From the NCBI GenBank assembly GCA_963728565.1, contig CAVSLC010000009.1:32001-96000 (forward strand): a stretch of DNA of 64,000 nt, read 5' to 3'. Each line of letters opens with the position of its first letter. The first letter of the stretch is position 1. This document shows, piece after piece, positions 1 to 64,000 of the stretch. The notes beneath the pieces were generated by a model. That model was not told where the DNA came from, did no database searches, and saw only the letters and a program-made list of their open reading frames with translations. Both the position numbers and the translations under genes were made by a program. Source of the stretch: an uncultured delta proteobacterium (GTDB taxonomy: Bacteria; Desulfobacterota; Binatia; UBA9968).

Positions 1-2001
1 CGTTGCTTTATCCACTTCTATGATGGCCGCGTGAGCGCCCGCCGAAAAAGTAAACTGCGCGCGCACTAGACGGTCGGCGCCGGGAACAATGTTCGGTTTG
101 GCGTGTGGGAACGTGTAGTAGTGGGTCGCCTGTAGTCCCGCTTCCATGTCATCGGGAATTAGATGCTGGTTGTTGTAGGCGACCCGTCCGAGTTCGGCAA
201 AAGTCACTTTCTTGGTGGCTGAACCGGGTACCTGGACCACACCGTTTTCGATGGTCAATTCCGCGGCATCGGCGTTAAGCAGGTGCGCGGCTAACTTCAC
301 CACCTTCTCCCGCAGCTTTTTTGCCGCGCCGTGGATAGCGCCGATATCGTAGAGATGGAAATTGTTGCCGCTGTTGGCCGCCGCCACGCCCCAAGGCGAC
401 AGATCGCTATCGAAAGGAATACTCGTGCTGATCTGATCAGGAGTCGTCCCTAAGATATCCGCGGCAACTTGGGCCGTCGTCGTCTCGTGCGCCTGGCCGC
501 AATTGGGCGAGCCCAAATGCAACGCAATGGTGCCGTTCTTTTCGAGCTTGATGGTGGCGCCGTTGACACCGCCCGATCCCGGCGGCTCTTTCATCTCAGG
601 AAAGATCGCCATATCCCGGGCGGCGTTCCGGCCCCCGGGTTCGACGCCGACGACGATGCCGATGCCGATTAAACGGCCTTTTTCGCGCTCGCGCTTTTGC
701 TCTTCGCGTAGCTTATCGTAATCAATTTTTTCCAGGAGAGTTGACAGCAGGCCGGGATAATCGCCGCTGTCATAGACGTTGCCGCTGATGGTCCGGTACG
801 GCATCTCACTCGGTTGAATCAAATTTTTTCGGCGTACGTCGATGGGACTCATGTTCAAGTCCTGGGCGACGCGATCCATCATCCGCTCCCAGATGTAACA
901 CATGCCGGGTTTACCGATGCCGCGATTTGGAATCACCGGACATTTGTTAGTGACCACCGCATAGCCTTCCATGGCGATACTGGGGGTGCGGTACGTATTC
1001 GATAGATTGTTTAACTTATTGGTGAAATGAATCGTCAATGTGCTGATTGAGCCGCCGACATCGTCGTATTCCTTAAAGCGCAGCCCGAGCACGGTGCCGT
1101 CATTTTTAACGGCGGCCTCGGCCTCAAACTCCTGGGCGCACGCGTGTCCCCCAGCCATCATGTGCTCGCTGCGATCTTCCACCCACTTCACGGGCCTGCC
1201 GCTTTTCATCGATAGCAATGCGACCATGACGACGTACTTGCGGATCAAGTGAATTTTTTGTCCGAATCCGCCGCCAACATCAGGAATGATGACGCGCACG
1301 TCTTGCAGCCCGAGCGCCTCACGCAAACCATCGTAGATCACTTCCGGCACCTGTGCCGTGACCCAGACCGTCAGTCGTTTGCTGGCGGAATCGTAGGATG
1401 CGATGACCACGAACGGCTCCAGCGGCGTCGAGCTGTAACGGTGAATTTTTAAGTTTTCTTTGACAACGCGGTCGGCCGATTTAAATGCGCCATCGATGTC
1501 GCCGTATTGGAGCGAGCCATGCCAGGCCAGATTGCTGCCCAACTCCTCGAACAGTGTCGCGGAGGAAGGCTTGATCGCTTCGCGTACGTCAACCACCGGA
1601 CGGATCGGCTCGTATTCCACCGAGATGAGCTCCAAAGCATCTTCCGCGGTGCCGCGGTCGCGAGCGGCGACTGCGCCGAGAGGCTCACCGACGTAACGCA
1701 CTTTATCGACGGCGCCGGCATACTCATCGATAGGCCGTTTTAGGCCGGCGGCGTAGCGACCCGGCTTAAACGGTTTGGTGCTTTGCTTGATATCGTCCGG
1801 GGTAATCACTGCTATGACGTTGGGATTGGCCAAAGCTTGCGCAGGATCGACGGACAGAATTTTCGCGTGCGCGTGCGGGCTGCGCAGAATCATCGCCTGC
1901 AACATGCCGGGCAAAATGAAGTCGTCGGTATAAAGACCTCGACCGCTGACATGTCGCGGCCCTTCTTTGCTGCGCGTGCGACTGCCAATGAAATTAGACA
2001 T
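1..2001 (-). CDS. Xanthine dehydrogenase-family molybdopterin large subunit (3' end runs off the window)
   Basis: Not in the ORF track because it has no stop in the window. Translated by hand from ATG 2001: MSNFIGSRTRSKEGPRHVSGRGLYTDD..ILRSPHAHAKI..VGGGFGQK..TNKCPVIPNRGIGKP..YDSGDY..NCGQAHETT; stays in frame to position 1. Confidence 0.93.
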   Translation of the reverse strand, partial: MSNFIGSRTRSKEGPRHVSGRGLYTDDFILPGMLQAMILRSPHAHAKILSVDPAQALANPNVIAVITPDDIKQSTKPFKPGRYAAGLKRPIDEYAGAVDKVRYVGEPLGAVAARDRGTAEDALELISVEYEPIRPVVDVREAIKPSSATLFEELGSNLAWHGSLQYGDIDGAFKSADRVVKENLKIHRYSSTPLEPFVVIASYDSASKRLTVWVTAQVPEVIYDGLREALGLQDVRVIIPDVGGGFGQKIHLIRKYVVMVALLSMKSGRPVKWVEDRSEHMMAGGHACAQEFEAEAAVKNDGTVLGLRFKEYDDVGGSISTLTIHFTNKLNNLSNTYRTPSIAMEGYAVVTNKCPVIPNRGIGKPGMCYIWERMMDRVAQDLNMSPIDVRRKNLIQPSEMPYRTISGNVYDSGDYPGLLSTLLEKIDYDKLREEQKREREKGRLIGIGIVVGVEPGGRNAARDMAIFPEMKEPPGSGGVNGATIKLEKNGTIALHLGSPNCGQAHETTTAQVAADILGTTPDQISTSIPFDSDLSPWGVAAANSGNNFHLYDIGAIHGAAKKLREKVVKLAAHLLNADAAELTIENGVVQVPGSATKKVTFAELGRVAYNNQHLIPDDMEAGLQATHYYTFPHAKPNIVPGADRLVRAQFTFSAGAHAAIIEVDKAT

Positions 2002-2467
2002 GGCTGGATCCTTTTGCCGCGTCCTTTACGGCTTCGACGATCTGCACATAACCGGTGCACATGCACAGATTGCCGCCGAGCGCTTTGCGAATTTCGTCTT
2101 CGGTGGGCTGGGGATGATCGCGCAAAAGCGCATGGCTTGCCATCACCATCCCGGGGGTGCAGTATCCGCATTGTAAGGCGTAATGCTTAACGAACGCTTC
2201 TTGAATTACACTCAGCTGACCGTCTTTGGCCAATCCCTCGATTGTCGTCACACTGCAGCCATCCGCCTGCACCGCAAAGTGTAGACAAGATTTAATCAGC
2301 TTGTCATCGAGAAGAACCGAGCACGCGCCGCATTCGCCGACGACGCAGCCGACGTGGGTACCGGTTAAGCCGATGGTTTCGCGCAGAAAGTGCGATAGCA
2401 AAATGCGCGGCTCGACATCTTCTTCATACAAGCGTCCGTTAACAGTGACGCGTATCGTTTTCTTCAT
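1994..2467 (-). CDS. 2Fe-2S small subunit (CoxS/XdhC-like)
   Basis: GCVVGECGAC, QCGYCTPG and NLCMCTGY motifs. Start chosen at MKKTIRV (2467). Overlaps the start of the downstream large subunit. Confidence 0.93.
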   Translation of the reverse strand: MKKTIRVTVNGRLYEEDVEPRILLSHFLRETIGLTGTHVGCVVGECGACSVLLDDKLIKSCLHFAVQADGCSVTTIEGLAKDGQLSVIQEAFVKHYALQCGYCTPGMVMASHALLRDHPQPTEDEIRKALGGNLCMCTGYVQIVEAVKDAAKGSSHV

Positions 2468-2499
2468 AGTGTTTAAACTAACGTTTGCCGGAAAACCGG

Positions 2500-3360
2500 T
2501 CAACTAAGGCGCTGGATGGCTTGTGCAGCGGCGCGACGCACAAGCACTTTGACCAGGTCACGCTTATAATCTGCCGAGCCGCGATTGTCGTCCATAGGAT
2601 CGACCTCGGTCGCGGCAACTTCGCCAGCTTCTCGGAGGAGGTCGTCTGAAAGCCGCTGTCCGCGTAAGACATCCTCGGCGCGTTTGGCGCGCATGATTGT
2701 GGAAGCCACTGAGTTAAGCGCCAGCCGCACATCTTCGCAGGAGCCCGCCTTGGCGCGCAACGTCATGGCGACGCCCACGGTCGCGAAATCTTCTACGCTG
2801 CGAGGGGTGAACTTAATGTGGGACCAGCCGGGCCGTTGAGGTGGTGGAACGCGTATTTCCGTCAACAACTCGCCGGGTTCTAGCGCAGTCTGATAGTAGT
2901 CGACAAAAAAATCCTCTAACGATGCGGTTCTCTTTCCATTGCTGCTGGCCAACGTGAGTTCCGCATCCAGAGCAAGCAGGCTAGCGCCCGGATCTGTCAG
3001 TGGATCGCCACCGGCTAAGTTGCCGCCGATGGTTCCCATGTTGCGAATTCTGGGCTGCGCGACTTTGCGAAAGGTTTCGTGGAGCAGGGGATAGTACTGC
3101 TTCACCGCAGGTGAAAGCTCGATATCGCGGTGGCGCGCGCCGGCGCCGATGTGCAAGCCGTCTTGTGGGTCGAACGTAATCGTGTCGAAACCGGGAATCC
3201 GGCCGAGGCCGATTACCACCTTGGGCATCAGCAAACGTTGGCGCATCCAGATGATCAGGGAAGTGCCTCCGGCAATTACCCGGGCATTATCCCCGTGTTG
3301 TTGCAGAAGCGAAAAAGCTTCGGATAGAGTAGCCGGCTCCAAGTAGTCGAATCTGTTCAT
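2500..3360 (-). CDS. FAD-binding medium subunit (CoxM-like)
   Basis: IAGGTSL, IRNMGTIGGNL and DNRGSADYKR motifs. 286 aa, without the Cys-rich 4Fe-4S insert of HcrB. Confidence 0.93.
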   Translation of the reverse strand: MNRFDYLEPATLSEAFSLLQQHGDNARVIAGGTSLIIWMRQRLLMPKVVIGLGRIPGFDTITFDPQDGLHIGAGARHRDIELSPAVKQYYPLLHETFRKVAQPRIRNMGTIGGNLAGGDPLTDPGASLLALDAELTLASSNGKRTASLEDFFVDYYQTALEPGELLTEIRVPPPQRPGWSHIKFTPRSVEDFATVGVAMTLRAKAGSCEDVRLALNSVASTIMRAKRAEDVLRGQRLSDDLLREAGEVAATEVDPMDDNRGSADYKRDLVKVLVRRAAAQAIQRLS

Positions 3361-5654
3361 GACTTAACAGTTTCTCTGGCGCGGTTTTCCTGCAAGCCAC
3401 GGAGGATTTTCTCCGGCGTGATCGGCAGCGTCCTAATGCGCACTCCGACGGCATCGAAGATGGCATTGCTGATGACCGCCGCTGTCGGATCCATATTCAA
3501 TTCGCCTAATCCCTTGGCGCCAAAGGGGCCGGTCGGCTCGTAGGACTCCGCGAATGCGTGCTGGAGCGGCGGCATGTCTCGCATCGACGGAATGCGGTAA
3601 TCAGAAAAATTCGGATTGACCGGTTTGCCTTCATCGATTTGCAAACCTTCGGTGAGTGCATAGCCAATTCCCTGCGATAATCCGCCTTCCACCTGCCCCT
3701 CGGCTCCGAGAGGATAGATGACCGTGCCACAGTCGGAGGCGATGACAAACTTCAATATCTCGACCTGTCCGGTTTCCGGATCGACGCGAACCTGCGCGGC
3801 CTGAACGCCGTAATTGTACGCGCCCGATTCGTTGCCGAAACGTGTGCTGTCCGGTAATACGGAGTCGGCATCGAAGCTGCCGGAGCCGACGATCGGCGCG
3901 CCATTATGGCGAAACAGCCGTGCTCGAGCGACGTCGGCTACTGACACTGACTTCCCTTGGGTGCCAGCCACGAATATGCGCCCATCGTTGGCAACGAGGT
4001 CTTCGGCATTGGCTTCGAGCATTTCAGCTGCTTGCTGGAAAAGTTGTTGCTTTACGTTGGCGGCGGCGTTTTTTACCGCGTTGCCGCTGACGTAGGTGAG
4101 CCGGCTGGCAAACGCGCCTAAACAGAACGTCGTCAAATCAGTGTCGGCCCGCGAGATCTCTACGTCTTCAACTGGCAGCCCCAGTTCTTCAGCGGCAATC
4201 TGGCACATCGCGGTATGAACTCCCTGCCCGCATTCACCTTCGCCGCTGAGGATCAACGCTTTGCCATCTTCGTTCAGCTTGATGGTCGCGGAACTGCCGT
4301 CATAGTCACCGAAGTGACGCTTGCCGCTTACGTGCACCGTGCATGCCAACCCCAAGCCGGTATTCGGCTCCCTGTTGGCGCGCCGCGTTTTCCAATCGAT
4401 CATCTTCTCCGCCATATCGAGACACTGCTTCAACTCGCAACTGGTGACCCGGTTGCCGTGCGGCGAGACGTACCCGGTTTCGGCCGCATTGATGCGCGCG
4501 ATTTCGATGGGATCTATGCCAAGCTCATGCGCGCCCAAATCGATCGCCTGCTCGACCGCCCATTCGGCTGACGGGTTACCGAATCCACGAAACGCGCCGG
4601 TTGGGATTTTATTGGTATAGACCAGATGAGCTTCGGTTTTGACATCCGAATACTTATAGCAGGTGTCATGGCGCATGGCCGCTACTCCGGTGATTGCCGG
4701 CGCTTTCGCGGAATAGGCGCCGTTGTCGGCGATCACCTTGATATGCTTGGCGCGAATGCGACCATCCTTTTTGAAGCCGAGCTTGACATTGATCTTCATG
4801 AAAACTCGCGGACGGCAGCCAGCCAGGAATTCTTCTTCACGCGTGTTGATAAGCTTCACGGGTTTGCCGGCTTTGCGCGATAGAACCGCGGCCACCAATG
4901 CGTTATTGTCGTCGCACGATTTGCCGCCGAAGCCGCCGCCGACCGCGCTCTGGATGATCCGCACGTCGGTCTCGGGCACGCCGAGCGCTGTGGCAATTCG
5001 GTAACGCGCGTTAAACAAAGTTTGGGTGTTCATGTAGATCGTGTATTTGCCGTTGGGCGAATATTCGGCAACGCTACCGATGGTTTCGATAGAGCAGTGC
5101 CATTGCGGCATGCTCTGGAACGTGTCTTCGACGATCACATCGGACTCAGCGAAGGCTTGGGCGATATTGCCGCGCTCGATGTCCATCGTCATTGCAATAT
5201 TATTGGGCTTGTCGTCATGCACCAGCGGCGCGCCGTCTTGCATCGCTTCTTCGGCGTCGAAGACCCCGGGCAGCGGTTCCCAATCGACCTCGATCAAATC
5301 GATGGCCTCCTCGGCGATGTCGGGATCTATGGCCGCGACCGCGGCGACTTCTTCGCCAACGTAACGCGTCTTTCCGACGGAAAGGATATACTGATCGGCA
5401 AAAAACGCGCCCCACGGTCGTTTGATGGTATCTTCAGCGGTGACCACGGCGCGCACGCCGCGAAGTTTTTCCGCCTTGCGGGTATCGATGCTGCGGATCC
5501 GCGCATGGGGAAACGGGCTGCGCAGCACTTTGCCGATCAGCATATTCGGAAGAAAAACATCCGCGATGAATTTCGAATCACCAGTGACCTTGTCGAAGCC
5601 TTCGACTCGCTGAACGCGCCGGCCGACGACCGAGAACTTTTCTGCTTTTGCCAT
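3357..5654 (-). CDS. Xanthine dehydrogenase-family molybdopterin large subunit
   Basis: LRSPFPHARI, VGGGFGGK, GAFRGFG, GQG, GAFASR and GAKGLGE (catalytic Glu) motifs. Confidence 0.95.
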   Translation of the reverse strand: MAKAEKFSVVGRRVQRVEGFDKVTGDSKFIADVFLPNMLIGKVLRSPFPHARIRSIDTRKAEKLRGVRAVVTAEDTIKRPWGAFFADQYILSVGKTRYVGEEVAAVAAIDPDIAEEAIDLIEVDWEPLPGVFDAEEAMQDGAPLVHDDKPNNIAMTMDIERGNIAQAFAESDVIVEDTFQSMPQWHCSIETIGSVAEYSPNGKYTIYMNTQTLFNARYRIATALGVPETDVRIIQSAVGGGFGGKSCDDNNALVAAVLSRKAGKPVKLINTREEEFLAGCRPRVFMKINVKLGFKKDGRIRAKHIKVIADNGAYSAKAPAITGVAAMRHDTCYKYSDVKTEAHLVYTNKIPTGAFRGFGNPSAEWAVEQAIDLGAHELGIDPIEIARINAAETGYVSPHGNRVTSCELKQCLDMAEKMIDWKTRRANREPNTGLGLACTVHVSGKRHFGDYDGSSATIKLNEDGKALILSGEGECGQGVHTAMCQIAAEELGLPVEDVEISRADTDLTTFCLGAFASRLTYVSGNAVKNAAANVKQQLFQQAAEMLEANAEDLVANDGRIFVAGTQGKSVSVADVARARLFRHNGAPIVGSGSFDADSVLPDSTRFGNESGAYNYGVQAAQVRVDPETGQVEILKFVIASDCGTVIYPLGAEGQVEGGLSQGIGYALTEGLQIDEGKPVNPNFSDYRIPSMRDMPPLQHAFAESYEPTGPFGAKGLGELNMDPTAAVISNAIFDAVGVRIRTLPITPEKILRGLQENRARETVKS

Positions 5655-5757
5655 AGGTTACGATCTCTTTATAATTCGTAGAACGTCTATATGCGATCCT
5701 TGTGACCGCTTGGGCTCAAGTCAATCCTTTCACTTGGAATTGACGCGCTCAGCGCGC

Positions 5758-6327
5758 TCACTCACCTTTGTGTGCCTGAGGTGTCTTTGCGACCGCTTTG
5801 TATACGTCCAGGCTTTGAATTTTTGCGGTCTGCTCGCGTTTTCGAAATGCGAAATCAGGATCGATCTGGTTATTAACCACCGCCATCACGGCTTCGAGAA
5901 TTTTATAGTAGCCGGTGCAGCGGCAGAGATTGCCCGACATCCATTCCTTGACCTGGTCTTCTGTTGGCGTGGGGTTTTCGTCCAAAAGAGACTTCGCAGC
6001 CATGATCTGTCCGGGAGTGCAGATGCCGCATTGAAAGCCGCCGTACTCGATGAAAGCCTGCTGCAGCGGGTGGAGCTTGCCATTCTTGGCGAGACCTTCG
6101 ATGGTTTGGATCTCTTTACCGCCGCAGCCAGCCGCCAATGTCAGGCACGAGCTCACGACCCTGCCGTCGACAATGACACTGCATGCGCCGCAGACACCAA
6201 TGGAGCACCCTTCCTTCGTTCCAGTCAAACCGAGCGTATCCCTGAGGACTTGAAGCAGGAGCCGGTTTGACTCTATTTCAACCTCGTGTTCCTCACCGTT
6301 GACGATAAAACAGACGTTCTTCTTCAT
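5758..6327 (-). CDS. 2Fe-2S small subunit (CoxS/XdhC-like)
   Basis: GCSIGVCGAC, FQCGICTPG and NLCRCTGY motifs. Confidence 0.93.
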   Translation of the reverse strand: MKKNVCFIVNGEEHEVEIESNRLLLQVLRDTLGLTGTKEGCSIGVCGACSVIVDGRVVSSCLTLAAGCGGKEIQTIEGLAKNGKLHPLQQAFIEYGGFQCGICTPGQIMAAKSLLDENPTPTEDQVKEWMSGNLCRCTGYYKILEAVMAVVNNQIDPDFAFRKREQTAKIQSLDVYKAVAKTPQAHKGE

Positions 6328-6329
6328 GG

Positions 6330-7985
6330 CTATTCCGAGCGTCCAGTGTGGGATTTACCCCATTTGGCACGCATCGATTTCAATGTCTCGCCTTCCCCTA
6401 CCTGAACTCGAGTTTGGCGCAGTTTCTCCCATACTTTTTCATGTTCGCTTTGCGCTGCCAGCTCGGCTTCCTCTTCCAGATCTTCCGGCCATAGACCCAT
6501 CAAATAGCCATGCCATGGTTCTTGCGGTTCGAGTTTCGGCAGACCCAGCTCTTCCCAGATCTCTCGCGCCCGGACCATGAATTCTTTCTTTGGCAGCGAT
6601 AGGGGCGGAAAGTCAGCCTTGCGGGTAGCGTCGATCAGCAACGAGGACTCGCAATTGTCATAACGGCTCGAGGAATGCGTTGCTACCATGCCTATGGGCG
6701 TGGCGCCGAACGGCCGGTCACCGACAATTTTGATGTCCTTGTGAGGTTGGGAGCGATGGGTGATGGCCCAATTGACGGCAATTGGATCTTTGACATTGAT
6801 GTCCTCGTCGACCGCAACGATCATCTTTCCGACACGGTCGCCATAGTCCAGGACCGCCTGCATGACGCCCCAAGGATCTTCGTCGTTCCTTTTCTTCAAA
6901 CTGACTGCGACATAAGGCCGCAGGTTCACCAAGGGCTCGATCATGTGAACCTCGCGGACGCAGTCAAAGCCTTTGCTGACGATGAAACGTTTGACCAAGG
7001 TCGACATTCCCATCGCTTTAATCTTGGAACTTTCGCTTGGAGTTACCTGGCTGATGATCGAAACCCAGATGGGATCCTTGCGGTGCGTGACGCACTTCAA
7101 CTCGAACATCGTGCTCAACGTTCTGGGATCGACATAACCCATCGACTCGCCGTAAGGACCTTCTTCCTCCATATAGTTGGTCGGAATGATGCCTTCCAGG
7201 ACAATTTCCGCTGTAGCCGGCACCTCCAGGTCCACGGTCTTGCATTTGACTAGCTTCACCGGCGCGCCTGTGAGGCCTCCGGCCAATGCAATTTCATCGA
7301 CGTCCGGCGGTACCTTCTGGGTCGCGCAATAAGATACGGCTGGAACTGTGCCGACCACGATGGCAACCTCCAAAGGCTTTCCGAGCTTGCGGCATTTTTC
7401 CCAATGCGAGGACAAGTCCTGCGGCGTTCCCGACATAAGTCCACTCAGCGCAGGTCCTTTGATCAATCCGCGATAATTGCCGACGTTTCTCCTGCCGCTC
7501 TCCGGGTCTTTCGTGATCCAGTGGCCGGCGGTAATATAAGGACCATTGTCGAATCCCGGTGTGGACATCGGGATCGCGAACTCCAGTAAACCGCCTTGGG
7601 ACAAAAGATCGTCTCCTGTGTGGACCTCCTCCTGGCACGGTCCGGAGCCGATAATGATCGGATCAATGGGATGATCCATGGCGTAGAGCCAGCGATCGGC
7701 AACCTCATCGGGCTGGCACTTCAGCCCCAGACAGTAGATCGCTTCCGAGCCGGCGAGACCGCCGACTAACACGCGGCAATTGTACTTGCGTCCTTTTCCA
7801 TCCGTGACATTGTCGAAGAGAAAGCCGCGGCGCGCTTCTTCGGGTAAGCCGCGAAACTGCCAGCGTACCAACGGTTGTAATTCGCTGTCTTTATTTATTT
7901 CTCGATGAATTCGGTACAGCTTGTCGTGAGCGTCGAGTGCGGCGATAAACTCTCTTAAATCCTCATAAGGTTTAGCAAAATTCAT
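6330..7985 (-). CDS. UbiD-family (prFMN-dependent) decarboxylase
   Basis: DLREFI start, NVGNYR, VPATAEIVLEG, EEGPYGE, VDEDINV..V.WA and IDATRK motifs. Confidence 0.92.
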   Translation of the reverse strand: MNFAKPYEDLREFIAALDAHDKLYRIHREINKDSELQPLVRWQFRGLPEEARRGFLFDNVTDGKGRKYNCRVLVGGLAGSEAIYCLGLKCQPDEVADRWLYAMDHPIDPIIIGSGPCQEEVHTGDDLLSQGGLLEFAIPMSTPGFDNGPYITAGHWITKDPESGRRNVGNYRGLIKGPALSGLMSGTPQDLSSHWEKCRKLGKPLEVAIVVGTVPAVSYCATQKVPPDVDEIALAGGLTGAPVKLVKCKTVDLEVPATAEIVLEGIIPTNYMEEEGPYGESMGYVDPRTLSTMFELKCVTHRKDPIWVSIISQVTPSESSKIKAMGMSTLVKRFIVSKGFDCVREVHMIEPLVNLRPYVAVSLKKRNDEDPWGVMQAVLDYGDRVGKMIVAVDEDINVKDPIAVNWAITHRSQPHKDIKIVGDRPFGATPIGMVATHSSSRYDNCESSLLIDATRKADFPPLSLPKKEFMVRAREIWEELGLPKLEPQEPWHGYLMGLWPEDLEEEAELAAQSEHEKVWEKLRQTRVQVGEGETLKSMRAKWGKSHTGRSE

Positions 7986-8084
7986 AGATTTTTTGTCTAT
8001 GCTTTTTTCCTCGCATTAGCAAGCGGGCTAGGCGAAATTGCTTGCAAATCCGGATCTGATCCGTAACATTGAGAATTCGTTCAT

Positions 8085-9497
8085 ATGTCGCTTAAAATCT
8101 TCAATACACTCAGCGGGGAAAAAGAAGATTTTGTGCCACTGATCCCGGGAGAAGTGCGGATGTACGTGTGCGGCGTGACGGTTTACGATTCCTCGCACAT
8201 CGGCCATGCGCGCTCACTGTTGAGCTTCGATACCATCTATCGCTATCTGAAATTCTCCGGTTATCGCGTGCAATTCGTGCGCAATTTCACCGACGTCGAC
8301 GATAAAATTATCAACAAAGCCAACGACCAGAAAATAAGTTGTAAAGCTGTTACCGACCGCTACATTGACGAATTTCACCGGGACGCCGTGTCTTTAGGAT
8401 TGCTGCCGCCGAGCCTAGAGCCGCGGGCGACCGTGCATATCGCAGAGATCATCGAGCTCATACAAAAACTCGAAGAGCGGCGGCTGGCCTACCGCATCGA
8501 CGGCGATGTATTTTTTTCCGTTCCGGGTTTCCCCGGATATGGCAAGCTTTCGCGCAAAAGGATCGAGGAGTTGGAGGCGGGGGCTCGCGTCGAAATCGAT
8601 GAGCGCAAGAAATCCCCACTCGATTTCGCTCTTTGGAAATCGAGTAAGGCGGGCGAGCCTACTTGGGAAAGCCCCTGGGGTCCGGGCCGTCCGGGCTGGC
8701 ATATCGAGTGTTCGGCGATGAGCAGCAAATATCTCGGTCAGCCGTTCGACATTCACGGCGGCGGCAGAGACTTGATGTTCCCGCATCATGAAAATGAAAT
8801 TGCCCAGTCCGAGGGCGCATTTGGCTTGCCGCTTGCGCGCTACTGGATGCATAATGGGCTCTTGACCGTGAACGGCGAAAAAATGTCGAAGTCGTTAGGC
8901 AACTACTTCACGATAGAGGAGATTCTACAGGAGCACGATCCGGTTGCGCTGCGCCAGTTGTTCTTGACTAGCCATTATCGGAGTCCGGGCGATTTCTCTA
9001 AGGAAGCGCTGCAGGAAGCGGGACGGGCCGCCGAGAGAGTCTATGAAACAATTGAGCGGATTGCGTGTTCCGGAATCAATCGGCAGAACACGGTCGCAGA
9101 CGCCTCATTGATGTCTAGCTTCTGCCAGGAGATGAATGATGACTTTAACACGCCGCGGGCGTTAGCTTTGATCTTTGACGAGGTACGATCTCTCAATCGC
9201 TTGCTCGATGCCAAGCAGAATGATCGCATCGCTGAACGCGCTTCGGCGCTGGAAACCATATGCGAAGCTCTTGGACTGCTGCAAGATGGTCCGGAGGCAT
9301 TTTTCAGCAGGAAGAAGGCACGGTGGCTGCGACAACAAGGCTTTGCGGAAGAGGAGGTGCAGAAGGCAATTGCCGCCAGGGATCAGGCCCGAATGAACAA
9401 GAACTGGCATGAGGCGGATCGTATTCGCAATGAATTACTCGCCAAAGGAATCGTTGTGGAAGACACTCGAGGCGGCACTACTTGGAAGGTTAGATGA
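8085..9497 (+). CDS. cysS: Cysteine--tRNA ligase
   Basis: MYVCGVTVYD, HIGH, GRPGWHIECSAM, FPHHENEIAQ and KMSKS motifs. Confidence 0.99.
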   Translation: MSLKIFNTLSGEKEDFVPLIPGEVRMYVCGVTVYDSSHIGHARSLLSFDTIYRYLKFSGYRVQFVRNFTDVDDKIINKANDQKISCKAVTDRYIDEFHRDAVSLGLLPPSLEPRATVHIAEIIELIQKLEERRLAYRIDGDVFFSVPGFPGYGKLSRKRIEELEAGARVEIDERKKSPLDFALWKSSKAGEPTWESPWGPGRPGWHIECSAMSSKYLGQPFDIHGGGRDLMFPHHENEIAQSEGAFGLPLARYWMHNGLLTVNGEKMSKSLGNYFTIEEILQEHDPVALRQLFLTSHYRSPGDFSKEALQEAGRAAERVYETIERIACSGINRQNTVADASLMSSFCQEMNDDFNTPRALALIFDEVRSLNRLLDAKQNDRIAERASALETICEALGLLQDGPEAFFSRKKARWLRQQGFAEEEVQKAIAARDQARMNKNWHEADRIRNELLAKGIVVEDTRGGTTWKVR

Positions 9498-11286
9498 AGT
9501 ATCCGTTGTCCGGCAAAGCCTTCGGCCTCGTTTCGATCGCGTTGTCCCCCGCAATGCTTGTTGCCGGCGTTTTCGGGCAAGAACAAATTGACAGAGCTGA
9601 ATCGCAACTGACCCTGCGGAAGTTCGCCGAGACGCGCGAGTACAAAGGAGCTATGGTCGAAGGGGAAAATCGCCGGATCGGTCCCGGCGACTCGCTGTGG
9701 CGAATCCTGATTCAAGAGCGAGGACTGACCCAACGAAAATTCAGCCAGTATGTCGTTGTCGTTCAGGGCCTAAACCCTCAGATGAAAAGCGCGAGCGTGC
9801 TCAAGGTCGGCGATACTGTCTTTATCCCCATGCGGCCGGACGAAGTTCTTGTTGCGCCGTCAACGGTTGCCGCCGGTGGGAAGGCATCGAACGAGTCCCA
9901 CGGCAATCGCTTGACAACTGATTATTAGGGTGAAACGGGGCAATCATCTGTATCAAATACTGCGCGAGCAGTTAAAAATTACCGACGAGAAGGAATTGGC
10001 GACGTACTACGCGCTGGTTAAAGACCTGAACCCACAGCGTAAGGAATGGGATGTCTTGCAGGAAGGGGAGGTTATCCAGCTTCCTGCGGAGAAAACCGGA
10101 GCCGTGGTGTCGCAGAACGCATCATCGTTGGCGCCGGGAACGGAAAAGTTGGCGCCAATCGTACGAGCCCATCGCACCACCCCAGAATGCAACTGCTGTG
10201 CGCGCGCCGCTGCCTTTGGATCATGCGCGGCGACTTCTTGCGCAAGAAAACCTGCCGTTATTGGCACAAGTGCTGAATACGGTTGGGATCGAAGTTGAGA
10301 GTGATGGGGACGAGGTGTTCCCTCTACCGAACGGCACGGTTCGGTTGGATAAAGCTTCTTACCCGATTGTGTTAAACCGTAAGCTGCAGCAAAGAGTAAT
10401 TCTCGATACACGCGAGCGATTGCCAGCATCATTGCGCAAGAGTTTTGAGTCTCCGGATGCCGGTACATCGGTGTTCTCTCTCGCCACGGGCGCCAACCTT
10501 CAGGAGACGGTGAGTCAATTATTATCGCGCCTAGGGTACCAGGCATTGCCAAGTGATCGGCCGATCAGCATTCAGCAGGGCGATGTTGCGTTCGAAGCGA
10601 TGGGAACATGGATTGCCGCTGCTCCGGAAGAGAGCGGCAAAGCTCAGGAGATATTCATCATCACGGTCACTGATCAAGCAGATGAAGTTCCCGAATACCT
10701 GCGAGACCAATTGTCGGCAAAAGGGGTTCATCTGAAGGAGGTCGTCTTGGCCTCTTCTTCTCAACCGCAAACAACCACGAAAGAGACGACGAGATTAACT
10801 GGAGAGGTTAAGATTTGGCCCCGAGAAAAGTCCGAGAAAATTGACGCTTTGCTGCTTGCTTATGGAATACCCTTTGGCGTGGCTGAGCCGCAGTCAGTAG
10901 AAATGGGAGAGGGGCTTCGATTTGAAACTCAGACCGATCGCATATTCGAATCCAAAGGGCAACGAATCGGGCTCTTCTTTCACCAAGTCCAACCTGAAAT
11001 CAAGAAAGCCTTGCAACAACGACAAGGGATGAAGGTCGTTGAACTTGATTTATCCTCCATGTCAGCGAAGGAGATAATTACCCGAGTCCTCGGGGAACTG
11101 CGTGATCAGACCGTTTACCGCGAACATAAGTTTTCAGCCGATAGCGGCGCCAAAGATCGAGTTAACATAAGCACGGCAGGATTTTGGTTGCGCAACCGTT
11201 CCATATTTCTTACCGACCGTCAAATCCCACCATCGTTGCATCGCTTCTTTTTTGAAAAAGGTTTGGATTTAGTTTACTTTGATTAA
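9494..11286 (+). CDS. Secreted LysM-domain protein, broken by two apparent frameshifts (about 9925 and about 10165)
   Basis: Signal peptide and two LysM-like units (GPGDSLWRIL..LNP..LKVGDTVFIP; VKRGNHLYQIL..LNP..LQEGEVIQLP). The TAT-TAG-GGT at about 9925 reads Y-R-V if one T is removed. Three ORF pieces tile the region. Confidence 0.75.
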
Positions 11287-11301
11287 TCCTGACGGTTAAA
11301 T

Positions 11302-11378
11302 GCGCCCGTAGCTCAACTGGACAGAGCATCAGACTTCGGATCTGAGGGTTGGGGGTTCAAATCCCTCCGGGCGCGCCA
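11302..11378 (+). tRNA. tRNA-Arg, anticodon UCG
   Basis: Cloverleaf: GCGCCCG/CGGGCGC acceptor stem, GCTC/GAGC D-stem, TCAGA-CTTCGGA-TCTGA anticodon arm, GGTTCAAATCC T-loop, encoded CCA. Confidence 0.97.
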
Positions 11379-11416
11379 TTGTTGTCAAAAACTACTTTCC
11401 GGAAGTCTAATCTTCT

Positions 11417-11536
11417 TTAGAGTTGTCTCCCTGGTGGTTCCAATCCTTTCTCTGGCGGTGCCGGTAGCGCGTCGTCCAGCGTATTGACGATTGCCGTCCT
11501 GTACCCCAAGTGCCTATGATAGCCGTCCACTGTCAT
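11417..11536 (-). pseudogene. Probable tyrosine-integrase C-terminal remnant
   Basis: Translates MTVDGYHRHLGYRTAIVNTLDD.., resembling the (I/M)TVDxY..AVxxLDD tail that carries the catalytic Tyr. Points toward the tRNA. Identical copy at 27174-27293. Confidence 0.5.
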
Positions 11537-12005
11537 GTTAGTTTAGTTGCGGTCTTCCTGATCCTTCGCATGGTTCAACCCGGATTCCGCACTTGCGATT
11601 GACAGAATCCTTTCGCAGCGAAGTCGATGGGTTTCTACCTCTGAGCAGACATCGCTCAGCGGTGCTTCGAGCGGGATGTTTAAGCCTTATAGCAAGGACG
11701 TGCGAGAGCGCAAAACCACTTTGAAACTTCACAGTCGGACGCGTTTGCTGCTCCATGATTTACCTCGCTTCCGGCATTTTAGTTCAAGGCTCGTCCGTTG
11801 TGCGCCCCAGTCGGCTGCAGAACTCGCCCTACTTCGTCTTGAATAGCTCACCGTGATTCGCGAAACCTCGATGATCGAAGCGCTGAGCCCTTCCAATAAA
11901 CAGCTCCAAGCGACTCACACCGTGACATAAACATCGGGTGAGCTGCCAAACATTAGTGAGCTTGTACTGACTGGAAGTGCAAGTTTTGCGGCTTCGGTGT
12001 GACAA

Positions 12006-12389
12006 TTAAGGTTTGACGAGCCTCCCAGAGATGTCCACGAAAATTCGAGCGGCCGCGTTCCCATTGTGTCGGGCTGCAGTCACTATAATTTGGCTATCTG
12101 GGTCTGCATAAAGCAATACCCGTTGACCTCCAAATCTTCTAGCTGGAAAAGCAGGATCTGAAATAGTCGAGGTTCCGCTTGTGACGATTGGGTAAATACC
12201 TGGGACGGAGTTCGTGTAAACTTCAAGCGACACAAAAACAGTTTGATTCTGCTGCACAAAACCGTTTACGCCGACAAACTCCACAACAAACAGCCTATCC
12301 TTAGCTATCTTCGGTAACTGAATGTCTTTTGTCTCTTCGCCGTTTGCAAGGTTTATAACTCCGCCTACGTGAAACGGCTTTCCACTCAT
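12006..12389 (-). CDS. Hypothetical beta-rich protein (127 aa)
   Basis: AGGAG RBS. The duplicate copy shows a synonymous change and conservative changes. Confidence 0.75.
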   Translation of the reverse strand: MSGKPFHVGGVINLANGEETKDIQLPKIAKDRLFVVEFVGVNGFVQQNQTVFVSLEVYTNSVPGIYPIVTSGTSTISDPAFPARRFGGQRVLLYADPDSQIIVTAARHNGNAAARIFVDISGRLVKP

Positions 12390-12604
12390 TGTTGTTCTCT
12401 CCTAATTTATTCAGTGATGATATATGACGCGGCGTGACTCCGGCAAGCTAAGGCCGTAGAGCTGCACGCTGGGTGCTGCCCCTTGATTCACCCGTAACGG
12501 TTGTGCTAATAACCGCGCCCTCGCTGCGCAGCGACAGCGTTGCGCCCACCTTTGAGAAGCTATCAAAGGGCGCTGCGCCGGCGAGGCCCAAGGAAGGGGC
12601 ATCA

Positions 12605-12694
12605 TTGTTTGACGGACGGCTAGTTGTTTCCATCGTGATCGGAGCGGCTCTTGGAGTTTTTATCTCGCTGTCGCTGACGTGGCTCATACAGTAG
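12605..12694 (+). CDS. Small single-TM peptide (29 aa)
   Basis: GGAAGGGG then TTG; MFDGRLVVSIVIGAALGVFISLSLTWLIQ. Confidence 0.4.
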   Translation: MFDGRLVVSIVIGAALGVFISLSLTWLIQ

Positions 12695-12757
12695 CGGTTG
12701 CACGGCAGGGGCCGGGTATGTTCCTCCCACCTCCTTCCGTGCTCACCTAAGTCCATC

Positions 12758-13581
12758 ATGCCCCCACCTGGTACTGGCGTCTTGTCGTTTGGGCTAGTGG
12801 CGATCCCCGTCCGGATTCATACCGCGACGAAAAGCGAAAACGTCTCATTTCACCTACTGCATAAGAAATGCGGCTCACGAGTCCGCAATCAGCACTATTG
12901 CCCAGTGTGTAAGATCCTTGTAGAGCGCGAGGGTCTCGTGCGCGGCTTCCAGCACGCTAAAGATCAGTACGTACCCATCACCGAAGAGGAACTCGAAAGC
13001 CTTGAGGCCGAACCCAACGAAGCATCGATCTCAAAGAGTTCATCCCGCTTGCCAGCGTTGATCCGGTCTATTTTGAAAACACCCACTATCTGGGCGCAGA
13101 TAAAGGCGGCGAGAAGCCGTATCGGCTGCTTGCAGATGCAATGGCAAAGAGCGGTCGTGTCGCTGTCGCTGAGCTAGTCAGTCGTGGCAAAGAGCAGCTT
13201 GTATTAATCCGGCGATACCGCAAAGGCTTGGTGCTTCACACGATGTACTACGGTGACGAAGTGCGAGATTTCAAACAGGTGCCGAAAGGCGAGAATGTGA
13301 AGGTTTCGGAAAAGGAGCTAGAGCTTGGCGTCGACCTGATCGACCGGCTCACATCGGAAGAGTTCCAGCCGGAGAATTACAAAGACGAGTATCGCATTCG
13401 CGTGCTCGGCATGCTCGATGAGAAGAGCAAAGGTAAGGAAATCGTAATGGACAAAGCGCCAGCGCCAAAGCACGGCCAAGTGATCGACATCATGGAAGCC
13501 CTAGAGCGCAGCATGGAGAGAGTCCCGGCCAAAAAGAAACCCGCCACAACTCCGGCCGCTAAGAAGAAAACAAGAGCATAG
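12758..13581 (+). CDS. ku: Ku protein (NHEJ), frameshift at about 13018
   Basis: GVLSFGLVAIPV..SFHLLHKKCGSRV..CPVC, then in the shifted frame IDLKEFIPLASVDPVYFE..KPYRLL..LHTMYYGDEVR..VIDIMEALERS and a basic tail. Confidence 0.9.
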
Positions 13582-13628
13582 TCCCAGCGCGTTCCAGGTG
13601 GCGCGACGTGGTTGTCAGCAGGTAATCG

Positions 13629-14003
13629 GTGCGAGTTCTCGAAGCTCTCAAAATATTAGAAGCCGCAACGATCGAGTGTAAAAAGCGCGATATTAACACT
13701 CCCGACGTACGAACAGCTCTTGACGTTCTCCAGCCCTATTGCCAGCCTGAATGGGTGGTCGCCGGATTCCGAAATCACCTACGACCGTATGACAAACGTT
13801 CTGACCGTGAAGGGCAGCAGCAGGTTCTACGGGTTTACTTCGGCGGCATCTACCGCAACGTCAGACAGCTCCTCTTGACCGAAATCAAACGGTTTAGTCA
13901 CCGTTACGAGAAAACAACAGACGCGAAGATTAAACGGCAATTAGATCAACTGAAAACCGAATTGATTCAACTACCTGAACAGTGCGATTTCAGAGACCGA
14001 TAG
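13629..14003 (+). CDS. Hypothetical protein (124 aa)
   Basis: Open frame. The C-terminal half recurs as a diverged paralog at about 16028-16235. Confidence 0.7.
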   Translation: MRVLEALKILEAATIECKKRDINTPDVRTALDVLQPYCQPEWVVAGFRNHLRPYDKRSDREGQQQVLRVYFGGIYRNVRQLLLTEIKRFSHRYEKTTDAKIKRQLDQLKTELIQLPEQCDFRDR

Positions 14004-14106
14004 TGATTGGCGCTGACGCCCGATGGGCATCTAAGGCATTCAAGGTTCCGCACGGGCTGAGAGATGAGAAAAACGCGTATCGCGTGGTTCGGCAGTAATT
14101 TACGCC

Positions 14107-14487
14107 TCAGCGATCAGGCGATGAAGACTGTTTCTTGCGCTCTATGGCCTCACTGCAACATGCAACTAGCAGTTCACAAAAGCGCTTGCCTGTTGTCTTA
14201 CCGCTGGCGGAGAATTGACTTCCCATACAACCGAAGATTAACCGCGCTGCATCAAGTTCGCTGATCGAATACTGTTTGAGGTCTGGGTCCCTCGCCTCAC
14301 TACCGGGGATAATCCGAAGTTTCCCGGAGCGAATGGCGGCCTGCTCATGCAACGAGCGCAGCCAATACGCGCAAATCTCATTATCGCTAGATTGCACCAG
14401 CGCCCGGCGTAGTGCTTCAAGCTCTTCATCGTCAAGCCAAGCGAGATTGAAAACGTCAGGATCAATTTTTTTGAATCGTTGTTTCAT
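14107..14487 (-). CDS. Hypothetical protein (126 aa)
   Basis: Plausible helical ORF, no family recognised. Confidence 0.55.
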   Translation of the reverse strand: MKQRFKKIDPDVFNLAWLDDEELEALRRALVQSSDNEICAYWLRSLHEQAAIRSGKLRIIPGSEARDPDLKQYSISELDAARLIFGCMGSQFSASGKTTGKRFCELLVACCSEAIERKKQSSSPDR

Positions 14488-14551
14488 AACAGCGATGCAG
14501 ACTTCATTCTCGTCTTCTCCTTCCCGCCGCTATGCGAGACAACAGCATTTA

Positions 14552-14758
14552 CTAAACGATCCAGGGCAACAGCAGAGTGGTTAGTAACAAGCAGACCAAA
14601 AGAATCGCCATACAAACATCCTCACGGGAGAGGTCGGCTAACCTCTGGACACGAACAACTGCGCTGTCTAACCAAGACCATCCGCGACTCCACGCTCCGG
14701 CGCCGACGATGGGACGCCGTCTTCGTGGCGCAAAAGGCTCCTTGATGATTCTGGTCAC
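14552..14758 (-). CDS. Small protein with a C-terminal TM helix
   Basis: AGGAG upstream of GTG; ends MAILLVCLLLTTLLLPWIV. Confidence 0.45.
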   Translation of the reverse strand: MTRIIKEPFAPRRRRPIVGAGAWSRGWSWLDSAVVRVQRLADLSREDVCMAILLVCLLLTTLLLPWIV

Positions 14759-15164
14759 GCGATTACTCCTACGAACATCCTGCGCAGAGATTCAAAGACT
14801 CACCACATCTCTCCTTAGGTAGGTTCATTAAAGCATGGAGCATACCCGGGGCGGTTGTTAATGTTTGTCCAGCGGCGTTCCATCTCTTTACCGAAACCAC
14901 TGACAGCTAAACCCGATGCGTAAGATGGCTTTACGGTAACAGGCAAAGTTGCCGTTGAGGATCGAAAGGCAGAACTCCCGCACCCGGTCCCAATTTCTCC
15001 AAAGTTATCGGCTGTCCGATCAAAAGTCAGGGGTCCGACGCTTGCTCAGTCGCCTACTAGCCGGGCGAAGAGGCGCAACTCGTAACGACACCACAGACTC
15101 TCTTCGTTCCCGGCGCCATTCTCTTTGTCCAGTAGGTCGATGATGATTCGACAAAGATAGGCCA

Positions 15165-15542
15165 ATGAAAATCTTAATCGTGGAAGATAACCCGGATATG
15201 CGCGCCCTATTAGCGCTCAGATTACAGCTAACCGGCTATATTCCGATTCTCGCAAGCCACGGTAAAGAGGGCGTAGAGAAGGCTAACGCAGAGAAGCCGG
15301 ACTTGATCTTGATGGATATGATGATGCCAGTAATGGACGGCTGGGAAGCGGCGAGAATACTGCGCGCCTCTCGCGAAACGAAAGACATACCCATCTTGGC
15401 AACAACCGCAGTCTTTCGTTCTGAGGATCTCAAGGCATGTTTGGACGCGGGCCGTAACGGCTACCTGGTCAAGCCGTTCAACGGTGTGGATCTCCAGCAC
15501 AAGATCCGAGAAATGTTAGACCCAAAGGAATTATCGGCGTAG
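15165..15542 (+). CDS. Single-domain response regulator (CheY/DivK-like)
   Basis: ILIVEDN, PDLILMDMMMPVMDG and YLVKPF motifs. Confidence 0.93.
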   Translation: MKILIVEDNPDMRALLALRLQLTGYIPILASHGKEGVEKANAEKPDLILMDMMMPVMDGWEAARILRASRETKDIPILATTAVFRSEDLKACLDAGRNGYLVKPFNGVDLQHKIREMLDPKELSA

Positions 15543-15593
15543 AAAAGATCATTAAATCCATCGGGAGAAACTCATTTGATCAAGGCCCGTAAG

Positions 15594-15698
15594 ATGTGGT
15601 CGACTCGTGTCCAAGACACATTACTCATCTCAGTAGTGGTCATGGGTACACTGGGCCTTTACTTGGTTGCTGCATACTTCATCATCACGGTGCTCTAA
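15594..15698 (+). CDS. Small single-TM peptide (34 aa)
   Basis: MWSTRVQDTLLISVVVMGTLGLYLVAAYFIITVL, read by hand. Confidence 0.45.
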   Translation: MWSTRVQDTLLISVVVMGTLGLYLVAAYFIITVL

Positions 15699-15785
15699 GT
15701 AACCCGCAAGCAGTCTTGACTTGTAGCCTACCGCACCGATATATACCCGCCTCTACTGATACGATGGCTATTCACCGGGAGCGTA

Positions 15786-16235
15786 ATGCAGGCTGCTTCT
15801 CTTGCAAAAGGACGTGGACGCAGAAGATGTCGTGATGGGGCTGAAGGCACTGACTTCGTTCGTTGCCGTATCTGCGGCAAACACCTGCGCGTAATCAGTG
15901 GCCGACACCTCTCGACACATGGGACTAACCGTGAAACCTACATCAAGGAGTACCGGCTCAGTCCTGACAAGCTCTGCTCCAAATCATTCCGCATAAATCA
16001 CAGTTCCCGGCGTGACTACCATAACGGTCCTGAGCGTGAAGGGCAACAGCAAGTCTTACGGGTGTACTTCGGCGGCATCTATGACAACGTCAGACAGCTC
16101 CTCTCGGCGCAAATTAAGCGGCTCAACCACACCGGTACTTAGAAAACCAAAGACGCGGTAGCGAAACAGGAACAGGATCGGCTGAGAACTGAATTGGAGC
16201 AGTTACCGGAACGGTGGGATTTCACACCACGATAA
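15786..16235 (+). pseudogene. MucR/Ros-like C2H2 zinc-finger fragment fused to a copy of the 13629 ORF C-terminus
   Basis: VRCRICGKHLRVISGRHLSTHG..Y.KEY, followed by EGQQQVLRVYFGGIY..; interrupted at about 16140. Confidence 0.6.
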
Positions 16236-16257
16236 CTGCGCCATCTGACCTAATTTT

Positions 16258-16469
16258 ATGATGCTACCGGAAGCGGAGCTTTGGACCGAAGTCATTGTCC
16301 TCTCCTTGCGAGATCTCACCAACCCTACGACCCCGGATATCTGTCACGTGACGCTCAAGAGTGGCTTTCGTCGGACAGCCACGACATCGGCAGCTTCATC
16401 TGGGTTTGCGGGCTGATAGACGTCGAACCAGGGCTTTATCAGGTGGCGTTAGCTAAGCGAAAGCATTAA
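16258..16469 (+). pseudogene. Small phage-type hypothetical protein, frameshifted
   Basis: MLPEAELWTEVIVLSLRDL, then DAQEWLSSD..GSFIWVCGLIDVEP; a pattern recalled from a small helical hypothetical family. Confidence 0.4.
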
Positions 16470-16479
16470 GTGGTTGTGA

Positions 16480-16726
16480 GTCGACTTCGAAGAGCTGCCG
16501 GTTGATCCGAATTCTCGGATTTTTGCCCCGAGTTCTGCAAGAGAGAATGGTTTTATAATGTAGCTGTGACAGCCAGCCTCAAACATTCATCGATGTCTGA
16601 CTGCTGTGACATCCCGGTTGCTGCGATGATTGGGATATCTTTCGTCCTGGGGTTAGCGTGCAGCAGTCGTGTTGTTTCAAAACCATCCATGCCCGGAATC
16701 ATGAAGTCCATCAGGATTACATCCGG
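16480..16726 (-). pseudogene. Truncated response-regulator receiver domain
   Basis: PDVILMDFMIPGMDGFETTRLL..TKDIPIIAAT, then shifted EAGCHSYIIKPFS; N-terminus absent. Confidence 0.75.
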
Positions 16727-16921
16727 TCACCAAAGAAGATCTAAAAGGAATAGCAGGACAAATAAAGGCACCTGAAAACGTTTGCTTCCGGAGCTGCTCG
16801 GAGCTGACACACCTTGCGTGATGAACCGGGTTTAGCATGATGTATCTAATCTTCAGAGCAGCCCCGACAATTTATCTTTAGAAGCACTGCGTGATCGTCT
16901 ACTCAAACCATAAAGTTCTTG

Positions 16922-19411
16922 TTAATTTGCCGGCAGAGGGGACGGCACGGTAAAACTGCTGCCGGTAGAGAAACTTACCCACACGTCTCCACTTCGCAGT
17001 GTGTCGAAGTACAGAGCATCAGCCTTTCCATCGCCGTTGACATCGACATACTGGATCTGATTGGGCATAGACTCTCCATGCTGTAGCCACATCTGCGGAA
17101 CTGTAAAACCATTTCCAGTCGATAGGCTTACCCACACACCATTACTGCGCAATGTGTCGAAGTAGAGCGCATCGGCCTTTCCATCGCCGTTGACATCGAC
17201 ATACTGGATCTGATTGGGCATAGACTCTCCATGCTGTAGCCACATCTGCGGAACTGTAAAACCATTTCCAGTCGATAGGCTTACCCACACACCATTACTG
17301 CGCAATGTGTCGAAGTAGAGCGCGTCGGCCTTTCCATCACCGTTCACGTCTGCATATTGGATCTGATTCGGCGTTGACTCACCATGCTGCAGCCACATCT
17401 GGGGGGCAGTAAAAAAACTGCCGGTCGAAAGGCTCACCCACACACCGCCGCTTCGCAACGTATCGAAGTAGAGAGCATCAGCCTTTCCATCGCCGTTCAC
17501 GTCTCCATACTGGACTTGATTCGGCGTTGACTCACCATGCTGCAGCCACATCTCCGGAGCGGTAAAGCCACTCCCATTTGATAGGCTCACCCACACTCGG
17601 CCACTGCCCAGTGTTTCGAAGTAGAGAGCATCAGTCTTTCCATCGCCGTTCACGTCTGCATACTGGATTTGATTCGGCGTTGACTCACCATGCTGCAGCC
17701 ACATCTGGGGGGCAGTAAAGCCACTCCCTGACGATAGACTTACCCACACACCATTACTGCGGAAAGTGTCAAAGTAAAGCGCATCAGCCTTTCCGTCGCC
17801 GTTCACATCCGCATACTGAACTTGACCGGGTGATGATTCTCCATGCTGCAGCCAGATCTCTGGAGGAGTGAAATCGCCGGAGTTTGACAAGGCAACCCGC
17901 AGCTCTGAATCCCCTAAGCTCTCGAAGTTGAGATAGTCTGCCCGGCCGTCTCCATTTACGTCGGCAAATTGAAGTTGTGACGGTGCGGCTGGGTTGTCGC
18001 GAGAGAATACCGTCACGGCGTTGCTATTAACTGATGCCACATAGACATTCTGACCGTCTGGGCTCAGTGCCACAGCAAGGGCACCCAAAAGCCCATTGCC
18101 GTCAATACAGAGTCCTCCGGTGCCCGTCTCGCTCACACAGCCTGCAGTACCGCTCAGCTGGGTTAGCGCACCTGTGGTGGGGTTGCGTGAAAATACCGCC
18201 ACCGCGTCGCTTGTCGCCGAGACCACATAGACGTGCCAACCGTCCGGGCTCACCGTCAAAGTATAGGCGCCGCTAAGCCCAGCGCCGTCAGCACAAGTAA
18301 TCCCGTCACCAGCCTCAGCTATGCAACCCTCAATGCCGCTCAACTGGTTGAGCGCACCTGTATTCGCGTTGCGCGAAAAAATGGCCACCCCATTGCTATC
18401 AATGGAGGCCACATAGACGTGCCGACCGTCCGGGCTCACCTCCAAATAAGTCGGAGTGATAAGCCCTCTGCCATCAGCACAAGTAATCCCGTCACCAGTC
18501 TCAGCTATGCAGCCCGCAATCCCGCTGAGCTGGGTCAACGCACCTGTCGTCGTGTCGCGGAAAAATATCGCTACCGTATGGTTATATTGCGAGGCTACGT
18601 AAACGTGCCTGTTGTCTGGGCTAACCGCTACAAAGCGTGCGCCCAAAAGCCCATTGCCATCAATACAGAGTCCTCCGGTGCCCGTCTCGCTCACACAGCC
18701 TGCAGTACCGCTCAGCTGGGTCAGCGCACCTGTGGTGGGGTTGCGTGAAAATACCACTACCGCATCGCTTACCTCAGAGGCCACATAGACGTTTTTGCCG
18801 TCCGGACTCACCCTCAAAGAAACCGCAGCGCGAAGTCCAGTGCCATCAGCACAAGTAATCCCATCACCGTTCTCAGCTATGCAGCCCGCAGCACCACTCA
18901 GCTGCGTCAATTCCCCGGTCGTCACGTTGCGCGAAAATACCGCTACCGCATTGCTATCATAGGAGGCCACATAGACGTGCCGACCGTCCGGGCTTATCGT
19001 CACGGAAGCGGCAACGCTAAGCGCTCTACCCTGGGCACAAGTAATGCCGTCGCCCATTTCAGAAAAACAGCCCGCGATTCCATTTAACTGAACTATCTGC
19101 CCAGTAATGGTATCGCGCGCGAATGTCGCAACTGCCGAGCTCCAAAAGGATGCTAAATAAACATACTTACCGTCCGGGCTAACCGCCAACGAGCCAGCAC
19201 CCACAAGGCTATTGCCATCGACGCAGGTCCCGCCGGTGCCATCCTCACTGACACAACCTTCGGTACCGGGCCGTTGCATGAGCTCGCCCGTGGTTGCCGC
19301 TTCGTCTGGTGACGGCAATAAAAATCCAAAGACCAACGCGGTCAGTACCATGCGAAACCGCCTGTGCCACCATCCTTTATGCTTTTTCATTGGTTTGTTA
19401 GCGCTCTGCAT
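16922..19411 (-). CDS. Secreted tandem beta-propeller protein: 7 x 62-aa lactonase-like blades plus 7 x 51-aa FG-GAP/VCBS repeats
   Basis: Signal peptide, SPDGxxVYVAS blades each with C-x9-C, and DVNGDGKAD Ca-binding repeats. Confidence 0.9.
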   Translation of the reverse strand: MQSANKPMKKHKGWWHRRFRMVLTALVFGFLLPSPDEAATTGELMQRPGTEGCVSEDGTGGTCVDGNSLVGAGSLAVSPDGKYVYLASFWSSAVATFARDTITGQIVQLNGIAGCFSEMGDGITCAQGRALSVAASVTISPDGRHVYVASYDSNAVAVFSRNVTTGELTQLSGAAGCIAENGDGITCADGTGLRAAVSLRVSPDGKNVYVASEVSDAVVVFSRNPTTGALTQLSGTAGCVSETGTGGLCIDGNGLLGARFVAVSPDNRHVYVASQYNHTVAIFFRDTTTGALTQLSGIAGCIAETGDGITCADGRGLITPTYLEVSPDGRHVYVASIDSNGVAIFSRNANTGALNQLSGIEGCIAEAGDGITCADGAGLSGAYTLTVSPDGWHVYVVSATSDAVAVFSRNPTTGALTQLSGTAGCVSETGTGGLCIDGNGLLGALAVALSPDGQNVYVASVNSNAVTVFSRDNPAAPSQLQFADVNGDGRADYLNFESLGDSELRVALSNSGDFTPPEIWLQHGESSPGQVQYADVNGDGKADALYFDTFRSNGVWVSLSSGSGFTAPQMWLQHGESTPNQIQYADVNGDGKTDALYFETLGSGRVWVSLSNGSGFTAPEMWLQHGESTPNQVQYGDVNGDGKADALYFDTLRSGGVWVSLSTGSFFTAPQMWLQHGESTPNQIQYADVNGDGKADALYFDTLRSNGVWVSLSTGNGFTVPQMWLQHGESMPNQIQYVDVNGDGKADALYFDTLRSNGVWVSLSTGNGFTVPQMWLQHGESMPNQIQYVDVNGDGKADALYFDTLRSGDVWVSFSTGSSFTVPSPLPAN
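17005..17340. repeat. Near-identical 153-bp intragenic tandem repeat
   Basis: Two consecutive VCBS units are almost identical at DNA level. A second pair, 18084-18197 and 18642-18755, is offset by 558 bp. Confidence 0.9.
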
Positions 19412-20266
19412 TCATCCTCCGAATTGTTAAGTTCGAAACTGGCACCATCTCTAGCGCACGGGATAGCCGAAGCTCTGTCGATGATGGAATTTCTGAAGTC
19501 ATTAAAGTTATTGCCGCGGATCCTGTGCTGTAAAACTGCTGCCCATCACGCACTCCGGTCAGCAAAGTGAAAGCCAGCGACTATGAATACCGGAAGCAGC
19601 AGTTGTGGGGACAAGCAGGTAGAAACGATGACAACGACAGAAGGCATCTTTGCCGGTTTGGAATATGCGCGGTCTCGGCGAGGCGATAGTGCCCCGTGGA
19701 GATAACGTGACTTCATCCCGCACTCTCGACACGTGCATCAGCAAAAAAACACTTGAACGCGAAGCGCTGCGCTGAGACGCTTGCGAGAAGTAAATGCTGA
19801 AATTGCCCAGCTTGAGCGCAATATGCGAGAAGGCGAGGCGCGGCTGCCAGCGTAAGAGCGGATGACATTAATGAACGGTCGTAGCGTTCACGGACTTCAC
19901 CAGGAATAGTACCCGCACGTGAAATGTACAAATTAGGGTGGTAATTAACGGAACATGGCCCCGCCGCTGTTGCGGGGCAAATTGCGGCTTTTCGTGCCGG
20001 GCTAAACGAACTCGTTACACGGAAAGCACCGGACTAAAAACTATTAGACAAGCTCCAGTAGACTGCGGTAGAACTCAAGCATCAGCGAAAGCACGTCAGC
20101 CATGCTGTTGAGGCAATCGTGATCCAGTACAAGGGGTAGAGATCCGACGGTGATATCGATCCCGCTGTCATGCCGGGTTGCGATTCGGATGGGTCAGTTT
20201 TGCAAGCCTCGCCGCTAAGGGTCGATCATAGATACCACGTGTATATTGGTGAACCGAGAGGAATCC

Positions 20267-20473
20267 ATGACTACCGAGGTTAAACTTATCGCCAGCGGCG
20301 ACCCGTTAGAACTTCGCGAGTTTGGCGCGACAGTTTCGCTAAGCGGCAATTACGCTCTTGTCGGCGCTCCCAACCATCATAGCCCATACTATGATAACTC
20401 ATCGGGAGCGGCTTACGTCTTTGTGAAGAGTGGTACGAATTGGGTTGAGCAGGCGAAACTCAGCCCCAGTTAG
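20267..20473 (+). pseudogene. Single FG-GAP repeat fragment
   Basis: FGATVSLSGNYALVGAP..GAAYVF..WVEQAKL, then a stop. Confidence 0.7.
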
Positions 20474-20668
20474 ACAGCAAGCGCACGCATTGTGCCGAGG
20501 CGTTGGTCGTGTCTGTCTAGTGCTGTTACTCCTTGTTTCATCAAAAGTACCGCGATACAGCTGATAGCATTGTGTATGAGAGTTTTGCAGGCAGATTTGC
20601 CATCGTGAAGCGAGCGCCTAGCGCAATGAGGCTGACACCATCGCTCTCAAGCGGAAGATAGGCGACTA

Positions 20669-21505
20669 ATGCGCTGTTATGTCATTCTGCTTCGCCGCTT
20701 ACCGAATATCCTATGGTTCTTTCTAACAGCTGACCTTTGGCTGCTCGGCGTTATCATCTCGCCTGCTTACTCCTGGGGCAGCAAAGGACACGAGATCGTC
20801 GCCGCTATCGCCGAGACTCAGCTCACCGACAGCACCCCCAAGCGCATCAAAGAGCTTCTCCCGCAAGGCACGACGTTAGCCGACGCATCCACCTGGCCCG
20901 ACAAGGCTGGTCGTCAGATTCCCGACATGGATCCGTACCACTACGTCAACTTCACGAAGGACGCCAACGCCTACGACCAGCAGCGCGTCTGCAAGCTGCG
21001 CAACTGAATCGTCGAGGCGATTGCCTGGTATATGCAGGTCTTGAAGTTACCGGATGCACCACGTAACGAGAAGCGCACTGCTCTGCGATTCATCGCTCAC
21101 TTGGGTGGCGATATACATCAGCCACTTCATGCTGGGTTCGCTGAGGATCTCGGGGGCGATAGTGTTGAAGTGCGGTTCAATGGCAGGAAAGAGAATCTGC
21201 ACTCACTGTGGGACACCGCGCTTGTAGAGTTAGAGCCAGGCACACAGGCAGAGATCGGCGCACGTATCCAAAGTTTGGTGACCGCGGAAGACCGGCAGCA
21301 ATGGCAGCAAGGGACTCCGGCAGAGTGGGCGCTTGAATCGTTGGCGATAGTCAGGGCACAAGTGTAAAGGCTGCCTGCATCGGGCGAGATCAACGCGAGC
21401 TACGCAGAAGCGGCACAAGCTGTGATTCGCACTCGTTTAGGGCAGGCGGGAGCGAGGCCGGTGTGGATGCTGAATGAGACGCTTCCCGCGATGGAAAAGC
21501 ATTAG
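20669..21505 (+). pseudogene. S1/P1 nuclease with two in-frame stops
   Basis: WGSKGHEIVA, ASTWPD, HLGGDIHQPLH and NLHSLWD motifs. TGA at 21005 and TAA at 21365 lie in one continuous frame. Confidence 0.88.
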
Positions 21506-21538
21506 ACAATCTCTAGTGAACAGCAGTAAAAGGCAGGC

Positions 21539-22515
21539 ATGAGCAAATGCCTTTTCTTTTTACTGCTGCTGCTAAACTTCGTGCACGCTGGTATTGCCGA
21601 AGCGCAGCCAACAAAAGTTCCGCGCGCAGGATACTTGACTGGCACCTCGCTTTCCGCTAACTGGGCTCGCACCGACGCATTTCGGCGAAGGTCTGCGGGA
21701 ACTGGGCTACATTGAAGGTAGGAACATTCTAATTGATTGGCGATCTGCAGATGGCAAAGGAGAGCGGCTACCTGTACTCGGTGCCGAACTCGTGCGTCTC
21801 AAGGAAGACATCATCGTCACAGGTGGTCCCACATCAAACCGCGCTGCCAAGGACGCAACAGTTACGATTCCGATTGTCATGGCCTTCGATAATGATCCTG
21901 TTGGCAATGGATTCGTCACCAGTCTTGGACGACCAGGCGGAAACATCACCGGATTGTCCACCCTCGCGCCGGAGTTAAGCGGAAAACAACTGGAGCTGTT
22001 GAAGGATATCGTTCTCAATCTCCCGTGTGGCCGTTCTCGGAAGTTCAAACAATCCGGGCAACACGCAGTCATTGAAAGAAACCGAACTGGCGGCGAAGGC
22101 TCTTGGCGTGAAGCTGCAGTACCTGGACGCGCTAGACCCTAAAGATATTGAGACTGCATTCAGCGAGGCACGCAAAGGCCGTGCTGAAGCAATCCTTGTC
22201 TTGACCGGGTCCATCTTCAATTCTCATCGGTGTCAGGTTGTTGAACTTGCCGTAAATCGCCGCCTCCCCGCGATCTACTCCTATCCAGAATACGTGGGAG
22301 ACATGGGGTTAATGACGTACAGCGTGAGTTTCAACGATTTATTCCGACGCGCTGCAATTTATGTTGACAAGATTATCAAGGGCGGCAAGCCTGCCCATTT
22401 GCCGGTTGAACAGCCGACGAAGTTCGAGTTGATCATCAATTTGAAAGCAGCAAAACAGATCGGCGTCACGATACCGCCAAACGTTCTGGCGAGAGCGGAC
22501 AGGGTGATTAGGTAG
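21539..22515 (+). pseudogene. ABC substrate-binding protein (ABC_sub_bind/DUF534 type), two frameshifts
   Basis: GLRELGYIEG, SLGRPGGNITG and LPVEQPTKFELIINLKAAKQIG motifs. Confidence 0.85.
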
Positions 22516-22547
22516 ACGGTCATCATTAAAGATGCTGGGAGTCTCAG

Positions 22548-23504
22548 ATGTCGTTAAACTTAACGATGACGTGTACCGCATATGACCGAAACCAAGCGCT
22601 CTTAAATGGCACGGTCAAGCCCGACGGGGTTAACCTGGATATACATATCGATCCGGAAGGAGGCCAGTTTCGCTTGACGCATGCCCGCGAGGGAAAATAC
22701 GACATCATTGAATTCCATATGGGCATGTACATAGCCGATCTGCCTTATAGAACTTTGGGCTACACCGCGATTCCCATTTTCGTGAAGCGCATGTTTCGGC
22801 ACTCATATATTTACATCAACAGGTCTGCCGGTATTCGATCTCCGGCTGATCTCAACGGCAAGCGGGTTGGTATTCAGACTTGGTTTACCACTACGGCTCT
22901 TTGGGCCAAAGGCATTTTAGCCGAAGAGTATGGGGTAGACCTGAAATCGATTACGTGGATTGCTCAGGAAGGAGAGAGTATCGGTGATTGGCATCCTCCA
23001 TCTTGGCTAAAGTTGGAGATCGCTGAGGGTGCCAGCCAATTTGATCTCCTGGGGTCAGGGGAAGTAGATGCAGGTATAACAACCGGAGTTTGGGCACCAG
23101 ACAAACATCCGGATATTACCTTCTTATTTCCGAAGTATGCAGAATTGGAGCGTGACTATTTCAAACGAACCGGCTTCTTTCCTATCAATCACACATTGAT
23201 TATCAAGGATTCCGTTCTTGAAAAGCATCCCTGGGTTGCGATGAGCATGTTTAACGCTTGGCAGGAATCAAAAACTCACTGCTACCGATGGCTTGAATGG
23301 CAGCGCGTGCATCAGACTTCCATGTGGTTCCGAGCACTTTGGGAAGAAGAGCGAGCGACTGCTGGACCCGATGTCTATCCTTGGGGGTTTCAGTCTGCGC
23401 GAAACGAACTCGAGAAGATGCTGGACTATTCCATGCATCAAGGAATCATCACTTCCGAATTTGATCCTAAGCAAATGTTTCATCCTAGTACTTTGGACAC
23501 CTAG
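22548..23504 (+). CDS. 4,5-dihydroxyphthalate decarboxylase-like / PBP2-fold protein
   Basis: YDR..AL..G.VKPDG, AIPIF..RMFRHS, DLNGKRVG and TGFFPINH motifs. Confidence 0.75.
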   Translation: MSLNLTMTCTAYDRNQALLNGTVKPDGVNLDIHIDPEGGQFRLTHAREGKYDIIEFHMGMYIADLPYRTLGYTAIPIFVKRMFRHSYIYINRSAGIRSPADLNGKRVGIQTWFTTTALWAKGILAEEYGVDLKSITWIAQEGESIGDWHPPSWLKLEIAEGASQFDLLGSGEVDAGITTGVWAPDKHPDITFLFPKYAELERDYFKRTGFFPINHTLIIKDSVLEKHPWVAMSMFNAWQESKTHCYRWLEWQRVHQTSMWFRALWEEERATAGPDVYPWGFQSARNELEKMLDYSMHQGIITSEFDPKQMFHPSTLDT

Positions 23505-23741
23505 ACCGGATGGTAGAACTCGACAAAGGCAAAACCGTATGTTTGCAAGAACTCATGGTCTCAACCCTCGCTATGACTGACGCACTTGCAAAGCTACTCA
23601 TAGAGAAAAACATTATCACGTAAGCCGAGTTCACGCAGAATCTGCTGGAGGAGCGTGCGGTCTATCAGCGGATTTTGATCCCTACGGCACAGTAGTTACT
23701 GACGCACTTCAGTTAACCGCCGCGGCCACATAGAAGGCAGC

Positions 23742-24515
23742 ATGTTTGAAGTTGCTGAAGCATATGAACGTCAAAGAGGTAGATCGAGCAAGATATTAGC
23801 CCCTTTGTTCGCGGAATTTGTCGCTCCGCACGGTGAAGTGCTCGACGTGGGGTGTGGCACCGGCGCATTGACTTTTGCTATCGCCGAAAAGGATTCAGTC
23901 TCGAAGATCACTGGAATAGATCCGTCTGAGGGCTTCTTGGCCTATGCACGTTCTAAGACGACCGACCAACGAATACACTTTGAACTGGGGGACGCGCAGA
24001 GTCTTAGCTTCGCTGATGCCTCTTTCGATCAATGTCTGGCTCTGCTCGTGATGAGATTCGTTCCAGACGCGACTAAGGCAGTAAAGGAAATGCGGCGAGT
24101 TACGCGAGCAGGCGGTGTAGTCGCTACAGCGACGTGGGATACCACAGGCGGAAACGATCTGAACGACTTGTTATTCGACGCGGCACTCATGATTGATCCC
24201 GATGCACCGCAAGAAAGGAATACCCGAGGTCTTTACGGCCAGGAAGAGGAACTAAAATCACTCTGGATAGCCGCTGGTCTGGAGACAATTGATATACAGA
24301 ATATTGCGTTCCAATGCGGCTTTGATTCATTCGATGATTACTGGCAACCGCTCATCGAAGGTCAGGGTCCTAACGGAGCTTATCTTCGTCGCATGGGGAA
24401 TGATCAGCAAGTGGAGCTGCGTGAGCTGCTGCGGCACAATCTTTTCGGTAACCGCGCCGACGGACCATTTTCGCTCAAGGCTAAAGCGTGGGCCGTGCGT
24501 GGAGTCGTGCCTTGA
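23742..24515 (+). CDS. Class I SAM-dependent methyltransferase
   Basis: VLDVGCGTG and GDAQSLSFADASFD motifs. Confidence 0.92.
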   Translation: MFEVAEAYERQRGRSSKILAPLFAEFVAPHGEVLDVGCGTGALTFAIAEKDSVSKITGIDPSEGFLAYARSKTTDQRIHFELGDAQSLSFADASFDQCLALLVMRFVPDATKAVKEMRRVTRAGGVVATATWDTTGGNDLNDLLFDAALMIDPDAPQERNTRGLYGQEEELKSLWIAAGLETIDIQNIAFQCGFDSFDDYWQPLIEGQGPNGAYLRRMGNDQQVELRELLRHNLFGNRADGPFSLKAKAWAVRGVVP

Positions 24516-24787
24516 ACGACCGCTATACGTCTGTGTGATGGTACCGCACCTTACGGCGCAAGGCTCCAATTGTCACACCGGCTAAAGCTCACGCTCTTCG
24601 TGCTCGCCTTTAATGTCATCGGGTTTGCTGAGGGGCACCTGCTGAGTGACTTGGGGCTCGTGTGGTTAATTTCCATTCTCATGGTGGCCTCGTTGGTCGG
24701 GGTGCTGGCGAGTCGGCGGGGTTTCCTTCTCTTTCACTGTATTCATTGTTAGCGCGCGACTCTGGAGCTGGTCAGTCCGTAGGGCAG

Positions 24788-26137
24788 TTATCCGTCCGCT
24801 TGATAATCTGTAATGTTCGCCGCGACAATATGCGGGCGTTTTTTTTCGTAGAGCCTCATCAAGGGCGTCACTGAAATTCCATGAACTAGGACCGAGACGG
24901 CAATAGTCGTTAAGGTCATTCCGACCAAAATCGTGGACAGCTCCGGTGCGAGACCATGGTTGATGGCAAAGGCTAGATAATAAATTGATCCGATCCCACG
25001 TATGCCAAACCAGCCGATGAAGTTTCGCTGAGTGATAGAAGTTGATGAGCCGAGCAGTCCCAACCAAACGGAAGTGGGACGGACCACAAGCAGCAGCAAC
25101 AAAACGAACCAAATGGCATCGAATGAAAGAAAGCGCGCCGAGAGCATCCCGCCAACCAAGATAACAATGGCAACCTCGCCGATACGCTCCAACTGTTCGT
25201 TGAACTGAAGCACGGCTTGAGCCATGTAGGCAGGAGCTTTTTGAGGGTCCGTTGCGATCTCGTCGGCTTCTCCGGTCAGAGGCATCCCCTTGTTGTCGTT
25301 CGCCGAAGCTTCTGAGTGACAACGCTCAATGCGGCGCAACGCGATTCCGGCCGCGAACACGGCGAGAAACCCGTATGCGCCAATCAGTAACGCTGATCCA
25401 TAAGAGAAGGCGATTAGGCCCAGCGCTAGAAAATCATCAGTCCCTACTGCTTCCTTGTGTTCACCACGTAAGTAAAGAACAAGCCGACCTACCAGATCTC
25501 CGAGTATACCGCCGGTGGCGAGGCCGCCGGCAGTAGCCCAAAGAACGTCCAGCGCCAACCATCGCGATCCAAACTCCCCGATCTCATGCAAGCCGAGCAA
25601 TCCCAAGCCAAGCATCACGAATGGGAAAGCGGTTCCATCGTTCAATCCTGCTTCTCCTGTGAGGCCAAACCTTAAAGAATCGAGGTCCCACGGATGCTCG
25701 CTCTGCACATCGGAAGCAAGTACCGGATCGGTGGGCGCCAGGATAGCTCCGAGCAGCACGGCGGCACCTATTGGAAGATTAAGTCCGACGACACCGATTA
25801 GCGCTACAAGTCCAACCGTTATGCTCATGGACACAAGCGCGAGCCGTAGGGGCAATCGCCACCCTCTATCTGAAAGCGGCAATCGGAGCTTCAATCCGGC
25901 GGTAAAAAGCGAAATGACAACCGCGACCTCAGTTGCCTTCTCCAAGAATCCTGGCTCTTGGACAGGATCTAATTGAATCACCCCGAAAAAAAAGGGGCCG
26001 AGCAAAACCCCAACGAGAAGATACAAAAGCGAAGTCGTCAGCGGCAGTCTCTTGAGCACCGATGTCGAGAGCGCCATTACAACCAAGAGCGCGCCGATAA
26101 CGACGTATACGACTGCAGCCGTCACAACAGGCCCCAA
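24788..26137 (-). CDS. CPA1 (NhaP-type) cation:proton antiporter
   Basis: Many TM helices; LAPTDPVLA, GEAGLNDG and WFGIRGIGS motifs. Confidence 0.92.
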   Translation of the reverse strand: MGPVVTAAVVYVVIGALLVVMALSTSVLKRLPLTTSLLYLLVGVLLGPFFFGVIQLDPVQEPGFLEKATEVAVVISLFTAGLKLRLPLSDRGWRLPLRLALVSMSITVGLVALIGVVGLNLPIGAAVLLGAILAPTDPVLASDVQSEHPWDLDSLRFGLTGEAGLNDGTAFPFVMLGLGLLGLHEIGEFGSRWLALDVLWATAGGLATGGILGDLVGRLVLYLRGEHKEAVGTDDFLALGLIAFSYGSALLIGAYGFLAVFAAGIALRRIERCHSEASANDNKGMPLTGEADEIATDPQKAPAYMAQAVLQFNEQLERIGEVAIVILVGGMLSARFLSFDAIWFVLLLLLVVRPTSVWLGLLGSSTSITQRNFIGWFGIRGIGSIYYLAFAINHGLAPELSTILVGMTLTTIAVSVLVHGISVTPLMRLYEKKRPHIVAANITDYQADG

Positions 26138-26964
26138 ATCGGAATGGAGTTCCGGCCGGCTTGAGGCCGATAGGAGGGTTGAATGGTCATCCTCTAAGCT
26201 ATCACGGCGAAACCCGGTAAAGTAGGTGATTACTCAACCGCTGTCGTAGGGAGGCAAGTTTCTATAGAGCTGGCGGGCCTTGACCAGCCGCTTTCTCCTC
26301 GGTGAGATGAGGCTTATAGGAGGTCAAATAAATGGCAAAAACCGAACTGACTAAATGCAAGTGCACGAGCTCCGTGCATCAACAGGGGCCCTGCGCGAAC
26401 CAAGTTGAATCGGGAGAATCAGTCTGTCAGGGCTGCAAACAACATTCTTTAACCGACGCCAGCGGAGGCATATTGCCTCATGTGACAATGCCGAAGCCGT
26501 AACAATGCCCTTAGGAGCGATCCTCTGATAATTGCTGCATCTCCGCATGCGAGCGAGAGCAGAAGCCAGACAAGCCTGACAGATATCGGCCTCCTCACGA
26601 GGACCAATCAGCCGACGTCAGATGATGTGTTGACTTATACTTTTAAATAACTGGTCAGCTAAGTGTCTGGGTGGGTCAGGGATAACTTGCCTACAGCCAT
26701 CAGCGGTGCTCCTAATCCGACTCCAAAACTGAACGCTGTAAGAACAAGTATCAGCCTTTTGTCCGCATACCAGAAGCGCCAAACCTCAGACCCTTCCATT
26801 CAAGAAGGCGTTCAGGGTTTTTGTTGGTGGCGTTTGACGGCGCATTAGGGTCTAGTTACGATTCGGCTTTGAATGGTATTCAACTGAGCTTCGGAGTCAG
26901 CATACCTGAGCATGAGACGTGTCGTTAGACTTCGCGCGCGGCTGCGCTCTCCTCGATCTCGTAA

Positions 26965-26983
26965 TTGTCTCCAACCTGTCTCC
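26965..26983 (+). promoter_or_regulatory. Putative integrase arm-type sites (TTGTCTCC-AAC-CTGTCTCC)
   Basis: Tandem octamers 11 bp apart, about 110 bp left of the att core. The same octamer lies right of each core (11423 and 27180). Confidence 0.5.
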
Positions 26984-27763
26984 GAATCAGGATGCAACGA
27001 CATGAACTCAGGCGTAAAGAAAGCTGGGCGGACCTATGATTCTCGGGGTTGATTTGTCGCTGAATCCTTGCTGTTCTGTCCTGCGCCATACTTCGGATCT
27101 GAGGGTTGGGGGTTCAAATCCCTCCGGGCGCGCCATTGTTGTCAAAAACTACTTTCCGGAAGTCTAATCTTCTTTAGAGTTGTCTCCCTGGTGGTTCCAA
27201 TCCTTTCTCTGGCGGTGCCGGTAGCGCGTCGTCCAGCGTATTGACGATTGCCGTCCTGTACCCCAAGTGCCTATGATAGCCGTCCACTGTCATGTTAGTT
27301 TAGTTGCGGTCTTCCTGATCCTTCGCATGGTTCAACCCGGATTCCGCACTTGCGATTGACAGAATCCTTTCGCAGCGAAGTCGATGGGTTTCTACCTCTG
27401 AGCAGACATCGCTCAGCGGTGCTTCGAGCGGGATGTTTAAGCCTTATAGCAAGGACGTGCGAGAGCGCAAAACCACTTTGAAACTTCACAGTCGGACGCG
27501 TTTGCTGCTCCATGATTTACCTCGCTTCCGGCATTTTAGTTCAAGGCTCGTCCGTTGTGCGCCCCAGTCGGCTGCAGAACTCGCCCCTACTTCGTCTTGA
27601 ATAGCTCACCGTGATTCGCGAAACCTCGATGATCGAAGCGCTGAGCCCTTCCAATAAACAGCTCCAAGCGACTCACACCGTGACATAAACATCGGGTGAG
27701 CTGCCAAACATTAGTGAGCTTGTACTGACTGGAAGTGCAAGTTTTGCGGCTTCGGTGTGACAA

Positions 27764-28225
27764 TTAAGGTTTGACGAGCCTCCCAGAGATGTCCACGAAA
27801 ATTCGAGCGGCCGCGTTCCCATTGTGTCGGGCTGCAGTCACTATAATTTGGCTATCTGGGTCTGCATAAAGCAGTACCCGTTGACCTCCAAATCTTCTAG
27901 CTGGAAAAGCAGGATCTGAAATAGTCGAGGTTCCGCTTGTGACGATTGGGTAAATACCTGGGACGGAGTTCGTGTAAACTTCAAGCGACACAAAAAGAGT
28001 TTGATTCTGCTGCACAAAACCGTTTACGCCGACAAACTCCACAATAAACAGCCCCTTTACAAAACCATAAATATATAAAAAAATAAAATAATATATAAAA
28101 TAATTATATAAAATTAAAAATAAAAATTAATTATCCTTAGCTATCTCCAGTAACTGAATGTCTTTTGTCTCTTCGCCGTTTGCAAGGTTTATAACTCCGC
28201 CTACGTGAAACGGCTTTCCACTCAT
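27764..28225 (-). pseudogene. Second copy of the 127-aa gene, interrupted by an AT-rich insert
   Basis: Colinear with 12006-12389 except for the insert at 28054-28131. Confidence 0.75.
28054..28131. other. 78-bp low-complexity A/T-rich insert
   Basis: Absent from copy 1 and almost purely A/T in a GC-rich genome. Confidence 0.9.
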
Positions 28226-28451
28226 TGTTGTTCTCTCCTAATTTGTTCAGTGATGATATATGACGCGGCGTGACTCCGGCAAGCTGAGGCCGTAGAGCTG
28301 CACGCTGGGTGCTGCCCCTTGATTCACCCGTAACGGTTGTGCTAATAACCGCGCCCTCGCTGCGCAGCGACAGCGTTGCGCCCACCTTTGAGAAGCTATC
28401 AAAGGGCGCTGCGCCGGCGAGGCCCAAAACTTTGGGCCAGGAGAAGAACCT

Positions 28452-28565
28452 ATGACGGTACTGTTGAGCTATTTCCTCATTGCAGCGGTCTTGGGCGTCA
28501 CCGCTTCGGCGCTCATCGGCTATTTCCTAACGAATTTAATCGATAGGCGATTCCTGAAAAACTGA
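28452..28565 (+). CDS. Small single-TM peptide (37 aa)
   Basis: AGGAG RBS; MTVLLSYFLIAAVLGVTASALIGYFLTNLIDRRFLKN. Confidence 0.55.
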   Translation: MTVLLSYFLIAAVLGVTASALIGYFLTNLIDRRFLKN

Positions 28566-28664
28566 AAAGTCGAAAAATCGATCACTCTCGATAAGAGAGA
28601 ACTTCGTGTCAAAAACCGTCTCTTTTTGTTCGGCTCAGGTGTCCGTCAAGAGGAGGTTACTCCG

Positions 28665-28952
28665 ATGGTATGGGACGTGATGGTTGCAGCGGCATTCGTT
28701 GTTGTATCTGTGGCGGTCCTTGCTTGTTTCTCTGTGAGGCAGGCTCTCATCTGGTTGAAGAAGCCGCACCGGCGATTCCTACCATTCCCCGGCTCCATGG
28801 TCCTTTCACGCCATCGTTTTAGAGAAATCGTCCGCCCTCATTCGTGTGTTGGGCGAAACCTTGACCATTTAGCTGCGCGCCGAAGAGCTGGAAGCTTGAA
28901 GTGGTTCGCACTTTTTCGCCACATTTGTCCAACCATAAGGAAGACGCGTTAA
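28665..28952 (+). CDS. Small membrane protein with an N-terminal TM helix
   Basis: GAGGAGG RBS; MVWDVMVAAAFVVVSVAVLACF followed by a basic stretch. Confidence 0.5.
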   Translation: MVWDVMVAAAFVVVSVAVLACFSVRQALIWLKKPHRRFLPFPGSMVLSRHRFREIVRPHSCVGRNLDHLAARRRAGSLKWFALFRHICPTIRKTR

Positions 28953-29285
28953 TCATCTCAGCAGCAGCAATTATCGGTCTATAGCGTAATCCGTTTCTGG
29001 AAAGGATTCGACTGGGGTGATGCTGTTGTCACTGCGAGCTAGCGTTTCACTGATTGATTCCGACGAGATGAGCGTACCCATGGGCACGGGGGAACACCGT
29101 CGCAGTGGGCGGCTGACTCACTGGCTTGACTCAGGACGCATGTGTCGCTCGTGGAGATCTCAGCAGGTAATGTGAGTGGGCCGCGACCAGCGGATCGGCA
29201 CTCACTTGCCAGAGGCGGAAAGAGCTGGCGTCGGTGCTGAATCGCCTATCAGAAATGAGGGGTATCCTGATCCAATTCCTACAGC

Positions 29286-29648
29286 TTAGTATTCTCGTTG
29301 GCGCTTTAGGCGCTGAAGCTCTAAGCGTTGACGCTCGACTTCAGCCTGGTTTGCTTGGATTTGTTGCTGTTGCTGCTGGTTGACATTTTCTTGACCTTGG
29401 AGCTGATCGCCCACCAAGGCTCCGGCACCCAGTCCCAGAACTCCGCCAATTGCTGCTCCGGCCCCGGGTCGGCCAACCGCACTTCCAATAAGCGCTCCGG
29501 CGCCTGCCCCTCCCACGGCCCCAATTCCTGCACCTTTTTCCCGGGTGCTGAGCGATCCGCCAGCACAACCACTTAGATCAAACAAGACGACTAGGCCAAT
29601 AACGAACAGCAAAGAATTGCCACCGGTGATCGGTTTAGATTTCTTCAT
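29286..29648 (-). CDS. Glycine-zipper lipoprotein
   Basis: LSGC lipobox, GAGIGAVGGAGAGALIG zipper and a Gln-rich coiled tail. Confidence 0.88.
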   Translation of the reverse strand: MKKSKPITGGNSLLFVIGLVVLFDLSGCAGGSLSTREKGAGIGAVGGAGAGALIGSAVGRPGAGAAIGGVLGLGAGALVGDQLQGQENVNQQQQQQIQANQAEVERQRLELQRLKRQREY

Positions 29649-29723
29649 GCTTCTTAGGACGCCTCCTTTTTACGATTTTTGATAAATAGGGATTGCGCTT
29701 TAGCAGCGCTTCGACGTTATCGG

Positions 29724-29739
29724 TGCAATAAATGCACCA
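29724..29739 (-). promoter_or_regulatory. Putative sigma-54 promoter
   Basis: TGGTGCATTTATTGCA (GG-N10-GC), about 75 bp upstream of the lipoprotein gene. Confidence 0.55.
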
Positions 29740-30698
29740 GTGAGGCCCCACCCACCAAGCCGGCACAGGAAACCGTCAGCGGGGCGTAATGACAGAACTC
29801 GACAAAAGCAAACGTTTGTGATGCACAACGAACTTTAGAAGATGCTCAGCTAGAACGCGCTAGGAAAGCAGCACACGATCTGCCTGCTTTCATCGATGGT
29901 GATTTTCCTGATTATCCGGAAGCGGTACCGAAAGGGAATCAGACATTGCTCGTATCGAGCACGACGAATTTCGCAAGCTCTCCGGCGGGGTTCGATTAAC
30001 TCATGCGAACGTCGAAAGCATCGAGTTCTTTAAATGAGAATGAAAGCGCTCTGTTGCGGCAATCTCTAGGCGCACTTCCGAGCTGCTCTTTAGCTCATGA
30101 CCGAGTTTCGACAACGAGGATTGTTCAGCGAGTCATTCCTGCTGTCTCGCAATCCGGATGGCCGCACACACACTGGCCCGACCGCGCCATGCCGGCCTGT
30201 GCACAGTGATCACTGCAGTAATTTTCATTTCCTCGTGAGACGCCGTGTCCGTGCTCGATTTTACAGGCGCAGCCAGCGTGCGCGCAGTTCTGGTCTGCCA
30301 TAGTCTTGCTCCCTTTTACAACGAGATTGCGGGATCTCTTTGGCCGCTTTACGGGTGGGCCACCTTACTCGATCCGTTGTTAATGTCGAAACGTTGGGAA
30401 GTCAACAGTCTTGAGGTTCTTTTCCAACCATTTTCGATTTTGGCTTGCGGTAAAAACCCTGGTACTGGTCGGCGCTATGTAAGCCGGACAATTCGCCCCA
30501 CCGTTCACTTGATTTCGGCTGATTTTATGGACACACGTCGGGCTCTGAATGAGGCTGCAATGCCATTGAGCTGCGATGATTCCGATTGAAGCTCACCAAT
30601 TGCTACCGTCCTGCTCGAAATACCGGGTGCGTGACTCGGGCAAAAAGCCATGCTATATACCCCGCGCATTTTTACTCGTACAGCATCCAGGAGGCAAA

Positions 30699-30902
30699 AT
30701 GAGCAAGGACAAATTAGATAACTCGCAATCCAATGAACGTCATAGTTCTTATGCTTTTGAAGCGTTTCAGAAGTTCATCAACAGCCACTTGGTGGGAGGG
30801 CACGATGTTCGTATGTTCGTAGATCCGAACGGTAATTCGTATTCTATTCTGTGCGTGACTTGTGACCCTCGGCTCACCGAGGTAGTGACAACACGCCACT
30901 AA
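30699..30902 (+). CDS. Small hypothetical protein (67 aa) with H..H..CxxC
   Basis: AGGAGG RBS; MSKDKLD..HLVGGH..ILCVTCD. Confidence 0.5.
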   Translation: MSKDKLDNSQSNERHSSYAFEAFQKFINSHLVGGHDVRMFVDPNGNSYSILCVTCDPRLTEVVTTRH

Positions 30903-31086
30903 AATTGCGCTCCGGTGCCATGCGCGATTCCATTGTAACAGCTCACTATGGTCGAGCGTTTTTGCCCGAGGGCTTACTATGGGTACGATCGATGCCGCAA
31001 CCTAGTAGCTCGCGGCCGGTCGCCTCAAAATTTTTCGGCATAGTAAGAGTGGCCCGGATTTTTCTACCATTGACCTGAATGTATTC

Positions 31087-32869
31087 TTACTTCCGCGCCG
31101 CCAGCGACATCTCCTCGACCAAAGTCGGTAAATACGCCGCGACCAACGCCGGCGTTCCCTTGCGCACCTGTTCCAATCCTCGTTTAAGCGCCGTCCCTAT
31201 TTCATCCGCTTCACGCACAGTCTCGCCGTAACAGTTGGCGGACTCAGCGAGTTTGGCAAAGTCGGGCGGGGGATCGAATACGCCGCCTTCGAAATTCTCC
31301 GTGCGCACTGCGACACCGCTCGGATAGGTTCTGCGCAGGCCGTTGGTTCCGGTGCTGTAGGAGCGGTTGACGAATATGAGTGTGAGAAAAGGGGCTTTGT
31401 AATGAGCGGCAGTCCACAATGCCGGCATCGGCGTGCCAAACATAAAGTATCCGTCGCCGGTTGCCAGGATGACATCACGTTCCGGTGCTGCGAGCTTGGC
31501 TCCCAACGCCGCGCCGGCGCCCCAGCCGCCGGATGATCCGCCGCTGGCGAAGTAGGTACCGGCTTGAGTTCTCCCGTGATGCGTGCAGACGAAATCCGAG
31601 TTGCTGATGGAATCATCGAGCACGATGGCGTTCGGTTCGAGAATCTTTCCCAGTTGATAGGCGACCCAGAGCGGGTGCATCGGTTTGCGCCGTCCGGCTG
31701 CGATGGCGGCTCGCTCGTTGTTGTGGTTCATTTCGCGCTTGCTTGCCTCTAATCGCTCGCGTCGTTCGGCGATTCGGCTCATGTCGCTTTTCGAAAGGAG
31801 AGCAGTTGCCGCTTCATAGATGGCCCGGGCCGCGGTCGTTGCGGTCACCGGAAGCCAGAGGTCGGCCTGGAAATCCATGGTCTTATACGCCGACATCACC
31901 GGATCGGCATCGGCCCAGATAACTTTAGCTGCCGGGTCGTGGCGCGCTAGTAGGCGTGGTGTATGCCACCAGCGCTTCGAGCATCAGCAACGCATCGGCA
32001 TCTTTGATCTCCGGTCCGGTGCCGTAAAGCGGGTGAGTGTTTGGGAAGTTCAGTCGGTCTGTGCGGTCGCAATCCAGTACCGGCAATGAGAGTAATTCGG
32101 CGAGCCGAACAGTTTCCGCAACTGCTTCAGGATTGCGTCCGCCAGTAGCGCAGCAGATGAGCGGATTACGCGCTTCAATGAGCCACTGCGCCGCCCGTCT
32201 GGCATCGGTGGGATCGGGCCACACCGGCCGCGCAACTCCAAGCTCATCGCGCGTCGGGAAGTATGTCTTGCCGGGAATCTTCATCATTGCCGTTTCGCGC
32301 GGCGCGGCAAGATAGACCGGGCCTTTGGGCTCGCTCATGGCAACCTGCAATAAGCGGCTGATCATAAATCCTGGATTGTCCTGATGCTCCAGGCGATGAT
32401 CGATCTTAGTGTATTGCCTGACGATGCCGCCCTGATCGCGTGGCTCTTGGACCCATTGCACGGGACTGTTGCGCGCGCCGGTCATCGACCCGGCATAGGC
32501 CCGCGGTCCTGTTCCGGCGGTGATCAGCACGGGATAATTACCGCGCCACGCGGTATGGATCGCCCCGCCATAATTCAATGTTCCAACATCGACGTGCACT
32601 GCAGTGGCTGCTGGCTGGTTTCTGATCATTGCGCTGCCGAGAGCAGCGTTCAGCGCCACGCTCTCGTGCGGCACCGTAACCAACTTGGGGGTGGGCCAAT
32701 CTCTCTCCTGCGCTTTGGCGATGCTTTCCTGCCAGAAAGCGATCTCGGAACCCGAAACAAAGAAGAGATGGTCGATCCCGCCAAGCTTCATCGCCTGGAC
32801 CATGGCGTCAGACCATTCATCGCCGGGATATTCGCTCCAGCGTGCATCGCGGGAAATTGAGTCTGCCAT
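31087..32869 (-). CDS. ThDP-dependent enzyme (decarboxylase/ALS-like), frameshift at about 31935
   Basis: VPHE catalytic Glu, PKGPVYL and GDG...N ThDP motif; two ORFs tile one gene. Confidence 0.87.
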
Positions 32870-33245
32870 CAGTGTAGCTCTCCTTGTAGAGATTATCGCG
32901 TTTGCAAGGCTAGACCGGCACTATCTCCCATAGCGCGGTCAGTTGGCAACCCATTTTTGTAATGAGTGTTCAATGATGGTGTGCTTTGATCCTGCTGGCA
33001 TATCGTCAAAACGACCTTAGACTTCGGTCCGTGACTTCCCGAGGTCTCAATTGGGCATCTAGCGAGTTAAAACTAAATCGTTCGAATATCCGGTATGACG
33101 TCTTTTCATCGCGCTGTCTGACATTGTGACACCGCCCTGCTGTCCGGCGTAATTCGAGTTTGAGATGCACGTCCCTAAGACAAAAACCCTCTTGATCCGA
33201 GGCGCAGAATTCGAATATTGCTAAAGGTGAACGGTGGGAGGATGT

Positions 33246-34262
33246 ATGAAGAGACTTCGAGACACGGTTGTGAATTACATATCTTCGCTGGTTCTGTTGG
33301 CATTGATTGCCGCATCGAATGCCGCCGGCAACGCTGCTGAATCAGCGAAGCTCACGCCCCTACGCCTAGCCTACAGCGCCATCACGGTTAACCAAGCGAT
33401 TCCATGGATCAGTTTAGAGGCGGGCCATTTCAAAAAGAACGGCGTTGATCTCGAACTCATTCACGCCAGCAGTATTACTGCGCTGCAGGCGCTGCTGGCC
33501 GGGGAGGTCGCGATCGTGCAATCGGCGACGGATGGGGCCGTAAGCTCCAATCTTAGCGGCGCCGATACCGTTTTCATGGGCGCGATTCTCGACAAGCCGC
33601 TCTACAGCTTTATCGTAAACTCGAAGATCAAAACGCCGCAAGATCTCAAGGGCAAGAGAGTTGGCGTCACTCGGTTCGGCGCGACACCGGATGCTCTGGC
33701 GCGGGCCACGCTCAAGATGTGGGGGTTGGACCCATCCACGGATGTTTCGATGATTCAACTCAATGAAATGGGCCTGTTGGTTCAAGGTCTGGTCAATGGC
33801 GTCATCGATGCCGCGCCGATATCGATTCCCAATAACATCCGAGCGAAGAATCTGGGATTCGTCGAGTTATTCGACATGACCAAGATCAACAAAACCTATA
33901 TCACCGGCACGGTGGTCACGAGAAAACGTTTCCTCGATGGGCAGCGCGACCTTGCCAAGCGATTCATGCGCGGCTTCCTCGAAGGCATGAAGACCTATCA
34001 GGAGGACGAAGAGTTCACCATCAAGGTGATTCAGAAATGGACACGCGCAAAAAATAGAGATGAAGTGAAGGAGGCCTATGCGTTACAGGCCAAGAACATG
34101 CTGCGCATCCCGCGCACGTCCGTAGAAGGAGTCAGGACGATCCTAGAGGGCCTGGAAAAAATGCCCGCGGCTAAAACCGCCGATCCGCGCCGGTTCATCG
34201 ATTTTACGATCCTCGATGAACTGGACAAAGAGGGGTTTTTGCAAGCACTATATAAGAACTAA
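33246..34262 (+). CDS. ABC substrate-binding protein (NMT1/SsuA-like)
   Basis: Signal peptide; IKTPQDLKGKRVGVTRFG motif. Confidence 0.88.
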   Translation: MKRLRDTVVNYISSLVLLALIAASNAAGNAAESAKLTPLRLAYSAITVNQAIPWISLEAGHFKKNGVDLELIHASSITALQALLAGEVAIVQSATDGAVSSNLSGADTVFMGAILDKPLYSFIVNSKIKTPQDLKGKRVGVTRFGATPDALARATLKMWGLDPSTDVSMIQLNEMGLLVQGLVNGVIDAAPISIPNNIRAKNLGFVELFDMTKINKTYITGTVVTRKRFLDGQRDLAKRFMRGFLEGMKTYQEDEEFTIKVIQKWTRAKNRDEVKEAYALQAKNMLRIPRTSVEGVRTILEGLEKMPAAKTADPRRFIDFTILDELDKEGFLQALYKN

Positions 34263-34303
34263 TAAGAACTAAGACTGTCCAAATCTATAATCTGGAGGTG
34301 CGA

Positions 34304-34963
34304 GTGGCTTTGGAACTATACTGGGGCAGCGGCAGTCCGTTTGCCTGGCGCGTCATGTTGACGTTGGAAGTGAAAGGTCTGGCATACCAATCGACACTTT
34401 TGGAATTCTCAAAGGGCGATCATAAAGCTGCCGGTTTTCTCAAGCTCAACCCGCGCGGCAAAGTGCCGCTGCTGAAAGACGACGATTTCATTCTCAATGA
34501 ATCGCTGGCGATCATGGCCTATCTGGATAAAAAATATCCCGCGCCGCCGCTGTTCGGCACCTCGCCGCAAGAGACCGGCCTCATCTGGCGGGCCGTCATG
34601 GAGACCGAAGCTTATTTGCTCAGCGCCGGAGATAAAGTGATCCGGCCGGTTTTCTTTGGCAAAGGGCTTGATGAGACCGAAAAAATTCAACAAGCGGCGC
34701 AAGCCGTTCGCCAGGAATTGCAGCGCATCGATCGAGAGCTATCCGGTTCGGCGTGGCTGGTTGGCAAACAGATCTCCGCCGCCGACATCAGCTTGTTCCC
34801 GCTGATCCAAACTATCCTCCGAGCAGCGGGCAAAGACGCGGCAAAATCGCTGAAGCTGGAATTTCTGCCGATGGCCGATACTTTCCCGAATCTCTCGGCA
34901 TGGGTGAAACGGATCGAAGCGCTACCGGGTTACGAGCGCACCTATCCGCCGCATTGGCGATGA
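34304..34963 (+). CDS. Glutathione S-transferase family protein
   Basis: WGSGSPFAWRV, LNPRGKVP, ESLAIMAYLD and ISAADI motifs. Confidence 0.93.
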   Translation: MALELYWGSGSPFAWRVMLTLEVKGLAYQSTLLEFSKGDHKAAGFLKLNPRGKVPLLKDDDFILNESLAIMAYLDKKYPAPPLFGTSPQETGLIWRAVMETEAYLLSAGDKVIRPVFFGKGLDETEKIQQAAQAVRQELQRIDRELSGSAWLVGKQISAADISLFPLIQTILRAAGKDAAKSLKLEFLPMADTFPNLSAWVKRIEALPGYERTYPPHWR

Positions 34964-35092
34964 CACCGAAAGGGCGAATTAGGAAAAGCGGAAAGCTGAA
35001 ACAGAGGATCTCGTTTGCCCCTCACGTTTCAGCTTTCCTGTCTCACTTATCACGCGGCATTCACGATTGCGGCTTCTTCGGGTTATGTAAGG

Positions 35093-35755
35093 TTATTTGC
35101 CAGGCTGCGATACCGTGCGCAAATAGGGCTTGTGCGTTTTGAAGCCCTGCGGGTATTTCTTCTTGGCGTCATCGTCGGAAACAGATGTCGGAATGATAAC
35201 GTCATCGCCCGGCTTCCAATTGACCGGCGTCGCCACCGTGTGCTTGGCGCTGAGTTGCAGCGAGTCAAGCAGACGCAGCACTTCGTCGAAATTGCGGCCG
35301 CTGGCCATCGGATAGATCAGCATCGCCTTAATCTTCTTGTCCGGGCCGATGAGAAATACCGTGCGCACAGTTTGGTTGTCCGCGGCGGTGCGCTTGCCGG
35401 GGGTTTCGCTGGCCGGGAGCATGTCGTAGAGCTTGGCGACGTTTAACTCCGGGTCGGCGATCATCGGGTAGTTCGGTGCGTGCCCCTGTGTTTCCTGAAT
35501 GTCCTTGGACCAACCCTGGTGATCGCTAAGCGGATCGGCGCTCAGTCCGATAATTTTGCAGTTGCGCTTATCGAATTCAGGCTTGAGTTTGGCCATATAG
35601 CCGAGCTCGGTGGTGCAGACCGGCGTAAAATCCTTCGGATGGGAAAATAGGATCGCCCAATTATCGCCGATCCACTCATGAAAATTAATTTTGCCTTGGG
35701 TCGTCTCCGCCGTAAAATCCGGCGCAATATCGTTAATTCGAACCGCCATAATCAT
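35093..35755 (-). CDS. 1-Cys peroxiredoxin (Prx6 family)
   Basis: FSHPKDFTPVCTTE, GRNFDEVLR and ATPVNW motifs. Confidence 0.95.
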   Translation of the reverse strand: MIMAVRINDIAPDFTAETTQGKINFHEWIGDNWAILFSHPKDFTPVCTTELGYMAKLKPEFDKRNCKIIGLSADPLSDHQGWSKDIQETQGHAPNYPMIADPELNVAKLYDMLPASETPGKRTAADNQTVRTVFLIGPDKKIKAMLIYPMASGRNFDEVLRLLDSLQLSAKHTVATPVNWKPGDDVIIPTSVSDDDAKKKYPQGFKTHKPYLRTVSQPGK

Positions 35756-35940
35756 TCTCCTTTCGTCCTCAGTTTTACTGGCATAGAGCTATCGCGTGTA
35801 CGGGTCTCAGTCAATGCTTTTTGGAGAACTTTGCAGGTTATTACCCTGCGCTTAACAATCATACGGCAATATCCTGAGACGTGCAGTGGGGGAGTTAGTC
35901 GACCCTTTTCAGCCGATCGATCTTCTCGCAGGAGCTGGTC

Positions 35941-36336
35941 CTAAGAAGTCTCGATCGCGCCGGCCTTGTGTTGCTCTGATGGATGGAGCACCGGAACCAA
36001 CCGGCCCGTGGCAGTTAATCTTTCACTGGCCGTTTCCCAGCAGGGCCAATCCGCCGTATCTTGTTCCCAATCGGCAAAGGCGGCTTCATCGCACCAGTGC
36101 GGCAACTTCTGCATGGCTTCTCTATGAGGCGAAGCCGGCACAAACCCTCTGATCGCTTGATTGTCGCGCCACATTGCCAATGTCCAGAAGGCCAGCCCCT
36201 TTGTTTTTCTCACCCTGACGCCAAGATTACCCGGGGTTCTTTTCGCTTGCCAGATCGAGCGCCTGGTGTACCAAAAAAATCCAGGGAAAAAGCGCAAGGA
36301 ACGCAAGTGAAGCCGGGTAACGGAGATAATTGCCAT
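35941..36336 (-). CDS. DUF3291 / ABM-like protein
   Basis: ISVTRLHLRS, FWTLAMW and HREAM..L..WCDEA motifs. Confidence 0.7.
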   Translation of the reverse strand: MAIISVTRLHLRSLRFFPGFFWYTRRSIWQAKRTPGNLGVRVRKTKGLAFWTLAMWRDNQAIRGFVPASPHREAMQKLPHWCDEAAFADWEQDTADWPCWETASERLTATGRLVPVLHPSEQHKAGAIETS

Positions 36337-36573
36337 AGGTGAGTTTCCAACCGGTCATGAGCGTTGCAGCCTAAGAAGACCGAAGCACGCTGTTCTAAGT
36401 CTCCTTTTCTAGCATACCGAAGACGCTATGCGCCATCGTCTGTTCTGCTTCTGAATCCAAGCATCGCTTCTCAAAAGCCTTGCGCATTTCCAGCCACCTC
36501 GATTAATATTTCCCGAGCTCCAATCCCAATATGAGAACTTTGACCCTGCCGGTCCTCCGAGCTGCTGCCTGGC

Positions 36574-36718
36574 ATGAACAAAAGAGACTTAAGCGAACGC
36601 GACATTTGCACAAAGTATATTACGCCCGCAGTTGTCAACGCCGGTTGGGATGTCCAGTGGCAGATTCGTGAAGAGGTTAGTTTTACCAAAGGCCGCATCA
36701 TTGTACGTGGCAAGCTCG
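36574..36718 (+). pseudogene. hsdR: Type I restriction HsdR N-terminal fragment
   Basis: MNKRDLSERDICTKYITPAV..AGWD..QIREEVSFTKGRIIVRGKL; similarity ends after about 48 aa. Confidence 0.75.
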
Positions 36719-36759
36719 AACGGCGATGCATTCTTATTTCACGACCGGACAGGACAGAG

Positions 36760-37170
36760 GACGTGGGCGCGAAGACAGTTATCTATATGCCCATCCATGT
36801 TCACGGTGCCTGTTTTCCGCGGGGGACGGCCATGCGACTCAAGGGCATGGTGAGGTTTGACCGAACGCCATTGAGACAGGCTTGCGCGGCCGTTTCCAGT
36901 TCTTTGTTCGAAAGGATATAAGGCTTAAGTGGCCGCGAGCGGAGACGTCTACCCACTGGATCGTTATGGGAAAACATGAAGAACTAGATCAAGCGATGAA
37001 GATGGCAGTTCATGAGACTATTGATCTCATTGTCGGTCGGTTCCTCATTTAACGCCTGAGGAGAGCTACATGATTGCCAGCGTTGCAGTCGATTACCACT
37101 GACCCAAGTAGTTGACGGCAGCAAGGGCGTGCATGGAATGATTCCAAAGTCCATCTTTATAAAAACATGA
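36760..37170 (+). pseudogene. Acetamidase/formamidase C-terminal fragment
   Basis: SAGDGHATQGHGEV..AIETG..WPRAET.THWI.MG..YM.ASVAVD..TQVVDG.KGVH.MIPKSIF, with several indels and stops. Confidence 0.75.
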
Positions 37171-37348
37171 AGGTGATCATCCTAAGCTCCTCTGCAGTCG
37201 GATCTCGTGTGCTGCGCACAGCTTGCACGTGGGCACGGGTCGAATCTTTACCTGACGTTCATGCAATCGTCCCAGCAGTTCCGCTAGAGGCGAAGGAAGC
37301 TTCCGTGGACGCGCAAGAATACAAGCCCGTTTTTCGGCTTTAGTCTCG

Positions 37349-37480
37349 CAGCACCGCATTCATCCACGCGATGACCTCTGGCGGCTGGTAACCACCTCGC
37401 GAGCGAGGGCTTGAAGCTTCTTGTCGCTCACAGGGTCCGGGATCCCAACGGCGCTTTTCCGCCTCGACCAGGAGTGGGCG
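37349..37480 (-). pseudogene. TctC-like C-terminal remnant
   Basis: LLVEAEKRRWD..DPVSDKKLQALAREVV..QPPEVIAWM across frameshifts. Confidence 0.4.
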
Positions 37481-37759
37481 CTACGGACGATGTTGACCAG
37501 CTGGACAAACTCGTTGTAACGCGCCAGTCAGTGAAGCGAGTGAGCGCAAGGCGCGGCAGAAGGTAAGAGGATGGTCCGCTTGTGCTTTGATAATTGACCT
37601 TTTTGTTTCCCTTGTTTGAAAGGCAGCGCGCCTCGGTGTAACCATGGTGGCCGAATACATTGGCTTGCGCGCTCGTATCTTTTGCACTAATCTCCTGCTT
37701 CGAAAAATCACCACCGTGTCAACCGAATTGGAAGCGCTTCTAAGGAGAATGAGCTCGAT

Positions 37760-38806
37760 TTGAAGATCCTCACCGCCGCGTTGCTTTTCGTTTGCCTTAC
37801 AAACTCATCGGCCTGGACTCAGTCCGGCACGCCGTCTTCTCTCCGCGAGATAGCTGCTTATGGCGGACCGGATCGTGAGCGTTTGCTGTTCGAGGGCGCC
37901 AAGCGCGAAGGCAAATTGGTTTGGTACACGACTCTGGCGGCGGTCCAAAATAAGCAAATCGCCGCTACCTTCGAAGCCAAATATCCCGGTGTAAGAGTTG
38001 AAGCCTACCGCGCTGGATCTTCCGCTCTGGTCCAGAGGTTAATTAATGAAGCTCAGGCCCGGCGCCATATCGCCGACGCCATCGAAACGACCTTGCCCGG
38101 CCTATTGACCTTCCGTGACAACCAGCTGTTACTCCCTTACACTTCACCGTACCTAGCGGTTTTTCCCGAGGAATCAAGAGAGAAGGCGGCGGGGAATCTG
38201 GTGTATTGGACCATTGATCGGGAATCGTATATCGGATTCGCCTATAATAAAAACCTTCTAAGCGCAGGCGAGGTGCCGGAAAATTTCGACGGCCTGCTGA
38301 AACCTGCGCTCCGTGATAAACTTGGTTTGGCGGGGGATGACACGGGCGCCCGCAGTATTGGCGCAATGATCAAGGTCAAGGGTGAGGAATTTGTTAGGAA
38401 GCTGAAGGGGCAAAACATCAAAGCCTACTCGATGGCCGGCAGCGCTCTGACCCAGCTGGTGGCTTCAGGCGAAGTGCCTGCGTCGCCCAGCCAATTTTAC
38501 AGCGCGACGCACGTGGCCGCGAAGAAAGGCGCCCCGGTCGTGTGGGTGCCCATGAATATAAATGTTGTCGGTGCAGGGGGAGCGGCCGTATACGCTAATG
38601 CTCAGCGGCCGCACGCGGCGCTCCTTTTCACGAATTTTCTCTTGAGTCCCGAAGGGCAAAAACTACTGGAAGATTTGGATTTCGGCAGTGCTGGCAAGGA
38701 TTATGGATTTAAACGCTGGTATCCGGAAAAAGAGGGAACCCTTGCCCAGTATGAGCAAGCATTAGAGCGATGGCATAAACTGCTCCAGGAAATCACGTTC
38801 AAGTAA
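37760..38806 (+). CDS. ABC extracellular solute-binding protein (Fe3+/AfuA-like class)
   Basis: GAKREGKLVWYT, FEAKYPGV and PHAALLF..FLLS.EGQ motifs. Confidence 0.88.
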   Translation: MKILTAALLFVCLTNSSAWTQSGTPSSLREIAAYGGPDRERLLFEGAKREGKLVWYTTLAAVQNKQIAATFEAKYPGVRVEAYRAGSSALVQRLINEAQARRHIADAIETTLPGLLTFRDNQLLLPYTSPYLAVFPEESREKAAGNLVYWTIDRESYIGFAYNKNLLSAGEVPENFDGLLKPALRDKLGLAGDDTGARSIGAMIKVKGEEFVRKLKGQNIKAYSMAGSALTQLVASGEVPASPSQFYSATHVAAKKGAPVVWVPMNINVVGAGGAAVYANAQRPHAALLFTNFLLSPEGQKLLEDLDFGSAGKDYGFKRWYPEKEGTLAQYEQALERWHKLLQEITFK

Positions 38807-39262
38807 GCCAAGGCCTGAGCCAAAGTGCGGCTTCCAATGATGAATGAGGCGGGGTGCAGGGACCGCTCAGGTCTTAAACCATCCAAAGGGGGGGCAATAT
38901 CTTTGGTTACTAGTTGTACGCCCGACGGCCGTCCGAAGAAAACCAGTTGAGGAATTTGGTGCAGGCTTTCGTATAGACTTATTGAGCTACAGTCTCATAA
39001 CGGATGCAATGGTCGAGGATGCGAACATGCGGGAGCGTTTTACGAAGTTGTTTGCCAAGGCAATCAGAGCCAGGGATCTTCGGCAGCGACGCGGACCGGG
39101 AATACTTTGGAAGGAACTGGAGGAGTACCGGCAGTGCTACGGCTTAGGTTTATGCTAAGTGCTGATGAGCAATCAACGTCCACTTGCTGATCGAAACCTG
39201 CAGGGTTGCATTGCAAGATCATGCAGGGTTACCGTTGAGGTATAGATACGGGATGCTCAGCG

Positions 39263-39304
39263 AGAAAACAGGGAGGAAGCGCTTGGCTTTCCCCCTGAGT
39301 TTCT
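39263..39304. terminator. Putative intrinsic terminator after hsp20
   Basis: CAGGGAGGAAGC / GCTTTCCCCCTG hairpin flanked by A- and T-runs. Confidence 0.5.
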
Positions 39305-39324
39305 GTTTGATGGTTCTGCGATAA

Positions 39325-39771
39325 TCAATTCAAGCTTATAGCGATTTGTCTCGGCTTGGCCTCATCGGCTTTGGGAACTTGTACTTCAAGTATTCCGTCC
39401 TTATAGGTCGCTTTGATGCCATCGGGGTTCACGGTTTGCGGCACGTGGAAGGATCGAGAAAATTTACCTGTAACCCGCTCGACCCGGTGGTACTCGACTC
39501 CACTGGCCGGCTCTTCAAGCTTTCGCTCGCCACTGAGTGTCAATATGCCCTCGTTTACTTCCGTTTTGAGATCCTCATTTCTCATCCCGGGCAGCTCGGC
39601 GCGAATGAGATACGAATCCTTACTTTCAAGAATGTCCACGGGAGGATACCAGACTCCAGCGGCAGCACTCTGTTGCGCCCGTGTGCGACCCAACGCGTCT
39701 TCGAATAGCTCGTTGATCCGGGACTGAATTCTGTTTACACCCTCAACCTGTTCCCATCTTACTAGTTCCAT
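39325..39771 (-). CDS. Hsp20/alpha-crystallin small heat-shock protein
   Basis: PPVDI.E, AELPGM, VER..GKFSRSF and ATYKDGILEV..PK motifs; IAI tail. Confidence 0.95.
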   Translation of the reverse strand: MELVRWEQVEGVNRIQSRINELFEDALGRTRAQQSAAAGVWYPPVDILESKDSYLIRAELPGMRNEDLKTEVNEGILTLSGERKLEEPASGVEYHRVERVTGKFSRSFHVPQTVNPDGIKATYKDGILEVQVPKADEAKPRQIAISLN

Positions 39772-39812
39772 AATTAGCACTCCTTTTTAAACCTTTTCTT
39801 TAAGCTAGCGGG

Positions 39813-39841
39813 AAGTTAAGCATGGCGGGTCACCGTGTCAA
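39813..39841 (-). promoter_or_regulatory. Putative sigma-70-type promoter of hsp20
   Basis: TTGACA-17 nt-TAACTT on the minus strand. Confidence 0.5.
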
Positions 39842-39968
39842 GGCCAAGGTGTCGCTGGGCGGATTTGCAAAGAGTCGTAGTGCCGATCGACGGCCCTCGG
39901 GCTCGCTTATCTGCGCGTCCGTTCTTCATGAAGGCACTGAGAAGCACAAAAGCAAAATCACACAAATT

Positions 39969-40448
39969 TTAGGAAAGAAGTCTGTAAAGCAGTGGGTCTG
40001 GTAGCGCCTCCTGGGCAACTTCACTAATGATAAAATAAACTACCCCTACAATGGAGGCGGCAACCAGTATAGATTTTGCCGCGCTGACCTCGCCGGATGC
40101 CAGCAGGTATAGAATCACAAAAAGTCCGATGCTCGGATAAATTCCGATGATATAGATGCTGATATACAACCCGACCAAGATTCCAAAGTACTTTATTGCA
40201 CCCACCATATTCTCTCGCTCTGTAGTTTTATCTTTATCAAAACCTGTATCCATTATCCGCGCGGTTTTAGTTTTCTTTCCTCTCAGCTCTCTTAAAAGCT
40301 GGAAAGAACACAAAATAAATGCTCCCCCGCCACAGAGCGCCGGAACCACCGCCGTTTTAAAGTCCCATTGAGTCAATGCATATGTGGCAGCGGCAAAGGA
40401 GATTACCGTCATGAAGATCGTAAAGTAGCTCTCATGATTAATCTTCAT
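39969..40448 (-). CDS. tctB: TTT small permease (TctB-like)
   Basis: Small multi-TM protein overlapping the tctA stop. Confidence 0.7.
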   Translation of the reverse strand: MKINHESYFTIFMTVISFAAATYALTQWDFKTAVVPALCGGGAFILCSFQLLRELRGKKTKTARIMDTGFDKDKTTERENMVGAIKYFGILVGLYISIYIIGIYPSIGLFVILYLLASGEVSAAKSILVAASIVGVVYFIISEVAQEALPDPLLYRLLS

Positions 40449-41967
40449 CGTTGTCCTCCTTCATCGGACTCGGGGCCAGCCGTTTTACGGCTTCATCTCT
40501 GGCGATTTGTCGCTCCTTTAGGAAAGTCCAAATCTGATTCAAAACAAAGATAGCAATCATTCCGAGCACCATGGGCCGCCAGATCCAGGAGATACCCATT
40601 AAAGTGATGGATATCACGAAGTTCCACTCGGCGATGTTCGAAAGTACAAAGCCCACGATAAGTGGCGGCCGCGCCCAGCCATACTGTTTCATAGCAAAAC
40701 CAAGGACGCCGAATATGATCATGACCAATATGTCACCAATGTCCTTGGCTCCGATGTAAACCGCTAGAATAAGAAAAGTCGTGATGACGGCAATAAGATA
40801 ATGTTGGGGCAGGTAGAGCAGTTTAGCAATTTGCGAAGTGGCGAGCAGGCAAATACCGCCGCCGACGATATTAGCCAGAGCCAAGGCCCAAATAATCGAA
40901 TAGGTGATTCCAATATCCGTGGTAAGCATATTGGGACCCGGGTGGATGCCGGCAATTAGAAATGCCCCAAGGACGAGCGACATACTGGCACTACCGGGTA
41001 CGCCAAATGCTAAGGTAGGTATAAAGTCGCCGCCTTTGCACGAATTGTTTGACGCTTCCGGTGCAATGACTCCGCGAACGTCGCCTTTACCAAAACGGCT
41101 CTTGTCTTTTGCCGACTGCACAGCATGGGCATAGGCAAACCAGTCGGCAGTCACAGCACCAACGCCTGGTACTACTCCTATCCATACGCCGATCAGGCTA
41201 CCGCGGATCAGCAACGCCCAATGGCGAAAGACATCTGCCATTCCCTGCAATTGTCCACGCAAGAGATTGCCGCGAATTTTGCCTCCCGGGATTGATCCCT
41301 TTGCCGTCGCCATTTTTATCACTTCTGGAATCGCAAAAAGGCCGAGAGATACCGTGACAATCTTCAGGCCATCGATTAAGTACGGGATATCGAAGCTGTA
41401 TCGGTAGATACCACTGTTGGGAGACCGTCCAATGGTGCCGAGAAGAATCCCAAAGAATCCGGCAGCCAACCCTTTGAGCATGTTTCCACTGCTAAGCGCT
41501 CCCAGCATACTTAGTCCCCACAACGCTACTACAAAGATCTCAGGCGGCCCGAAAGCCAAGACAAATGGACGCAGAATGGGAATTGACAACCAGAGGCAAA
41601 TTGCACCCAGCACCCCGCCGATAATCGAACTTGTGTAAGAAGCGCCAAGCGCCCGCGCGGCTTCTCCGTTAAGCGCCATCGCGTGGCCGTCTAGAAGTGT
41701 TGCCGAAGCGCCCGCAGTGGGCGGAACGCCGATCAATATAGTAGGGATGGTATCACTCGTGATAGTGACCGCCAGGATTGCAGTCATCAACACGATCGAA
41801 TATTGGAAATCGATGGTGTAGGTTAGCGGCAACAGGAGAGCTAAAATCGTAATTCCACCAAGACCCGGGATGACTCCCAGTATCAATCCTAAAAGTGTTC
41901 CGCCAACAAGAAACCCGACGCACGGCCAAGATAAAATTCCGACAAAAGCACCCCAGAAAGAATCCAT
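40438..41967 (-). CDS. tctA: TTT large permease
   Basis: G..PGLG, GVIAPEASNN, PTLAFGVPGS and GIHPGP motifs. Confidence 0.93.
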   Translation of the reverse strand: MDSFWGAFVGILSWPCVGFLVGGTLLGLILGVIPGLGGITILALLLPLTYTIDFQYSIVLMTAILAVTITSDTIPTILIGVPPTAGASATLLDGHAMALNGEAARALGASYTSSIIGGVLGAICLWLSIPILRPFVLAFGPPEIFVVALWGLSMLGALSSGNMLKGLAAGFFGILLGTIGRSPNSGIYRYSFDIPYLIDGLKIVTVSLGLFAIPEVIKMATAKGSIPGGKIRGNLLRGQLQGMADVFRHWALLIRGSLIGVWIGVVPGVGAVTADWFAYAHAVQSAKDKSRFGKGDVRGVIAPEASNNSCKGGDFIPTLAFGVPGSASMSLVLGAFLIAGIHPGPNMLTTDIGITYSIIWALALANIVGGGICLLATSQIAKLLYLPQHYLIAVITTFLILAVYIGAKDIGDILVMIIFGVLGFAMKQYGWARPPLIVGFVLSNIAEWNFVISITLMGISWIWRPMVLGMIAIFVLNQIWTFLKERQIARDEAVKRLAPSPMKEDNDED

Positions 41968-42291
41968 ACTGTATCTCCCGTAACATCTAGAATACTTCGC
42001 AGGTATGTCAGTAGAGGATGGGCGTGGTTTCTCTTGAGCTATAATCCTACGGAATACTGGTCACCGCGCACCAATGAGAAAGCAATTCAACGATCCCGAA
42101 CAATTAAGCGGTAGCAGCCGCTAACAAAAAAATCCGTGAGTCCCGAAGCCGGTGCGACGAGGCTGCTCGCCTTGGGCGGCTCAAAGAGCCATCGAGACTT
42201 TATCAATCTGATTTCTTTACCCTCGCACCAAGGCGTAAAGAACTCTGCTTTAATGAAGAGGTTACGGCGATCGCGCAATTCATACCGGGGT

Positions 42292-43311
42292 TTAATAATA
42301 GGTCTCCACAATCTTCTTGTTCTCATTAAATGATTTGATCAGGAAGTTGATCCGTTGCTTAAGCTCAGGCTCTGGTAAGAGATCCACCGGGGTATCTGCT
42401 TTTTCGCTCCATTCTATCGTTCGCTTATCCTTGAAAGCTTTGATCAAGCCTTCCCTCAGCGCGCTCTGAATATGCCCGGCTGTGCCGGGCGGCACCTGGA
42501 TCAGGCGTGTCAGGGCATAATCAGACCACTCTTTAGGCATTCCCAGCTCAACATGAGTGGGCGCGTCCGGAAACTCTGGATAACGTTTCGAGCTGTATAT
42601 CCAGAGCAAAGTCAAATCACCTGCCTTGATTTGTGTGGTGTTGATTCCGGTCAGAGCGCCGGATGTCAGATCGGCATTGCCTGCCAGAACGGCTAATTTC
42701 GCATCCGCTACGTCTTTGAAACGGGCCATTGTGTAGGGAATTTTTTTCTGCTCAAAATCCACCGCCAGCGGGATAACGACAAAGGTTGCTCCTGCCAACG
42801 CGACACGTACTTGAGTTTTTGTTTTCAGAATATCCTGATAGCTTTTATAGGGCGACTTTGGAGAACTAAAGATCCCGTAAGGAGGAGTGTCAAGCGCCAT
42901 AATCACGGGTATATTCCGAACATCCCAGGAGTATTGCGTTTTCGTTGTTGCCAATCCGACGTACGTGGCCACACCTAGTAAACTTATTGTATGACCGTCG
43001 GGCTTGGATCCCTGGAGCACATCCATGGCGTTGAAGCCCTGAGCACCTGTGACCAACTGTACAGTCACTTTTTGTCCCAAATAATCGGGAAGTACCAGAG
43101 CCAATTGTCGAGCGATCAAATCGTAGGCGCCCCGACCGCTTAGTATTATTCTGATTGGTCTGCTCGGTTTCCAAGCATCTGTTTGCGCCGCCAGGATTTC
43201 ATTGAAGCTGCCGATTGCCAAGACTATAAAAAAACTGATCAATAGAGCGGAAGCGCTGCTGACACGGCAGCCATAGGTGGCATTGCGGTGCTTAAGATTA
43301 CCAACACGCAT
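42292..43311 (-). CDS. tctC: TTT substrate-binding protein (TctC/Bug-like)
   Basis: PSRPIRII, D.IAR, KPDGHT, PDAPT..ELG and PPGT motifs. Confidence 0.82.
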   Translation of the reverse strand: MRVGNLKHRNATYGCRVSSASALLISFFIVLAIGSFNEILAAQTDAWKPSRPIRIILSGRGAYDLIARQLALVLPDYLGQKVTVQLVTGAQGFNAMDVLQGSKPDGHTISLLGVATYVGLATTKTQYSWDVRNIPVIMALDTPPYGIFSSPKSPYKSYQDILKTKTQVRVALAGATFVVIPLAVDFEQKKIPYTMARFKDVADAKLAVLAGNADLTSGALTGINTTQIKAGDLTLLWIYSSKRYPEFPDAPTHVELGMPKEWSDYALTRLIQVPPGTAGHIQSALREGLIKAFKDKRTIEWSEKADTPVDLLPEPELKQRINFLIKSFNENKKIVETYY

Positions 43312-43312
43312 A

Positions 43313-44155
43313 TCAATGATTCCCCTCTCTTATATTTGTAGGACTCTGGTGTTTTGATAGATATGTCTCCCAATCGACAAATCCAAGCTGCATACCGGCG
43401 TCAACATCCAACGCTACACCCGTGATCATTTCCGACCATGCGGAAGCCAAGAATACAATCGCCTTCGCCTGGTCCTCGGGCCGTGCGAAACGCCCCAAAG
43501 GAACTCTCGGTAAACGGCCGTCTGTGCGATCTTTCTCCGGGTTTGGCTCATGGGTCGGCCCCGGGACAATCGCATTGACGTTGATGTTGAAAAAACCGCC
43601 TTCATAGGCGAGCTGCTTCATAAAGGTAATAATCGCTGCTTTTGCTACGGCGTAGTCAGCGCCGGAAACAGAGATAGAGCGCGCGGCGAACGAACTTACC
43701 AGGACGATCTTGCCGTTTCTCTGCCGCTTCATGATAGGCAGGATTGCGCGTGAGCCGATGAACGCGCTCGTCAGATTGATTTCTATGTTCAGTTTCCACA
43801 CATCCAGAGGAATCTCTTCAATAAGAGTTCTTCCCTTATGCCCACCGACAATATGGACCCAAACATCGATGCGCTTATACTTTTCCAAAATCTCTTTTAA
43901 AGTTTTATCAATCTGGTCCGCATTCAATGCGTCGAGCTGCCAGACCGAGGCAGCGTTCTCTGCAACTGCGTTAATCAACCTTGCTGTTTCGGCAGCCGCT
44001 TCGCTGTTGATATCCAGAACCGCGACTTTCGCGCCGAGCTTAGCGAATAAAATCGCGGTGGCGCGGCCGATGCCGTTATTTGCACCCCCGCCGCCTACGA
44101 CGGCCACAATCTTGCCTTGCAAACCTAAAGATCCGGCAACTTCATAGTTGCTCAT
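43313..44155 (-). CDS. SDR oxidoreductase
   Basis: GGGG..GIG, YAVAK and NVNAIVPG motifs. Confidence 0.93.
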   Translation of the reverse strand: MSNYEVAGSLGLQGKIVAVVGGGGANNGIGRATAILFAKLGAKVAVLDINSEAAAETARLINAVAENAASVWQLDALNADQIDKTLKEILEKYKRIDVWVHIVGGHKGRTLIEEIPLDVWKLNIEINLTSAFIGSRAILPIMKRQRNGKIVLVSSFAARSISVSGADYAVAKAAIITFMKQLAYEGGFFNINVNAIVPGPTHEPNPEKDRTDGRLPRVPLGRFARPEDQAKAIVFLASAWSEMITGVALDVDAGMQLGFVDWETYLSKHQSPTNIREGNH

Positions 44156-44216
44156 CTAAAATCTCCTCGCGACTACTTCTGCCCACCCTTGCGGCCACGC
44201 ACCGATTCTCTTCGAT

Positions 44217-45893
44217 CTAAACCTTGCGTGTACGATCCTGGCCGGCAGAAGGGGCAACTGCTTCCTTGCTTACCACCACATCGACCAGCGCGGGCATCTT
44301 TGAGGCTAAGGCATCGCTGACAGCCTGCTTGAGGTCCTTGCTGTCATTAACCCGCGCTCCGTGGGCGCCGAACGCTTTGGCAATGGCGGCGAAGTCTGTA
44401 TCGTTAAAGTCGAGCACTTCCGAAACGACGCGGCCTCCCTTTAGGCGCTTTTCAGTATGGTACTCAGAGGCTAGACAACTATTGTTTAACACGACTATAA
44501 CCACCGGAATATTGCAACGGAGCGCCGTTTCCAATTCGCCGATATGATAAAGGATGCCGCCGTCGCCTGAGACCGCCACAGCCCGATGATTTGGCCGTGC
44601 TAGCGCCGCGCCCATCACGCCCGGCACGACCCAGCCGAGCGAACCGTTGGCTCGAACCATGGTCTTGCCTGCTTTTACCGAAAACAGGGATCCTACCCAT
44701 GAGCCGATGGCGCCCGTATCGGCCCCGATTAAATCGTTTGGCCCCATGATTTCACGCAGGCACGCCACGACTCCCGCCGGATGAATTCCATCGTTCAGCT
44801 TTTCTTCCGCCATGGAGTTGGCGTGTTTTTGCCAGATGGCCACATTGGACGATACCTGCTTTGCCCATTGCGTGCGCTCCGTGTAGAGCTTTCCAGATTC
44901 AATCGCGGCGAGCCCGCTTTCTAACGCCAACTTGGCGTCGGCTAAAATGGTCAAGATGGCGCGGAAGTTGTGGCCGAGAATCTCGTGATTCGTGTCAATC
45001 TGAATGAGTGGTTTCTTGTCGAAGGGCAGTGTCCAACGATGGGTTGCTAAACCGCCAAGCCGGGTGCCAATGGCAAGCATGAGATCGGCCTCGCGCACGG
45101 TGTCATTGCCCACCTTGCGCGAGTTGCGACCGATGGTTCCCACCGCCAGGTCGTGGTCTTCAGAGATCGCGCCCTTGCCGCCGAGAGAAGTTACCACCGG
45201 CACGCTCAGCGCTTCTGCGAATCGCGTAAGCTCGTCCCAGGCCTCGGAAATGACTATGCCTTTGCCGGCTACGATCAATGGGCGGTTTGCTCTACGCAAC
45301 TCGTCGATCACCGCCTGCATTGCACCTAAAGGCGGCGGAATCCGCCTCGATGTGACTTTACCGAGATTCTCCTCGCGGTAAGCCGTTTCTGATCCTGCGT
45401 CAGCGCCGAACATCTCTGCCGGAATTTCCAGATGTACCGGAGTCGGGGCCGGCCCGGTCGCGACGCGTATCGCAGCCCGCACCATGGCCGCCGCGCGCTC
45501 GGGTACCGATACGGTCTTGTTCCAACCGGCAACCGCGGTGTGCATCTTCAAGCCGTCGAGTTCCTGATACTCATAGCGGTCTCGAGATGGCATACCGATG
45601 GAGCTGGTTAGCGAGATTAAAGGGCTGCCGGCCCAGAGTGGATCGGCCATGGCGCCAGCGACATTCGCTACACCGGGTCCGCGTTGTCCGTAAACGAAAC
45701 CAGGCTTGCCTGAGACTCGCGCATATCCGTCCGCCATATAAACGGCGCCCGGTTCACTGCGGCAGTTAATGATTCGTATGCCCGCGTCGTGGAGTGCATA
45801 CCAAAGCTCATGGTCGCCGCCCATAAAGCAGAAGAAATATTCCGTTTCATACTTCACCAACGTCTCTGCGACGATCTCGGCAACTGTCGCCAT
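44217..45893 (-). CDS. ThDP-dependent enzyme (ALS-like)
   Basis: Start MATVAEIV after GGAGG; RSE..AVYMADGYAR, GPG..N and GDGG..ELET..NN motifs. Confidence 0.93.
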   Translation of the reverse strand: MATVAEIVAETLVKYETEYFFCFMGGDHELWYALHDAGIRIINCRSEPGAVYMADGYARVSGKPGFVYGQRGPGVANVAGAMADPLWAGSPLISLTSSIGMPSRDRYEYQELDGLKMHTAVAGWNKTVSVPERAAAMVRAAIRVATGPAPTPVHLEIPAEMFGADAGSETAYREENLGKVTSRRIPPPLGAMQAVIDELRRANRPLIVAGKGIVISEAWDELTRFAEALSVPVVTSLGGKGAISEDHDLAVGTIGRNSRKVGNDTVREADLMLAIGTRLGGLATHRWTLPFDKKPLIQIDTNHEILGHNFRAILTILADAKLALESGLAAIESGKLYTERTQWAKQVSSNVAIWQKHANSMAEEKLNDGIHPAGVVACLREIMGPNDLIGADTGAIGSWVGSLFSVKAGKTMVRANGSLGWVVPGVMGAALARPNHRAVAVSGDGGILYHIGELETALRCNIPVVIVVLNNSCLASEYHTEKRLKGGRVVSEVLDFNDTDFAAIAKAFGAHGARVNDSKDLKQAVSDALASKMPALVDVVVSKEAVAPSAGQDRTRKV

Positions 45894-45943
45894 TTCGTTC
45901 CTCCTTGAAGCTACCGGGCCGTGTCCATCATTTTGAATCCTAT

Positions 45944-46900
45944 CTATTCTTGCCGGTAGCGGAGTGCCTCTTTGATTGCCTCTTCTCCGCCGAGACCCAT
46001 GCCAAGTCCGTAATGTTTGTCGGATGCGACGGCCTCTGGATAAAAGCTGGCGAGATCCCTCTCGGGATAGTTTTGCAGGACCCAATCGGCGATCTGATCG
46101 CGGGTGGTGATCCACACGTTAGATTTTGCTCTAACGTAACGAATTACTTCTTCGAGAGGTCTTGTGCGAAAACCATGGGCCAGGACGGGATGAGTGCCAT
46201 AGGCGAGCATCTTCGGGAAGCCCCGTTTGCCCTCATCGTAGAGCGCGTCGAAATAATCGCGCCACATCTCGACGATCTCGCGCACATTCATGCCCTTACT
46301 GGAGTTGGTATCGGACACTGCATAACTCGTCATCCCGACCAGCCTCTTATCGTTGACCCGGATGATGAACGGAACTTCGGCGTTGCGCATACCGCAGGTA
46401 TATTTGAACCCTTGCTCGGCAAGGATGGAGAAAGTTTCCGGCGTAAGATGCCCGCCTGGAGAACTGAAACCCGAAGCTTTTTTGCCAAGCACGTTTTCAA
46501 ACGCTTTGTTGGCCCGCGCGATTCCATCGGCTTGTTCTTGCGCCGTCATGTCACATAAAAATTCATGATCCCAACCCTGAACTAGGAATTCATGACCGTT
46601 TGCCGCGACTTCGCGGGCTAGCTGAGGGAACAGACTTACATTCAGTCCGTCCGCATAAGTACTGGTCTGAATCTCGTATCGTTTCCACAGATCCAGGAGC
46701 CGCTGCATACCGCCTGTCTCAGCGAACGCTGTTTCATAAACCGGGCGCATGAGGCGAGTGTATTTCGCCGCCGAGGAAGCTCCACGTCCGCGGTTTTGAT
46801 CCACCGTGGTGCCTAACGTCTTGGGAGGAATCTCCCACGACATGTTGAAGACAACGGCGATATAGGCTCCGTTGGGCCACTCGAACTGTCCTTTGTACAT
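45944..46900 (-). CDS. CE4 polysaccharide-deacetylase-family hydrolase (PuuE/PgdA-like)
   Basis: WPNGA..AV, G..RLL, GHE....GW.H, HP and VWITTR.QIA motifs. Confidence 0.85.
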   Translation of the reverse strand: MYKGQFEWPNGAYIAVVFNMSWEIPPKTLGTTVDQNRGRGASSAAKYTRLMRPVYETAFAETGGMQRLLDLWKRYEIQTSTYADGLNVSLFPQLAREVAANGHEFLVQGWDHEFLCDMTAQEQADGIARANKAFENVLGKKASGFSSPGGHLTPETFSILAEQGFKYTCGMRNAEVPFIIRVNDKRLVGMTSYAVSDTNSSKGMNVREIVEMWRDYFDALYDEGKRGFPKMLAYGTHPVLAHGFRTRPLEEVIRYVRAKSNVWITTRDQIADWVLQNYPERDLASFYPEAVASDKHYGLGMGLGGEEAIKEALRYRQE

Positions 46901-47620
46901 GGTGCAACTCCTTTTTGAATCGATGAAACTTTGATGCTTGCAGGGTCCTGTTATGGAAAATGAAAGCCATCATCTCTGTAATGCTTCAGCTACTGCATCG
47001 CTGGTTGTGGGTCTATTCGCGAATTCATCTCGCGATCGAATTTATCCCTGCACAATACGTAGCACTCTGATTGCCAGTAGTTTATTTTTTATTTTTAATC
47101 GCTGGCAGATAACGTTCCTGGAGAAAGCTGCTGGCTCGACTGCTCAGCTTTCACTGACGACCAGGTTTCACTTCGAAATCGTTTCTATAATGAAGGCGAA
47201 TGTTTTGTAAAGCTTCGAATTCACATCCGCCGGGGGCGAGAGCGATGGTCTTCACTAGCTGCTTGCTCGCATGAACGAGTAGGTCCGAAATTGGCTCCAT
47301 CAAAAGCTAGTGTATTCCGCAGCCACTAACGTACGCCGTCGGGCGACCAGCTAGATCTCAGTTGCCAACCCGCAACCGCTTACCTGGCAATCTGCCAAGG
47401 GACCCAGGCATTCACACGACGGCCTGGTTCTACGAATGATCCGCACAGGAAAGATTTTCGATTCTTGTCCACGGACACACCCGGAGATAACAAATTCGTC
47501 AACGCCTTCCTCCGACTCGCTTCGTGATGGCCAGACATAGCGCGCTTCTGCGCGCTAATAAGGCCGTGAAAACAAAAGCTTTGCATTGCTAGCTTAGCGA
47601 CAGGGAACTGTACTCGCTGC

Positions 47621-47636
47621 TGGCCTCGCTCTTGCG
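47621..47636 (+). promoter_or_regulatory. Putative sigma-54 promoter
   Basis: TGGCCTCGCTCTTGCG (GG-N10-GC) upstream of the small ORF at 47721. Confidence 0.45.
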
Positions 47637-47720
47637 GTGGCAGCGAGGCGTCTTGTCGCTGCTGAGCCCGGGCTTCAGCTCAACCATGGATTTAATCACC
47701 TACCACTAAGGAGAAAAGTT

Positions 47721-47834
47721 ATGACCGGCGCAGAAATTGTAATTGGAGTAATTATTGGAGTCCTATTCGAACTCTGGTCGAATACCGAAGGGACGCCGCA
47801 TGAAGATCTAGCTGTTCAAGGCATCGCAAAGTAG
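47721..47834 (+). CDS. Small hydrophobic peptide (37 aa)
   Basis: AAGGAG RBS; MTGAEIVIGVIIGVLFELW.. Confidence 0.45.
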   Translation: MTGAEIVIGVIIGVLFELWSNTEGTPHEDLAVQGIAK

Positions 47835-48375
47835 TTTACGGGCGATGACGGCGGCACACTGCAAACCGCTCGAGGCAAACCTTTCATCAAAGATAACGAG
47901 CTGTCGCCCTTCCAGGGTATTGCCGGCGATCACGAATTACCTTGAGGGCGGCTCGTGAGTGGGACGCTTGATCGGGAAAAAGTAACGGCACGGCAATCCC
48001 GCTCGTTGATCACGCTTCTAGTGTTATCTCTCATCTGTTCCCGCCGCGGCAAAGCTCCCGTCACTTTATTTCCTCCTAGAGTCATCAAAGCTGCGCTTCG
48101 GAAATTGTCATTAAGAGTTCTAACGCGCCAGCCCGCTACGCTACTTTCGTTGGTGTTTAAGCCCGAGAAAAACGCTTCCTTGTCACTGCTACGCTGACGT
48201 CCACCGCCGCATTCAGCTTCGATGAGGCGTTAGCGAATCTGCCTCGTCGCAGATGTGAACGCGGTCGCAGATGTGAACGCGAAGGTTGACACCTCATAAG
48301 CTGATCCTTTTGCCCGGCACCAGAAATTTTAGCCGGCCCGGTTAAATCTTTGGTGCTTCGTGGCATGATGATGTT

Positions 48376-49002
48376 ATGCCCAAAGCAAATGGTGACCCGA
48401 CTCTATTTGACGCCTCGGCGCAAGTTCCGGATGGATTTATTTATCGACAAAACTTCGTTTCAGAGGCTGAAGAGCAGGAACTTATCCGGGAGATTCAGAA
48501 GTTTCAGCTTGAGCCATTTAAGTACTATCAATTTACCGGCAAGCGGCGAACAGCTAGTTTCGGCTGGCAATACGAATTCGGCGCGAGTGAAATCACAGCA
48601 GCTCCAGAGACGCCGCCATTTCTTTTACCGCTGCGGACACGCGCCGGTAAAGTCTTTAACATTGATCCGAAAAGTTTGGTTCAAACATCGATCATCGAAT
48701 ATTCTACTGGTTCACCGATTGGCTGGCACCGGGATATTCCGCAGTTTGGCGTTGTAATTGGGATTTCCCTTGGCGCACCGTGCCGGATGAGATTTCGAAA
48801 ATATAGCCGCGTCCGACCCAAAATGTTAAATCGTGATGAAATATTATCCATCGAACTACAACCGCGCTCGATCTATCTGATGAGCGGAGCTTCGCGAGAG
48901 AGCTGGCAGCATTCAATTCCACCGGTGAAGGAGCTTCGCTATGCGATTATGATGCGGACTTTACGCGCCAAGCCTGAAAAGGATTCGAGACAGAAACCGT
49001 AG
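48376..49002 (+). CDS. AlkB-family 2OG/Fe(II) dioxygenase
   Basis: IGWHRD, ISLG, WQHSIP and RY...R motifs. Confidence 0.88.
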   Translation: MPKANGDPTLFDASAQVPDGFIYRQNFVSEAEEQELIREIQKFQLEPFKYYQFTGKRRTASFGWQYEFGASEITAAPETPPFLLPLRTRAGKVFNIDPKSLVQTSIIEYSTGSPIGWHRDIPQFGVVIGISLGAPCRMRFRKYSRVRPKMLNRDEILSIELQPRSIYLMSGASRESWQHSIPPVKELRYAIMMRTLRAKPEKDSRQKP

Positions 49003-49125
49003 TTGTTTGTTTTATTGGTGGGAATGAGCAGCAGGCCGGTGCAGGTATGCGGACGGAATGTGAATCTTGCGCTGCGGCCCGATGCTCTTTAATTCATTAA
49101 GGCTCAATCTTCAACGAGGTAAATC

Positions 49126-49911
49126 ATGCAGCATTTAGCCAAGATTCCTTTCCCGGAAGTCGAACGTCTTGCTCGGGCCGGCAAAGCGCTGGTTATCCTG
49201 CCGGTGGGCGTAGTTGAAGAACATGGAGCGCACTTGCCGTTGGGAGTGGATTCCTTTGCCGCCGAAGCTTACGCCACCGCGACGGCACCGCACCTCGAGG
49301 AGCAAGGCTACGAGGTCATCGTGGCGCCGACCATCAATTATGGCGTGGCGCATCAAGCTTTGAATTTTGCCGGAACGCTGACGTTGCAACCGGAAACCCT
49401 CAAGTCTCTAGTTGTCGATATTGGGCGCTCCCTGGCGAAGCATGGATTCAATCGCCTGGTGATTCTCAATGGCCATCGCGATCTGGATCATATGAAAACT
49501 TTGGAGGCGGCCCGCAGTGTTCTTGTCGATGAGAAAATCTCGCAGGTTCTTTGTACTGGTTTTACCAGCGATCCGGCGGTAACGGCGGCTTGCTATCGGG
49601 AAGGGGTTAAGCAGTTTTACCGCAGTCCGAGGCCCGATCGCGAAGGGCACGGCGGCGAATCGGAGACCTCAGTCGCGCTGCATTGTTTTCCCGACTTGGT
49701 AAGAAAAGAATTGATCGAGCAGCTTGAGCCGAACTTCGATTATGATGTCGAAGCATTTCGTAACGAGACCAAAGATTATGGCACTCTTAGCGGCGGCCGC
49801 GGCTATTTCGGTTGGCCGCGAGCAGCAAGCGCGGAGACCGGAAAACAACTGGTGTTGACTCGTGGCCACAATATCGCGCAGTTCATTCTGAACGCGTGGG
49901 GTGTTCTTTAG
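49126..49911 (+). CDS. Creatininase-family amidohydrolase
   Basis: PVG..EEHGAHLPLGVD, NGH and HGGESETS motifs. Confidence 0.9.
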   Translation: MQHLAKIPFPEVERLARAGKALVILPVGVVEEHGAHLPLGVDSFAAEAYATATAPHLEEQGYEVIVAPTINYGVAHQALNFAGTLTLQPETLKSLVVDIGRSLAKHGFNRLVILNGHRDLDHMKTLEAARSVLVDEKISQVLCTGFTSDPAVTAACYREGVKQFYRSPRPDREGHGGESETSVALHCFPDLVRKELIEQLEPNFDYDVEAFRNETKDYGTLSGGRGYFGWPRAASAETGKQLVLTRGHNIAQFILNAWGVL

Positions 49912-50100
49912 AAACATCGAAGAGCCCATCAGAGCCGGCTATTACGCCATGCACCACAGGTTCTTTATCGACGAAATCGACGAGCGCACTAGTCGGTTTG
50001 AAGATGGCGGCGTAGTGAAAATTCCCGGTGAGAAAAATCCACCGGATATCTTGCCATGACTATTTTGCCGGAACGCCGATGTACGTCAGATTAAGGCGCC

Positions 50101-51500
50101 TTATGGAAGGCGAGGGGCGTTCGAAGCCAGCGGAGCGGCGCCAGCGTCGTTTGAAACGATGATGAGTTCTTGTCCAGGACGGAGGCGCGCGCTCTTGAGG
50201 CTGTTCTCTTTCACTAGTTGCTTAGGCGTCACATTGTATTTTTTTGCGATGCGCGCGAGTAACTCACCCTTTTTCACTCTATGAAGACTCACTTTGATTT
50301 TATCCGAACCCGCCAACTGTTCGTAGCCAGCTAGAAAATCTGCCTGGCTTCCCACCGGCAGTCGAAGAGTGAAGCCGCCCTCCGTGGGCGGTGTGAAATC
50401 GCGGAGCAAAGCCGGATTGAGTTCTTTGATAATATCCACCTCGGTGTTCGCAAGACGCGCGACGGTTTCGAGTCTCAATGGCTGATTGACGATCACTTCG
50501 TCATACTCCATGGGCGCTTCATAGGAGATCTCTTCGAAACCATATCGCTCAGGTTGCCGCGCGATGAGAGCGGCGGCGACGAACTTGGGCACATAATCGC
50601 GTGTTTCGAGCTTTAAATGTTTTCGCTCCTGCCGCAAGAGCCAGTAATCATTTGTCTTGGAACGTTGCAGGGCCGTTCCAACCCTGCCTTCTCCTGCGTT
50701 GTATGCTGCTGCCGCCAAAAACCATTCGCCGAACTTTTCATGCAGATCTTTGAGGTAGGCCGCGGCAGCGCGCGTAGAGAGCACGGGATCACGGCGCTCA
50801 TCTAACCAGGAGTTTATCGTCAGGCCATACTGAAGCGCGGTGGCTCGCATGAACTGCCAGGGGCCTAAGGCATGGGCTCGTGAGTAGGGCATGAGTGGAA
50901 AAGCCGCTTTCGATTAAGGCGAGATAGACAAGATTGTCGGGGAGGCCTTCACTTCGCAGAATCTCCGCCATCATTGAGCGGTACTTGCCCGAACGTGTCA
51001 AAGCGCGCTCGAAAAAATCTCTCATGCGGCCGCAAAACCCCTCAACGTAGAAGCGAACTCGATGGTGTGATTCAACGGCTGGGGAAATCTGAATAATGCG
51101 TTGATCGGGCGGTTGCTGCATCGCTCGATCCATGTCGCTGCGCCACAATTCAATCAAGTCATCGTCGGAGGCGGCATTTGGCTGTTCGATGAGTGCTGCG
51201 GATTTCGTCTGCAGCTTTGTGCTGCTCTTTGAGATTTGACGTTTTTTTCTAAAGTTTTCGGTGACAACCCGGCCGAACTGAATTCATTATTCTGCGCTAA
51301 AGTTTTCTCTTTCGCTTGAATCGTCGGTGCGCGTCGCGATTTCACTTTCGATAACCGCAGTAGTATTGATCGTCGCGGGCGAATGCGACGCCTGTTTCAT
51401 TGCGGCCGGTTGGATCATTAGGAAGTGGATGTGGCAGCGAGCAGCCCAGCAGGGCCGCCGCGAGCCAACAGTAGACAAAGGTGCGAAGCAGTGAAAGCAT
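50101..51500 (-). CDS. MltD-like lytic transglycosylase lipoprotein with LysM, several frameshifts
   Basis: LLGC lipobox, LALIESGF, WQFM..TA..YGL, AAYNAGEG, ETRDYVPK and a C-terminal LysM; pieces lie in different frames. Confidence 0.85.
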
Positions 51501-51584
51501 GATTCTCGATCCAGAAGCAATCCGATTCGGCAATCGCTGGCTTTGCCATCGGCATTCAAGCGGGCTGGCCGCGAGCGCATGTAG

Positions 51585-51600
51585 GGCAAGCTTCATGCCA
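51585..51600 (-). promoter_or_regulatory. Putative sigma-54 promoter
   Basis: TGGCATGAAGCTTGCC, close to the TGGCAC-N5-TTGC consensus, about 85 bp upstream of ATG 51500. Confidence 0.65.
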
Positions 51601-51669
51601 GACGAGCCAAACGGCTCTTTTCAAATAACTTTCAGGTTCCACAGACAAAGGCATCGGCCTCGCTCGGCT

Positions 51670-51711
51670 AACAAAAAAAGCCGGAGGGGACAAATTTGGC
51701 GGCTTGTAAAA
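51670..51711 (-). terminator. Possible intrinsic terminator
   Basis: AAGCCG..CGGCTT arms, with a T-run on the minus strand. Confidence 0.35.
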
Positions 51712-51940
51712 TGAGACTAATTGACTCCGTAGATCGGAGTTCTCTTCCAATTTCGGGCTTAAAAAGAATCGCGATGATTGGGCTCGACAATGCTTGGCCG
51801 AAGACAATTCTCGATACTTTATCGACAGGATTCAGTTGCCGAACAAGTGCGGTCGCTTTTCAGTGTCGCCTAGTCACATATTGTTCGCAACGCACGTTCA
51901 GCACGACGTGAGTTTACCGGTGCGGCCTTACGATCTCTGC

Positions 51941-52849
51941 TCATCGTACCCGGGCCGGTGCGAGACCGACGCTTGTCAGCCACTTCACCGTCTCTTGTGT
52001 TACCGTTAGCTCATTGTTCACGAACAGATGAGCCTGGAAAGGGGAGTTGCCGGGGTGAGAAGGAATCACGACGATATCGGCTCTGCGGCAATTCACCGCA
52101 CTTTCTTTGATCCGGGCGGCGATGGTTTCCCGTCGGGTGATGCTACCTTTTCCCTGTATGTTGTCGGCACGATCATAAACAATCAGCAGCGGGACCTTGA
52201 TATGCGCAATCATCTGTTCCACCGCGGCTTTGCTGGTCTCGACGTCGCGGTAGCTGAGAAATGTTTTGGCAGAGGTGATGATCACTTTGCCTTCCCGGAA
52301 TGGCAGAAGTTTAATCTCGTCGCCCTTGCCGCTTGCAACCAAGCTCCGGCACTCCGCAGCAAACTTCTCGTACAGATCGGCACCGAGCAGGGACTCCTTT
52401 GTGACGCTTGGAATATCGATGTGCGGGCCGTAAACGCCTAGGGCTTTAACCAAAGGACTGGGATTGTCTCCTTGATAATACTCGATGATCGGAGTGCCCA
52501 GGCTATGTCCGGCGAGAAAGATGTTCTCGAATCCGCGAGCTCGAGCAAAAGCGATGGCAGCATCAACTTCCTTCACCGCGACCTCGAATTCCGACGTTCG
52601 AAAGCTCTCTCCGGAGTGGACACCATTGTAAACGAGCGCCGCATAACCGGCCTCGGCGAGATAGCATCCGAGAAACATCGTCGGTCCGGAATACCAGTAT
52701 GCTTCAACACCGTGCACCAACACCACAGCAGTGCCGGGCTCATGGAAAAGCTTTGGATCGGGGGCGAATAAGCCTCCTTGCACAGTCCTGCCGCCACTTT
52801 GAAATTCAATCAGCTCAAAGCTGACATCTTTTTTTGGCAGATAGCCCAT
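51941..52849 (-). CDS. Alpha/beta-fold hydrolase
   Basis: LVHG, GHSLG nucleophile elbow and a C-terminal His. Confidence 0.85.
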   Translation of the reverse strand: MGYLPKKDVSFELIEFQSGGRTVQGGLFAPDPKLFHEPGTAVVLVHGVEAYWYSGPTMFLGCYLAEAGYAALVYNGVHSGESFRTSEFEVAVKEVDAAIAFARARGFENIFLAGHSLGTPIIEYYQGDNPSPLVKALGVYGPHIDIPSVTKESLLGADLYEKFAAECRSLVASGKGDEIKLLPFREGKVIITSAKTFLSYRDVETSKAAVEQMIAHIKVPLLIVYDRADNIQGKGSITRRETIAARIKESAVNCRRADIVVIPSHPGNSPFQAHLFVNNELTVTQETVKWLTSVGLAPARVR

Positions 52850-53159
52850 GTGGTAAATTACCTTCCTTCTCTAAGCCAAGAGCGACATCATCGGAGCGCT
52901 TGAGCTCGCAGGCGGCAGCAAGCGCAAACTTTCAAAGTCAGATTAAGTCCTTTTCCCGTCGCACGCTTGTTACCATGATCAGAGCTACGGCGAAACTGCG
53001 AGCAAGCAGCGGTCCGACCGATCGATCTGTTCGTAGCGCATTTTTGCGGCAAGCATGTTTGCTGGATTGACAGAAAGCCCTTGCCGGCGATAGAAGCGGA
53101 TTGACTCGAATAGCAATCCGGTTAGTCAAGCTGGAGCAAAACGTAAAGGGAGGATCTCT

Positions 53160-53597
53160 ATGGGATTACTCAAAATCGAGGGAATTACGCACTGGTCGAT
53201 TCCAGTTAACGACCTGGACGAGTCGGAGAAATTTTACGGCGATCTCCTCGGGTTAAAACCGCTGGGGCGGCTCGGCAATTCCGGCATGTCCTGCTTCAAT
53301 GTCGGCGATCAACATATTCTATTGTGCCAGCGCGCGGAGAACGTCGACAAATCCCATGTCGAGGAGGAGAACGTGCACCATTCTTTTACGGTGAGCCCCG
53401 AAACTCTCGATCAGGCGTGCAAGTTATTTGCGGAAAAGAAGGTTGCCATCGATCGTCTGTATTATCGCGCGAAAGGTTATTTCCCGGGAAGGGAACTCTA
53501 TTTCTTCGATCCCAGCGGCAATCGTCTCGAGTTGCGCGATCCGACATGGAAGGCCGGCATGCCGGAACCTAGTTTCGAAGACCTCGTACGCTCGTAA
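53160..53597 (+). CDS. VOC/glyoxalase-family protein
   Basis: ITH..IPV.DL..SE.FY, HHSF and YFFDPSGNRLEL motifs. Confidence 0.9.
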   Translation: MGLLKIEGITHWSIPVNDLDESEKFYGDLLGLKPLGRLGNSGMSCFNVGDQHILLCQRAENVDKSHVEEENVHHSFTVSPETLDQACKLFAEKKVAIDRLYYRAKGYFPGRELYFFDPSGNRLELRDPTWKAGMPEPSFEDLVRS

Positions 53598-53607
53598 TCG
53601 CGGTTTG

Positions 53608-53812
53608 GTTCAAGCGAGTCAAACAGTTCAAGTCGTTCAAAACGTCAAGCGCGGACTCTCTTGATGAGAGTTTATTGGGCTTAAGAGTAGAGAGAAACTT
53701 TACAATCGAGCGGCGGAACCTGAACAGCGAAGAAAACAGGATGAGTGTCAATGTTGCCTCGGCAAGCGAGATAGAACTGGGCGAAAGTTCGGAACGGCTT
53801 AAACGATTGAAC
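53608..53812. repeat. Intergenic element bounded by 9-bp-periodic GTTCAA / TTGAAC arrays
   Basis: GTTCAA-like words at 53608, 53617, 53626 and 53635; inverted words at 53790, 53799 and 53807; a related array at 59753-59793. Confidence 0.5.
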
Positions 53813-53863
53813 CTTAACTCGGCCAAATCGCTCAAGCCGGCTCTGAAGATGGTTGAGTTGTAG

Positions 53864-54700
53864 CTACTTGGTTTCCGGCACTCCCGGCAGTTTACTGTCT
53901 TTATCGTAGTATTCCTGGCTAAACTCAGGTTTGCGTCTCTCGGTGAACGCCGCCGAACCTTCATCGTAGTCTTTGCTCTGGCGCAGGTGGGCGTAATATT
54001 CTCGGTGCACTTCGAATCCTTTTTCGTAGCCCTGAATTTCGTAGAGCAGTCTATCTTCGATATACTCTGTCGTGTGGGCGGCGATCAGCCGGCCATTGCG
54101 GTTAATCGTCGTACACAACTCGACGCAATCATCGATGAGCTTGTCGGGATCGCAGATTTTCTGAACCAGTCCTAACCGGAACGCCGTGTCTGCATCGACC
54201 ATTTGCCCGGTGAGCGCAAACCAGTAGGCCCAGCCCGTCGGTAGCTGGCAAACGTAACTCGGCCAGGCGGCCATGTGGGACCAGCGCACTTCGGAGCAAC
54301 CGAACTTAGCGGCGGGTACGCAATAACGTATGTGACATGCCAGCGCCAGATTGAAACCGCCGCCAACGGCGAAGCCATTGATTGCGGCGATGATCGGCTT
54401 GTGCATCTGCAGCGCGCGCAAATTGCTGTACTGACGCGGGCCTGATCTTGGCCCGGTCATTTCACCCTTGGCAAACGCGAGATTCTCCTTCAGATCGCCG
54501 CCGACGCAAAACGCGTCGGCCGTGCCGGTGAGTATGATCGACCAGACGTCATCATCGTCCTTGGCTTTATGCCACGCTTCATCGAGCGCCCAGTAGAGAT
54601 CGCGGCTGATAGAATTCTTCTTTTCCGGTCTGTTCAGACGAATAATCGCGATATGTGGATCGCGTTTATCATAAACAACAAGCGGTTGTGGTTCTGACAT
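53864..54700 (-). CDS. Crotonase-superfamily (enoyl-CoA hydratase/isomerase) protein
   Basis: LNRPEKKN, FCVGGDL and KPIIAAINGFAVGGG motifs. Confidence 0.92.
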   Translation of the reverse strand: MSEPQPLVVYDKRDPHIAIIRLNRPEKKNSISRDLYWALDEAWHKAKDDDDVWSIILTGTADAFCVGGDLKENLAFAKGEMTGPRSGPRQYSNLRALQMHKPIIAAINGFAVGGGFNLALACHIRYCVPAAKFGCSEVRWSHMAAWPSYVCQLPTGWAYWFALTGQMVDADTAFRLGLVQKICDPDKLIDDCVELCTTINRNGRLIAAHTTEYIEDRLLYEIQGYEKGFEVHREYYAHLRQSKDYDEGSAAFTERRKPEFSQEYYDKDSKLPGVPETK

Positions 54701-54759
54701 GTGTCCTCCGTTGAGTAGTTCGATTTAGATAAACTCTGTTTATGTCTCTTGATCCGCGT

Positions 54760-55968
54760 TTAGTACAACACCTTCTCTTCGTCCAGCTTCTTGATCTCCT
54801 CGTCACTGAGACCGAGGAGTTCGCGGGCAATTTCGTATGTGTGCTCGCCCATTAACGGCGCCAGCCCGCGTACTTTGCCTGGCGTCGACGATAGCCTGAT
54901 CGGCACTCCTTCGGTGACGACATCGCCGGCTTCCGGCTCGGTCATATTCACCAGAAATCCGGTCGCGGCGTACTGTTTATCTCGTTTGAATTGATCTTCG
55001 ACATCCTGAACGACAGCCGCGCTTACGCCGATGCCCTGCAATTTCTCCATGACCTCGTACGGATCATGCTGTTTCGTCCAACTGCTAATCCAGTTGTCCA
55101 ACTCTGCCTTATGGCGCACCCGTTGCAGGTGGGTGGCAAATTTAGCATCGCGCCGGAGGCCGGATTTTTCCAGCAAACCCGCGAGGCGCTCCCACTCCTC
55201 ATCGCTATAAACTGAGATCACGCACCAACGGTCATTGCCGCTACATTGGTAGGGACCATACGGAGCGGCCACTAGACTGCGGTTACCGTGTGGTTGCGGC
55301 TCGCGTTGGTTAACCGAGTATTCCAGGTACTTGGGCCCGAGCAGCGATGCACCAATCTCTACCTGGGCGCTATCGATCCACTGCCCGCGGCCGGTTTTCT
55401 TGCGATGAATTAGTGCCAGGACTACGGCGAATGCACCGGTGACTCCACCCATGAAATCGGGATGCTGCGTGCGCGGCTCGGCGGTGGCTGTTGTCGCACC
55501 GGGATAGTTCCACAGATAAGTCGTACCCATAGTGTTGCCGACATTGGGGCCATAGGTTAGATCAGCCGCATGGGGACCGGTGCAGCCCATGCCTTTGACG
55601 CGAATCAGAATGCAGCACGGATTGATCTCCTTCAGTTGCGGCCAATCCAAGCCCCACTTTTCCAGGATGCCCAGGCCGAAGTTTTCCACCAGCACATCGG
55701 ATTTCTTCACCAATTCTTTAACCAACTCGCGACCCTTCGGCGTCTGCATGTTGACGGTGAAAGACTTTTTGCCGCGCTGGAGCTTCATGAAATCAGGCTT
55801 CTTGTTCCACAGCTTTGGATCCTCACCGCGATGACCGTCACCGCGCAAGCGCGTTTCACAGCGAATCACTTCCGCGCCGAATTCGCATAATACCCGCGCG
55901 ACCGTCGGACCCGCCGCGCCCGTGGTTAGCTCGATAACCCGAATGCCTTCAAGGGGTAGCTTGGCCAT
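54760..55968 (-). CDS. Class III CoA-transferase, Asp-bearing subunit
   Basis: PLEGIRV, GAEVI, RGKKS, ENF, HPDF and AP.MGEHT motifs. Confidence 0.93.
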   Translation of the reverse strand: MAKLPLEGIRVIELTTGAAGPTVARVLCEFGAEVIRCETRLRGDGHRGEDPKLWNKKPDFMKLQRGKKSFTVNMQTPKGRELVKELVKKSDVLVENFGLGILEKWGLDWPQLKEINPCCILIRVKGMGCTGPHAADLTYGPNVGNTMGTTYLWNYPGATTATAEPRTQHPDFMGGVTGAFAVVLALIHRKKTGRGQWIDSAQVEIGASLLGPKYLEYSVNQREPQPHGNRSLVAAPYGPYQCSGNDRWCVISVYSDEEWERLAGLLEKSGLRRDAKFATHLQRVRHKAELDNWISSWTKQHDPYEVMEKLQGIGVSAAVVQDVEDQFKRDKQYAATGFLVNMTEPEAGDVVTEGVPIRLSSTPGKVRGLAPLMGEHTYEIARELLGLSDEEIKKLDEEKVLY

Positions 55969-56172
55969 AGAATCCTTCAATTAACATCTCCAGCAGAAAT
56001 TGTCTGCGCATCGACGTCATCGCGTCAAGAATATTTCACCATCAAGAGACTCGTGCATCAAAGCCGCAACCAAAAACAATTGACACGAAGATCACGACGG
56101 GCACGGATTCAGAGTTGTCCAACCAACCTTTTAGCACCTCGTGGCGGTGCTTGCCGGTGAAAACCTCGCGTA

Positions 56173-57384
56173 TCAAATAACGCCGCTGGCGCGGAGCGCC
56201 ACAAGATCGTCGTTGCTCATGCCCAGCTCGCCGCAGTAGATTTCTTGGTTGTGCTGGCCGAGCAGCGGCGCGGTGCAGCCTACTTTGCCAGCCGATTCAC
56301 TCAGTCTCGGCACTGGGCCGAAGTGCGCGTACTTGCCGATGATGGGATGCTCCATTTCGCGGAAGATCTGCCGTTCCTTGACTTGTTCGCTATTGATGAA
56401 CTCCCCGGCTGTATTGATCGGAGTAACCGCGATCCGGCGCTTCTGGCCTTCCTCGTAGAGTTCCTCTTTGGTATGCCGGGCGCAAAATTCCGCGATCGCG
56501 CCCACCACCACTTCCGGGTGTTGCCTGCGATAAGACATCTTCTCGAATTCCGGTCCGGAGATCGCAGGTGGGCGCCCCATCCAATCTACCAGCCGACGCC
56601 ATTGTTCGACCGGGATAATGAAAATGCGCGCGTAGCCGTTCTTTGTGGCGTAAGGATCGTAGAGGTCGGTTTCTTCGCCTTTGCGTGAAGCGCGCGCGGG
56701 TTTCGCGCCGGTGTAACCGTAATTGGGAATGAAATAGCCGGCGATATGGCCGGAACATTCGTGCATCGATACATCGATGTGCTGGCCGCGGCCGCTCTCC
56801 AACCGATGATAGAGCGCGGTGGCAATGCCGAATGCACCATAGGTGGATGCCATGCCATAAGCGATTTCGCCCGGCGGTTGCAGCGGCGGCTCCCCGGGTT
56901 CGCCTGCCAGATACAACAAATTGCCCAGAGCTAATCCGGCTATGTCGTCCGCCTTGTAGTCGCGCCAAGGGCCGGACTGGCCGAAGGGAGTGATCGAGGC
57001 GACGATCAATCCGGGGTTGCTTGCGGTAAGATCCTGGTATGTAAGGCGCAGCTCTTTGGCATGCGAGGGACGAAAGGTTTCAATCACGACATCGGCTTTG
57101 GCGGCTAACTCCAGCAGGATCGCGCGGCCATCGGCCTTCTCAATGTCAAGTGTGATGCCCCGCTTATTGGTATTGAAGTGCAGAAAATAAAGACTCTTCT
57201 CCGGATGCGGCGAATCATCTTTGAATGGTGGAACGCGCCGTGACTGATCGCCCGAGGGTGGCTCGATTTTGATGACGTCGGCTCCCATGTCGGCCAAAAG
57301 TTTAGTGCAGTGGAGCGCCAAGGGTCCGCCGATGTCGAGAACTCGACAGCCCGCCAGCGGCGGTTGCTGATTAGATTCAATCAT
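56173..57384 (-). CDS. Class III CoA-transferase, subunit lacking the catalytic Asp
   Basis: LADMGADVIKIEPP.GD, NTNKRG and ITPFGQSGP motifs; EIAYGMA at the expected Asp site. Confidence 0.9.
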   Translation of the reverse strand: MIESNQQPPLAGCRVLDIGGPLALHCTKLLADMGADVIKIEPPSGDQSRRVPPFKDDSPHPEKSLYFLHFNTNKRGITLDIEKADGRAILLELAAKADVVIETFRPSHAKELRLTYQDLTASNPGLIVASITPFGQSGPWRDYKADDIAGLALGNLLYLAGEPGEPPLQPPGEIAYGMASTYGAFGIATALYHRLESGRGQHIDVSMHECSGHIAGYFIPNYGYTGAKPARASRKGEETDLYDPYATKNGYARIFIIPVEQWRRLVDWMGRPPAISGPEFEKMSYRRQHPEVVVGAIAEFCARHTKEELYEEGQKRRIAVTPINTAGEFINSEQVKERQIFREMEHPIIGKYAHFGPVPRLSESAGKVGCTAPLLGQHNQEIYCGELGMSNDDLVALRASGVI

Positions 57385-57609
57385 GAAATTTTCCTAAAAA
57401 ATTACGATGTGCGACAATCGCTACAGTTACTGCGGATGAGGGAACACTGTCAAGCAGCGCTGAGATTTTTTCCTGACTGATAATCGTTTAAGTGGTAGCG
57501 GCGTTAGCTACATTGAGTGTTCGTTCAGTGTTTCGCGGGTAATTCCATTGACATAAAACCGCCACGGTGATAACCGGCAAGGCTAATCCTTTTCATCTGG
57601 AATCGCCCT

Positions 57610-58614
57610 ATGTTACGAGCAATCAGTCTTATTGTCCGATCTTTGATAGTCATTGGGCTGCTTTCAAGCGGCCAAGTGTTTGGCGCCACACGGCTTGAAC
57701 CGTTAACAGTCGGTTATTCCAACATCACCGCGACCTACGCTCCCCTCTGGATCGCCGTCGAGGAACGTGTCGGGCTTAAGTATGGGTTGGACTTGAAGGC
57801 GATTTATGCCGGCCGGGTACGACCACAGCAGTTGCTCGCCACCGGTGATGTGCCGGTGGTCATTGCTTCCGGGACCGGCACTATGACCTCGCATATTGTC
57901 GGGGTCAGGGACCAGGTGTTGGTCGCAACAATTACCAGTAAAATCGGCACATCGCTCTTTGCGAAGCCAGAGATTAAAAGTGTCGAAGAATTGAAAGGTA
58001 AGACGGTCGCGACCGGCCGCCCTGCGGCTTTTTTGGACGCAACGGTGAGATATGTGCTGCGCAGCAAGTTTGGGCTTATTCCGGATCGCGACGTGAAGTT
58101 ATTGCCGACCGGCGAACCGTATCTCGGCCTGCAAGCGCTCGAACGCGGCATCGTCGATGGCGCGGCGATGTCCATTCCGCATTTGTTTATCGCGCGCAAA
58201 GCGGGCTTTAAAGAATTGGTAAGTTTCGACAAACTCGGCGTCGAGTATCCCTATACTAGCGTGGTGGTGTTGCGGCAAACGGCGGCCAAGAGCCCTGATC
58301 TGGTAGAGCGAGTTATCAAGTGCATCGTCGAAGGAATTCATATCTTCAAGACCGATAAAGCAAAGTCATTGGCGGCGTTGAGGCTCTATATGAAAGGTGC
58401 CGATGAAGCAATTTTAGAGGAGTCCTATCAACACACTCGTGGTACCATCGATGACGCGCCTTACCCGTCTTTGCAAGTCGTCAAGGCAGGATTGGAGATG
58501 TTATCACTGCAATATCCGCAGGCGAAACAAACCGATGCGAGTCTGATTATCGAGCCGGCGTTTATGAAGCGCATCGAGGAGAGCGGCTTTGTTCGGGCGC
58601 TGGATAAGAGATAA
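57610..58614 (+). CDS. ABC substrate-binding protein (NMT1/SsuA-like)
   Basis: Signal peptide; IKSVEELKGK motif. Confidence 0.88.
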   Translation: MLRAISLIVRSLIVIGLLSSGQVFGATRLEPLTVGYSNITATYAPLWIAVEERVGLKYGLDLKAIYAGRVRPQQLLATGDVPVVIASGTGTMTSHIVGVRDQVLVATITSKIGTSLFAKPEIKSVEELKGKTVATGRPAAFLDATVRYVLRSKFGLIPDRDVKLLPTGEPYLGLQALERGIVDGAAMSIPHLFIARKAGFKELVSFDKLGVEYPYTSVVVLRQTAAKSPDLVERVIKCIVEGIHIFKTDKAKSLAALRLYMKGADEAILEESYQHTRGTIDDAPYPSLQVVKAGLEMLSLQYPQAKQTDASLIIEPAFMKRIEESGFVRALDKR

Positions 58615-58677
58615 GTTATACTCCGCATTACGCCGGTTTCCTAAATTGCTCGCCATGTATTCGCGTCCATTCAGAAA

Positions 58678-59730
58678 GTGAGAACCGCCATGCTCGATGG
58701 TAAATTGAGAATTGCTCCTACTTGTTATCATATGTTGCATCAAGTTCCGGTGATGACGGCGCATGAGATGAATTTCTTCTACGACGAAGGCCTGATGACG
58801 CCGCATGGAACCCTGGGGTACGAGATCTTAACCGAATCGATGGTGCCGTTCGGGCTTGAAAAGCTCGGCATCTCGCAAGCGATGAAGGAAAAATCCATCG
58901 ACATCGCACTGGACGTTCAGTCGCGCACAGTTTTCTATCAACGGGCGCGCGGCGCCGATCTGTACATCTTGTGCGGCTGGCGCAACCAGCATACCAACGT
59001 GTGGATCGCGCCGCCGCATATCAGGACGCTACAAGAGTTGAAAGGCAAGCGGGTCGGGATCAGCGACTTCAATAGCATTCGCCACTGGGCAATCCAGATC
59101 CAGTTGAAGAAGGCCGGATTGGATCTGGAGCGCGATATCGAGTGGGTGAGGCTCGGCGTGAATTCGCGATTCCACGTTGATGCCATCCGCAATGGCAAAG
59201 TCGAATGCGCGCCGGTGCCGCCTTGGAGCGCCGAAGATCTCAAAAAAGAGGGCTGCAATGCGCTGGTTTCGCCGGCGGATCAGTATCCCAACGGGCGTCC
59301 CGAACGCATCATCGCTGTCACCGGCCGAGTTCTCGAAGAGCGGCCAGACCTGGTCAAGAGTTTTCTGCGGGGAATTATCCGCAGCTACTGGTTTATTCGA
59401 GACATGCCGAAAAATTATGAATACGTAAATAATTTGGAAAAGCGGCTGCGGCTCAAGAGTGCGGATCCGGAAGAACGGATCGTGACGCATCTCCGAACTC
59501 CGCGGGATCTGGAAGCAATGCCGTTTCCCCTGAACGGCCGGGCGACAGGCTTCGAAGATATGCTCAAAGAAGAAGAACGGCTCGGCGAGCTGAATTACCA
59601 GGTTCCGCCGATCCAAGAGGTGGCGGCGCAGGATCTGGTTGATGAGGCGTATGAAGAATTGCGCGGACGAAAAGAGCTCGCGGACGAGTATGAGCGAGTC
59701 AGTAAAGTCGAGCAGCGCTGGGGGTATTAA
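58678..59730 (+). CDS. NMT1/THI5-like PBP2-fold protein without a signal peptide
   Basis: IRTLQELKGKRVGIS..GLD..RD motif; no hydrophobic leader. Confidence 0.78.
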   Translation: MRTAMLDGKLRIAPTCYHMLHQVPVMTAHEMNFFYDEGLMTPHGTLGYEILTESMVPFGLEKLGISQAMKEKSIDIALDVQSRTVFYQRARGADLYILCGWRNQHTNVWIAPPHIRTLQELKGKRVGISDFNSIRHWAIQIQLKKAGLDLERDIEWVRLGVNSRFHVDAIRNGKVECAPVPPWSAEDLKKEGCNALVSPADQYPNGRPERIIAVTGRVLEERPDLVKSFLRGIIRSYWFIRDMPKNYEYVNNLEKRLRLKSADPEERIVTHLRTPRDLEAMPFPLNGRATGFEDMLKEEERLGELNYQVPPIQEVAAQDLVDEAYEELRGRKELADEYERVSKVEQRWGY

Positions 59731-59934
59731 CCAAGATCGAAGCTTTAGCGCCGTTGCAATAGTTCCAAGCGTACAATCGTTCAACTCGTTAACTCGCCAA
59801 CGTGCAGAGTTTTGGATCTTCGGGACGGCATAATCTTATAAGGAGCCGGTAACGAGTGAAACACATGAAGATCAGGACAACCTCTAATAGAGAAGGCGCG
59901 CTCGTATCGAACAACGATCGGTCTGTACGTAACG

Positions 59935-60933
59935 GTGGTCGCGCTTGCAGTGGCTTTGCCTTTGCAGGCGCAGACGTCCAAGAACTTCTACGAGGGCAAG
60001 ACTATCACATTTCTGGTCGGCTCTTCGGCGGGCGGCGGTACCGATCTGACCGCGCGTGTGATCGCTCGGCATATCGAACGTTACATTCCGGGCAAACCGC
60101 GCATCGATGTCGCCAACAAGCCGGGCGCAGGCGGCATGATCGCCGCCAATGAGCTCTATAACTTGAAAAAGCCCGATGGCCTGAGCATCAGCACGCTCAA
60201 TACCGGGAGCCTGTTCGCTACCGCCACCGGCAATGAAGCGATCAAATTCGACTTGCAAAAGTTTATCTGGGTCGGCCAGGCATTCGATGACGCGCAGGTG
60301 CTCTATCTCAAAACTTCGACGCCGTATACGAGTTTTGATGCGATTCGGAAGGTCAATCGCGCAGGAAAACAGCCCAAGATGGGCGCCCAAGCGCTCGATC
60401 ACACCAGTAATGTCGTGGTCAAGATCGCCGAACAAATCTTTGGTCTCGACTTCCAAGTCATCCCGGGATATCCGGGCACGCCGCAGATACTGCTCGACAT
60501 CGAACGCGGCGCCCTTGACGGCCGTGCCCAGGGAATCGGCTCTTTGATGGCGACCCGACGCGATTGGATCAAAAATGGCTACATCAAGATTTTGGCGACT
60601 TCAAAGAAGCGCCGCGACCCGCGCATTCCGGATATAGCGACGATGGAGGAGCTAGCGCCGGCGGGTAGCAAAGGCTTGTTGCAGGCATTGTACGCCGGGC
60701 AGAATCTCGCGCGCTCCGTGGTCTTGCCGCCGGGAGTGCCCGCTGATCGCGTGAAAATCCTGCGCGACGCTTTTGCCTCCATGACCCAAGACGAACATTT
60801 TCTAAAGGAATCTGAAAAGTTGGGTTTGGAAGTAGATTTGATACGCGGCGAGGACATGAACCGCGATATCGAAGGCACACTGGGCGATAAACGGCTGATG
60901 GATCTATATCGGACGATCGCAACGGCGAAGTAA
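59935..60933 (+). CDS. TctC/Bug-like binding protein (true start probably near 59865)
   Basis: FYEGKTI..VG.SAGGG.D..AR, PGAGG, KPDGL and PPGVP.DR motifs. Confidence 0.88.
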   Translation: MVALAVALPLQAQTSKNFYEGKTITFLVGSSAGGGTDLTARVIARHIERYIPGKPRIDVANKPGAGGMIAANELYNLKKPDGLSISTLNTGSLFATATGNEAIKFDLQKFIWVGQAFDDAQVLYLKTSTPYTSFDAIRKVNRAGKQPKMGAQALDHTSNVVVKIAEQIFGLDFQVIPGYPGTPQILLDIERGALDGRAQGIGSLMATRRDWIKNGYIKILATSKKRRDPRIPDIATMEELAPAGSKGLLQALYAGQNLARSVVLPPGVPADRVKILRDAFASMTQDEHFLKESEKLGLEVDLIRGEDMNRDIEGTLGDKRLMDLYRTIATAK

Positions 60934-61035
60934 ACAGTCGCAGCCTCCCCGGCCCGATCTCACTTCTTATTTTCTGCCGAACTCTGAGCCCTGATGTTCG
61001 CTGCTCGTATCTTAACCTTGCCTGCTTGTTGTTAG

Positions 61036-62480
61036 ATGTTATCCGTTGCTTTCCTCATCGACTTCGGCAGCACCTTCACCAAAGTCGTTGCCGTTGACCT
61101 CGATAAATCTCTGGTGGTGGGTAGGAGCCAGGCTCCCACCACCATCCACACCGACGTGCGTGAGGGATTGCTCCAGGCGCTCTCCGTACTCCACGAACGC
61201 CACTCACTATTTGCCCATCCACCCGAGAATCTAGACGTCTTGAGCGGGCACCTAGCTCTTGCTTCGAGCAGCGCCGCGGGCGGCTTGCGTATGGCGGTGA
61301 TCGGTCTCGTACCCGGTTTGACGCTGCTTGCGGCCAGCCAGGCAGCCCTGGGAGCCGGCGCCAAAGTGGTCGGCTCATTTGCTTTTAAGCTAGCCAGCAA
61401 AGCGATCGACGAAATCGTCCGGTTACGGGCGGATATCGTGCTTCTTACCGGCGGCACCGACCGCGGAGATAGCGCAACGATTCTGCACAACGCCCGCCTG
61501 CTTGCGAACTCTTCAGTATCCGTGCCGATCATCGTCGCCGGAAACCAAGCAGTCCGGCGCGCAAGTATGCGAGATTTTACAAGCCGGCGGCAAAGAAGTT
61601 CGTCTGACCGGCAATGTGATGCCGAGTTCCGGACGTAATCGCAGTAGATTCCACGCGCGATGAGATACGCAAACTGTTCATCGAGCGAATCACGCATGCA
61701 CGGGGAATGTCGGCGATCACTGAACTCGTTTCAGTTGTGCTGCCGACGCCTATGGCGGTGCTCAACGGGGTGAGGCTCGGCGCCGTTGGAACCGATCAAG
61801 AAGAAGGCTGGGGCGAAATGGTCGTGGTTGACGTTGGTGGCGCGACGACGGATGTGCACTCGATCGGCTACGGCTATCCCGCCGGTGAAAATGTCATAAC
61901 CCAAGGACTCCCGGAGCCGTACGCCAAGAGAACCGTGGAAGGGGATCTGGGCATTCGTTTTAACGCCGCCACTCTTCTGGAGCAGGTCGGTCCGGATCGC
62001 TTCGATGCGGAATGGCGCTCGATGTTTCCTCCGTTACAAGTCTCGCGCGATGAGATCGGCCGCTACATCAACGAGATTAGCGAAAAAACTGCTCGTATTC
62101 CCGAGGAAAAGTGGCACGCGATTGCCGACGCTGTATTGGCGCGCCTCGCCGTAGATATTGCTCTGGAGCGTCATGTGGGCAAACGAGAAAGGATTGTGAC
62201 TTCCGCGGGTGAGGCCTGGGTACACTACGGCAAAGACTTGCGCAGTACGCCACGGCTCATCGCAACTGGCGGCGTATTCGTACACAACCCTTATGGTCCA
62301 ATGATCGTGCGCGGTTCCGGGAAAGGGCAGCTTGATGCGACGGTCCTCCGTCCGGAGCGCCCGCAGGTCTATTTGGATACCTCCTATATTCTCTATGCGA
62401 TTGGGTTGCTTGGTGAGGATAGTCCGGACCTGGCGGTTCGGCTCTTTAAGACGTCTATGACTCCAGTCGCGGACAAGTGA
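61036..62480 (+). CDS. glmL: GlmL/MutL-like glutamate-mutase reactivase (ASKHA fold), frameshift at about 61555
   Basis: IDFGSTFTK, SSAAGGLRM, AALGAGAKV, GGTD.G, PTP.AV, DVGGATTDVHS and KRTVEGDLG motifs. Confidence 0.85.
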
Positions 62481-62624
62481 GGTTATTTTTCAGCAGGTAC
62501 GAAGGGCAATACGTCGAGTTGGGCAGATCCGTATTCGTAAAGCTTCGATCGAATCTGGTGGTGCGATGACAGTGGGTATTTGCTTAATCCTGTATCGGCG
62601 AACAGTGCGTTCGTTAGGATGGTC

Positions 62625-64000
62625 TTAATTCACACCGGAAACGACATTCCCATTCGGTGGCCGCTTATCTTTGGTTGGCCGTTCAAAAAAAGCATCTTCG
62701 CGATGAACATAACCGCGAATTGTCTTGCCTTCGAAAACCGCCTGTACCTGAAGATAGTCTCCTTTGGCGCTGACTACCTTTATCCGTGTCGACGGTTCGA
62801 GCGTAGCTATAATCTTGGCGTCTGCCCGAGGGCTACCGCGGACAAACGATGATTGTCCAACAACTTCAAAGGTTCCCAAACGCGAATCTCTCTTCTTGGG
62901 CGAGCTTTCTTGCGGTGGGGGTTGCTCGGAGTTGGGCGCAGAGGACGGTGCAGCATGATCTTTCGGAAGATCCTCCGGCTTCGCGCGCACCGCGGTTACG
63001 CCTTCGCGCAGGGCCAAAGAAAGCTCTGGCTCGCTGGTTCGTAACCTCACTGGACGATTTTGATATTCAGCAAGCGTTGCCGCCGGACGATTGTCTGAGT
63101 GGCGGCACTTGCCCGAGATACCCTTTAATCTGCTGAGAATACAAGGCTCCGCCGGCACCACCAAGGGCAAGCAAAGCCAGGACTAAGCCCATGGGTACCC
63201 ATGCTAAACTTCTGCGCCGGGGCGGTTGCATAGCAGCGGTAGGACTGGACGATGTAGCCGGGGAGGTTTGAAGGGCGGAGTGGCGTATGTCCGGTGCGGT
63301 GAAAGCAACGCCACGGTTTGGCTCGGGACGATTTGCTAATCCAAGGTCGCGCGCAGCCTCTTGAACTATTTCAGTCGTGACTGTTTTCTTGCCGTCGGCA
63401 TAGGCAAGAAGTAGTGCGTTATCGCAGATAATGTTAATCAATCGAGGAATACCGCCGGAAAACAAGCTGATATCCGCAAGTATCTCCGCATCGAATAAAT
63501 CTTTACCGCGAAATCCTGCGCCACGAACTCTGAAGGTAATATAACGACTTACCTCGTCATTGGTGAGAGGAGTAAGGCGGCTGTGAATGACGATGCGTTG
63601 CTTGAGGTGGTGTAGTTTCGGCTGGTTCAGTCGGATTTGAAGCTCAGGTTGGCCGGTCAATACGATCTGTAGTAATTTTTCGCCGCCATATTGAAAGTTT
63701 GAAAGAAAACGAATCGATTCGAATGTCTCATCGCTCAAGTTCTGCGCTTCATCGATCAGTAGCGCAACGATGCGGCGCCTACGAAACTGTGCGATCAGAG
63801 TAGTGGCGAAGCTGCTCGATGCTCGAAACCCGGTCCTGAGGATCGCTCACCAGACCCAGCTCACGGGAAACTAGCTGGATCAGCTCGGTTGAATTGAGTT
63901 GATCGTAAGAGATGAAGATAACCTGAATGGTCGAGCCCAAATCGCGAATAATCTTATCGAGCAGGGTGGTCTTTCCTGTGCCGACGTCGCCGGTCAGCAG
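62625..64000 (-). CDS. ExeA/GspA-type AAA ATPase with TM helix and C-terminal SH3-like domain (5' end outside the window; frameshifts)
   Basis: Walker A GDVGTGKT, IDEAQNL, LQIVLTGQPEL and SGGIPRLINIICDNALL motifs; the C-terminal piece reads VR..P....IIA.L...T...V..GYVH. Confidence 0.85.

Follow-up and report, generated by a model that had tools for sequence, protein, structure and literature searches.

The question raised by this locus is why the direct repeat that flanks a 14.5 kb tRNA-Arg island extends so far beyond the 3' part of the tRNA. The window analysed is a 64,000-nucleotide stretch of a 135 kb contig (C9) from an uncultured delta proteobacterium, and the features that frame the question are the following, G005 being a congeneric genome.

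11302..11378, forward strand: tRNA-Arg gene, anticodon TCG (ARAGORN; Rfam tRNA, 69.8 bits)
11334-11378, forward strand: att core copy A, the last 45 nt of tRNA-Arg
27091..27135, forward strand: att core copy B, 45 nt that repeat the 3' part of the tRNA from within the anticodon loop onward (alignment)
11330..12591, unstranded: repeat copy A, judged the derived copy, directly behind the intact tRNA (repeat search, alignment)
27087..28427, unstranded: repeat copy B, in the ancestral context of island right arm, att, relic and chromosome, as in G005
12592..27086, unstranded: island proper, 14.5 kb (Pfam; its modules recur in G005 islands)
26904..27086, unstranded: island right arm, abutting att B and conserved with G005
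28428..36337, unstranded: chromosomal flank Y, behind the relic in all informative relatives and collinear with G005

As is typical of tRNA islands, the island lies between an intact tRNA and a direct repeat of the tRNA 3' part. The 45-nt core occurs exactly twice in the window, with both cores identical, where shuffled sequences lead one to expect 0 occurrences, and no third att was found on the 135 kb contig. Repeat search and alignment confirm that the duplication continues past the CCA end, as a sequence-only reading of this DNA had described: the assembly holds a 1.26 kb direct repeat in which 11330-12591 equals 27087-28427, far beyond the 45-nt tRNA 3' part. Similarity between the copies is lost entirely past 12591 and 28427, where the alignment bears out the earlier statement that each runs into different sequence.

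Relatives reveal where the repeated unit normally sits. Window positions 627-11379, which reach to the tRNA, have a collinear counterpart in the G005 chromosome (94%); there, after ~108 kb of islands, the chromosome resumes with the order [26904-27086]-att-module-28132..36337 (85-92%), followed by 39922-41819 (97%). The 183 bp to the left of att B are thus a context also found in G005, and the G005 flank beyond the unit is collinear chromosome at 91-97% identity; the Y segment 28428-36337, at least 8 kb, matches at 88-91%. All seven traceable sequences (G005, G001, G004, L049, L050, L062 and L063) continue from the unit into the copy-B flank; none of these seven relatives or metagenome contigs continues into other cargo or into the sequence behind copy A. 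The unit is single-copy in each relative searched. The distal junction of copy A with a Ku gene was seen in no relative whose distal end is traceable, and an exact 25-nt search found the copy-A junction in no metagenome contig. An intact tRNA-Arg followed directly by the unit and then by copy-B-type sequence is present on metagenome contig L049, and in G006 the beginning of the unit comes directly behind the tRNA. The empty site is therefore represented by two short or fragmented assemblies, and both L049 (2.4 kb) and the G006 contig end could be mis-joined across the ~100 bp att repeat. Judged from these alignments, copy B is the ancestral copy, and the 1.26 kb unit (att core, integrase stub, truncated MITE, 127-aa gene and R leader) is the genus's fixed relic behind tRNA-Arg(TCG).

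These comparisons bear directly on the model put forward in the sequence-only reading, a family of non-autonomous elements with a fixed left module and swappable cargo, represented here by module+X and module+Y in tandem. Parts of that model are real: islands of the genus do share integrase-end parts (att, ~50 bp past CCA, R), their cargo is shuffled, stacking occurs, and the segment 11334-27090 is formally att-flanked. G005 carries four att copies (the tRNA plus three) over its ~108 kb of stacked islands, so the site is a hot spot for tRNA-targeting islands with shuffled, related cargo, as the stacking proposal implied, but the unit is not their module. At most ~52 bp of module-like sequence follows each of the three other G005 att copies. 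The suggested search for the module in related genomes, once run, never joined it to different cargo, and its portability with swappable cargo fails against the 7/7 and 0/7 counts above. A second stacked element beyond copy B is likewise contradicted, both by the missing third att and by the collinearity of Y with the G005 chromosome. An array of at least three att and at least two elements is present in G005, and the window and its contig have two att. Copy A is not an independently acquired element either: a truncated MITE specific to the lineage, and present in none of the relatives, sits in both copies and marks them as recent local duplicates. The modular model is largely refuted by the relatives, and what remains of it as an account of this repeat is highly doubtful.

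The truncated MITE dates the duplication.

11579..11781, unstranded: truncated MITE, right inverted repeat lost (from repeat copies in the genome)
27336-27538, unstranded: copy-B twin of the truncated MITE, with the same right-end loss

Thirteen further copies of at least 117 bp lie elsewhere in the genome, on 7 contigs, and a 15-row alignment gives the terminal inverted repeats as CCCGGATTCCGCAG / CTGCGGAATCCGGG. The MITE is missing from the module of G005, G001, L049, L066 and G006. The copies differ at ~0.3-0.6% of positions, compared with 8-10% between species. This low divergence, together with the truncated MITE common to both copies, shows that the duplication was recent and local, within the lineage.

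The differences between the copies are few and unevenly placed, and several touch the 127-aa gene.

12006..12389, reverse strand: 127-aa gene, predicted jelly-roll beta-sandwich (homologues and AlphaFold model)
27764-28225, reverse strand: copy-B 127-aa gene, interrupted by an A/T insert
28054..28131, unstranded: A/T insert, 78 bp of A and T only, in copy B only

Alignment of copy A with copy B gives one 1-bp indel, in a C-run (11826/27584), seven substitutions (copy A positions 12116, 12239, 12287, 12311, 12313, 12409 and 12450) and the 78-bp insert in copy B. All seven substitutions fall in the distal ~480 bp and none in the first ~790 bp; three of them flank the insert. The earlier reading named a synonymous TTG/CTG change and the exchanges V/L and V/I; all are present in the 127-aa ORF, and P26L and K27E beside the insert come in addition. 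Polarised against three congeners, each copy has private derived substitutions, those of copy A being conservative or synonymous (V51, L92), which argues for two real loci as opposed to a collapsed or duplicated consensus.

The A/T insert, which the sequence-only reading had not mentioned, breaks the copy-B 127-aa ORF and is missing in every relative compared. The 4.5 Mb assembly contains only 4 such stretches, this one included; a poly-T/poly-A run and a poly-G/poly-A run account for two of the others. It is probably a long-read assembly artefact.

Whether the whole duplication might be such an artefact, a contig chimeric between two strains or through a chimeric read and carried by no cell, deserves consideration in a 28-contig MAG that is 80.6% complete with 5.8% contamination. 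The homopolymer junk in the assembly, the junk-like insert inside copy B and the many frameshifted genes (Ku, S1/P1 nuclease, an ABC substrate-binding protein, a TPP enzyme) indicate a poor assembly consensus. Both left junctions (tRNA-module and arm-att-module) are nonetheless present in relatives, and the sole novel junction lies at a homologous position within a 110-nt, ~80%-identical repeat. A long-read assembler would not be misled by a repeat of so little length, and random chimeras would join elsewhere. The outgroup-polarised private substitutions also speak against an artefact, as does an assembly that holds no alternative-haplotype contig bearing the module; a chimeric origin is therefore very unlikely. 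Among public sequencing runs, none shared half of the sampled words, and the best share (0.28) is uninformative on habitat or strain.

The part of the unit next to att is a candidate integrase remnant.

11420..11542, reverse strand: putative integrase C-terminal stub, ~41 codons, reading toward the tRNA (six-frame reading)
27177-27299, reverse strand: copy-B twin of the putative stub, a repeat of 11420..11542

The earlier proposal of an integrase stub beside att is supported by the six-frame reading and by orthologues in G005 and L049. In G005, the orthologous sequence aligns (E 0.074) with an island integrase over its box-II/catalytic-Tyr region, and the L049 orthologue reads GHSSSNKTVDIYEH. 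The stub has no Pfam match at E<=1, and its tyrosine-integrase identity is for that reason deduced: we infer the decayed C-terminus of a tyrosine integrase abutting att. An intact integrase with the same tail, which the earlier reading had suggested seeking elsewhere, was not found; tblastn located only the two copies of the stub in this 80.6%-complete genome. The absence of an intact recombinase, on the other hand, holds: none was detected by Pfam ORF scans between the copies or elsewhere on contig C9, where 0 of the genome's 9 PF00589 matches fall. For the integrases of G005 islands, this genome offers distant relatives at most, largely as fragments, and the window contains none. Of an integrase within the element, the ~41-codon stub is all that is left.

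Sequence around att carries a candidate arm motif. The motif TTGTCTCC lies at 26965 in the right arm and again 45 nt past each att core, at 11423 and 27180. Its 5 matches compare with 1.63 expected, and 3/5 lie within 130 bp of an att core. The shared arm motif of the earlier reading stands, since the att-proximal ~50 bp and TTGTCTCC are kept in relatives. An Rfam search of 10500-30000 at E<=1 returned nothing but the tRNA.

The distal end of the unit coincides with a second repeated element, the R cassette.

12483..12591, forward strand: R cassette leader, with a promoter-like TTGAT-N18-TAATAA ahead of a long hairpin (~75 nt) that hardly varies
28319-28427, forward strand: copy-B twin of the R leader (paralogue alignments)
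12605..12694, forward strand: type 1 small ORF behind leader A, encoding a hydrophobic peptide of 29 aa (sub-threshold Pfam matches only)
28452-28565, forward strand: small ORF of 37 aa, type 2, after leader B
12757..13581, forward strand: frameshifted Ku gene in two halves, each matching Pfam Ku, with which the cargo behind leader A begins

Alignments of 19-24 paralogues place the repeat end, 12591/28427, at the exact 3' edge of the R leader; paralogues are ~75-85% identical up to that edge and divergent after it. As read from these alignments, the end points of the duplication are an att core on one side and an R leader on the other. Both are multi-copy homologies at the integrase ends of this island family. 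The Ku gene is 84-86% identical to G005 Ku genes that lie behind R cassettes beside integrases at other sites. At two other G005 sites, R, a small ORF and Ku stand in this order beside intact integrases, so the continuation of leader A is a natural R arrangement. By hand comparison, 5/10 G005 R loci have a PF00589 match less than 3 kb away in divergent orientation, where ~0.1/10 would be expected by chance; one further locus, the sixth, is the relic with its integrase stub. On this distribution, R is taken to be an integrase-end component of these islands. The R copy that this genome carries on contig C2 has neither Ku nor integrase alongside.

The origin held here with moderate confidence is homologous recombination at the att and R-leader homologies, which would have placed a copy of the relic at the island's left end and eliminated the island's own integrase end. 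An ancient element integrated at tRNA-Arg would have decayed to a fixed left-end relic of att, integrase stub, 127-aa gene and R leader, natively placed behind tRNA-Arg(TCG), or behind the last att once newer islands had stacked in front. Recently, the relic would have been duplicated at the left end of the adjacent 14.5 kb island, the copied tract running from the att/tRNA 3' segment on its left to the R leader on its right. This might have occurred by ectopic gene conversion of the island's "att ... integrase ... R" end with the downstream relic as template or, equivalently, by unequal crossover at R and a subsequent att x att deletion. By either route the integrase end would be replaced with relic sequence, and the product would be a CIME-type island that has flanking att sites but no integrase. 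We infer both this recombination route and a former integrase of the island's own. A former integrase end is put in doubt by the last G005 island, which matches the present one in its right half and carries neither integrase nor R at its left end. A single conversion tract with uniform mutation also fails to predict the uneven substitutions; a second homogenisation, or sequencing errors, would be needed.

A related outcome could arise by capture. In specialised transduction, as in lambda gal/bio, aberrant excision and re-integration duplicate att-adjacent chromosomal DNA with the same order of parts. Here, an aberrant circle bearing att and the relic would have re-integrated at the tRNA att through an integrase acting in trans, duplicating the relic; recombination of the island's own R with that of the relic, for instance, would give a circle cargo-att-relic-R. 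Re-integration of such a circle yields the observed order, tRNA/att-relic-R(hybrid)-cargo-att-relic-R-Y, and agrees with the intact, identical att cores, with the retention of the candidate arm motifs TTGTCTCC on both sides of att and with the evident stacking by integration at the same site in G005. Set against the lambda case, the locus has no phage, integrase or excisionase, and its distal joint falls in a homologous repeat as opposed to an illegitimate site. Searches of the 80.6%-complete genome turned up no integrase akin to that of the G005 island or to the stub, the same truncated MITE in both copies requires an island-free target of the same strain, and more steps are involved than in direct recombination. 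Capture is unlikely on these grounds, and direct recombination between att and R leader is preferred.

What the R cassette does is a separate matter. Type I toxin-antitoxin loci such as Hok/Sok, TxpA/RatA and BsrG/SR4 occur on prophages and islands. R resembles such loci, by analogy, in its structured 5' leader, its 25-37-aa hydrophobic ORFs, its multiple copies and its link to mobile elements. The present copies combine small ORFs of 29 and 37 aa with a leader hairpin of 14 conserved base pairs, 1 of them compensatory. In contrast to known type I loci, R matches no known family in Rfam, the leader included. The single-sequence MFE fold of the leader is no better than shuffles (z-score -0.99), and the R promoter was read by eye; a consensus promoter scan did not list it. 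Because it heads Ku in three loci, R may simply be a regulated promoter or leader. A more ambitious and rather doubtful suggestion is that R, which is confined to the genus and divergent beside integrases, is an undescribed island-maintenance or regulatory module, such as a type I toxin-antitoxin-like system or the stress-controlled leader of a Ku operon, and that its leader may also provide portable homology for swapping integrase ends. In that event, the 1.26 kb repeat would be one visible product of recurrent module-swapping. The cassette is a lead for a small-peptide or RNA element, so far without annotation, that accompanies integrases in this uncultured soil lineage.

The 127-aa protein has 37 homologues, most of them 127 aa long, with 13 invariant columns. 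Its AlphaFold model (pLDDT 82.3) matches generic jelly-rolls with Foldseek TM scores of 0.3-0.5, and the best VIA-align match is a nanovirus capsid (Z 10.8), with many unrelated beta-sandwiches at Z 8-10. Neither Pfam nor PHROGs holds a family for it, and the ESM Atlas returns unnamed clusters only. Nothing in the fold matches points to an excisionase, and no function is drawn from them. A 127-aa ORF between integrase and R at the G005 locus L073 proved unrelated to it.

The island itself encodes Ku, a response regulator, a MucR-like protein, an 829-aa FG-GAP/lactonase-repeat protein, an S1/P1 nuclease, ABC substrate-binding proteins, a methyltransferase and a Na+/H+ exchanger (Pfam). Its modules recur in G005 islands at 67-90% identity, and over its right half the present island is collinear with the last of these. 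Searches with Pfam and PF00589 found no conjugation, mobilisation, transfer or integrase genes in the island, which, at the level of sequence, keeps attL and attR and has lost integration and transfer functions, as a CIME does.

Integrase-less, att-flanked elements accreted in tandem have been described as CIMEs and accretion in two published accounts (PMC5704250; PMC3146451). As far as the ICESt1/ICESt3 systems are set out in the first account, they share with this locus an att-flanked island without integration genes beside a decayed element at a tRNA 3' end, and accretion in which newer elements enter the att of residents, as the four att of G005 suggest (PMC5704250). Compared with the CIMEs outlined there, the repeat is 1.26 kb and reaches beyond the att core, a length explained by copying of the neighbouring relic's whole left end; moreover, conjugation, mobilisation and integrase genes are lacking here (PMC5704250). 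The Dehalococcoides ssrA islands, in the sections of the report devoted to them, similarly lie in tandem behind a small-RNA gene with direct repeats of its 3' end, combine a conserved integration module at attL (missing in some) with variable cargo, and give way to a fixed syntenic region past the last repeat (PMC3146451). Those sections describe a serine recombinase and a 20-bp repeat, whereas the remnant here is of tyrosine-recombinase type with a 45-nt core, and they report no duplicate islands within a strain, whereas 1.26 kb is duplicated here (PMC3146451).

The locus offers a clean example of a tRNA island hot spot remodelled after integration, in which an old element became a fixed stub and newer islands stacked ahead of it. 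Recombination between short homologies at island ends (att, R leader) can, on this reading, duplicate a flank and strip an integrase to leave a CIME-like element. For annotation, the warning is that a long att-anchored repeat alone does not define a mobile module. GC content is 0.48-0.58 within the island and 0.47-0.60 outside, with contig means of 0.53-0.56.

The sequence that begins within the single tRNA placed in the window is present twice. A repeat search and pairwise alignment find that 11330-12591 (copy A) recurs at 27087-28427 (copy B), and the 45-nt 3' part of the tRNA (att) occurs exactly twice in the window, with no occurrence expected by chance. The copies differ by a 1-bp length difference in a run of C (11826/27584 in the alignment), by seven substitutions, every one within the distal ~480 bp, and by a 78-bp A/T-only insert found in copy B alone, which splits a 127-aa ORF that is intact in copy A. 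Past 12591 and 28427, the flanks are unrelated. The sequence-only reading had described this repeat correctly, as the search, the alignment and the exact tRNA repeat agree, though it omitted the insert. Its remark that no intact recombinase is visible also holds: Pfam finds none encoded in the island (12592-27086), and PF00589 has no match on contig C9.

Features of the repeat and island (window coordinates)
11302-11378, + strand: tRNA-Arg(TCG), by ARAGORN and Rfam
11334-11378: att core, starting in the anticodon loop
11420-11542, - strand: open stretch of ~41 codons, putative integrase stub
11579-11781 (copy-B twin 27336-27538): MITE remnant, right end lost
12006-12389, - strand: 127-aa gene, copy A
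12483-12591: first ~110 nt of R, a small-peptide cassette
12605-12694: 29-aa "type 1" ORF, after the R leader of copy A (leader A) and followed by Ku
12592-27086: island, with cargo of Ku, response regulator, MucR-like protein, 829-aa FG-GAP/lactonase-repeat protein, S1/P1 nuclease, ABC substrate-binding proteins, methyltransferase and Na+/H+ exchanger
16922-19411, - strand: gene of the 829-aa island protein; tandem DNA repeats of 153 nt and 186 nt
28054-28131: A/T-only insert of copy B
28452-28565: 37-aa "type 2" ORF, after the R leader of copy B (leader B)

The repeated module was searched for in 40 related genomes, and its matches were compared with the window. In the congener G005, a 630 kb contig is collinear with window 627-11379 (94% identity, tRNA included), and the tRNA is followed by ~108 kb of island DNA with further att copies. 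Beyond these islands come the counterpart of window 26904-27086, att, the module and 28132-36337 (85-92%), then 39922-41819 (97%). Given this order of arm, att, module and flank, copy B and both its flanks represent the ancestral state, and what follows copy B (Y, 28428-36337) is chromosomal. In G005, whose chromosome is collinear apart from this, ~70 bp stand in place of the 3.6 kb at 36337-39922, which contain a 348-aa ORF (37760-38806) and have no notable flanking repeat. On metagenome contig L049, an intact tRNA-Arg(TCG) is followed directly by the module and then by copy-B-type sequence, which is the island-free state, and in the congener G006 the tRNA precedes the first 200 bp of the module. 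These two joins come from fragmented assemblies and may be mis-joins across the ~100 bp att repeat, a weakness that the G005 evidence does not share.

The distal end of the module can be traced in seven sequences (G005, G001, G004 and the metagenome contigs L049, L050, L062 and L063), all of which continue as copy B does and none as copy A does. On an eighth contig, L066, the 127-aa gene is joined to window 29247, a deletion within the copy-B flank. The sequence-only reading had taken the repeat for a portable left module with swappable cargo and had proposed recurrence with other cargo in relatives as the check; with none of the seven showing such cargo, that part of the reading fails its own test and is improbable, while the observation of the repeat stands.

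The MITE remnant dates the duplication. The element is ~250 bp long with terminal inverted repeats of 14-15 nt (CCCGGATTCCGCAG / CTGCGGAATCCGGG), and 13 further copies of at least 117 bp lie on seven contigs of the genome under study (e.g., C23:282108-282334 and C11:158615-158836); the family also occurs in G004, G006 and other congeners. The MITE is absent from the module in the relatives compared, whereas both copies carry it truncated at the same base, so the duplication took place in this lineage once the MITE had inserted and been truncated. It is a young one, with 0.3-0.6% of positions differing between the copies and 8-10% between species. Polarised against three congeners, three substitutions are derived in copy A (12116, 12239 and 12450) and three in copy B, namely those beside the insert, while one of the seven positions differs in all. 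Within the 127-aa gene, the changes derived in copy A are L51V and one synonymous Leu codon, suggesting that copy A exists as a genuine locus and remains under constraint.

The assembly, in which the window spans C9:32001-96000, is a 28-contig MAG (80.6% complete, 5.8% contamination). Only four stretches in its 4.5 Mb are as A/T-rich as the insert, the insert included; the other three (C25:98532-99304, C25:102716-102882 and C26:1301-1429) comprise a 773-bp poly-T/poly-A run, a poly-G/poly-A run and A-rich noise. Such homopolymer and A/T-only stretches look like long-read artefacts. Because every relative compared lacks the insert and similar stretches are artefacts, the insert is probably one too, and the three substitutions flanking it (28045, 28147 and 28149) are probably likewise. 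Split genes inside and outside the island (Ku, S1/P1 nuclease, ABC substrate-binding protein and TPP enzyme) fit a poor consensus, and many window genes are split by frameshifts. Searched for the source reads, public runs contained at most 0.28 of the sampled words.

Outward from the tRNA, the 1.26 kb unit consists of att core, stub, MITE remnant, 127-aa gene and R leader. The ~41-codon stretch can reasonably be read as an integrase stub. Its L049 orthologue reads GHSSSNKTVDIYEH, and its frameshifted G005 orthologue aligns to the C-terminal catalytic-Tyr region of an island integrase (E 0.074), a match that we take to be the box II motif of tyrosine recombinases; we infer this identity rather than assign it, because a Pfam search of the stretch returned no hit. 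The 127-aa protein has 37 homologues, most of them 127 aa long, with 13 invariant columns, and is confidently modelled as a jelly-roll beta-sandwich (pLDDT 82.3). Fold searches with the model return generic matches only, neither Pfam nor PHROGs holds a family for it, and no link with recombination is seen. A 53%-identical homologue stands alone in unrelated, low-GC surroundings (L047, 4001-4387) in a MAG labelled Saccharicrinis (Bacteroidota-labelled), so the family spans more than one phylum.

The distal end of the repeat coincides exactly with the 3' edge of the conserved R leader. R is a multi-copy cassette (window 12483-12694 and 28319-28565, C2:46335-46551 of the same genome, L027, L030-L043 and L072-L074), and 19-24 copies from five genomes were aligned. 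It opens with a promoter-like TTGATc-N18-TATTAA with an upstream TG, identified by eye and not listed by a consensus promoter scan. A long, nearly invariant hairpin of ~75 nt (GCCCTCGCTGCGCAGCG ... CGCTGCGCCGGCGAGGCC), a Shine-Dalgarno sequence and small hydrophobic ORFs of 25-37 aa follow, and the copies diverge downstream of the leader. RNAalifold gives the hairpin 14 pairs, almost all invariant, with one compensatory change; the single-sequence fold of the leader is no better than shuffles (z -0.99). R matches nothing in Rfam or Pfam; it may represent a type I TA-like system or a leader under regulation. It occurs in five of 61 family genomes, all of this genus (the present genome and four of seven congeners), and in none of 53 genomes from 22 other genera, tallies that include the unpublished G012 and G018, which enter no other result.

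R keeps company with integrases. Five of ten R loci in G005 lie <3 kb from a PF00589 match and divergent to it (compared by hand), against a chance expectation of ~0.1 in ten (~12 integrase loci in 7.3 Mb); the stub-bearing relic is a sixth. The arrangement is complete at two G005 loci. L073 comprises tRNA-Ser, a 401-aa integrase, a 74-aa excisionase-like HTH protein, R, small ORFs and Ku, and L072 comprises an att fragment, a 376-aa integrase, R and Ku. The Ku genes of both are 84-86% identical to the island Ku, and R heads a Ku gene in three loci. Judged from these gene orders, R, small ORF and Ku are a normal component of island integrase ends in this genus. Since the same succession stands beside integrases at two G005 loci, the junction of leader A, type 1 ORF and Ku is a natural R and not an illegitimate joint. 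A further G005 locus (L074, C3:1154500-1165500) is mirror-symmetric, with R, integrase fragment, tRNA-Ser(CGA), integrase fragment and R, the R copies pointing outward on both sides.

Of the four junctions, three (tRNA-module, island arm-att-module and module-Y) are known in relatives, and only that from module through leader A to Ku is new. An assembly chimera is unlikely, as this sole novel joint falls at a homologous position inside a 110-nt repeat and each copy has substitutions of its own. At either end, the duplicated tract meets a homology found at the integrase end of the family's islands: att plus ~50 bp at one, and at the other the ~110-nt R leader, of which the last ~25 nt hardly vary between paralogues. 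Homologous recombination is the simplest route and, on balance, the probable one. In an ectopic gene conversion, the downstream relic (att-stub-MITE-127aa-leader) would be the template copied over the island's own att ... R end; unequal crossing-over at R with a subsequent att x att deletion would be equivalent. Either would account for where precisely the tract ends, for how recent the duplication is and for the island's lack of an integrase. Aberrant excision carrying the relic, with re-integration at the tRNA, gives the same order of parts but seems unlikely, as it needs an island-free chromosome of the same strain and an integrase; none resembling the stub or the G005 island integrase, sought elsewhere as the earlier reading had advised, was found in the 80.6% complete genome. 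Under homologous recombination, a single conversion event leaves one feature unexplained: none of the seven differences falls outside the distal 38% of the tract (by our own arithmetic, if independent and uniform, ~0.001 by chance for seven and ~0.02 for the four that do not adjoin the insert). This uneven spread suggests that the att-proximal part was homogenised later, or that there are sequencing errors.

The sequence-only reading is confirmed in what it observed and borne out in part in how it interpreted this. The main feature has an ordinary explanation, and the R cassette is a modestly interesting by-product. Under the terms CIMEs and accretion, a review describes att-flanked elements that lack an integrase and have accumulated in tandem with decayed ones at tRNA genes (PMC5704250). 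A study of Dehalococcoides ssrA islands reports a conserved integration module by attL, variable cargo, tandem arrays, some islands without the module and a fixed syntenic region past the last repeat, the very pattern that had been proposed here (PMC3146451). The present locus belongs to this kind, with the kilobase-scale duplication of the neighbouring relic as its unusual detail.

The island itself is built of modules that recur in G005 islands at 67-90% identity, several more than once, and its right half (19744-27086) is collinear with the last G005 island. The motif TTGTCTCC lies 45 nt past each att core and 126 nt ahead of att B; the window holds five matches against 1.63 expected, three of them within 130 bp of an att core, and the occurrence after CCA is conserved in relatives, making those near att candidate arm sites. 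The DNA repeats in the gene of the 829-aa protein specify lactonase-type beta-propeller blades and FG-GAP/dockerin-like repeats. In another genus, a 1.36 kb insertion between 40-nt att repeats stands behind the same tRNA-Arg(TCG) (L019, G011:C44, 1501-2929). It carries one gene, for a 410-aa P-loop ATPase-like protein, and no integrase, which makes it an att-flanked element of a single gene at this hot spot.
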